Below, piece after piece: positions 1-32,000 of a stretch of DNA of 32,000 bases. How positions within the stretch are numbered: position 1 is the stretch's first letter; every line of letters starts with the position of its first letter. The translations under genes and the position numbers were made by a program. The DNA is from Polynucleobacter necessarius (GTDB taxonomy: Bacteria; Pseudomonadota; Gammaproteobacteria; Burkholderiales; Burkholderiaceae). The notes beneath the pieces are model-generated. The model was not told where the DNA came from and did not search any database. It saw nothing but the letters and a program-made list of their open reading frames with translations. Where the stretch lies: positions 907,207-939,206 of the forward strand of contig NZ_LT606950.1 in NCBI RefSeq assembly GCF_900095195.1, read 5' to 3'.

Positions 1-575
1 TTGAATACCGGCCATCTCTTTGAATAATTCACCAGACATATGCAATGAAGTGCCAACGCCCGAAGAACCAAATGTCAATTGATTGGGCTTGGCTTTGGCT
101 AACTCAATCAACTCATGTATGTTGGTAACACCCAATTGTTTATTCACAATCAGAACATTCGGCGTGCTCGCCAAAAAACTAATGGGCGTGAAATCCTCAA
201 TCGGATTAAATGACATCTTTTCATAGATGGCGCCATTAATCGCATGAATACCTACCGTACCAGTCAAGAGCATAAACCACCATCAGGGTCACTCTTGGCA
301 ACGAGCTCAGCGCCAATATTACCGCCATATCCCGGTTTATTTTCAACCAGGACTGGCATACCTAAGGCCTGTTGCCAATTCTCCGCCAATACGCAAGCCA
401 ATATGTCAGGGGCTCCGCCAGGAGTAAACGTCACAATAATGCGAATGGCTTGCTTGGGCCACGTTGCATTTTTCGAAGCGTTGAGATTGGAAACTGTCTG
501 GGCCTGAACCACTAGGGTGATCATCGCCAACAGAATCGATACGCAGAGGTTACGTGCTACCTTCAACAATTGCAT
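1..575 (-). pseudogene. Bug/TctC-family tripartite tricarboxylate transporter substrate-binding protein, frameshifted; C-terminal end runs off the window
   Basis: Minus ORF 264..575 has a signal peptide and a Bug N-terminus (IRIIVTFTPGGAPD, VENKPGYGGNIG, AKSDPDG). Homology continues in another frame from ~283 down to base 1 (FMLLTGTVGIHAINGAIYEKMSFNPIEDF...QLTFGSSGVGTSLHMSGELFKEMAGIQ). One extra base near 279-285 breaks the frame. Confidence 0.8.
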
Positions 576-617
576 GACCCACAGCCCAAATGGATGGACT
601 AGCTTAAGAATAAGAAA

Positions 618-1190
618 TTAAAAACCAAAACGAGAGCGAAGCCACAACCATCCATCGTAACGCACAGGATCATCGGCACATGCTCCAATGCCACACCCTA
701 GTAGGGTGGAAATTAAATTACCAAACACGATCAAGATAAAAAGAATGATCAAAGTATTCGCAAACCATGAGCGAGAGCGCACATCTCGGTTGGGCAGCAT
801 CAATAAGATGGCGAACCCAATTAACAAACCAAGATAACCAATAAATGCCCAAGTGTAAAAATGCAACTCTAAAAAGGTTGCACCAAACCCTTTATCACCA
901 GACAAGATATGAATGAATATCTGGCGTAGTGAGGCCATCATCCCTACTAAGCCGCCAAAAATGCCCCAGCCATAATGGGCAGAATGTGCGCCACAACGAA
1001 TGTTCAGTACCAGCGCGAAACCAATAATGACAAAGCCAATACGTTGCATGAGGCAGAGTGGGCATGGCAACTCACCAAAATAGAGTTGATCGATAAAGGC
1101 GTAAGACAAAGTCCCAACAACCGCCAATAGAGCCAGTTGATTGCCTAGTGATGCAAGAGATGGAAACGAGGCTCTTTTCACGATGATCAC
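618..1190 (-). CDS. DsbB-family disulfide bond formation protein (membrane thiol oxidoreductase)
   Basis: Uninterrupted 190-aa multi-pass membrane ORF with a GTG start. It has CxxC followed by QR after the first TM helix (ELPCPLCLMQR), as in DsbB/BdbC. A second Cys pair lies near the C-terminus (GCGIGAC). Confidence 0.7.
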   Translation of the reverse strand: MIIVKRASFPSLASLGNQLALLAVVGTLSYAFIDQLYFGELPCPLCLMQRIGFVIIGFALVLNIRCGAHSAHYGWGIFGGLVGMMASLRQIFIHILSGDKGFGATFLELHFYTWAFIGYLGLLIGFAILLMLPNRDVRSRSWFANTLIILFILIVFGNLISTLLGCGIGACADDPVRYDGWLWLRSRFGF

Positions 1191-1345
1191 AAATTAATGT
1201 GGAGATGACTCGTTGCATGGAAGCGGAACCACAGCATCAGAATAAATACCGTAATCGCCAACATGCATAGACCTGCCAAACGTTTTTCAAACCAGACCAA
1301 GACAAGTCCGATAAGCGCTGTCAGAAAAGGCAGGAACATATACAT
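1187..1345 (-). CDS. Small two-TM membrane protein (52 aa), apparently translationally coupled to the DsbB-family gene
   Basis: Below the 60-aa track cutoff. My translation is MYMFLPFLTALIGLVLVWFEKRLAGLCMLAITVFILMLWFRFHATSHLHINL*. Its TGA (1187..1189) overlaps the downstream GTG start (1188..1190) as GTGA. No clear Shine-Dalgarno, so coding status is inferred. Confidence 0.45.
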   Translation of the reverse strand: MYMFLPFLTALIGLVLVWFEKRLAGLCMLAITVFILMLWFRFHATSHLHINL

Positions 1346-1437
1346 ACTGGAATTCTAGCGCAGGATGGTTTCGAGTCTTTGAAATCACTGCCTTAGGAAT
1401 GCTTAACCCTACCGATGGCTTTGTTTAGAATGCCTAC

Positions 1438-2217
1438 ATGACCACTCGATCCACCCCGCCCTGCCTCGACCTAACGCTAGAAGGCGCTATTGCAAGGATT
1501 ACCTTCAATAACCCTGCAGCACGCAATGCAATGACTTGGCCTATGTATGAAGAGCTCAAGTCTATATGCGATGCATTAGCCAAAAACGATTCTGTTCGCG
1601 TCGCCATTTTCCGAGGTGCTGGTGATAAGGCATTTGTCTCGGGGAGTGATATTGAGCAATTTGTAAATTTGCAAAAAGATGAAGCGTACGAAGTGGCTGT
1701 GGATGATATCTTTCACTCACTACACACCTACCCATACCCACTATTGCTCTGATTGAAGATTTAGCGGTTGGAAGCGGTTTATTGATTGCCACCGCATGCG
1801 ACTTTCGTATTTCCACACCCGACGCACGCTTTGGTATTCCAGTAGCGCGCACTTTGGGAAATTGTTTATCACCAAGCAATCTGGCTTGGATTAGTGCGCA
1901 CCTAGGTATACCCTATGGTGAAAAAAATGTTGCTCACAAGCGAATTGATCAAAGCGCCAGAACTCCTTGCTACTGGCTACCTATATCAAACCGCTCCAGC
2001 TCCTAAAATCAATGCCGGTGCCGACGCCCTAGCAAATAAGCTCGCAGTCCTAGCCCCCATTACTCAAAAGGCTGGCAAAATTGCTCTAGCACGCTTACTG
2101 GAGAGCAATCTTCCTGACTGCACAGACCTGATGAGGGAGACCTATAACAGTCAGGACTTCAAAGAAGGTGTCAATGCCTTTTTAGAAGGTCGCCCACCCA
2201 AGTGGGAAGGCAAGTAA
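1438..2217 (+). pseudogene. Enoyl-CoA hydratase/isomerase (crotonase fold), at least two frameshifts
   Basis: Three ORF pieces read as one crotonase protein: ARITFNNPAARNAMT..AIFRGAGDKAFVSGSDI, then PTIALIEDLAVGSGLLIATACDFRISTPDARFGIPVA, then MLLTSELIKAPELLATGYL..YNSQDFKEGVNAFLEGRPPKWEGK. The frame changes near ~1737 and ~1912-1920. Confidence 0.85.
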
Positions 2218-2237
2218 TTTGATGCGGCTTTTAATGG

Positions 2238-2905
2238 CTAAATAATTTTTGTTTTTAGGTTTTTCAAGCCCGCAACACTACCTTCCAGCACATCACCTTT
2301 TTTTACAGGGCCAACGCCAGCAGGTGTGCCCGAGAAAATTAAATCAACTGGCTCCAGAGTGAACAAGGTCGATAAATACGCAATGGTGTCGGGCACATTC
2401 CGGATGAGTTGATTCAGATCGCCAGATTGACGCACCTCTCCGTTGACTAATAGCGTTACCGCACCCTGGCTTGGATGGCCGCATTGGCTTGCGGGGGTAA
2501 TTTCACCGCAAGGAGCGGATTGATCGAATGCTTTGCCGGCATCCTAAGGGCGCCCCATCTTCTTGGTCTCCCCTTGTAGATCGCGTCTAGTCATGCGAAA
2601 CCAACACCATAACCATACACATGCTCCAGAGCTTTATCAGCTGCAATATTGGCACCACCTTTACCAATAGCTACGACCATCTCGATTTCGTGATGAACAT
2701 CATTCGAAAGATTGGGGTAAGACATATCCTTCCCATCAGTCACAATTGAGTTCGCTGGCTTCATAAAAAAGAATGGCGGCTCACGAGCATGATCTGCATA
2801 GTTACGACCCACACAATAAATGCGATTAACTGCAAAACGACGGGTATCGCCTGCAACCGGTAATGAGATTTGCGCTGGCGGGTCGATAACAAATGCTGGG
2901 CTCAT
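2238..2905 (-). pseudogene. Fumarylacetoacetate hydrolase (FAH/YcgM) family protein, one frameshift plus one nonsense codon
   Basis: The N-terminal ORF 2591..2905 (RIYCVGRNYADHA..HHEIEMVVAIGKGG) and C-terminal ORF 2238..2435 (GDLNQLI..IFSGTPAGVGPVKKGD) are FAH-type. The middle reads MTRRDLQGETKKMGRP*DAGKAFDQSAPCGEI..LLVNGEVRQSGD after a 1-nt shift at ~2590. There is an in-frame TAG at 2544..2546. Confidence 0.85.
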
Positions 2906-2926
2906 GTCTTTCCTTTTTAAATACTG

Positions 2927-3200
2927 TTATTTTTTATCAGTATGGCGCACTTTTAATAGCAGGATACTCAAGGCCAATGCAAACGTGAGTGTATTCTAAG
3001 ATCAGCGGCCATTTTTCAATAATGAGTCCGTATATTAGCCATAGACCCACCCCGAGGGTAAAGAGTGAATACATTCCCAAGGAAATGCCCGAGAGGTCTC
3101 GAGTACGCCATGACTGGATTGCCTGCGGCAAGAAAGAAACCGTCGTTAAGAATGCCGCGCAATAACCGATGACATCAATGGAAGATTGCGCGAGTGCCAT
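2927..3200 (-). pseudogene. SemiSWEET / PQ-loop small sugar transporter, single-base insertion destroys the third TM helix
   Basis: ORF 2937..3200 has the PQ motif (VSFLPQAIQSWRTR) and two TM helices, then ends in non-membrane sequence (LILEYTHVCIGLEYPAIKSAPY). Removing one base at ~2996 restores LILNTLTFALALSILLLKVRHTDKK* (stop 2927..2929), a normal third helix. Confidence 0.75.
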
Positions 3201-3224
3201 AAACCGATGTTAGGTCGTATAGAT

Positions 3225-3621
3225 TTATTGTTTTTTATTGGCACCAGCGCGACGGGCTTCTACATCTTTATTGATAGCCGCGATCGTTTTTGCATCGGGT
3301 GATTTCCAATTACCGCCCGAGTTCTTCACCATATAGACCAAGGCATCGGAGAAGCCCTCAATGCTGAGATTGGGATTACCGCCTTTCGGAGGCACCCCGC
3401 GCACACCAAAGTATGCGTGCGCCGTGAGTGTGACTTGAACCTTCTGCAATCAGCGCGCCCATTTTACTTTGTCGCCAAACTTGGGGGCATTCAATACACC
3501 CGCACCATGACAATTGGCGCAGACTTGTGTAGGTATTTTCGCCAGACTGAGCAAGAGGCGCGCCCGAGAGCAGGACAGTAGTCGCGACAACCTTCAGCGA
3601 GGATACAAATGTTGATTTCAT
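3225..3621 (-). pseudogene. Class I (c5-like) monohaem cytochrome c, frameshift plus nonsense codon
   Basis: A signal peptide (MKSTFVSSLKVVATTVLLSGAPLAQS) lies in one frame. The haem motif CANCH (3507..3521) followed by GAGVLNAPKFGDKVKWAR lies in another. An in-frame TGA at 3450..3452 precedes ..TLTAHAYFGVRGVPPKGGNPNLS..ALVYMV. Confidence 0.8.
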
Positions 3622-3706
3622 TAGGAGATTCTTTCTAATGACAGATTTGTACATTTGTTATTAGATAAGAATGTAGCCCAATTTTCGAAAATATGCTCTT
3701 GAGAAT

Positions 3707-5620
3707 CTACCCTAGACCAAAAAAGATTGCTAAATGGTAGGTGATGAACGAGGCGATATAGGCTAGCCCGAATAGATAGCTCAGCATAATAACTGGGATC
3801 TTCCAGCCACCCGTTTCCCGTTTAACTGCTGCGATTGTGGATAGACACTGCGGCGCAAAGACAAACCAGGCCAACAACGAGAGCGCTGTGGCCAAAGACC
3901 ATCCCGTTGAAATCAGAGGAATTAAAGCTTCCGCAGCATCGGCACTAGAACTGGATAAGGCATACACCGTTGCTAAGGAACTCACCACTACTTCACGCGC
4001 CGCCATTCCAGGCACTAACGCAATACTAATTTGCCAACTAAACCCAATTGGCTCAAAGATGTGTGCAAGCGCTTGCCCCAACATACCAGCAAAACTGTAC
4101 TGAATAGCCGATTGTGTTGCGCCCTCGGGAGGCAACGGAAAACTCGATAGCGCCCAGAGCGCTACCGTCATTAGCAGAATGATTCCACCAACACGACGCA
4201 AGAAAATTTCTGCGCGCTGCCACAAACTGATCGCTAAATTACCGAGACGCGGCAAGTGATAACTGGGCAACTCCATCATGAGCGCATTCATTCGAAATTG
4301 CTCACTCGTAAAACGCTTAAGGACCCACGCTACCGCCATCGCACCCAAAATCCCTGCGAGATAAAGCAAGAAAAGCACCAACCCCTGCAAATCAATTCCC
4401 GCCCACAACTTTTGCTCAGGAATGAACGCCGAAATTAGCAATGCATATACTGGCAATCGCGCCGAGCAGGTCATCATGGGTGCAATCAAGATAGTCACGA
4501 GTCGATCTCGAGCATTGGAAATGCTTCTCGTGGCCATAATTCCGGGGATGGCGCAGGCAAAGCTTGATAACAAGGGAATAAAAGATCGACCCGATAGGCC
4601 CACGGAGCCCATCACGCGATCTAATAAATAAGCAGCTCTGGGCAGATAACCGGACTCCTCCAAGAGCAGGATAAAGAAAAACAGAATCAAGATCTGCGGC
4701 AAGAAGATTACTACCCCACCGAGGCCTGCCAAAATGCCGTTGATGAATAGACTGCGTAGCCAATTCTCTGGCAAGATCTGCCCGATTTGTGCACCGAGAT
4801 ACTCAACGGTGGCCTTGATGAATTCCATGGGCACGGTAGCCCAACTAAAGACCGCCTGGAAAATACAAAACAGCAACGCTATCAAAATCAGTGGGCCGAT
4901 GATGGGATGGAGTAATACAGCATCCAAGCGATCGCTCAATTGATCAGGAATAATTTGATCAAGACCTAAATTTTGCAAAATGCGTTGCACTTGCACGTTA
5001 TCGGATTCAGCATGGGCAATATGGGATGCCACATTTTCCAAAGTAGCGTCGCTACTGCCCGTGCGAAGGTGGTGAAGATTTCGCCAGTCCAATGCGGATA
5101 AAAACTGCTTAATGTTATCGGCACCATTTGCCTGAATGCCAATGCTGGTCACCACCGGTAAGCCCAACTCAGTCGAGAGTGCAGCAGTATCAATCTGCAA
5201 ACCCTGACGCTTGGCGACATCCAGCATATTGAGCACCACGACACAAGGCAAACCTAAGCGCTTGGCCGCCAGGACTAAGCGAAGATTACGACGCAGGTTC
5301 ATGGCACTCAGAATGCACAGGACTAAATCGGGACGCTTCTCGCCTTCGGCTTTACCTAATAAAACATTACAAGTAACGCGCTCATCGAGCGATCTGGGAT
5401 ACAGACTATAGGCACCTGGCAAATCTAAGATGCGAATATTTTTTCCGGAATCCAGAGAAAGTCGCCCCTCTTTGCGTTCAACGGTCACACCAGAATAGTT
5501 GGCGACTTTTTGACGACTACCCGTCAATAAATTGAAGAGCGCTGTTTTTCCGCAATTAGGGTTGCCCAATAGAGCAACAATCGGCTCACTCGGAAAAAAA
5601 TGAACCGTAGACTCAGACAT
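3707..5620 (-). CDS. feoB: Ferrous iron transporter FeoB
   Basis: Uninterrupted ORF with G-domain motifs GNPNCGKTALFN (G1), DLPG (G3) and NMLD (G4), followed by a large polytopic membrane domain. A TTG at 5639..5641 opens the ORF. The ATG at 5618..5620 overlaps the feoA stop (ATGTCTGA) and is the likelier start. Confidence 0.95.
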   Translation of the reverse strand: MSESTVHFFPSEPIVALLGNPNCGKTALFNLLTGSRQKVANYSGVTVERKEGRLSLDSGKNIRILDLPGAYSLYPRSLDERVTCNVLLGKAEGEKRPDLVLCILSAMNLRRNLRLVLAAKRLGLPCVVVLNMLDVAKRQGLQIDTAALSTELGLPVVTSIGIQANGADNIKQFLSALDWRNLHHLRTGSSDATLENVASHIAHAESDNVQVQRILQNLGLDQIIPDQLSDRLDAVLLHPIIGPLILIALLFCIFQAVFSWATVPMEFIKATVEYLGAQIGQILPENWLRSLFINGILAGLGGVVIFLPQILILFFFILLLEESGYLPRAAYLLDRVMGSVGLSGRSFIPLLSSFACAIPGIMATRSISNARDRLVTILIAPMMTCSARLPVYALLISAFIPEQKLWAGIDLQGLVLFLLYLAGILGAMAVAWVLKRFTSEQFRMNALMMELPSYHLPRLGNLAISLWQRAEIFLRRVGGIILLMTVALWALSSFPLPPEGATQSAIQYSFAGMLGQALAHIFEPIGFSWQISIALVPGMAAREVVVSSLATVYALSSSSADAAEALIPLISTGWSLATALSLLAWFVFAPQCLSTIAAVKRETGGWKIPVIMLSYLFGLAYIASFITYHLAIFFGLG

Positions 5621-5891
5621 GAGCAATACGTTCAACAGCAATCATACGCGCCTCGGATTCACGCAAGGCAAAGGTAGAGGCGCCAACGCGAACAAGGTAG
5701 GGACCTCTCTTCAGCAAACCTTTGCGAAGTAATGTGACCTGCTCTCCTGGCAAAAACCCAATGTCCTCCAATTGCCCCTTAATTTGCGGAGCACCTTTGG
5801 GGGCGTTTACCTCGCTTACGCGATATAGACTACCAAGGTCAACTTGATCTAGATGCATTGAATACAGAGAGCGATTGTGTTTTTGGGCCAT
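5613..5891 (-). CDS. feoA: Ferrous iron transport protein FeoA
   Basis: Small SH3-like protein immediately upstream of and overlapping feoB (..LEDIGFLPGEQVTLLRKG..VRVGASTFALRESEA). The ATG at 5889..5891 is embedded in a TATAAT, so the real start may be the internal ATG at 5856..5858 (MHLDQVDLG..). Confidence 0.85.
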   Translation of the reverse strand: MAQKHNRSLYSMHLDQVDLGSLYRVSEVNAPKGAPQIKGQLEDIGFLPGEQVTLLRKGLLKRGPYLVRVGASTFALRESEARMIAVERIAHV

Positions 5892-5921
5892 TATATCGTT
5901 AAATGAGAATGAATATCATTC
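5891..5921 (-). promoter_or_regulatory. Candidate feoAB promoter with an overlapping Fur box
   Basis: The palindrome GAATGAATATCATTC (5907..5921) sits within aatgagaatgaatatcattcat and resembles the Fur consensus GATAATGATAATCATTATC. On the minus strand, TATAAT lies at 5896..5891. A weak -35 (ATGATA, 5919..5914) sits 17 bp upstream, inside the palindrome. Confidence 0.6.
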
Positions 5922-6038
5922 ATGAAAATCCACTCTATTTGACTGAATAATGCCGTTTTTTACCCATTTCAACTTTGATCCAAAACAAAAAGAATGGAAT
6001 TCATGCATACTAAATCCAATCTCTTAATAAGATTTGAT

Positions 6039-6662
6039 ATGTACTTACCAAAACACTTTGCCGTTGATGATCCCGCAATCCTAGCGCAGCTGATTGCGGA
6101 ATATCCTTTGGCCACTCTGGTTGGAAATTTAGACAATCATCTGGAGGTCAATCACCTCCCATTAATGTTAAGCGCGGATCAATCCAAACTTTATGGTCAC
6201 ATTGCCAGAGTGAATCCCCTGGTCAAAATTGCCGCCAGCAATAACACGAATGTGACCGCAATTTTTCATGGGCCAGATGCGTATGTAACCCCTGCCTGGT
6301 ATCCATCCAAAAAAGAAACGGGCAAAGTGGTTCCTATATGGAACTATGCGGTCGTTCATGCTCAGGGCACACTCAAGTTAATTGAAGATTCCCAATGGCT
6401 AAGAAGTCATGTAGCGCAAATGACAAATATTCATGAGCCCACCAATCAATCCAACTGGAAACTCGATGATGCTCCCGAAGATTATGCTCAGATGATGCTT
6501 AGAGCCATCGTTGGCATTGAGATTGATGTCCAGAATTTGGTCGGCAAGTTCAAGCTCAGCCAAAACCGCCCACCAGAGGACTATGCCGCTGTCGTTGATG
6601 TCCTGGACAAATCCCCTGCAGAGGTATTGCAGGAAATGCGCAAACTCATGAAACCTCACTAA
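6039..6662 (+). CDS. paiB: PaiB-family FMN-binding negative transcriptional regulator
   Basis: Intact ORF. The family-typical start MYLPKHFAVDDPAILAQLIAEYPLATLV is at 6039, while the ORF opens earlier at 5994. The C-terminus reads ..GKFKLSQNRPPEDY. Confidence 0.75.
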   Translation: MYLPKHFAVDDPAILAQLIAEYPLATLVGNLDNHLEVNHLPLMLSADQSKLYGHIARVNPLVKIAASNNTNVTAIFHGPDAYVTPAWYPSKKETGKVVPIWNYAVVHAQGTLKLIEDSQWLRSHVAQMTNIHEPTNQSNWKLDDAPEDYAQMMLRAIVGIEIDVQNLVGKFKLSQNRPPEDYAAVVDVLDKSPAEVLQEMRKLMKPH

Positions 6663-7411
6663 GGGGTGGTGTAGCCGTATTTTGTAAAAGGGATTTTGCT
6701 TGCGTGGTCTGCATAAACTGATATAGCGCCTGCGCATCAAGTGATGCACCTTTTTTAAGACCATGCGCTGTTTAATGGGTGCATGCAGTGCGCGTTCACC
6801 AATACATAACGCGTGTCTTTAGCCACTTCAGTCGCCTTAGCGAGCGATAGCGCAGTGAACCCAATGTCCGCAGCCCCAGTGACCACATACGTAGTGGCTA
6901 CCCCGATGTTGTCACCATAGACAATTTTGTCTTTTGCAAGATCCCACAAACCCTCCGCCTTGAGATACTCAACAGCAGCTTTGCCATAGGGGGCTAAGTC
7001 AGGCTTAGCAATGGCAATCCGCCTTGCTTTTTGAATAGCAGTAGCGATTTCAGTCTTATTTGCCGTCAACGGCAATCCATCATTGGCCTTCGCAATAAGG
7101 ACCAACTTGCCAATGGCATAAACACTCCCCTCATTTAATGTCTTGCCATTTTTATAAAGCTCTAAAGGAAAGCGCTCATCAGCAGCAATAAACAACTGAA
7201 ATGGCGCGCCATTTTGTATTTGAGCGGCAAAATTACCGGATGAGCCATACACCACACGCAATTCGCTCTTGTGATTTGCCTTAAATTCTTGGGCAATTTC
7301 GCTAAATGCATCCTTCATGTTCGCAGCAACTGCTACCGTTACAGTCTGTGCAACAGCCGACTGTAGAATCAAAAACAATGCTGCGATAAGGATGATTAAA
7401 CGAACATGCAT
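6646..7411 (-). pseudogene. ModA-like molybdate-binding periplasmic protein, C-terminal frameshifts
   Basis: It has a signal peptide plus ModA-type motifs (VAVAANMKDAF, VYGSSGNFAAQIQNGAPFQLFIAADE). After ..YVLVNAH the homology moves to a second frame (PIKQRMVLKK) and then a third (GASLDAQALYQFMQTTQAKSLLQN..). The second shift is at an A6/T6 run (6751..6756). The 3' end coordinate is reconstructed and approximate. Confidence 0.7.
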
Positions 7412-7441
7412 AGTCGATAAGTTGTTGTGTTCATGGATTGC

Positions 7442-7945
7442 TCAAAGCCATTCTTTGACTTGTCGATTTAGACTAACAGCTTTATATCTTGGCGTATCAC
7501 TAGAGTAACCGCGAATTTTGCGAATTAACTTCGAGGCCTCCGATTGTGACACCATGGTTTTATGCATAGCAATAAAGAAAATCTCATCTTTCAACGGAAC
7601 AAATCCCAAGCCATTTTCTAAAGCAATATTTTTAACGCCGATACCAACATCGGCCTTACCAGCCAAAATGGCATTCGCCACCGCGGAGTGGGTAAATTCT
7701 TCTTGTAAATAACTGTTGATATCCAGAGGATCAATTCCGTCATTCATTAATAAATGATCGAGTAACAATCGAGTACCAGAACCAATCTGCCGATTAATAA
7801 AGCGAACTTTTGGATTCAGCAAATCCTCGATCGCGCGAATGTTCAAGAGGTTGCTTTTTTTACAATCAAACCCTGGGTGCGCTTCATGACAGGGTAAATC
7901 TGGATCTCGTTTTTGGATAGGCGCTGATGAATCGCTCATTAGCAC
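7442..7945 (-). pseudogene. C-terminal PBP-like domain of a molybdate/tungstate-type HTH regulator; DNA-binding N-terminal half missing
   Basis: The 167-aa ORF carries only the ligand-binding half (..VRFINRQIGSGTRLLLDHLL..EEFTHSAVANAILAGKADVGIGVKNIALENGLGFVPLKDEIFFIAM). No HTH segment is present. The ORF start overlaps the 5' end of the divergent tupA remnant. Confidence 0.5.
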
Positions 7946-8699
7946 ACGCCCAAGAAAAAAGCATTGTGGTCTCTTCCACCACCTCTACTGAGCAATCCGG
8001 TTTATTTGGATTCATCTTGCCCATCTTCAAAATGAAAACTGGCATTGATATAAAAGTGGTTGCCGTTGGTACTGGCCAAGCGTTGGACATTGGACGTCGC
8101 GGTGATGCTGATGTTGTCTTTGTGCACGACAAACCCGCAGAGGAATTGTTTGTACAAGAAGGCTATTCCACCAAACGCAATGAAGTGATGTACAACGACT
8201 TTGTCTTAATTGGTCCAAAGTCTGATCCTGCAAAAGTCAATGGTGGCAAAGATATTCAAGTAGCGTTTCAAAAAATTGCTGCGGCGCAGGCTCTATTCGT
8301 CTCGCGTGGCGATAAGGGTGGCACCCATGCGGCCGAGTTGTGCTATTGGAAAGGCGCTGGAATTGCAGTCTCGCCCAATCAAGCTTGGTATAAAGAAACG
8401 GGCTCTGGCATGGGCCCTGCCCTGAATACCGTTTCCGCGATGAATGGCTATATTCTGGCCGACCGCGCTACTTGGCTTAGCTTTAAGAATCGAGGCGATC
8501 TCGCTATTCTGGTTCAGGGCGATCCCAAGTTATTCAATCAATATGGCGTGATGTTGGTAAATCCTGCCAAGTACCCCAATGTCAAAAAAGCGGAAGGTCA
8601 ACCTTTATTGATTGGCTCATCTCTAAAAATGGTCAGGACGTTATAGCAAGCTATCAAATTGGTGGTGAGCAACTGTTCTTCCCGAATGCCAAGAAATAA
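7927..8699 (+). pseudogene. tupA: Tungstate-binding protein TupA, signal peptide lost and C-terminal frameshift
   Basis: It has the TupA hallmark TTSTEQSGL plus GTGQALDIGRRGDADVVFVHD, FVLIGPKSDP and FVSRGDKGGTH. An in-frame TAG at 7918..7920 lies directly upstream, so there is no signal peptide. After ..KKAEGQ the homology shifts frame to FIDWLISKNGQDVIASYQIGGEQLFFPNAKK* (stop 8697..8699). Confidence 0.8.
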
Positions 8700-8701
8700 A
8701 C

Positions 8702-9555
8702 ATGGATCATTTAAAAAACCTGGCCGTAGCTTTGGCTGCTGTAATCGCTTGCTCTAGCACCCCGGTAGTAATGGCTCAAAGCAACCCTGCAAATCCAGAA
8801 GCAATTTATGGGCAAGGTAAGCGTAGCTTCACCCTTGCTACGGGCAGTCCAGGTGAGCTTGGCTTGCTTCAACATTAGGTGAAGCCTTTGATAAACAAGA
8901 AGGTGCAAGACTCATCTGGATTAAAGCTGGCAGTGGTGTCTCGTTAAACCTCTTGAAGACTGGTAAAGTCGACATGATTGTTCATGCTCCGGATGCTGTT
9001 AACAAGGCTTTGGCTGAGGGATGGGCAACGAACCGAACCCTAATTGGTTCGAATGAGTTTTACATCGTAGGCCCTAAGAGCGATCCTGAAAACATCAAGT
9101 CAGCTACTAGCGGTGCTGATGCATATTCGAAAATTGCCAAAGCACAAGATAAATTTATATCTCGAGGTGATAAGTCAGGTACGCATCAAAAAGAAATGGA
9201 TATTTGGAAGAAGGCTGGCATCAATCCTGAAGGAAATTGGTACATCGTCACAAACGATTTCATGACCGCATCACTCAAGCGCGCAAATACTGAAAATGCG
9301 TACTTCATGACCGATAGCAGCACTTGGGTGTCAGAAAAAGTGCAGATACTGTATCGAGGCGATTAATTCTTAGTCAACACCTACGATGCCTTGGCGGCGC
9401 CAGATGGAGCGACTGCAAATCGCGATATCGCAGTGAAATTCATTCTATTTGTCGCCTCTGATGAAGGCCAAGCAATTATTCGCAATTATGGAAAGTCTAA
9501 ATATAGAGAGCCTCTCTATAATGACGCTATCTATGCCAAGCAATACGTTCATTAG
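8702..9555 (+). pseudogene. TupA-paralogous PBP-like substrate-binding protein, frameshift plus in-frame TAA
   Basis: A signal peptide (MDHLKNLAVALAAVIACSSTPVVMAQS) and ..LATGSPGELGLLQ occupy one frame. A shift at ~8870 leads to TLGEAFDKQEGARLIWIKAGSGVSLNLLKTGKVDMIVHAPD..FYIVGPKSDP..FISRGDKSGTH. An in-frame TAA at 9364..9366 (RGD*FLVNTYDALAAP) follows, and the gene stops at 9553..9555. Confidence 0.8.
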
Positions 9556-9563
9556 GAGAAATC

Positions 9564-9789
9564 ATGGAACTCAAAGTCAAGCTCAGCGCCCGCAACACCC
9601 TCAATGGCAAAGTTGTTGAACACAAGATGGGTCAAACCACGTCACACGTAAAGATAGATATTGGTGGCGGCCAAATTGTGACTGCCTCCATTACAAATGA
9701 GGCGGTTGATGAGCTCAACCTAAAAGTGGGCGATCAAGCTTGGGCAAGTGATCAAGGCGTCCGATGTCATGGTTGCCAAGAGCGCTTAA
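9564..9789 (+). pseudogene. mop: Mop/TOBE molbindin (molybdenum-pterin-binding protein), 1-nt insertion near the 3' end
   Basis: AGGAGA Shine-Dalgarno. The sequence LSARNTLNGKVVEHKMGQTTSHVKIDIGGGQIVTASITNEAVDELNLKVGDQAWA is a TOBE fold. The expected end (V)IKASDVMVAKSA* lies in the +1 frame. The span 9564..9789 is 226 nt, not a multiple of 3. Confidence 0.8.
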
Positions 9790-9814
9790 TCGGACTTACT
9801 TTCTTAAGGTAAAT

Positions 9815-9840
9815 AAAAAGCCCGCATCTGCGGGCTTTTT
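9815..9840. terminator. Bidirectional rho-independent terminator
   Basis: aaaaaGCCCGCatctGCGGGCttttt: a GC-rich 6-7 bp stem flanked by an A5 and a T5 run. It lies between the convergent mop and 9866..10447 genes. Confidence 0.85.
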
Positions 9841-9865
9841 ACTGTCTACTAGTTGTACTGGCGAC

Positions 9866-10447
9866 TTATTTCTTAGGCGTTACGAAACCAATTGCGGTGT
9901 CATCAACATACTCTACGATCACATCATCGCCAGCCTTAAATTTCTCAAGACCGAGCACTGCTGGATCCACTTTGACTTTTTGCTTCTCACCATTTGGCAT
10001 TGTGAAAGTCACGATACGCGTTTTTTGATCGATCGTTGAGATCTTGACAGTGGCATAAACAGCATCAGTTGTCTCTTCGAATGGCTTAGCAGAACCTTTA
10101 CCAGCAATCGTTACAGAACGTACACCTGATACACCAGGCTTCGCATCTTTTGGAGCTGCTGTTAAGCCTACTGCAATCGCTTGTGCATGCTCAACTAAAA
10201 ATACATCGCCCTTTTTCACTTTATCTAAGTCATTTACTGATTTAGCAACATTCATTTGCGCCAAATTGCCGTTGGCATCTTTTAATACGACAATGCGCTT
10301 CTTAGCATCTACAGAATCTACCGTTGCGCTGAGAACAACAACTTCCGCTGCCAAAGGCAACATTTTGGCTGGCATCTGTGCAAAAACTGATGATGCACAG
10401 GCGATTCCGACGACAGCAAACAAACTAGCAAGTAATGATTTCTTCAA
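9866..10447 (-). CDS. Secreted protein of unknown function with an internal tandem duplication
   Basis: Intact 193-aa ORF with signal peptide MKKSLLASLFAVVGIACASSVFAQ. Two ~60-aa modules align: ATVDSVDAKKRIVVLKDANGN..LDKVKKGDVFLVEHAQAIAVG and ATVKISTIDQKTRIVTFTMPNGE..LEKFKAGDDVIVEYVDDTAIGF. Confidence 0.6.
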   Translation of the reverse strand: MKKSLLASLFAVVGIACASSVFAQMPAKMLPLAAEVVVLSATVDSVDAKKRIVVLKDANGNLAQMNVAKSVNDLDKVKKGDVFLVEHAQAIAVGLTAAPKDAKPGVSGVRSVTIAGKGSAKPFEETTDAVYATVKISTIDQKTRIVTFTMPNGEKQKVKVDPAVLGLEKFKAGDDVIVEYVDDTAIGFVTPKK

Positions 10448-10596
10448 GATAACTCCTAAATAAGGGGGTTTGGATGAAACGACTGAGACGCCATGAGCGT
10501 CGCCTAACCATTGTAACCATGCCCAATTTCGATGGGATGGCTTATTTGTTACATTAGAGGTTGCACTTCATCCACAACCTTTGTTGATCTAACCCA

Positions 10597-11037
10597 TTGA
10601 AAAATATTGATATTTTGCTTCTATCCTGGAAAGATGCTGCCAGCGAAGCATTTTCCATTCGCAAAGCCGTCTTTATCGAAGAGCAGAATGTGCCTGAGGA
10701 ACTCGAGCTCGACGAATTCGACGCCCAAGCAATGCATGCCTTGCTTAAATTCAATAACCAATCGATTGGCACGGCAAGATTAGTCGACCTACCGAATGGA
10801 CAAGCTCAAATCGGGCGAATGGCAGTATTACCGCAGTACCGAGGTCAAGGCTTTGGCAAACAAATTCTGGTAAGAATGATCTTGGCCGCGAGGGAGAAAG
10901 GGATCACCAGTCTTATGCTGCATTCCCAAGTAAGCGCCGTCCGCTTTTATGAAAAGTTGGGATTTATTGCTCAAGGAGCGATCTATGATGAAGCGGGAAT
11001 ACCGCATCGTAATATGATGTTGGAATTACTGAAATAG
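10597..11037 (+). CDS. GNAT-family N-acetyltransferase
   Basis: Intact 146-aa ORF with a TTG start. It has the acetyl-CoA-binding motif region IGRMAVLPQYRGQGFGKQIL and ..FYEKLGF. Confidence 0.8.
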   Translation: MKNIDILLLSWKDAASEAFSIRKAVFIEEQNVPEELELDEFDAQAMHALLKFNNQSIGTARLVDLPNGQAQIGRMAVLPQYRGQGFGKQILVRMILAAREKGITSLMLHSQVSAVRFYEKLGFIAQGAIYDEAGIPHRNMMLELLK

Positions 11038-11048
11038 ACTAATTACCC

Positions 11049-11486
11049 ATGACTGCCATACCAACGAATAAGACTCCCAACGAATTTATCTACGTGCACC
11101 GTGTCTGCTACTCCGACACCGATGCGGCGGGGTTTGTATATCACGGTCGCTATCTTGAAATCTTTGAACGCAGTCGTACAGAATGGTTGGCGCAATATGA
11201 CTTGAGCCCCACAAAGCTCATCAATGAGCACAATATTGTGATGCCCGCACGCGAACTGACGATGAACTTTTATAAGCCCGGTCGCTTGGATGATATTTTG
11301 TACATAGATCAAGTGATTGAGCACCGTGGACGCACCCAGGTAACCGTCAAACAAACGGCTCAACGAAAATTACCGGATAGTGAAAAATTGCAAGTAATTG
11401 CTAGTGCAACATTGCATATTGTTTGCGCGGATACGATATCGCTAAAACCAAAGGCTTGGCCAGATTGGTTTTTTCCAGCGCAGTAG
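11049..11486 (+). CDS. YbgC/4HBT-family acyl-CoA thioesterase
   Basis: Intact 145-aa hot-dog fold ORF. Its N-terminal catalytic region VCYSDTDAAGFVYHGRYLEIFERSRTEWL is typical of YbgC-like thioesterases. Confidence 0.75.
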   Translation: MTAIPTNKTPNEFIYVHRVCYSDTDAAGFVYHGRYLEIFERSRTEWLAQYDLSPTKLINEHNIVMPARELTMNFYKPGRLDDILYIDQVIEHRGRTQVTVKQTAQRKLPDSEKLQVIASATLHIVCADTISLKPKAWPDWFFPAQ

Positions 11487-11501
11487 CTTGGAGATTAAAT
11501 C

Positions 11502-12078
11502 ATGTCAGACGGCAAACTCCTCACCTTTGTAAAAGCGCTCAGCATATTGCTGGAGCAAAAGCCCAGTGAAGAGACGATTTTTACTCAGGGCAAAAAATTT
11601 CTGGAGGATTTCGTTGCGACAGACGATTGATTGCCCGATGAATTTACGAAACCGCACCCCCATACTATCAGCAATACCTTCTGTATGCGGACCCCTTAGA
11701 TCGGTTCTCTATGGTGAGTTTTGTGTGGGGTCCAGGTCAAAAAACCCCTGTTCACAATCACACCGTATGGGGAATGGTAGGCCAATTACGCGGGGAAGAA
11801 AAAGGAACGCCCTACTTCCTCAACCTGATGGTCGTTTGATGGCTGGAGTGTCGAGCATTTCTGCGCCGGGGCATGTTGATACTGTCTCCCCTGCTACGCA
11901 TGATATCCACGTGGTTGAAAATAACTTGATTGATAAAACCTCAATCAGTATTCATGTGTATGGCGGCAATATCGGCAAAATCCAGCGCTCGGTTTTTGAT
12001 CCAGAGACAGGCGTTGAAAAATCTTTTATCTCTGGGTATGCCAATACTGTGGTTCCCAATCTTTGGAAATCGACTTAA
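11502..12078 (+). pseudogene. Cysteine-dioxygenase-like cupin (thiol dioxygenase family), nonsense codon plus two frameshifts
   Basis: GGAGA Shine-Dalgarno, then MSDGKLLTFV..FVATDD*LPDEF with an in-frame TGA at 11628..11630. The next frame reads PYYQQYLLYADPLDRFSMVSFVWGPGQKTPVHNHTVWGMVGQLRGEE. A third frame reads ..GHVDTVSPATHDIHVVEN..SISIHVYGGNIGKIQRSVFDPETG..SGYAN. Confidence 0.75.
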
Positions 12079-12152
12079 TTTGCAAATGAATCGCTTGGGT
12101 TGGGTAAAATAGAGGTTTGAGAACTCCCTTAAACTTCTTCAAGCGAAATCCA

Positions 12153-13257
12153 ATGACCACTAACCGTCGCTCCGCCTTAAAAACAATTGCAGGCGCCATT
12201 GCCCTGCCAACCCCGGGTCCAATCTCCAACGCATTTGGCCAAGCAGATCCTAATTGGACTACCTATGAAATTGTGACGGAGGTGTCTCTAGAGTCACCAA
12301 ATGGCACAGCAGAAACTTGGATTCCACTGCCTTTAGTCTTAGATACAAGTATTTCCGTACCCTTGCCATCAGACCTGAAGCGAGTGACCCAAAAGCTGTA
12401 GATCAAATTTATGTAACACCCAATAAACAAGCACGGATGCTTTGGACAAAGTGGGATCGCTCCGCCACCAACCATCAGGTGAAAGTTTCAATATTGGTTA
12501 GCACACAGAATCGTCACCTAGAAATTGCTACGCCAAACCCTGCCTTAAAACTCTCCAAAGACGAATTGGATTTTTGGACACGCGGAACCAAATACCTACC
12601 AACAGATGGCATCGTGAAAGCAAAAGCGCAAGAGTGTCTCGCTGGCTTACCGTCTAATGCCACGGATATTGACAAAGCAAAAGCCATCTATAACTAGGTA
12701 GATGGTAACACCCACCGCAACCCTAAAACGCGCGGTTGTGGCTAGGGCAATGTGAAGCTGATGCTGGAAACCAACAATCTCGGCGGTAAATGCGCAGACA
12801 TCAATGCGGTTTTTGTTGCATTAGCGCGCTCGGCCGGCATACCAGCGCGCGATGTGTATGGCATTCGTATTGCCGACTCTGCCAGAGGCTATAAGAGCTT
12901 GGGCAAAGGTGGCGCATTACCAAGGCGCAGCATTGCCGTGCTGAGTTCTATGCTTCCGGATACGGCTGGGTTCCAGTAGATCCTGCGGATGTTCGCAAAG
13001 TCATCCTAGAAGAAACTGGTGGATTGGCAGTGAATGATCCCAAATTGGCTATTTGTGACTACCTTTTTGGCAATTGGGAAATGAATTGGATGGCATATAA
13101 CTATGGCCATGACATTACCCTCCCAGGATCTGCTTTAGGAAAGAAAGGGGAAATTCCGATTTTGATGTATCCCCAAGCCGAAAATACCGAAGGTCGTTTT
13201 AACTCTTTAGATCCTGATAACTTTAAATACAAAATTACGAGTCGCCGTATTGGTTAA
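12153..13257 (+). pseudogene. Tat-exported transglutaminase-like protein, two frameshifts plus two in-frame TAG codons
   Basis: It has a twin-arginine signal (MTTNRRSALKTIAGAIAL). The transglutaminase core is GKCADINAVFVALARSAGIPARDVYG..HCRAEFY..GWVPVDPAD. Frame changes occur at ~12395 and ~12960. In-frame TAG codons lie at 12695..12697 and 12743..12745. Confidence 0.8.
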
Positions 13258-13294
13258 TTCAGTTGATCGATAAGCTTCTTCTGAGGTTGAGTCC

Positions 13295-13837
13295 ATGCGA
13301 TTGCAAAAGCCAGCAATAGACTATCTTCTAGCGCTGGCTTTCTTACTCCTGACAGTGTTTGCCGTAAACGCAAACGTACAATGGCGCCCCGCTTCCCAGG
13401 TTGGCTTAACGCAAGCGCCACCCTTGGTGCTCAACAATCTATCCGGTAAGCCGATCGATATTAGCAACTTCAAAAATAAGGTAGTGGTTGTGAACTTTTG
13501 GGCAAGCTGGTGCGAACCTTGCCGTAAAGAATTTGGTGAACTCATCGAATTGCAGGAAAAATATGGCTCCAAGGGCCTAGTAGTACTTGCCGTCAATCTT
13601 GCTGAAATGAAGCCACGTATTTTGCAATTCCTTAGAGGTAATGGTATCCCCGAAAACAGCATTGAAATCCTCATGGATCGCAACAGCACCATTTATAAAT
13701 CCTGGAAGGCCCGCGGAATACCAACAACATTCCTAATCGGAAAGACTGGCAAGGTAGAGGGCGTTTAGATCGGCGCCATTGAAAATGTCGATAGTGAAGA
13801 CGTTACTAAAAAAATTCAATCCCTTCTTCATCAGTAG
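13295..13837 (+). pseudogene. TlpA/ResA-like periplasmic thiol:disulfide oxidoreductase with a premature TAG (last ~22 codons lost)
   Basis: It has a signal anchor and the thioredoxin motif VVNFWASWCEPCRKEFGEL. An in-frame TAG lies at 13766..13768 (GKVEGV*IGAIENVDSEDVTKKIQSLLHQ*), and the natural stop appears to be 13835..13837. The truncated product could still be partly functional. Confidence 0.6.
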
Positions 13838-13874
13838 TTAGCGAATAGCTTCTCTCTTCTGATACCCTTAAGAT

Positions 13875-14945
13875 ATGACTACGCAATCCCATTCTATTGA
13901 GCCCTCTGAGCCGCGCTTAACCTCCCTATCGCATGGTGGTGGGTGTGGTTGCAAGATTGCTCCTGGCGTCCTTTCAGAAATTCTGAAAAATGTTCCGCAA
14001 TTGCCCTTCCCAAAGGAGCTCTTGATTGGCATTGAAACCTCGGATGATGCCGCTGTCTATCAAATCAATGAATCACAGGCAATTGTCGCTACAACCGATT
14101 TTTTCATGCCCATCGTCGATGACCCATTTGACTTTGGCAAAATTGCCGCAACCAATGCTATCAGCGATATCTATGCAATGGGCGGCACACCTCTATTTGC
14201 ACTCGCTTTGGTTGGAATGCCGATTAAGGTGTTATCCAATAAAACGATTGCTCGCATTTTGGAGGGTGGCGCAGAAGCATGTCGTAGTGCTGGTATTCCG
14301 ATTGCTGGTGGCCATACGATTGATTCGGTCGAGCCCATCTATGGGTTAGTCGCAATTGGTATTGTTGATCCTCAGCGCGTCAAGAGTAATGCGAGCGCAA
14401 AACCCGGAGATGTTTTGATCCTAGGAAAACCACTTGGAGTAGGTATTCTGTCGGCGGCACTCAAAAAAGATCTTCTGGGACCCGATGGCTATCAGGAAAT
14501 GATTTCAAATACCACTAAGCTCAATGCTGCCGGGCCCGATTTAGCAAAACTCCCATGCGTTCATGCTCTGACCGATGTTACCGGCTTTGGTTTAGCGGGT
14601 CACGCCTTAGAGCTTGCCCGTGGATCGAATTGCACAGCCCACATTGATTGGGATCAAGTGCCCCTACTCTCGAATGTGCAAAACCTGGCTGATGACGGCA
14701 TCATCACCGGAGCATCTGATCGTAATTGGCTTAGCTATGGTGATGACGTTGGTATTCCAGAGAGCTTTACTGTGGCACAGCGTGCATTACTTACTGATCC
14801 TCAAACCAGTGGCGGCTTATTAGTCTCTTGCAGCCCCGAAAGCGTTTTAGAAGTGCTCGATATTTTTAATCAGCATCACTTCTTAGGCGCCCGCGTGATT
14901 GGTCAGATGAGTAAACGACAGGGCAAGCCTCTCGTCGTTTCCTAA
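13875..14945 (+). CDS. selD: Selenide, water dikinase (selenophosphate synthetase), Cys-type
   Basis: Uninterrupted 356-aa ORF. The N-terminal glycine-rich loop is SLSHGGGCGCKIAPGVL. Further motifs are DDAAVY, TTDFFMPIVDDPFDFGKIAATNAISDIYAMGG and ..DPQTSGGLLV. Confidence 0.95.
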   Translation: MTTQSHSIEPSEPRLTSLSHGGGCGCKIAPGVLSEILKNVPQLPFPKELLIGIETSDDAAVYQINESQAIVATTDFFMPIVDDPFDFGKIAATNAISDIYAMGGTPLFALALVGMPIKVLSNKTIARILEGGAEACRSAGIPIAGGHTIDSVEPIYGLVAIGIVDPQRVKSNASAKPGDVLILGKPLGVGILSAALKKDLLGPDGYQEMISNTTKLNAAGPDLAKLPCVHALTDVTGFGLAGHALELARGSNCTAHIDWDQVPLLSNVQNLADDGIITGASDRNWLSYGDDVGIPESFTVAQRALLTDPQTSGGLLVSCSPESVLEVLDIFNQHHFLGARVIGQMSKRQGKPLVVS

Positions 14946-14956
14946 ATTGAATCGTT

Positions 14957-15835
14957 TTATTGAGCGTTAAATACGCTTGAGAAATCCAACTGCCCATTGC
15001 CCGCTTGCTATGGGCTTCATAAAGTTGCTCTGCCAATTTAGCCATGGGGACGCTGGCATCTAACGCTTGTGCGTTCTCGGTAGCCAAACCCATATCTTTG
15101 AGCATGAGATCGACACCAAATCCGCCGCTATAAGCCCTTGAGGCGGGAGCATTTTCATTACACCAGGGCAAGGGTTATAAAGTTCCAGCGCCCAATTGCG
15201 ACCCGAGCTTTTTGACATGATGTCTGAGAGCACTTTAGGATCTAAGCCATTCGCGATTCCTAAACGCAATGCTTCACACGTTCCAAGCATCTGAATACCC
15301 AAGAGCATGTTGTTGCACACTTTTACGGTTTGCCCTGCGCCACTTCCACCAGCATGAAAAATATTTTTGTCCATTTTCTCGAGAATCGGACGAACACACT
15401 CCACCACCGATTGCACACCTTCATCATGCAAGAATCAGGCGGTACCCGCCTGAGAGCCTGCCGTACCACCGGACACTGGTGCATCGACCATAGCAAATCC
15501 TTTTGCTTGAGCGGCATTTGCAACCGCTTGAGCGACCTTAAGAGAAATCGTCGAACAATCAATCAGGATGGATTTAGGATTGGCCGTTGCCAATAGACCG
15601 TTTTCATCCGAATACAAGCCCTCAACATGTTTTGAGGCAGGCAACATCGTAATGACAACATCGGCATTAGCAGCTGCAGCATTGGCATTCGGCGCCGCTT
15701 TACCACCAGCCGCAACAAAGGCATCGAGTTGGCTTGGCACCAAATCAAAGCCCGTGACGGCATAGCCTCTTCCTTAAGTACATTGATCCCCATTGGCAAA
15801 CCCATATTACCCAAACCAACAAATCCGATATTCAT
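14957..15835 (-). pseudogene. mmsB: 3-hydroxyisobutyrate dehydrogenase family protein, at least four frameshifts
   Basis: The pieces lie in different frames: MNIGFVGLGNMGLPMG; ..ADVVITMLPASKHVEGLY..MVDAPVSGGTAGSQAGT; ..IFHAGGSGAGQTVKVCNNMLLGIQM..; ..YSGGFGVDLMLKDMGLA..; and the tail GNGQLDFSSVFNAQ* (stop 14957..14959). Confidence 0.85.
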
Positions 15836-15845
15836 AGTGTCTCCA

Positions 15846-16118
15846 TCATGTCATTTTTCTAGATGCCAAATACTTAACGCCGTCTAGGCCATACCGCTCC
15901 GCATGCAATTCTTCAAGAGCTAATTGAAATACATCACTCTCGTTATATCTTGTTTTGATCCCATTAATCTCAATCTCAATATAACCCTCAAGAATCAGTG
16001 CCTGTACTGCAAAAGCATGCGTATGATTTGGCAGTTGGCCATTTGGAGGCTGCTGGACTTCAACAGGATGCGGAAACCCAGACTCTTGAAGTGCCTGTAG
16101 AAATCGGGGTTGATTCAT
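15846..16118 (-). CDS. Small cupin-domain protein
   Basis: Intact 90-aa ORF with a cupin metal-site-like segment (GQLPNHTHAFAVQALILEGYIEIEING). Confidence 0.6.
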   Translation of the reverse strand: MNQPRFLQALQESGFPHPVEVQQPPNGQLPNHTHAFAVQALILEGYIEIEINGIKTRYNESDVFQLALEELHAERYGLDGVKYLASRKMT

Positions 16119-16175
16119 GCGATAACTATAGCGCGGATATACACTCTTTTCATTAGCCCTATTTTGCGAGGAAAT

Positions 16176-16384
16176 ATGATCGTTAAAGTCATCGGATTAA
16201 TTGAACTAGTGGATCAAGCCGCATTTGAGCAGTATCGCAGTCAAGTTAGCCAAACGGTAGCGCAATACAAGGGTGCGATTGCTCACCGTGGCGCCGTGAC
16301 AGAAGTCTTTTGGAATGAGCTGGGATGCAAACCTTTGAGGGCTTATGTAGAACTGCACTTTCCTAGCCAAGAAGACGCACACGC
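16176..16384 (+). pseudogene. DUF1330-family protein, 5' fragment cut at the inversion breakpoint
   Basis: GAGGAA Shine-Dalgarno, then MIVKVIGLIELVDQAAFEQYRSQV..AIAHRGAVTEVFWNELGCKPLRAYVELHFPSQEDAHA. Family homology stops at ~16384. The rest of ORF 16110..16418 (RNRPKTWKMT) is antisense to rhodanese coding sequence. Confidence 0.7.
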
Positions 16385-17294
16385 CAGGAACAGACCGAAA
16401 ACCTGGAAGATGACCTGACTCATATTCCTCGGGAGTGCGAGTATCAAAGAAATAGGTGGTGCGATCGCTCTGCGATTTCCATTGATGAACATCGGCTAGA
16501 GAAGCACGCTTCACACCGGCGCGATCCGCAACATTGCGCGCCCGCTGTGCAGCAGTAACGGTGGTGTTTTGACTCACCTCTGGAAATTTGCGGGTCTGAC
16601 ATTTATCAAGCGCTTGGCCAGCAAGAGTCCAGCCGATCGTGCCATTGCGCAAAGCATTCACTTCATTCGGAATACCTGCATTAATTAGCGATTGGGTGCC
16701 GATGATGCTACGTGTTCTGCCAGCACAATTGACAATAATTTTTGTCTTGGGATTGGGCGCTAATTCAGGGAGGCGTAGTACTAATTCTACGCCAGGCACG
16801 CTAATCCCCGTCGGAATACTCGTGGTGTTGTATTCATCAAAACGGCGTACATCGACAACCACTACATCTTCTTGATCGTCGATGAGTTTTTTCACTTCCT
16901 GAGCCGATAATGAGGGGGTATGACGCTTGGACTCAACGAGTTCTCCAAAAGATTTGCTGAGAACATTCACGTCTTTAAAGACTTCACCACCCGCAGCCTT
17001 CCAGCCCTGCACGCCACCCTTAAAAACGGATACATCGGTAAAACCAAGAGCAGAGAGTCGCTGCGCGGCGAGCTCTGCATCACTTTCACCATCATCTAGA
17101 ATAACAATGGGCACCGTTTTCTTGGGTAGCTTGCCATAGGCATCGATCTCGATGCGGGAGAGCGGCAGATTGGCAGCAAATAAGGGATGCTCACGAGCGT
17201 GCGGATCCTCTTCGCGCACATCTAAGAAAGCAATCTCTTCTTTATTCAGTAGTTTATTGCGTACAAAGGAATAGTTTTTCTTAGCAATACTCAT
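16385..17294 (-). pseudogene. Multi-domain rhodanese sulfurtransferase, N-terminal ~304 codons (5' half of a gene split by inversion)
   Basis: It contains several rhodanese modules (FLDVREEDPHAREH.., VVVDVRRFDEYN.., active-site loop IIVNCAGRTRS, FFDTRTPEEYESGHLPGFRSVPG). Homology ends at ~16383. The remaining 58 codons of ORF 16206..17294 are antisense to DUF1330. Confidence 0.85.
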
Positions 17295-17318
17295 TGCTGT
17301 CTCTATGATTTAACTTTT

Positions 17319-18301
17319 TTAATCTAACTTAGCGCCGGATTTTTTAACCACTTCACTCCAGCGCGAGATTTCTTGATTGATGTAGTTTGCCAATTCCGAG
17401 CGACTCATTTTAGGTACGGTGGCGCCCATATTTGCCCAGCGCTCTTTGATGTCAGGGGAGGCAAGAGCCGCTTGCACTTCCGCACTCATCTTATCGACAA
17501 TCTCTTTTGGAGTGCCTTTGATAGCCCATATCGCGTACCAGCTTGAAACGACAAAGTCTTTCGGGCCCAGTTCTTGAGCAGTGGGAACATTTGAAAGGCA
17601 GGGCTACGCTGATTGCTAGCAACCGCAACAGCGATCAGCTGACCGCTTTTTATAAAAGGCGCTGCTCCAGCCAATGTATCAAACATCATATCGACTTGAC
17701 CCGCCACCACATCCTGTAATGCTGGACCAGTACCCCGGTATGGAATATGCGTAATGAACAATTTATTTTGCATCTTAAATAATTCGCCGGTTAGGTGTTG
17801 CGAGGTACCGTTACCGGTAGATGCATAGTTGTATTTGCCGGGATACTTGCGGATTTCTTCGATGATCGATTTAAGATCATTCTTTGGAAACTTATTGGGG
17901 TTGACTACGATGACATTAGGAATGCCACCAATAATCGCGATCGGTTCAAAATCTTTAGTAATGTCATAACTTAGATTGGTGTACATGCTCGAAGCAATTG
18001 AGTGATGCACTGCGCCAAGTAACCAGGTGTAATCGTCAGGCGCCATTTTTGCCGCAGCCGCTGCACCTACTGTGCCACCTGCGCTACCACGGTTGTCTAC
18101 TACGATGGAATCGTTCAACTGGACCGATAACTGCTTTGCCAGAGGACGCCCAAAGGCATCCACTGCTCCGCTTGGAGGAAAGGGGTTGATGAAGGTAATC
18201 GGCTTATTGGGAGACGGCCAAGCGACACTTTGGGCGCCTGCCGACAATGAGAGTAGGGTAAGAAAGCTAGCAAAAGCTAAAACCAAGCAATTTTTGCGCA
18301 T
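17319..18301 (-). pseudogene. Bug/TctC-family substrate-binding protein, frameshifted
   Basis: ORF 17486..18301 is Bug-type (ITFINPFPPSGAVD, VVDNRGSAGGTVG, ASTGNGTSQHLTGELF). At ~17590 the homology shifts frame to ..PALPNVPTAQELG..VSSWYAIWAIKGTPKEIVDKMSAEVQ..ISRWSEVVKKSGAKLD* (stop 17319..17321). Confidence 0.85.
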
Positions 18302-18463
18302 TTTTGACGTCTCCAGGGGTGTTTTGATCCTATTAAAGCATTTTGGCTGAATCAGTGCTTCTAAGAGTTATCCCTGATAAAAAGGGCTATTTCTTGTGGT
18401 TTTTATGGGGATATACTAATTTCGCTGTAGTTATGAACATTCATTTGATGATTGGGAGACGAG

Positions 18464-18763
18464 ATGTCACAACACGATACATTGTTAGCTGCATTCGAAA
18501 CATACAAAGCTGAAAACGAAAAGTTTATTGAAAGGGGTATTAAGGCATCTGCAGCGCGTGCACGTAAGGCCTTACAAGAAATTGCTGGTGCTTGCAAAGA
18601 GCGTCGCAAAGAAATTACCGCTACTAAATACTCGGAACTCTTTGCCCAAGCGTGTAACTCGTTCAAGAAACGGAAATGGTTGCACCAGTACGTGGCGCTC
18701 GCATTGTTCTGGTTGATCCGAGTGGGGGTGGCGTACGCGCCAATATGCCAGCATCCTGGTTAG
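18464..18763 (+). CDS. Hc1-like histone-H1-type small DNA-binding protein; natural stop apparently lost, with read-through into rhodanese sequence
   Basis: GGGAGA Shine-Dalgarno, then MSQHDTLLAAFETYKAENEKFIERGIKASAARARKALQEIAGACKERRKEITATK. This resembles the Hc1 / bacterial histone H1 N-terminal motif (KGNKAAg.RaRKa..el.k.ake.RKe) as I recall it. The ORF then runs ~45 further codons across the inversion junction to 18763. Confidence 0.5.
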   Translation: MSQHDTLLAAFETYKAENEKFIERGIKASAARARKALQEIAGACKERRKEITATKYSELFAQACNSFKKRKWLHQYVALALFWLIRVGVAYAPICQHPG

Positions 18764-19365
18764 CGCAGATGGCATGGGAAGTTTATGCGCTCGATGACGT
18801 CATACCAGAGCAACTTACGGAAACGGGACCTTGGAAAGCGCCATTACCCAAACTACCCGACACCGAAACGGTCGATGCCAAAACGTTGTCGAATTGACTC
18901 AAGACTGATAGCAATACGATTGTGGTAGATTTCAGTACCCACGCTAATTATGTAAAGTGTCATATACCTGGCAGTTGGTATGCTCTGCGCTCGCAGTTAA
19001 GCGAGGCACTCACCAAACTTCCCAAAGTCGATCGCTATGTACTAACGAGCACGCCTGCAGAACTCGGTAAATTTATTGTGAAAGAGATGCAGGCACTTAC
19101 CAGCGCAGAGATTATTGTTCTAGACGGCGGAAATGCCGCATGGATTCAGGCTGGATTAGAGCTAGAAAAAGGCCCTAGCCATTTGGCCTCTCCCCCGCTG
19201 GATCGGTACAAACGTCGGTATGAAGGAGCTAACGTCGATCCTGCGGCCATGCAAGCCTCCCTTGATTGGGAGTTTGGCTTAGTAGAGCAACTAGGCAAGG
19301 ACGGAACCCACCACTTCTGGGTTTTTAAGGCCCCCTTGTTGTTACTGAGAATCGCGCCACTATGA
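18658..19365 (+). pseudogene. Multi-domain rhodanese sulfurtransferase, C-terminal ~235 codons (3' half of the split gene), with an additional nonsense codon
   Basis: The sequence LVQETEMVAPVRGARIVLVDPSGGGVRANMPASWLAQMAWEVYALD.. continues the protein that ends at GFRSVPG on the opposite strand. TAA lies at 18655..18657 at the junction. An in-frame TGA lies at 18895..18897 (TLSN*LKTDSNTIVVDFSTHANY). The tail reads ..DRYKRRYEGANVDPAAMQASLDWEFGLVEQLGKDGTHHFWV. Confidence 0.85.
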
Positions 19366-19670
19366 CCTTACGATTATTGAAAGCAAGCACTCTACTGATT
19401 GGAACTTTATTAATACTGAGTGGTTGCGAACGGGATAGCTATACCACTTGGAGTTGCAAGTCCGATGAACAAGTCAAACTTTCTATGATTCTGCGCAAGG
19501 CTCAGATGGAATCTCAGGATAGCAAACTCAATTTTTGCGGCAGTCTTGGTAATCAGAGCTATTTTGATCAACATTGTCAGACACAAACGACGCAATCAAG
19601 TGCAGTATTCACACCTTCTTCTGGAAAGTTAGTAATCAAAGGGCAAGAATTTCAGTGCACCGTCCTCTAA
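19362..19670 (+). CDS. Lipoprotein of unknown function
   Basis: Intact 102-aa ORF with the lipobox LILSGC (MTLRLLKASTLLIGTLLILSGCERD). Its start ATG overlaps the stop of the dead rhodanese gene (ATGA). Confidence 0.6.
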   Translation: MTLRLLKASTLLIGTLLILSGCERDSYTTWSCKSDEQVKLSMILRKAQMESQDSKLNFCGSLGNQSYFDQHCQTQTTQSSAVFTPSSGKLVIKGQEFQCTVL

Positions 19671-19679
19671 AACGCCCTC

Positions 19680-19902
19680 ATGAACAAAATTAGCCCAAAG
19701 AAATTATTACTCAGCAAGTGGACTGCAAGTGCAGCCGATTGCTAAACAAAAGCATTTTTTAGTAAGTAAGGTGATTACGCTAGAAATACCAGAGCAACCC
19801 ATTGAACTCGTCGAGATTGAGTCGGTTTACAGCAAGAAAACAACTCGGATTGCCTGGCGAGACCTCATGGATACTGATCGCTGGATCCAAGGCTGGAAAT
19901 GA
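19680..19902 (+). pseudogene. TIGR02450-like tryptophan-rich small conserved protein, single frameshift
   Basis: MNKISPKKLLLSKWTA.. shifts at ~19735 to ..AKQKHFLVSKVITLEIPEQPIELVEIESVYSKKTTRIAWRDLMDTDRWIQGWK*. The span is 223 nt, not a multiple of 3. The family assignment is from memory of the KKLLxSKWTA...W..GW pattern. Confidence 0.6.
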
Positions 19903-19930
19903 AAAAACCGCCTCAATACTTCGAGGCGGT
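19901..19930 (-). terminator. Rho-independent terminator of the phasin-like gene
   Basis: ACCGCCTCaatacttcGAGGCGGT is an 8-bp stem. On the minus strand it is followed by TTTTTT (A-run 19902..19907 on plus). It overlaps the stop of the TIGR02450-like pseudogene. Confidence 0.8.
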
Positions 19931-19952
19931 CTTGGCAAAAGAAGTTAACAAA

Positions 19953-20477
19953 TCAATCTTTCTTCTTCGACCCCGATGATTTCTTCACAAGGTCATCCAG
20001 TCCTTTTTCGGCGTTTGCAGCTACTTCATTCACAATGCGGCGACCTTCTTTAAACATCTTTTGACCTGCTTCAGACATGTCATTGACTACCTTCGATAGC
20101 TTCTCTGCTTGAACTGGCATTTTGCTCTCAGCATCTTCTAGCCACGTGACGAGTGAACTACGTACTTTTTCTAAATGCTTTTCAGTCTCGTCGGCGGCGC
20201 CATCACCTAATTCTTTCAGAACAGCCTTAACTTTCTTTTGATAAGCAGCAGCACGTTTAGCCGCTTCTTTTGCCGCCTCTTCTTGCAAGCTCTTTAACTT
20301 TTCAAGATCATTTTTCGCAGCAGACTTAGCGCTTTCAAGCGCATTCTTCATTCCCCACTCAATCTCCGCCATGTGGTTGTCACTTAGCTTTTTCGCAGCC
20401 TCTAGCAAAGTATGGGAATAATCAAAAAGCTCTTTTGCTTTTTCACGTTGCCATTTTTGCAAATCTTTTGCATCCAT
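19953..20477 (-). CDS. Alpha-helical, charge-rich protein, possibly phasin-like (PHA granule-associated)
   Basis: Intact 174-aa ORF rich in A, K, E and L with coiled-coil character (..LESAKSAAKNDLEKLKSLQEEAAKEAAKRAAAYQKKVKAVLKEL..) and a basic tail (SSGSKKKD). The phasin call is a weak compositional and contextual guess. Confidence 0.35.
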   Translation of the reverse strand: MDAKDLQKWQREKAKELFDYSHTLLEAAKKLSDNHMAEIEWGMKNALESAKSAAKNDLEKLKSLQEEAAKEAAKRAAAYQKKVKAVLKELGDGAADETEKHLEKVRSSLVTWLEDAESKMPVQAEKLSKVVNDMSEAGQKMFKEGRRIVNEVAANAEKGLDDLVKKSSGSKKKD

Positions 20478-20585
20478 TTTTCAAGCTCCTATACGTTAGG
20501 GGTTTAACAAACAGTTCTATACCTACTCTATACCGAAATTGGAGACCTGCCAATTCCCACGAATTTAAGGCATTAAAATGACAAT

Positions 20586-20975
20586 ATGACACACAGACAG
20601 ACTATTTATGAGTCCATTGGGGGAATCGACAAAGTCGATGAATTAGTAGACCGTTTTTACGACCTCATGTCTCTAGAGCCACAGTTTGCAGCCCTTCGGG
20701 CGATGCATCCACAGGATTTAAGCACTTCTCGAGAAAAGCTGAAATTCTTCCTCACAGGCTGGATGGGTGGCCCCGACATATATTCCCCCAAATATGGCCA
20801 TCCCATGCTTCGCGCTCATCACTTACCATTCAAAATTGGTGTTGTAGAGCATGATCAATGGTTAGCCTGCATGTACCGCTCTCTCGCGGAATGCGGCGTT
20901 GAAGGGAATGTTGCCAAGCAGTTGGAAGAATCGCCTTTCAATACTGCTAACTGGATGCGAAACCAGCCCAACTAA
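20586..20975 (+). CDS. glbO: Group II truncated haemoglobin (trHbO)
   Basis: Intact 129-aa ORF: TIYESIGGIDKVDELVDRFYDLM, MHPQDL..SREKLKFFLTGWMGGPDIYSPKYGHPMLRAHHLPFKIG..HDQWLACM. Confidence 0.85.
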   Translation: MTHRQTIYESIGGIDKVDELVDRFYDLMSLEPQFAALRAMHPQDLSTSREKLKFFLTGWMGGPDIYSPKYGHPMLRAHHLPFKIGVVEHDQWLACMYRSLAECGVEGNVAKQLEESPFNTANWMRNQPN

Positions 20976-21941
20976 CTAGTCGAGCTTGGCTCCCGCCTGT
21001 TTGACTGCTTTGGCCCAACGAGGCATTTCTGCAGTAAGGTATTTCGTGAACTGATCGGCATTGAGATAGGCTGGATCTGCGCCTTGATCAATCATTTTTT
21101 TCTGAATATCTGGCGATTCAAGCGTTTCTTTAAACGCCAAACTCAATTTATTCACCACATAAGGTGGAGTCCCTTTTGAAGCGAGAATTCCATAAAAGCC
21201 CACCACTTCTAAAGTGGCTACACCAGTCTCTAGGACGGTTGGCGTATTCGGAAGTGCAGGATTTCGTTTTGCACTGGTTACTGCAAGGGCCTTCACTTTG
21301 CCCTGTTTTGCATAAACTGCCGCTTGGGGCACTGACTCTGCCATAAATTGCACGTGACCCGCGATCAAATCGGTAAAAGCTGGCGCACCTCCCTTAAATG
21401 GGAGGTGCACCATGAATATTCCCGTTTCGCTTTTGAGCATCTCAAGAACCAAATGGGAAATTCCACCGTTACCAGCAGAACCATAATTGAGCCTCCCTGG
21501 ATTTGCTTTGGCATAGGTAACAAACTCTTTTAATGAATTTGCTGCGACATCCTTATTAACAATTAATGCAAGTGGTTGTTGAGCAGTTCTTGCAATCGGC
21601 TGAAAATCGCGCAACGTATCGTATGGTGATTTGGTATAAATCGCTGGATTAATCACCATGGTGCCAGTGTTGGCCAGCAACACGGTGTAGCCATCTGCAG
21701 GAGACTGCATCACGAATTGAGCACCCACCGCCCCACCTGCACCTACTTTGTAATCCACAATGACTGGTTGGCCTAAAACGGTTTGCAACTTATCACTTAA
21801 TAAACGAATGTGCGCATCCAAAGGTCCGCCAGCCGGAAAGCCGATGATGATTTTGATGGGCTTATCAGGATACGCCGCGCAGCTATAGCCGTGAGCCAAA
21901 AACAATACAACGCTAAGTAAGCAATACCGAATCACTTGCAT
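20976..21941 (-). CDS. Bug/TctC-family tripartite tricarboxylate transporter substrate-binding protein (intact copy)
   Basis: Uninterrupted 321-aa ORF with a signal peptide. Motifs are IKIIIGFPAGGPLD, VDYKVGAGGAVG and GSAGNGGISHLVLEMLK, with the C-terminus EMPRWAKAVKQAGAKLD. Confidence 0.9.
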   Translation of the reverse strand: MQVIRYCLLSVVLFLAHGYSCAAYPDKPIKIIIGFPAGGPLDAHIRLLSDKLQTVLGQPVIVDYKVGAGGAVGAQFVMQSPADGYTVLLANTGTMVINPAIYTKSPYDTLRDFQPIARTAQQPLALIVNKDVAANSLKEFVTYAKANPGRLNYGSAGNGGISHLVLEMLKSETGIFMVHLPFKGGAPAFTDLIAGHVQFMAESVPQAAVYAKQGKVKALAVTSAKRNPALPNTPTVLETGVATLEVVGFYGILASKGTPPYVVNKLSLAFKETLESPDIQKKMIDQGADPAYLNADQFTKYLTAEMPRWAKAVKQAGAKLD

Positions 21942-21962
21942 GGCATTTACCTCAAAAGTTGT

Positions 21963-23177
21963 TTAAAGAGCTTGAGCACAAGCATGCCAGCTTACCCAAG
22001 CCCATTAAAATTATACCCACCGAGATGCCCGGTGACATCCACACACTCTTCAATGAAATATAAACCAGGATGTTTACGAGATCCCGTCCTTTGGCTGTCG
22101 AGCTCTTTGGTATCGACCCCACCCAACATCACTTCCGCCTTTTTCCAACCTAAAGTGCCTGCAGGTTTTACTGTCCAATTGGTGATGAGGTCTTTGAGCG
22201 CTTGGCGATCCTTTTCAGAAACTTCCGCCCATTTACGACCCAACAAACCACTACGCTCAGCAAATGCTTTTGCTGAGCGTAGTGGCAATGCCAGTGCCAG
22301 AAGATTTTCAGTCAACTTCAGACGATTCTCATCGGCATTAAACAAGGCATCGCAGTCAATACCAAATTTCTCACTATCTGCCAGCCAATTCACAGTGACT
22401 GGCTCACCCTCCACCCAATAAGCTACTTGCTTGTAAAACTGCCGGGCCAGACAAGCCTTTGTGCGTCAGCAATAGATCTTCATAGAAATGGCCAACGCCA
22501 TAACGTTGACCTTTTGCTCCAGAGCCAATCTGTACTGGCACACTTAAGCCGGCAAGCTCATTGAGATTTCCAAAGGTATCGGCAGTAAACGAGAGTGGCA
22601 CTAAAGCAGGTCGTGGGTCAACGACTTGGAGACCAAACTGTTTGGCGATATCCAATGAATATGCCGTTGCTCCGATTGCTGGCACAGGTAGCCCACCCGT
22701 AGCCATAACTACCGATCTGGTTTTTTCTAAACCGCGATTGGTTTGTACGAGCCATAAATCGCCCTCTTGAGTAATTGACTCTACGGATACTGGATTACGA
22801 ATGGTGACATTACCTTTTGTACATTCCGCAAACAACATGTCAATAATTTGCTTTGCCGAGTCATCGCAGAATAATTGTCCTTGTGCTTCTCGTGATACGA
22901 AATGTTCGTATGCCTTAACCAGCTTGATAAATTCAGAAGAGGGATATCGTGCCAGCGCGCTCTTCACAAAATGAGGGTTGAGAGACAGAAAGTTTGCTGG
23001 GCCACTATGAAGATTGGTGAAGTTGCATCGCCCTCCACCACTAATGCGGATTTTTTCACCCAATACGGGAGCATGGTCCACTACCAGCACTCTCTTTCCG
23101 AGTTGCCCAGCGCCCCCCGCACAAAAAAGGCCTGCAGCGTCACCACCAATGATGACGGCATCCCAAGTCTTATTCAT
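21963..23177 (-). pseudogene. HI0933/aminoacetone-oxidase-like FAD flavoprotein, two frameshifts and a damaged dinucleotide-binding motif
   Basis: The N-terminus reads WDAVIIGGDAAGLFCA, where GxGxxG has Asp in place of the second Gly. It also has RISGGGRCNFTN. A shift at ~22420 changes ..LQASS to AYWVEGEPVTVNW. A second shift near ~21995 changes GGYNF to WAWVSWHACAQAL* (stop 21963..21965). Confidence 0.85.
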
Positions 23178-23180
23178 GTT

Positions 23181-23693
23181 CTACTCAAATCGATCAATGA
23201 TCTCAGAGGAGATATTGAGTTTTTTCATGTGCAACTTGGTATATGCCTGACGAAAGTTCTTTGTCATCGATATCATGACCGAAGCAGTCCAGGAAAATGC
23301 AAACATGCCGGAGAAAGCGATGATGACTGCTAACATTTTCCAGCCGTCTGGAAGAATATCTTCCATAAAACCCATCGCGGTGTAAGTGCTACCACTAAAT
23401 AGAATGCATTGACCCAACCCCGGGATCAACTTGAATCCATAGAGCGCAAATCCCCAAATCAGAATCTCAGCAACATGCGTTAGGAATAGATACAGCACGC
23501 TGATATAAAAACAGATGGCAACACTAGAGTATTTTTTCTCGGCCAAATACAAAAAGGTATTCACTTCATAACGCTTCGCAATCTGCAGCAGCACTATCCC
23601 ATGAAAAATCATGACGACGAGGAGCATAAAACCGCCCAGTAAATAGCCTGGTAGGTCTATTGCAGTAGCTAAATTCATGTGCGCGAAACTCAT
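23181..23693 (-). CDS. Ion-channel-like membrane protein (two-TM pore-type, degenerate selectivity filter)
   Basis: Intact ORF with TM helices flanking a pore-loop-like segment, ILFSGSTYTAMGFMEDILP (compare F.FS..T.TTvGfGDi.P of K+ channel family proteins). The ORF opens at 23777, but the ATGs at 23693 or 23678 are likelier starts. Confidence 0.5.
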   Translation of the reverse strand: MSFAHMNLATAIDLPGYLLGGFMLLVVMIFHGIVLLQIAKRYEVNTFLYLAEKKYSSVAICFYISVLYLFLTHVAEILIWGFALYGFKLIPGLGQCILFSGSTYTAMGFMEDILPDGWKMLAVIIAFSGMFAFSWTASVMISMTKNFRQAYTKLHMKKLNISSEIIDRFE

Positions 23694-23740
23694 TGATTGA
23701 TTCAGTGTTTTTGAGTATTTTAACGGCCTTAAAACCGCCA

Positions 23741-24599
23741 TTAGGCCAATTGATACCAATTTTGGATCACATTCCAAGCTTCTTTAGCGGTATCCACAAA
23801 ATGAATAGCCCGCATATCTTCCTGGTCAATGACTCCAAACTCGACCATTTTCCTGAAGTTCACCATCGCATTCCAAAATTCTTTACCCAGCAAGATTACC
23901 GGGATCTGAGCAACCTTTTTCGTTTGGATCAGTGTCAAGACTTCAAATAATTCATCAAACGATCCAAATTCACCAGGGTAGGCAACAGTTGCGCGAGCGC
24001 GCAACATGAAATGCATCTTTCGCAACGCAAAGTAATGAAATCGAAAACTCAACCCTGGACTGATATAGGCATTAGGATGCTGCTCTCTTGGAAGACTGAT
24101 GTTAAAACCAATCGTCTCGTGTCCCTGCTTCAAAGGCACCACGATTGGCGGCCTCCATAATTCCTGGTCCACCACCCGTACATATATGTAACTTATTTGA
24201 AGACTGTTGTTGAGTTGCATTGTATTGTGCAACGAGGCGCCCAAATTCTCGAGCCGACTCATAGTACTCGCTATGCAAGAGAGCTTGTTTAGCGGTCTCT
24301 TTTTCCGCAGACGTCTTTGCCTCCTGCTGCAATTGTTCAGCACGCTCACGACTGACAAAGCGAGTAGACCAAAATACGGTAATCGTATGATCGATGCCCC
24401 GCTCTTTTAGCAAAATCTCAGGCTTCAGTAATTCAAGCTCAAACCGAATGCCAATCGTCTCTCGGCGAGATAGAAAGGCTTCATCGTCAAAAGCAAACTT
24501 ATAGGAATCAACCGATTCCTCTTCGGCCAACTGATTCTTATGAAGATCCAAGAACTCCATAATAGTCTGGGCATTGTTAATGGGAAGTTTTGGACTCAT
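23741..24599 (-). pseudogene. LOG/TIGR00730-family nucleotide 5'-monophosphate nucleosidase (YgdH/PpnN-like), frameshifted
   Basis: ORF 24102..24599 ends ..ICTGGGPGIMEAANRGAFEAG. At ~24110 the homology shifts to the frame of ORF 23741..24358: ..ETIGFNISLPREQHPNAYISP..FHYFALRKMHF..ATVAYPGEFGSFDELFEVLTLIQT. Confidence 0.8.
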
Positions 24600-24765
24600 G
24601 GTTACACCTTAAAACAATCTGGTTTCATCTTACCCGCACTCTCTTTTACCTCAGTATTAACACCTATTTTTTACGTAGGAATAAGCCAAAAAGACCGCGA
24701 AGGATTTACTGGGGACCTAAGTAGGGTTAATATTGGCAGAGTTAAACCAAACCGAAGGAAAATCC

Positions 24766-24954
24766 ATGAGTAACCGTTCAATCCTCATTATGGTACTAGT
24801 GTTAGTTGGTGCCACTGCCTACTTACTTTTAAAAGGCGACGGCAATATTGATATGGGCGGTGAAAAGCATGGCGCTGAAGCAACTCATGTTGAAGAAGCA
24901 AAGAAAGATGCACCAGCCGCTCCCGCTGCCCCAGCAGCAGATACGAAGAAATAA
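24766..24954 (+). CDS. Small single-pass membrane protein with a Pro/Ala-rich, Lys-terminated tail
   Basis: The start region is AAGGAAAATCC-ATG. The protein reads MSNRSILIMVLVLVGATAYLLLKG..HVEEAKKDAPAAPAAPAADTKK*. A strong terminator follows. Confidence 0.55.
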   Translation: MSNRSILIMVLVLVGATAYLLLKGDGNIDMGGEKHGAEATHVEEAKKDAPAAPAAPAADTKK

Positions 24955-24970
24955 TTCTTCCACGACAACA

Positions 24971-24997
24971 AAAAACCGCGGTGTACCGCGGTTTTTT
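24971..24997 (+). terminator. Rho-independent terminator
   Basis: aaaaaCCGCGGtgtaCCGCGGtttttt: a perfect 6-bp GC stem (extendable by A:T pairs), a 4-nt loop and a T6 run. Confidence 0.85.
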
Positions 24998-25008
24998 ATA
25001 CTCTCTAA

Positions 25009-25291
25009 ATGAAAAAATTACTTTTTTCTCTTCTCCTATTAAGGATTTCTGAACTTTGCATCAGTCAAACCAACAGTACCCCCAAACGACCCATGAATAC
25101 AATCGCTCCTGCCATGATCTCGTCATTTGCTCCAACCGGTACATTACGCGTTGGCATTAACTTGGGCAATCCCATCTTAGCCAATCAAAATGCAAGCACT
25201 GGTATTTGTCGCCATTGATCCAGTGCGTGGCGCGGACATTAGCTACACTCCTCCCTACATTCAAATTGAAGGGGCTAAAGTAGCCGAGTAA
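25009..25291 (+). pseudogene. Remnant of a family-3 (amino-acid type) ABC substrate-binding protein with internal and 3' deletions
   Basis: A signal peptide plus APTGTLRVGINLGNPILANQNASTG joins directly, and out of frame, to (F)VAIDPVRGADISYTPPYIQIEGAKVAE*. About 60 codons between the two segments are missing, as is the whole C-terminal lobe. Confidence 0.6.
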
Positions 25292-25312
25292 TGTAATTCG
25301 CGCAGTGACCAA

Positions 25313-26442
25313 TCAACACTCATATGTGTGCAAGCGTTCTGGGATGATCACATTACTCCAACCTAGATCATCCCGAATGCATTCCGCCAAAACCGATGCT
25401 GCCTCAGGCTCTCCATGAACGACAAAGACGGTTTTGGGTGGCGATTTAAATCCCCTTAACCAGTCCAATAAGCCTGCTTGGTCGGCGTGAGCAGATAACC
25501 CACCAATCGTATGAATGGATGCTCTCACTTGGACATCCTCTCCAAATAATCGAACTTTTTGAACCCTATCCACTAACCTTCTACCAAGACTTCCGTAGGC
25601 CTGGAATCCAGTAATCACGATTACATTTTGAGATCGCGGTAGATTGTTTGCGAGGTGATGCGCAATGCGGCCTGCATCACACATGCCACTTGCGGAAATA
25701 ATAATCGCCATGCCTTTAATTTTATTAAGGGCTTTGGATTCCTCCACATCAGCAATGAAACGCAGATCTACTGCTGATGGGTTATTTTTATACCAAGTAA
25801 AAGTTGCCTGCGATTGTTGATCCAACTGTGTAAAGTAACGATCTGTTAATTGAGTAGCTGCTGTAGCCATCGGGGAATCCACCCAAACCGCTAGATGCGG
25901 TAAACGACCCCTTCTCACTAAATCCATCAACAAAAATAAGATCTCTTGCGTGCGACCAACCGCAAAAGCGGGTATGACAACATACCCTGCGCTTTCATCG
26001 TACTGCTAATGACCTGCACAAGCTCATCCTCGGTATCACTTAAGGTGCGGTGTAAACGATCGCCATAGGTAGACTCGATCAGCACTACATCCGCCCGATC
26101 AATCATCTCCGGATCTGGCATCAGAACCTTTCCCTTCATGCCAAGATCTCCAGAAAAGACATATCGCTTACGCTGAGCCCCATCCTCCTGAACAGTGAGC
26201 TCTGCAATAGCCGACCCCAAAACATGGCCAGCATTGTGAAACTCTAGCTCAATGCTTGAAGCAATCTCAATCGGTTTTCGATACTCCAATGGCTCAAACT
26301 GAGTCAGCGCATTTTCTACCTCTTGTTTTGAATACAAGGCGACCGACATCTCACCATGCCATTTTCCCAATTTCGCTTTACGCTCAGCATACTCTCTCTT
26401 AAAATCCACTTTATCGATAGGATTTAGAGCGATACTGTTCAC
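25313..26442 (-). pseudogene. MBL-fold beta-CASP ribonuclease-type hydrolase, 5'-truncated and frameshifted
   Basis: Downstream motifs are present (FHNAGHVLGSA, SGDLG, IESTYGDRLH, ..SASGMCDAGRI.., GGLSAHADQAGL, VFVVHGE). The N-terminal ~100+ codons with the HxHxDH motif are absent. A frame change occurs at ~25935-25990 (..KAQG to NVVIPAFAVGRTQEILFLLMD). Confidence 0.8.
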
Positions 26443-27327
26443 ATGACATCCGTACCCGCAAAACTAAACACCATTGACCTGCTTCATCGACTCAAGCGTG
26501 CGCCTGCAGAACACAAGGGCAACGCTGGTAAGGCCTTACTGATTGGCGGGGCACCAGGCATGGCAGGTGCGTTGCTTTTGGCTGGTAAAGCATGCTTACA
26601 TCTCGGTGCTGGCTGGACTATCCTCGAAATGTTCGATCCTGCATCTGCAAGAGCACAGGATGCACAACCAGAACTGATGATTCGACTGGCAAGTGATCAA
26701 GCGCATACTATCTTGGCTCAGACCCAACCTGATGTCATAGCGATCGGTCCGGGTCTTGGAAATTCCCCACTGGCAATCGAGTGGCTAAAGGCTTGCTTAA
26801 CTTATCCGCACATTCCACTCATCTTAGATGCCGATGCTTTAAATCTGATTGCAGATTCTGATAAATTACTCAATACATTACGAGAACGCAATGCGCAATT
26901 TCCAAATAAAAGCGTATGTACTCCGCACCCAGGTGAAGCTGCCAAACTGTTAAAAATATCTGCTGAAAAAATCCAGGGCGATCGTTTGCATGCCTTACAG
27001 CAACTCATCACCCTCACCCAATCGATTGGGATCTTAAAGGGTCAGAATACCGTCATTGCAAGCCCTAATCATTCTGCAGTTCAATGTGAGGCTGGTAATC
27101 CCGGTATGGGCACAGGCGGAATGGGTGATGTCCTCACAGGCACGATCACAGCCATTGCCGCTCAGGGAGTGCGTCACCAATTACCTCTCTGGGATGCCAG
27201 CAGTATCGCAGTTGAGCTCCATGCCACTGCTGCCGACAGCTTAGTCAGTAAAGGGGTTGGTCCAATTGGGCTAACCCCTTCTGAAACCATTATGGAGATG
27301 CGAGGCATCCTCAATAAACTGTTATAA
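26443..27327 (+). CDS. nnrD: ADP/ATP-dependent NAD(P)H-hydrate dehydratase (stand-alone YjeF C-terminal type)
   Basis: Intact 294-aa ORF with motifs HKGNAGKALLIGGAPGMAGA, IGPGLGNS, LDADALN, TPHPGEAAKL and GNPGMGTGGMGDVLTG. Confidence 0.85.
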   Translation: MTSVPAKLNTIDLLHRLKRAPAEHKGNAGKALLIGGAPGMAGALLLAGKACLHLGAGWTILEMFDPASARAQDAQPELMIRLASDQAHTILAQTQPDVIAIGPGLGNSPLAIEWLKACLTYPHIPLILDADALNLIADSDKLLNTLRERNAQFPNKSVCTPHPGEAAKLLKISAEKIQGDRLHALQQLITLTQSIGILKGQNTVIASPNHSAVQCEAGNPGMGTGGMGDVLTGTITAIAAQGVRHQLPLWDASSIAVELHATAADSLVSKGVGPIGLTPSETIMEMRGILNKLL

Positions 27328-27332
27328 ACAGT

Positions 27333-28332
27333 ATGCAATCTCCAAACGCAGCTCACCACCGACATTACCTCTATGGCATTTTGATGTCCGGTATTGGCTC
27401 GATGCTGTTTTCTGGCAAAGCGGTATTGGGAAGTTGGCCTTTGGTTACGGCGCAAATGCCGAGACGTTATTAGCCTTGCGGATGCTAATGGCACTTCCGA
27501 TGTTTTGGACTGTCTACTGGTGGGAGTCTCGACGAAAGCCTATGAGCCCCATTAGCTGGTCAGAACGAGGAAAGATTTTCTTTCTCGGCTTTCTGGGATA
27601 TTTTTTATCGAGCTATATCGATTTTCTAGGGCTGCAATATATTTCGGTTGGTCTTGAGCGCATCGTTCTCTATCTAACACCAACCATTGTGTTGCTGATC
27701 TCCTACTTTGCTCCGAATAAATCCATTTCCAGAATGCAGTGGTATGCCTTAGTGGCTGGATACCTGGGGGTATTGGTGGTTTTCATTCAAGATGCCAGCT
27801 CTACTGGTATCCATGCCTGGCTTGGGATGCTCTTGGTCTTTGGTAGTGCGGTAGCTATGCTTTGTATATGATTGGCTCCGGAGAAATGGTCAGACACATC
27901 GGTAGCGTACGGCTTGTCGTTTTAGCAAGTTCGGCCTCTGCCGTACTGAGCTTGATGCAATCCTCTCTATACAAGACTAGTGCCATTTTTGAACAGAGCG
28001 CACAAGCCTACCTATTGAGTCTTCTCAATGCGAGTCTTTGTGCTGCTATTCCAATGCTTCTCATTATGATTGCCATCAATCGCATTGGGTCGCCACTTGT
28101 TGCACAGGCGGGCATACTGGGCCCTGTCTCAACAATCTTTTTGGGCTAGTTTATTTTGTCTGAGCCAATTACCGCTATGCAAATTGCAGGAATGCTTTTG
28201 GTAATGGCTGCTATGTGGCTGTTGGTGCGCAACGACGCTCCAAGAAAAAAGTCATCTGACATAAAAAATCAGATGACTTGGAAGAGGTCGAACCTCTCAA
28301 TTGAGGGGTCTATCAGAACGGGGAATTACTGA
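27333..28332 (+). pseudogene. EamA/DMT-family transporter, two frameshifts plus an in-frame TAG
   Basis: MQSPNAAHHRHYLYGILMSGIGSMLFSGKAV shifts at ~27425 to ..FGYGANAETLLALRMLMALPMFW..GLQYISVGLERIVLYLTPT... A second shift at ~27860 leads to YALYMIGSGEMV..INRIGSPLVAQAGILGPVSTIFLG*FILSEPITAMQIAG.., with the TAG at 28147..28149. The 3' limit is uncertain. Confidence 0.8.
28244..28278 (-). terminator. Rho-independent terminator of the Lys-rich protein gene, embedded in the DMT pseudogene tail
   Basis: A 10-bp stem, AGTCATCTGA (28250..28259) paired with TCAGATGACT (28269..28278), has a 9-nt loop. On the minus strand it is followed by TTTTTT (A6 at 28244..28249 on plus). Confidence 0.75.
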
Positions 28333-28568
28333 GCAGCATCTGCTGCTTTTACTTTTTTCTTCGATTTCTTTTCTACTTTCTTTTCTTTCTTTGCTTGCTT
28401 CTTCGATTTTTTGGCTGCGGCTTTATCAGCAGGCGCAGCAGCAGGCTCTGAAGTAGCAGCAGGTGCTGGCGCTGGAGCAGGATCAGCAGCCAAGACAGAA
28501 ATTGGTGATAAGCCAATGGTTGCAGAAATTAGAGCTGCTAAGCTAAAACGAGCGATACGCGAAGTCAT
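28326..28568 (-). CDS. Secreted low-complexity protein: signal peptide, Pro/Ala-rich segment, Lys-rich histone-H1-tail-like C-terminus
   Basis: GGAGA Shine-Dalgarno 6 nt upstream of the ATG at 28566..28568. The protein reads MTSRIARFSLAALISATIGLSPISVLAADPAPAPAPAATSEPAAAPADKAAAKKSKKQAKKEKKVEKKSKKKVKAADAAQ*. The ORF track opens earlier, at 28610. Confidence 0.6.
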   Translation of the reverse strand: MTSRIARFSLAALISATIGLSPISVLAADPAPAPAPAATSEPAAAPADKAAAKKSKKQAKKEKKVEKKSKKKVKAADAAQ

Positions 28569-28649
28569 GCCATTCTCCAAAAGGTTTATTGATAATTTGA
28601 TAATACTCAAAAAAATAATAAAAATGCCTTATTCCACTTTTTGGGCAAT

Positions 28650-28677
28650 AAAAAAGGCCATCGTCTGATGGTCTTTT
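28650..28677 (-). terminator. Rho-independent terminator belonging to the adjacent gene remnant
   Basis: On the minus strand, GACCATCagacGATGGCC is followed by TTTTTTATT. It lies directly downstream of the remnant's stop codon at 28695..28697. Confidence 0.6.
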
Positions 28678-28694
28678 GATGAACACTGCTCCGA

Positions 28695-28815
28695 TTATGC
28701 GGGCTGCGCTTCTGCCTCGGTAATCTTTTCCAACGCTGCCGCCAAGTGTCCAACTGTGCGGTCTACATGACCTAATTTTTCCAAACCAAAGAGACCAATT
28801 TTCTGCCTGAATTTT
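28695..28815 (-). pseudogene. Isolated C-terminal remnant (~40 codons) of an unidentified gene, possibly a class-V aminotransferase tail
   Basis: The minus-strand reading is ..KKFRQKIGLFGLEKLGHVDRTVGHLAAALEKITEAEAQPA* with no upstream coding body, because oxyR ends at 28823. The rIGlmG...vd..l.ALe..l pattern recalls AGXT/SgaA-type C-termini. This is a weak assignment. Confidence 0.3.
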
Positions 28816-28822
28816 TTTGGAT

Positions 28823-29743
28823 TTACTTTACTTTCTTCAGGCTCATCCCAAACTGATCACGAATACATTGCGATAGCGCTGTAAACTCTGTGGCATGCGC
28901 AGTGGATGACCGGGCTACGAGCGCAATGATTCTTTTGGGCGCTGGTGCAGACAATGCTTTTGCAACTAAGTCACTGCTGTTTAGCAAACTACTCTTCACT
29001 GCCATTTCTGGTAGCAACGCAATCCCAAAGCCTGACTCGACCATCTGCAGCAGGGTTAGCAAACTGGTAGCCTCTACCCCATCATCTTTCCGAATATCTG
29101 CCTTTTTGCAAGCCTGTAAGCTGTGCTCCCGAAGGCAGTGGCCCTCTTCCAATAGCAATAGCCTCTCTGCCATTTTGGCTGGCAGAGTCACTTCCTTACC
29201 TTTGAGGGCAGGGTCTCCCTCGCGCGCCACCAACCAAAAAGGATCATCAAACAATTCCTCCACTAGGAGTCCGCTGACGTCATAAGGCAAGGCGATGAGT
29301 GCATAATCCAATTTATGCTCTGCAAGTCTTGCCAGTAAATTGGCAGTAAGGTCTTCCCGTAAGGTGATTTTGAGATTCGGAAACCGTTTGCGGGTTTCTG
29401 GCAAAACACTAGGCAGCAAAAATGGTGCAATCGTCGGAATAACTCCTAGGCGAATTGTTGTCGTCATAGGCTTGCCTGAGATACCTGCATATTCCACCAA
29501 ATCTTCCGATGCCGCCAAAATCGTTTTAGCACGCTCCAATACTTCAAATCCTGCCGGTGTAATCGATACATTTTGCCGATCACGCTCGACCAGCTGGATC
29601 CCGAGACCCTCCTCCAACTCCTTAAGTCCGGCACTCAGAGTGGATTGACCAACAAAACAGGTCTCTGCAGCTCTGGTGAAGTTCAGTTCTTTCGCTAGAG
29701 CAACGAGATAGGTCAGTTGCTTTAAAGACGGTAAATATGCCAT
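28823..29743 (-). CDS. oxyR: LysR-family hydrogen-peroxide sensor OxyR
   Basis: Intact 306-aa ORF with an N-terminal wHTH (LKQLTYLVALAKELNFTRAAETCFVGQSTLSAGLKELE). The redox-switch region LLLLEEGHCLREHSLQACKK has the two Cys spaced as in E. coli C199/C208. Confidence 0.85.
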   Translation of the reverse strand: MAYLPSLKQLTYLVALAKELNFTRAAETCFVGQSTLSAGLKELEEGLGIQLVERDRQNVSITPAGFEVLERAKTILAASEDLVEYAGISGKPMTTTIRLGVIPTIAPFLLPSVLPETRKRFPNLKITLREDLTANLLARLAEHKLDYALIALPYDVSGLLVEELFDDPFWLVAREGDPALKGKEVTLPAKMAERLLLLEEGHCLREHSLQACKKADIRKDDGVEATSLLTLLQMVESGFGIALLPEMAVKSSLLNSSDLVAKALSAPAPKRIIALVARSSTAHATEFTALSQCIRDQFGMSLKKVK

Positions 29744-29872
29744 CTCACATCCTTATCGAGAATTTCAATCAATACTACCATTATTATTGAGATTTACGAT
29801 ACTGATCTATCCAGTGTTGGCACTAGAAAATATATTTGAACTCGATGTTCAGTCTTCCCCACGAGGCTTACC

Positions 29873-31053
29873 TTGAATCAAACCCCATCACCAGCGACTT
29901 CTTCGATCGTCATCATTGGCAGCGGATTGGCAGGCTACACCGTCATTCGCGAGATTCGTAAACTCAATAAAGAAATTCCGATTACGCTGGTTACCAAAGA
30001 GCCTGGTTACTTTTATTCCAAACCGATGCTCTCGACTGCACTAGCAAGCAAAAAAGATGCGTCTCAGTTAATCACGACACCAGCCGATGGCATGGCATCT
30101 CAATTAGCATTCATATTCTTGCTGAAACTGAAGTACACGCCATAGATACAAACAAACACGTCATTCAAACTAACAAAGGCGATCTTGCCTATAGCAAACT
30201 GGTCTTGGCTCTAGGCGCCGATCAAATTCAGCTATCGTTATTGGGAAATGCCGCAAGCGAGGCACTCACTGTCAATGATCTTGAAGATTACGCAAGGTTT
30301 CGTAGCGCAATAAGTGGCAAAAAGAAAATTGCTATTTTGGGTGCAGGTTTAATTAGCTGCGAGTTTGCAAATGATCTAATCCTAGGTGGCTTTGAAGTAG
30401 ATGTTATTGACATGGCGCCCCATGCTCTTGGGCGACTGATCCCAGAAACGGCGGCCGTCGCACTGCAAAATAAGCTGAGCGCTCTGGGTGCATGCTGGCA
30501 CTTCAACACTACCTTCAGTCAATAAATCGGGTAAACGACCAACTCCATATCACCCTAGCGAATGGATCGGTATTGAATACTGATGTGGCACTCTCTGCCG
30601 TTGGACTAAAACCCAGACTTGAGCTCGCTAAAGCAGCAGGCATTGACACTAATATACAGGTCAACCGCAAACTCCAAACGAATATCCCTCACATTTATTT
30701 ATGCGATTGGTGATTGCGCTGAAGTAGATGGACTCGTGCCTCCATATGTAATGCCAATCATGCAAGCAGCGCGAGCATTAGCCGCGACCTTGACGGGGCA
30801 AGCTACACCGCTAACGTATCCTGCAATGCCAGTGATGATGAAAACCCCGGCATTTGCCACTATTGTTTCTCCACCAGCGAAAGACGCAAGTGGTCAATGG
30901 AAAATCAATGCGATGGATAATGGTGTAGAGGCTCGGCTTGAAACAGCCGATGGCCAGCTTTTAGGTTTTGTATTAATGGGCACTGCAACAGCCCAGCGTG
31001 CAGCCCTCACCAAGGAACTACCAGTCAATACTGGCATAAACGAAATAACGTAA
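29873..31053 (+). pseudogene. Rubredoxin-reductase-like FAD/NAD(P)-dependent pyridine nucleotide-disulfide oxidoreductase, at least three frameshifts
   Basis: Four ORF pieces lie in different frames: SIVIIGSGLAGYT..YSKPMLS; ..LVLALGADQ..KKIAILGAGLISCEFANDL..GFEVDVID; ..LHITLANGSVLNTDVALSAVGLKPR; and ..IYAIGDCAEVDGLV..YVMPIMQAARALA..LLGFVLMGTA. It has a TTG start and is divergent from oxyR. Confidence 0.85.
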
Positions 31054-31054
31054 T

Positions 31055-31083
31055 AAAAAAGGCCCGCAATGCGGGCCTTTTTT
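31055..31083. terminator. Bidirectional rho-independent terminator
   Basis: aaaaaaGGCCCGCaatGCGGGCCtttttt: a 7-bp GC stem flanked by an A6 and a T6 run, between convergent genes. Confidence 0.85.
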
Positions 31084-31104
31084 ATTCGTTAAGACTTGAT
31101 CGGC

Positions 31105-31698
31105 TCAAGAAACAATCACAAACCAAGTAGTGTTGTGAGACTGAGCAACCATCAAGAACAACATTGGCACAGATAACAATGTATTGATGCGGGAAGTCAA
31201 CATCGCAACACGAGCAGATTTCGCTTTGGTATCCGCATCTACAGTCACAATACCGAGAGCGCGTTTTTGGTTAGGCCAGATGATGAACCAAACGTTAAAC
31301 GCCATTACCAATGCGATCCACATACCTAAACCAACCGCGCGGAATGGCGCTTGCAATGTAAATGCTTGATGCGCGTAACCATTCAATACCGCCAAAATCA
31401 AACCGCTCAATACTGTAAAGAGTGCTGCGTAACGGAACCAGAACAATGCTGTTGGAGCGATTACTTTACCGATAGCAGGCTTTTGCTCATCTGGAATCTT
31501 TGGCATGGAAGGAATTTGCACAAAGTTGAAGTACCACAGCAAACCAATCCACATCACACCGAACATCACGTGCAACCAACGGAATACGAATGGCAATTCA
31601 GCAGAGCTAAAGTTACCGCCTAGTGCAAAAATAATCAAAACGAGCAGTACAAAACCTGCCAATACTGTGCGTCCTAAAGAGGTCAAAATTGAAGCCAT
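31105..31698 (-). CDS. Polytopic membrane protein of unknown function (RWLHV..WIG motif; PuuD N-terminal / HemJ-like superfamily guess)
   Basis: Intact 197-aa ORF with 4-5 TM helices. The motif FRWLHVMFGVMWIGLLWYFNFVQ resembles the haem-binding-type helix of urate hydroxylase PuuD/HemJ-like membrane proteins as I recall them. Low certainty. Confidence 0.4.
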   Translation of the reverse strand: MASILTSLGRTVLAGFVLLVLIIFALGGNFSSAELPFVFRWLHVMFGVMWIGLLWYFNFVQIPSMPKIPDEQKPAIGKVIAPTALFWFRYAALFTVLSGLILAVLNGYAHQAFTLQAPFRAVGLGMWIALVMAFNVWFIIWPNQKRALGIVTVDADTKAKSARVAMLTSRINTLLSVPMLFLMVAQSHNTTWFVIVS

Positions 31699-31865
31699 GA
31701 AAGGTTCTCCTTATATATAAGTGCCTGTAAATATAAACGATTCTGGCAATTTTGTTTGAACATCCCAAATTTTGGCTTTCTCATGAAAAAATGCTAACTC
31801 GAGTAGTGACTTCGCCCTATTTGGGGTGCAAAATAAGCGAACAAATTATTGATTACGTGAGACAA

Positions 31866-32000
31866 ATGATGCCCTCATCCACTTTTTTAAATATATTGGT
31901 AGGTCTTAGCTTGATGATTCTGGAATCTTCTTCAGTTGCTCATGCGCAAGAATTTCCGCCCAAGAAAACGATCACGATCGTAATTGGCTTTGCACCCGGT
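31866..32000 (+). CDS. Bug/TctC-family substrate-binding protein, 5' end only (runs off the window)
   Basis: MMPSSTFLNILVGLSLMILESSSVAHAQEFPPKKTITIVIGFAPG: a signal peptide plus the Bug N-terminal I.I(V)..F(A)PGG motif. Intactness beyond the window is unknown. Confidence 0.7.
   Translation, partial: MMPSSTFLNILVGLSLMILESSSVAHAQEFPPKKTITIVIGFAPG

Follow-up and report, generated by a model that had tools for sequence, protein, structure and literature searches.

Gene content of the window

The window, i.e. the whole 32,000 nt stretch of DNA that we analysed, contains both intact genes and pseudogenes. Each locus was aligned protein-to-DNA, in a frameshift-aware manner, against its best free-living ortholog, with the orthologs taken from 13 free-living Polynucleobacter loci. 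Of the 46 loci recognised in this way, 25 are broken and 20 intact; the remaining one is cut by the window end.

At the left end a gene for a TctC/Bug-family solute-binding protein, TctC (a) (1-563, minus strand; Pfam TctC), runs off the window and is a pseudogene with one frameshift at about 278 when compared with L164 (338 aa). It is followed by two intact genes, dsbB (621-1181, minus; 187 aa, full length, 88% identity) and the gene of a small DUF5993 protein (1190-1345, minus; 52 aa). Beyond these lie an enoyl-CoA hydratase pseudogene (1429-2214, plus; Pfam ECH_1) with frameshifts at 1723 and 1911, and an FAA-hydrolase pseudogene (2241-2905, minus) that has lost 9 aa by deletion and has a frameshift at 2596 and, at 2546, a TAG that arose from TGG. 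The adjoining PQ-loop gene (2939-3200, minus) is a borderline pseudogene, frameshifted at aa 68 of 96, while the cytochrome c pseudogene next to it (3231-3621, minus; Pfam Cytochrome_CBB3) has three frameshifts. Both feoB (3710-5620, minus; 636 codons, 90% identity) and feoA (5616-5858, minus; 84% identity) are intact over their full length. The PaiB-like FMN_bind_2 regulator (5994-6662, plus) is intact as well; its true start is probably at about 6039, because the proteins of its relatives have 207 aa.

All five genes of a molybdate/tungstate-type uptake cluster (6662-9786) have lesions. The ModA-like SBP_bac_11 gene (6662-7411, minus) has three frameshifts from aa 206 of 251 onwards and is borderline. 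In the PBP_like/HTH regulator pseudogene (7445-7935, minus) aa 1-176 were removed by a 5' deletion, and one frameshift is found in the remainder. Two PBP_like_2 binding protein genes follow: (a) (7921-8696, plus), which is borderline, its frameshift lying at aa 260 of 292, and (b) (8729-9552, plus), a pseudogene with one frameshift and a TAA at 9364. The cluster ends with a TOBE-domain gene (9564-9786, plus), again borderline, that is frameshifted at aa 61 of 74.

Three intact genes come next, encoding a secreted protein of 193 aa (9866-10447, minus), a GNAT acetyltransferase (10606-11028, plus) and a 4HBT thioesterase (11049-11474, plus). The CDO_I-like cupin pseudogene (11502-12066, plus) has a TGA at 11628 besides frameshifts at 11658 and 11819. 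A DEAD-box helicase gene that lies 3' of it in four of four free-living loci is deleted. A transglutaminase-like pseudogene (12153-13254, plus) shows frameshifts at 12348 and 12914 as well as TAG codons at 12695 and 12743. For an AhpC/TSA-type redoxin (13217-13834, plus) the truncation is borderline, with a TAG that arose from TGG at 13766 (aa 187 of 209). The intact selD gene (13875-14945, plus; 95% identity) is the most conserved of the window, having the lowest non-synonymous divergence. It is flanked by dead genes, and no partner gene is in sight. Downstream of it lie an mmsB-like 3-hydroxyisobutyrate dehydrogenase pseudogene (14966-15835, minus) with three clear frameshifts and a TGA at 15437, and an intact, divergent Cupin_2 gene (15855-16118, minus; 89 aa, 56% identity). 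If the TGA of the mmsB-like gene lies, as it may, inside a short stretch that is out of frame, the frameshifts would number five.

Between 16382 and 18628 the orientation of the DNA is reversed with respect to four free-living genomes. This 2.2 kb inversion splits a rhodanese gene in two, which in full length encodes a four-domain protein of 529 aa: its N-terminal half (16383-17294, minus) is found inside the inverted segment and its C-terminal half (18658-19323, plus), interrupted by a TGA at 18895, outside. The inverted segment also contains the TctC (b) pseudogene (17322-18265, minus; frameshift at 17593), and its left breakpoint cuts off the 3' end (about 21 aa) of a DUF1330 gene (16176-16400, plus). 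No inverted repeats were found at the inversion junctions.

To the right of the inversion we found an intact hypothetical gene of about 100 aa (19377-19667, plus) and a DUF2389 pseudogene (19680-19899, plus) frameshifted at aa 16 of 73. A phasin-like gene (within 19956-21941, minus), the truncated haemoglobin gene trHbO (20586-20972, plus) and TctC (c) (20979-21941, minus) are intact. An HI0933-like flavoprotein pseudogene (21966-23177, minus) has four frameshifts; it is followed by an intact gene for a membrane protein of 170 aa with a weak Ion_trans_2 match (23184-23693, minus) and by a LOG/Lysine_decarbox-family pseudogene (23744-24599, minus) with one frameshift at 24125. A small gene of about 62 aa (24766-24954, plus; 95% identity) appears intact. 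From an SBP_bac_3 gene (25093-25307, plus) a remnant with roughly the first 73 of 245 aa is left, containing a frameshift and a TAG. The neighbouring MBL-fold/beta-CASP pseudogene (25316-26394, minus) lost aa 1-111 by a 5' deletion and has a frameshift at 25983. nnrD (Carb_kinase; 26443-27327, plus) is intact with 74% identity to its best relatives, and is followed by an EamA transporter pseudogene (27333-28301, plus; three frameshifts, TAG at 28147) and a probably intact small Lys-rich gene of about 84 aa with an internal 21-nt tandem repeat (28326-28580, minus).

A class-V aminotransferase is represented by a remnant of only its last 48 or so of 382 aa (28698-28841, minus), and about 10 genes that separate it from oxyR in the free-living loci are missing. 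oxyR itself (28823-29743, minus) is intact. Behind a gap of 129 bp (29744-29872) a rubredoxin reductase pseudogene (29873-31023, plus) with three frameshifts is found; the rubredoxin and rubrerythrin genes that adjoin it in free-living loci are deleted. The window closes with an intact gene for a Urate_ox_N-family membrane protein (31108-31698, minus; 92% identity) and the start of TctC (d) (31857-32000, plus), which is cut by the window end.

Lesion spectrum

In total we counted 37 frameshifts and 10 in-frame stops in the window, together with two genes that have 5' deletions, two that are reduced to short remnants, and the 2.2 kb inversion. If deletions and the inversion are included, 15 broken loci have at least two lesions. 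Per kb of coding sequence there are about 1.3 indels, and the frameshifts are biased towards deletion (27 with a net change of -1 vs 10 with +1). A single substitution separates most of the 10 stops from the reference's sense codon; in five cases it is a G-to-A change that turned TGG into TAG or TGA. At least 18 genes of the free-living loci are missing outright. Deletions range from a few codons up to about 9 kb. The remains of dead genes make up 55% of the window bases; free-living loci read in the same way contain about 91% long ORFs. Compared with random placement the lesions cluster only moderately by gene (test of lesion-free codons, P about 0.009; chi-square test, P about 0.04).

For five of the 25 broken genes (PBP_like_2 (a), TOBE, PQ-loop, AhpC/TSA and the ModA-like SBP) the lesions lie near the C-terminus only, and the products might still work. 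A strict count of broken genes is therefore 20 to 25. According to their Pfam names the dead genes are transporters, peripheral catabolism genes and redox accessories.

These results largely reproduce a preliminary description of the sequence, in which about 25 of about 46 loci had been called inactivated by indels, nonsense substitutions, internal and 5' deletions and an inversion, with mostly transporters, peripheral catabolism and redox accessory functions dead and feoAB, selD, oxyR, trHbO, nnrD and dsbB spared. The alignments gave the same locus count and functional classes, found all the spared genes intact and located the inversion and both 5' deletions. The lesions listed for the cysteine-dioxygenase-like cupin (two frameshifts, one TGA) and the transglutaminase-like gene (two frameshifts, two TAG) were matched exactly. 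For mmsB, at least four frameshifts had been proposed: the multiple hits are real, but the count is not that of the alignment. This small point is the only correction to the earlier reading.

Mobile DNA, base composition and age of the decay

Orthologs could be assigned to 91.5% of the window, and the largest unassigned gap measures 392 bp, such that there is no room for an IS element or a phage gene. Accordingly, neither was found in the window, in which the longest repeat detected by a repeat search has at most 34 nt. The annotated free-living reference loci likewise have no transposase family in their listed Pfam hits. The earlier statements that the window lacks IS elements, transposases and phage genes and decays by mutational erosion rather than by IS activity are thus upheld: point lesions are abundant and mobile DNA is absent.

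The GC content of 46.2% lies within the range of the free-living loci (44.1-47.1%), i.e. a shift towards AT relative to free-living relatives was not seen. The ratio of divergence at codon positions 1 and 2 to that at position 3 (p12/p3) was 0.24 for broken and 0.22 for intact genes (Mann-Whitney p = 0.59). The codon-position pattern of intact genes is thus preserved in the broken ones, so that their inactivation is recent, which backs the proposal of a recently host-restricted bacterium. Synonymous sites are saturated with respect to the available references (p3 about 0.54), and no free-living sister with more than 95% nucleotide identity was found.

Relationship to other Polynucleobacter genomes

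Blastn shows colinearity of the window with four free-living genomes (L001-L004) across 3.2-25.5 kb, at 67-80% nucleotide identity, and its orthologs are 56-95% identical to free-living Polynucleobacter at the protein level. OxyR is identical (100%, full length) to WP_114662645.1 of P. necessarius, which is encoded on a contig of 1,550,368 bp, and P0241, a protein from the same contig, matches the PaiB-like protein with 100% identity. These identities to RefSeq proteins bear out the initial taxon guess of P. necessarius. At 1.55 Mb the source contig is smaller than the contigs of free-living relatives, which reach 1.97 to 2.22 Mb.

LT615228 and LT606949, two further P. necessarius genomes of 1.83 and 1.70 Mb, respectively, attributed to Boscaro et al., share the oxyR neighbourhood and show frameshifts, stops and deletions of the same kinds. 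They differ from the window in the individual lesions and in the stage reached near oxyR: in LT615228 this neighbourhood is mostly intact, LT606949 has many broken genes whose remains are kept, and the window has already lost about 9 kb of the neighbourhood. The rubredoxin reductase gene, for example, has one frameshift in LT615228, is intact in LT606949 and has three frameshifts here. To judge from these sequences, decay near oxyR appears to be independent among P. necessarius genomes.

Alternative explanations for the interrupted genes

Errors of sequencing, basecalling or assembly in an otherwise normal genome could in principle produce the frameshifts and stops. Such artefactual indels would likewise leave the codon-position pattern unchanged, and about 1.3 indels per kb that spread over genes in an only moderately non-random fashion would fit them too. 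However, homopolymers are not enriched at the frameshift sites (3.05 vs 2.93 in random 17-nt contexts), long genes such as feoB, selD, oxyR, TctC (c) and nnrD are free of lesions, and one uptake cluster is hit in every one of its genes. Basecalling can produce neither the nonsense substitutions, 5' deletions and remnants nor the whole-gene deletions and the inversion. Similar decay is moreover seen in the two further P. necessarius assemblies and reported in the literature (PMC5632650). We thus regard artefacts as a highly unlikely origin of the lesions. Even less credible is a normal splitting or recoding of the genes, with function retained, for example, through programmed frameshifting or selenocysteine insertion at TGA. 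While the intact selD makes selenocysteine decoding conceivable and three of the in-frame stops are TGA, at none of these do the references have a Cys (they have W, T and W), and selA, selB or a SECIS-type element were not found, with Rfam giving no match. Most broken genes combine two to four lesions of differing kinds. Furthermore, every broken gene has uninterrupted orthologous ORFs in one to seven free-living genomes, so that the full-length copies sought by the preliminary description exist throughout. Functional recoding is thereby largely refuted.

A different question is whether the inactivation was adaptive, i.e. whether costly or harmful functions were lost by selection instead of by drift under relaxed constraint. 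The losses are coherent by function, comprising transporters, peripheral catabolism and the entire uptake cluster. Against this, the share of the window taken up by dead-gene remains gives no sign of selection for compactness, multiple hits per gene are expected of neutral decay after an initial hit, and other symbiont lineages have different genes hit. Published dN/dS comparisons credit mainly drift for the reduction (PMC11253213, citing Boscaro 2017). Adaptive loss is therefore very improbable, if slightly less so than an artefact.

Discussion

With high confidence we interpret the window as a piece of the chromosome of P. necessarius, an obligate endosymbiont of Euplotes whose reductive genome evolution is still at an early stage. 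Following established views of endosymbionts, genes for uptake, peripheral catabolism and accessory redox functions would no longer be needed inside the host cell, and in small, bottlenecked, non-recombining populations purifying selection would fail to purge their lesions. Dead genes would then gather further hits and finally be lost through the general deletional bias of bacteria. Genes still needed would be kept: feoAB for iron uptake, oxyR and trHbO for oxidative-stress control, nnrD for metabolite repair, dsbB for disulfide formation, and selD. An IS bloom did not occur, probably because the streamlined free-living ancestors had essentially no IS elements to expand; the Pfam-annotated reference loci show none. 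We infer drift, relaxed selection and this explanation for the missing IS elements.

According to the literature, P. necessarius is confined to the Euplotes cytoplasm (PMC11253213). The same paper describes independent origins and drift-driven reduction for these symbionts (citing Boscaro 2017). Heavy pseudogenization in the absence of mobile elements is an already known hallmark of the species, since papers citing Boscaro et al. 2013 (PNAS) report about 18% pseudogenes and no mobile elements (PMC5632650). The window therefore holds no new principle, and the genome is public; it displays the process gene by gene. Having very close free-living relatives, P. necessarius serves as a textbook-style model of how endosymbiont genomes begin to shrink. 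The practical value of the analysis is a locus-by-locus lesion map for re-annotating the window or picking targets for read-level or expression checks.

The closest known system is P. necessarius STIR1, for which PMC5632650 and PMC4285135, summarising Boscaro et al. 2013, give the same named species and lifestyle, a similar size (1.56 vs 1.55 Mb) and GC content (about 45-46%), substantial pseudogenization that stems from point lesions and not from mobile elements, and intact orthologs in close free-living relatives. The source is probably another strain, because 1,560 kb are stated for STIR1 (PMC4285135) as compared to the 1,550,368 bp of the source contig. The density of broken loci (54%) is about three times the genome-wide value of about 18% reported for STIR1; either the region is rich in accessory genes or the strain is more decayed. 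That the survival of selD reflects a selenium-dependent function (selenouridine tRNA modification or a selenium cofactor) still being required, or that the region is a local decay hotspot at about three times the STIR1 average, we consider unlikely. If true, a selD-linked selenium function would be among the few tasks that the symbiont must keep, and may matter to the host.

Among recently host-restricted bacteria rich in pseudogenes, Sodalis and Serratia symbiotica underwent IS proliferation and IS-mediated rearrangement. The window differs from both in lacking these features; judged by its repeats and gaps, IS proliferation as typical of Sodalis, Serratia symbiotica or Shigella was not seen. 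With Sodalis glossinidius, Serratia symbiotica (PMC4285135) and Mycobacterium leprae it nevertheless shares the many pseudogenes, the multiple hits per gene, the deletional bias and the loss of transporters and peripheral metabolism.

Gene census against free-living relatives

We compared the window with 13 free-living Polynucleobacter loci, comprising four genomes around selD, two around oxyR, four metagenome contigs around nnrD and three around dsbB. The window was colinear with these loci at 67-80% nucleotide identity, the sole exception being an inverted segment at 16382-18628. ORF calling returned short, fragmentary ORFs in the window; with the same simple ORF caller, long ORFs filled about 91% of the four selD-region genome loci. 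For each locus the best-matching free-living ortholog was aligned to the window DNA by dynamic programming that allowed frameshifts and recorded in-frame stops. Gene family names were taken from Pfam.

Among 46 recognisable loci 25 were broken and 20 intact, while one ran off the right end. This census bears out the preliminary description, which had put the inactivated loci at about 25 of about 46. Because five of the 25 broken genes (PBP_like_2a, TOBE, PQ-loop, AhpC/TSA and the ModA-like SBP) were damaged only near the C-terminus, the strict broken count is 20 to 25. Broken loci occupied 55% of the bases of the window and intact loci 37%. Stop counts from raw tblastn HSPs were too high (five each in ECH and rubredoxin reductase, for example) and turned into frameshift pairs in the frameshift-aware alignment. 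A minus-strand ORF at 16118-16420, which resembled a 105-aa gene with four stops, was discarded, as Pfam identified the true gene as DUF1330 on the plus strand. For every broken gene the free-living loci provided between one and seven uninterrupted orthologous ORFs of consistent length, which rules out that these genes are normally split.

The origin of the DNA was confirmed at the protein level. SelD (13875-14945) had its best-scoring relatives in free-living Polynucleobacter, with 95% identity to strain 86C-FISCH and 92% to P. yangtzensis. OxyR (28823-29743) matched the P. necessarius protein WP_114662645.1 in RefSeq at 100% identity along its whole length, and the PaiB-like protein (5994-6662) was 100% identical to a second protein from the same contig as that record. 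The assignment to P. necessarius, initially a guess from the sequence, is therefore now a database result. A tRNA scan and an Rfam scan of the window gave no match.

Point lesions

The frameshift-aware alignment yielded 37 frameshifts and 10 in-frame stops in the window. Net base loss was more frequent among the frameshifts than gain (27 versus 10). Half of the stops, at 2546, 11628, 12695, 13766 and 18895, were TGG (Trp) codons changed to TAG or TGA by G-to-A transitions. This fits a mutation bias from GC to AT, though the overall GC content (46%) was not lowered, being unshifted relative to the free-living relatives. A role of the in-frame TGAs as selenocysteine codons was rejected, the corresponding reference residues being W, T and W.

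For single genes the lesions named in the preliminary description were mostly recovered. The alignment reproduced exactly the two frameshifts plus two TAG codons of the transglutaminase-like gene, as well as the one TGA plus two frameshifts of the cysteine-dioxygenase-like cupin. For mmsB, described as carrying at least four frameshifts, multiple breakage was confirmed while the count differed: we found three frameshifts and one TGA. The latter lies within about nine poorly aligned residues that may hide an additional frameshift pair.

Whether such lesions are real or stem from an error-prone assembly was judged indirectly, from the window sequence rather than from reads. In simulations the clustering of point lesions in genes was only moderate, with P of about 0.009 when scored by how much coding sequence was free of lesions and 0.04 with a chi-square measure, such that this test alone is insufficient to exclude assembly errors. 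They are excluded by other evidence. Basecalling errors cannot produce the deletions, gene remnants and inversion described below. Within a 17-nt context the mean longest homopolymer run was 3.05 at frameshift sites compared to 2.93 at random sites; with no enrichment seen, an origin of the frameshifts in homopolymer slippage or in sequencing errors of the homopolymer type was rejected. Of the ten stops most, among them the five former TGG codons, were a single substitution away from the reference sense codon. Finally, the long genes feoB (636 codons), selD, oxyR, nnrD and the third of four TctC genes carried no lesion at all, and all five genes of a molybdate/tungstate-type uptake cluster (6662-9786) were damaged.

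Large lesions and gene loss

Two genes had lost their 5' ends, a PBP_like regulator lacking aa 1-176 and an MBL/beta-CASP gene lacking aa 1-111, and two others, an SBP_bac_3 gene and a class-V aminotransferase, persisted as short remnants. The 2.2 kb segment at 16382-18628 was inverted with respect to all four free-living genomes that cover the region. Through the inversion a rhodanese gene of 529 aa and four domains is split near aa 305, and the DUF1330 gene is trimmed at its 3' end. Its junctions map to approximately 16378-16382 and 18628-18658, with about 170 bp of ancestral sequence absent at the right one.

In comparison to the syntenic free-living loci at least 18 whole genes were absent. 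These include a DEAD-box helicase downstream of the cupin gene, rubrerythrin and rubredoxin adjoining oxyR, about ten genes between oxyR and the aminotransferase remnant, and five or six genes of the feoB-dsbB interval, which measures 2.5 kb here and 8 kb in free-living loci. The TctC/Bug family of solute-binding proteins bears a large share of the losses. Four paralogs lie within the 32 kb (1-575, 17322-18301, 20979-21941 and 31857-32000), two of them broken, one intact and one cut by the window end, and at least three further TctC genes of the free-living loci are deleted.

The initial claim that no mobile DNA is involved held up. Ortholog assignment covered 91.5% of the window, leaving no unassigned gap larger than 392 bp. 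No repeat longer than 34 nt was found within the window, and neither inverted repeats nor remains of IS or other mobile elements were found at the inversion junctions. Among the Pfam matches listed for the annotated reference loci there was no transposase family. That no IS bloom took place is probably due to streamlined ancestors with few IS elements.

Intact genes of note

The most conserved gene of the window was selD, with 95% amino acid identity and the lowest divergence at first and second codon positions (0.055). It is flanked by dead genes on both sides, and none of its partners selA, selB, selU and yqeB/C was found within the window. Among the 80 loci listed in the selD scan, only four were free-living Polynucleobacter species representatives.

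The intact PaiB-like FMN_bind_2 regulator (5994-6662) has feoA on one side and the dead ModA-like gene on the other. At this position it was the one gene that the four selD-region loci lack. It is nevertheless an ordinary gene of Polynucleobacter: homologs with 80-86% identity are common elsewhere in the genus, so that its location is variable. The annotated product of 207 aa suggests a start near 6039.

The nnrD gene (26443-27327) was full length with 74% identity to its best relatives, compared to 81-87% for the flanking genes, dead ones included; it may be under relaxed constraint while still unbroken. A small Lys-rich ORF on the minus strand (28326-28580) contains three tandem copies of a 21-nt unit at 28348-28412, and the range of 83 to 104 aa among its orthologs suggests repeat-length polymorphism.

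Age and lineage specificity of the decay

We compared the divergence from free-living orthologs at codon positions 1 and 2 over that at position 3. The ratio was 0.24 for broken and 0.22 for intact genes (Mann-Whitney p = 0.59). Broken genes were thus not more diverged than intact ones, and divergence provides no independent proof of inactivation. The equal codon-position pattern indicates that most of the divergence built up under selection and that inactivation was recent.

Near oxyR, two other P. necessarius genomes, LT615228 (1.83 Mb) and LT606949 (1.70 Mb), carried lesions that differ from those of the window. Rubredoxin reductase had three frameshifts in the window, one in LT615228 and none in LT606949, where it is intact. 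LT606949 retains many broken remains at a place that is cleanly deleted in the window. Judged from these sequences, the decay is largely lineage-specific and has reached differing stages. In the LT606949 locus (1300-7200) a CO-dehydrogenase-like cluster (CoxG/FAD/Fer2/MoCoBD) is spread over many ORFs, its large subunit having four frameshifts, and in the LT615228 locus (3400-4600) an acyl-CoA dehydrogenase is broken into two pieces.

Possible cause and comparison with known systems

The analysis shows that the lesions are biased and recent and that mobile DNA is absent. The cause that we propose draws on established views of endosymbiont evolution and on the literature on this organism. Inside the host, genes for uptake, peripheral catabolism and accessory redox functions would come under relaxed selection. 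Drift in small, bottlenecked populations would fix disabling mutations, and a deletional bias would then clear the gene remains.

The interpretation given in the preliminary description, mutational erosion in a host-restricted bacterium, is supported and correctly reads a phenomenon that has already been described. PMC11253213, citing Boscaro 2013 and 2017, attributes to the symbionts more pseudogenes, independent origins and drift-driven reduction. The window, part of a public genome, is a known case of this and nothing new in kind. The only mild departure from the published picture is the local density of broken genes, which at 54% of loci in this one window is about three times the genome-wide figure quoted for P. 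necessarius strain STIR1 (about 18% pseudogenes, PMC5632650).

Follow-up and report, generated by a model that had tools for sequence, protein, structure and literature searches.

Results

The locus under study lies in a window of 32 kb (the whole stretch of DNA that was analysed) from Polynucleobacter necessarius, and consists of pieces of a DUF1330 gene, a rhodanese gene, an Hc1-like gene and a TctC/Bug-family gene that are laid out as follows.

16176 to 16384, plus strand: head of the DUF1330 gene (Pfam PF07045), codons 1-70, the last one incomplete, ending ..FPSQEDAHA
16379 to 16384, plus strand: left junction hexamer ACACGC, native DUF1330 sequence (GCA CAC GCT, Ala-His-Ala)
16385 to 17294, minus strand: N-terminal half of the rhodanese gene (Pfam PF00581), codons 1-303 and one base, encoding domains 1 and 2 and the beginning of domain 3
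17319 to 18301, minus strand: TctC/Bug-family solute-binding protein pseudogene (Pfam PF03401), within the inverted block
18464 to 18628, plus strand: Hc1-like gene (Pfam PF07432), codons 1-55
18628 to 18629, no strand: scar of a window-specific deletion of ~150 bp, or 149 columns in the alignment, whose junction shows microhomology of 1 nt
18629 to 18649, minus strand: DUF1330 island of 21 bp, codons 71-77 (WAKSSEY), the sole remnant of the tail of that gene
18650 to 18655, plus strand: right junction hexamer GCGTGT, the reverse complement of the DUF1330 hexamer, in place of rhodanese GCGGNC
18656 to 19326, plus strand: C-terminal half of the rhodanese gene (Pfam PF00581, one stretch), codons 306 (partial) to 529

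A search of NCBIfam gave no family above threshold for the three genes compared with it. The rhodanese gene is broken within its third domain, at codons 304-306 (Gly-Gly-Gln). Its N-terminal half is free of stops and frameshifts, carries three PF00581 stretches, ends ..GHLPGFRSVPG and shares 79-92% identity with residues 1-304 in intact homologues of 529 aa; its C-terminal half opens at 18656/18658 as LVQETEMVAP.., is 64-81% identical to residues 307-529 of intact homologues, and is read through to 19365 because the native stop has been lost. In an intact relative (P0002), four PF00581 stretches reside in one polypeptide. A TAA sits at the join (18655-18657), and a further lesion, TGG to TGA, lies at 18895-18897. 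An earlier note on this DNA had placed the two halves on the minus strand from 17294 down to 16385 and on the plus strand from about 18658 to 19365, had set the end of DUF1330 homology at 16384, and had drawn attention to the hexamers at 16379-16384 and 18650-18655, all of which we reproduced. It had also expected the halves to match adjacent, non-overlapping parts of the same protein, and against the reference locus L006 they do so, at residues 1-304 and 307-529. Among the matches listed for the chimeric reading frame, only its own record, one NCBI contig of 1,550,368 bp, continues past residue 304; the other 119 matches listed are almost all intact proteins of 527-532 aa, with coverage ending at residue ~304.

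The gene order in relatives shows what was rearranged. In about 50 Polynucleobacter genomes (119 protein matches listed), DUF1330 reads forward, Hc1 in reverse, and TctC/Bug and one four-domain rhodanese of 527-532 aa forward again; L081 and L082 are likewise colinear with a single contiguous rhodanese. Only in this window is the order flipped, over 16385-18649 (2.27 kb). In a blastn comparison, positions 16382-18628 pair with L006 10913-8651 in inverted orientation between two colinear flanks, giving three blocks (plus, minus, plus) with breakpoints at 16378-16382 and 18628-18638, and the ~16.6 kb of surroundings covered by relatives are otherwise colinear. The uninterrupted rhodanese (527-532 aa) and DUF1330 (97 aa) that the earlier note predicted for colinear relatives were thus both found, and none of the ~50 colinear loci combines the window's arrangement with separate intact genes. 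When the segment is re-inverted in silico, the registers of both rhodanese and DUF1330 match those of the relatives with a net indel of 0, the joins reading RSVPGV*LVQET for rhodanese and EDAHAWAKSSEY for DUF1330. Both reciprocal junctions are therefore present and mutually consistent, and the exchange conserved length.

No IS, transposase or recombinase gene was detected by Pfam scans among the open reading frames of the 32-kb window, and a repeat search revealed neither a repeat pair with arms at both junctions nor an inverted repeat longer than 6 bp across the breakpoints. Inversion by IS copies or long repeats was rejected on these grounds, so that an illegitimate inversion, as originally suspected, is the right class of event. 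A short segment between perfect inverted repeats could also recall a programmed switch of the phase variation type, flipped by a site-specific recombinase. However, besides the missing recombinase gene, the repeat measures just 6 bp and lacks flanking symmetry of binding arms, the junctions fall within coding sequence and destroy two genes, and the second orientation occurs in 0 of ~50 genomic relatives and 0 of the 119 protein homologues listed, such that we attach practically no weight to this explanation.

The junctions are known from one assembly only; exact look-ups of window proteins turned up no independent assembly, and scans of metagenomes gave 0 matches for the left inversion junction and 0 for the deletion junction. 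Symbiont DNA is frequently obtained from mixed or amplified samples, and the inverted block could perceivably be a mis-join or chimera that is absent from the living genome. Such an origin would nevertheless have to account for two reciprocal junctions and an exactly conserved length, whereas amplification chimeras give rise to single junctions and not to balanced inversions; there is no repeat able to mislead an assembler; and the block sits within a contig of finished size (1.55 Mb). Moreover, the TGA, the lost stop, the Bug frameshift and the 150-bp deletion independently show relaxed selection on these genes. We thus consider an artefact very improbable.

Genome decay is evident well beyond the breakpoints. 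The TctC/Bug pseudogene carries a frameshift near 17582-17600, seen as two HSPs against L006 and due to a 1-bp deletion specific to the window; about half of the genes in the window contain stops or frameshifts; and the source contig, at 1.55 Mb, is ~25% smaller than free-living chromosomes of 1.96-2.17 Mb. This decay pattern and the contig size, along with what is generally known of such genomes, lead us to assign the genome to the Euplotes-endosymbiont type. Between the window rhodanese and intact homologues, dN/dS is 0.04-0.07, the same as that among intact genes (0.03-0.05), which shows that the gene was inactivated recently. We are confident that the 2.27-kb inversion is a real, recent and illegitimate event in a genome-reduced, pseudogene-rich Polynucleobacter.

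At the left junction, the breakpoint falls in DUF1330 codon 68-70, where relatives read GCn CAY GCn TGG. The head of the gene shares 53-74% identity with the corresponding 70 residues at the start of the relatives' 97-aa protein, and its reading frame now continues into antisense rhodanese up to a stop at 16418. The 21-bp island, once re-inverted, follows Ala70 in frame and with no indel, and fits the W-A-x-S-P-E-Y of the relatives. The Pfam match spans positions 5-81 of the 94-position profile, compared with positions 5-89 in the 97-aa relatives; what the window holds is a truncated remnant and not a full-length domain of about 94 residues. Matches found by tblastn to a supposed DUF1330 tail beyond SSEY were rejected, as they represent the antisense strand of Hc1. 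The proposal that re-inversion would restore both genes consequently holds for the register of rhodanese but not for DUF1330, which regains only 7 codons because ~150 bp were also deleted. That deletion took DUF1330 codons 78-97 with the stop, a shared hairpin terminator with a 12-bp stem (at 8579-8608 in L006, with none left in the window) and the last 7 codons of Hc1. In relatives Hc1 has 62 aa and ends ..ITATKEAMEAKK; in the window these 7 native codons and the stop are missing, and the frame now reads to 18763 (99 aa), which gives Hc1 a foreign tail of 44 aa. The contents of the block were earlier given as the Bug pseudogene, the 5' part of rhodanese and the Hc1-like gene, and this is accurate, except that the ~150-bp deletion and the damage to Hc1 had been missed.

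The deletion scar sits on the inner side of the right inversion junction, only 21 bp away from it. Since window-specific deletions occur at ~1 per 4 kb, the probability of coincidence is ~2%, which raises the possibility that serial template switching (FoSTeS/MMBIR) at a replication fork held up by the terminator hairpin produced inversion and deletion together. The 12-bp-stem hairpin does lie inside the deleted stretch, if somewhat off-centre, and the junction microhomologies of 0-3 nt would suit such a process. Microhomology-mediated or replication-based complex rearrangements (FoSTeS/MMBIR), among them the 'U-turn-like' inversions reported in organelles (PMC4417113), resemble the present case in their very short microhomology and in combining an inversion with a small deletion close by, beside a hairpin; the exactly reciprocal junctions of the window, with no templated insertion or net loss, are atypical of template-switch products. 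Indeed, template switching gives no reason for reciprocal, length-conserving inversion junctions in both genes. In addition, the dead DUF1330 tail was neutral DNA in which a later deletion is likelier, and this weakens the argument from coincidence. We therefore regard template switching as a possible but doubtful source of the two lesions.

Could the two junction hexamers have guided the exchange? When 200,000 inversions were placed at random in this window by simulation, only 0.17% (P = 0.0017) had an inverted junction identity of at least 6 bp, so the identity is more than chance. The suggestion of a microhomology-mediated event is only partly supported, as the rhodanese site never reads GCGTGT in 75 relatives. 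It encodes G-G-Q in 74 of the 75, is GCGGNC-like and matches GCGTGT at 2-5 of the 6 positions. The closest intact relative, L081, has GGC GGG CAA, in which GCGGGC is a 4/6 match, and in L049, where TAA takes the place of that CAA, GCGGGT is a 5/6 match. At hexamer positions 4 and 6, which are the differing ones, the DUF1330 allele occupies both junctions, while positions outside the hexamer segregate reciprocally. Because both hexamers carry DUF1330 sequence, only 3-5 of the 6 bases would have pre-existed. The exchange itself would then have produced most of the perfect 6-bp repeat, starting from a pre-event identity of 3-5/6, as reconstructed from relatives of which the closest are ~81% identical in DNA.

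It could be objected that a perfect ACACGC/GCGTGT pair did pre-exist, in a rhodanese gene that was already a pseudogene (GGC GTG TAA), and that short-homology-dependent recombination took place within this repeat. Length is conserved and both hexamers are now perfect, as this would demand, and L049, among the closest relatives, combines a TAA at the codon with a 5/6 match, so that 5 or 6 of 6 bases could pre-exist. On the other hand, G-G-Q is conserved in 74 of 75 relatives, GTG or GCGTGT occurs in none, and the intact L081 has GGC GGG CAA. The scenario also calls for two specific substitutions, at a conserved Gly and a conserved Gln codon, that shortly before the inversion happened to reproduce the DUF1330 hexamer. 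Nor can L049 be taken as proof of a pre-inversion stop, an interpretation that we rejected. The window, L049 and L081 lie at about the same distance from one another (~81% DNA identity, with no closer relative in the comparison), L049 and the window have no indel in common, and the dN/dS of 0.04-0.07 excludes a long common pseudogene history, for which reason coincidence is the best account of the stop in L049. We find a pre-existing repeat unlikely, and it was probably the inversion, and not a prior nonsense mutation, that gave rise to the TAA at the rhodanese join.

Discussion

The following course of events best explains the locus as it stands. From an ancestral order of DUF1330 forward, Hc1 in reverse, TctC/Bug forward and rhodanese forward, with breaks in DUF1330 codon 68-70 and rhodanese codons 304-306, the block was flipped by a reciprocal, length-conserving exchange independent of any IS, recombinase site or long repeat. 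The partner sites would have been alike at ~3-5 of 6 bases (ACACGC versus GCGGGC or GCGGGT, read as reverse complements), and the exchange left the DUF1330 hexamer at both junctions; the perfect inverted repeat of 6 bp would have arisen in this way, as would the TAA of the rhodanese join. A staggered cut-and-swap, with a heteroduplex of 3-6 nt that segregates at the next replication, predicts this junction pattern; annealing at GCG followed by mismatch correction would also fit it. The ~150-bp deletion may have been part of the same event or separate. The sequence comparisons establish the inversion with its exact junctions, the deletion, the lack of repeats and the recent date; the enzymology we infer from the anatomy of the junctions, and the order of inversion and deletion is likewise an inference.

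Tentatively, and with no great confidence, we propose that the junctions record, base by base, a staggered cut-and-swap by an enzyme that acted on two sites without homology. Candidate activities are the swapping of cleavage complexes by a type II topoisomerase/gyrase or the off-target action of a tyrosine recombinase. Gyrase cuts with a stagger of 4 nt, which would be compatible with the junctions of the window; the junction alleles fit a stagger of 3-6 nt, which is not proof of gyrase subunit exchange.

Micro-inversions via the swapping of cleavage complexes have been explicitly proposed (Germe et al. 2024, PMC11164529). The window resembles bacterial illegitimate recombination, whether it uses short homology or none, including the DNA-gyrase subunit/interface-swapping model (Ikeda et al.; PMC11164529), in that the exchange is reciprocal, joins non-homologous sites, involves no mobile element and conserves length, and in that one partner's sequence occupies 3-6 nt at both junctions, as a staggered-cut heteroduplex predicts. 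It differs in that the classical evidence is in vitro or quinolone-induced, whereas the window belongs to a natural symbiont genome, whose sequence assigns the exchange to no particular enzyme.

With respect to early endosymbiont genome reduction, as in Polynucleobacter necessarius, Sodalis and Serratia symbiotica, the dense pseudogenes, the smaller chromosome, the relaxed selection and the inactivation of a gene by structural change are all familiar. Rearrangements in insect symbionts have been put down mainly to IS proliferation (reviewed in PMC4285135); in contrast to those cases, the present locus has neither IS nor repeat, and its surroundings are colinear with relatives.

Taken together, the inversion is an ordinary, if clean, case of genome decay, of a known kind: two dispensable genes were destroyed in an eroding genome, which on its own is of little consequence, and what is left is gene debris that serves no new function. 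Its value lies in being a very clean, base-resolved rearrangement in a reduced genome free of IS elements and long repeats, in which the exchange appears to have made its own 6-bp inverted repeat and stop codon. The lesson is that a perfect 'microhomology' at a junction need not predate the event, and that a stop codon found where a pseudogene is joined may have an origin other than an earlier nonsense mutation. If the cut-and-swap reading were true, the locus would offer a natural, in-genome case of a mechanism known mainly from in vitro and quinolone-induced systems, and symbiont genomes free of IS could more generally owe their micro-inversions to it. Should many junctions across the genome prove to bear the same footprint, this would indicate that structural decay in young endosymbionts has a specific enzymatic source.

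Results

Inversion of a rhodanese-splitting segment

The earlier note had proposed that a 2.27-kb inversion (16379-18655) splits a rhodanese gene and truncates a DUF1330 gene, and its junction coordinates, reading frames, junction hexamers and re-inverted joins are all reproduced here. The elements concerned are the following.

17294 to 16385, minus strand: N-terminal rhodanese half, 303 codons, ending ..EEYESGHLPGFRSVPG
from 18656/18658, plus strand: C-terminal rhodanese half, continuing the same protein (LVQETEMVAPVRGARIVLVD…DGTHHFWV)
from 16176, plus strand: DUF1330 gene, with family likeness ending at 16384 (..FPSQEDAHA)
16379-16384 and 18650-18655: junction hexamers ACACGC and GCGTGT, exact reverse complements of each other

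Pfam recognizes the rhodanese, DUF1330, Hc1 and TctC/Bug families in the window, and four rhodanese stretches in one intact homologue. A genome scan with the N-terminal half found 80 loci, of which roughly 50 belong to Polynucleobacter, and every locus covering the region has the order cupin←, DUF1330→, Hc1←, (TctC/Bug→), rhodanese→, lipoprotein→. In these relatives the two halves lie contiguously in one uninterrupted reading frame, only 3 codons apart; the contigs of the two closest intact homologues, L081 (92% at the amino-acid level) and L082, are also colinear, and nothing found in the relatives speaks against the inversion. The Bug gene is absent from between Hc1 and the rhodanese in the free-living relatives L002, L003, L025 and L033, and an extra gene of ~1.2 kb lies between the rhodanese and lipoprotein genes in free-living L001, L006 and L011.

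blastn blocks between the window and L006, the best genome for comparison
12153-16378, plus: L006 4224-8475
16382-18628, minus: L006 10913-8651
18638-19326, plus: L006 10900-11587

As predicted, the two window pieces match adjacent parts of one protein, residues 1-304 and 307-529 of the L006 rhodanese (529 aa). When the chimeric junction ORF (362 aa) was used for a protein search, only its own record, from one NCBI contig of 1,550,368 bp, matched past residue 304 among the matches listed; the other 119, almost all intact proteins of 527-532 aa, stop at 84% coverage of the query. No transposase, integrase or invertase gene is encoded anywhere in the 32-kb window, and no longer inverted repeat with arms at both breakpoints was found. 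An illegitimate inversion without IS or long repeat, which splits the rhodanese and truncates DUF1330, is thus supported. It behaves like bacterial illegitimate recombination, whereas the defining features of a programmed invertible switch and of IS- or repeat-mediated inversion, looked for in the window, were absent.

Origin of the hexamer repeat

An inverted identity of at least 6 bp arose at the junctions of 0.17% of 200,000 random inversions simulated in the window, which links the repeat to the event, as substrate or as product. The earlier note took it for a 6-bp microhomology bounding the inversion. The perfect hexamers are indeed present, and above chance, but comparison with 75 relatives suggests that the repeat did not for the most part pre-exist as a substrate and was probably generated by the exchange. 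Re-inverting 16385-18649 in silico yields RSVPGV*LVQET and EDAHAWAKSSEY, and the exchange is length-conserving in both genes. The hexamer is native to DUF1330, where the re-inverted GCA CAC GCT TGG compares with GCn CAY GCn TGG in relatives. At the rhodanese site the re-inverted CCT GGC GTG TAA CTC stands against CCn GGn GGn CAA CTn; the site encodes G-G-Q in 74 of the 75 relatives, and GCGTGT occurs there in none of them, the hexamer being GCGGGC in L081, the closest intact relative (4/6 match), and GCGGGT in the MAG contig L049 (5/6). At positions 4 and 6, where the two sites differ, it is thus the DUF1330 allele that is found at both junctions, while the bases directly flanking the hexamer segregate reciprocally. 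A simple break-and-join at a single point within a 4/6 or 5/6 repeat was rejected, since one of the junctions would then have kept the rhodanese allele. On this view the T in the TAA at the join would derive from DUF1330 (ACA→TGT), and we infer that this stop was probably made by the inversion event itself.

A staggered cut at both sites followed by swapping of the ends would leave a short heteroduplex at each junction, and, as worked through from the strand geometry, one daughter duplex would inherit at its two junctions the allele of a single partner, as a perfect inverted repeat with length conserved. Alternatively, mismatch correction of the annealed microhomology would have the same outcome. 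A tentative reading, which we consider rather unlikely, is that the repeat records a staggered cut-and-swap carried out by an enzyme in nature. A footprint in which length is conserved and both junctions show one allele would fit the subunit (interface) swapping model for topoisomerase/gyrase, and recent biochemical support for that model explicitly anticipates micro-inversions (PMC11164529).

A deletion beside the right junction

Re-inversion had also been expected to restore both genes. The register is conserved in both, but DUF1330 is not restored, because a deletion of ~150 bp (147-152 bp against most relatives; 149 alignment columns) took its codons 78-97. In relatives, DUF1330 (97 aa, …EDAHAWAHSPEYQALVAIRNKAMKLTLFSVAI) and Hc1 (62 aa, …RRKEITATKEAMEAKK) converge on a hairpin terminator, with about 60 bp between the genes (stem of 12 bp in L006, at 8579-8608). 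In the window, codon 55 of Hc1 (…ACT AAA, ending at 18628) directly abuts TAC TCG GAA…, which is DUF1330 …SSEY read in antisense, with 1 nt of microhomology; the last 7 codons and stop of Hc1 and the terminator are also gone, and the DUF1330 tail survives only as a 21-bp island (18629-18649, codons 71-77) between scar and right junction. tblastn matches to a "DUF1330 tail" beyond SSEY were discarded as merely antisense of Hc1. Owing to the deletion, Hc1 (18464-18763; 96-98% identical to relatives over codons 1-55) reads on to 18763 through 44 foreign codons that run, out of frame, into the rhodanese C-terminal half, giving a 99-aa ORF, and no terminator-like site is left.

Only 3-4 window-specific deletions of at least 5 bp occur in 14.4 kb of colinear alignment:

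18629: 149 bp
21943-21962: about 816 bp, with loss of an entire membrane-protein gene (252 aa) that relatives have (L006 15466-16224)
10598: 14 bp

The chance that one would fall within 21 bp of a junction is about 2%, and a strong hairpin, somewhat off-centre, lies inside the deleted stretch. Together these hint that inversion and deletion arose in one complex event, such as template switching after a fork had stalled at the hairpin. Serial template switching, however, leaves the exact reciprocity of the two inversion junctions unexplained, and the DUF1330 tail became neutral DNA once its gene was broken, so that a later deletion was likelier there. Neither the left inversion junction nor the deletion junction had a match in metagenome scans.

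Discussion

The rhodanese gene carries the inversion, the TAA at the join, TGG→TGA at 18895-18897 and loss of its native stop. At 19321-19365 the window reads ..TGG GTT TTT AAG against ..TGG GTT CTG TAA in relatives, and the ORF runs 13 codons further to a TGA overlapping the ATG of the lipoprotein gene. Between the window rhodanese and intact homologues dN/dS is 0.04-0.07, the same as among intact genes (0.03-0.05), and the gene has therefore been under purifying selection for essentially all its divergence. Judged from these rates, all its lesions are recent.

L049, a colinear 2.97-kb contig with three private frameshifts, has its TAA at exactly the codon affected in the window, Gln306 (L049 1914-1925). 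An ancestral stop shared with the window was rejected in view of the unresolved three-way split among L049, L081 and the window (mutually about 81% identical), the lack of any common indel, saturated synonymous sites and the low dN/dS. The L049 stop is best explained by an independent C→T change.

In the symbiont P. necessarius PPGSP2 (L048), rhodanese and Bug are also decaying with no inversion, as is the rhodanese in L049; the colinear L048 rhodanese (10001-11571) is interrupted by a frameshift and by a TAA, the latter at another codon than the window's. This looks like parallel, independent loss, with the shared L049 stop apparently coincidental. In the window, the TctC/Bug pseudogene (17319-18301) carries a private 1-bp deletion near 17582-17600, independent of the inversion.

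Compared with L006, about half of the window's genes contain stops or frameshifts, and at 1.55 Mb the source contig falls short of free-living Polynucleobacter chromosomes (1.96-2.17 Mb) by about a quarter. Many neighbours (11502-13834, 14956-15767, 22004-24599, 25045-26373) have stops, frameshifts or large internal losses against L006, among them an NAD-binding dehydrogenase, an HI0933-like flavoprotein, a lysine-decarboxylase-like protein and a beta-CASP RNase; SelD (13875-14945) is still intact at 94% amino-acid identity.

The inversion is a new instance in which the kind of event and the kind of genome are both already known; the cut-and-swap footprint, if true and general across the genome, would be moderately interesting. 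The overall pattern is that of an endosymbiont genome that is young and still eroding, which reviews describe for P. necessarius (PMC4285135).
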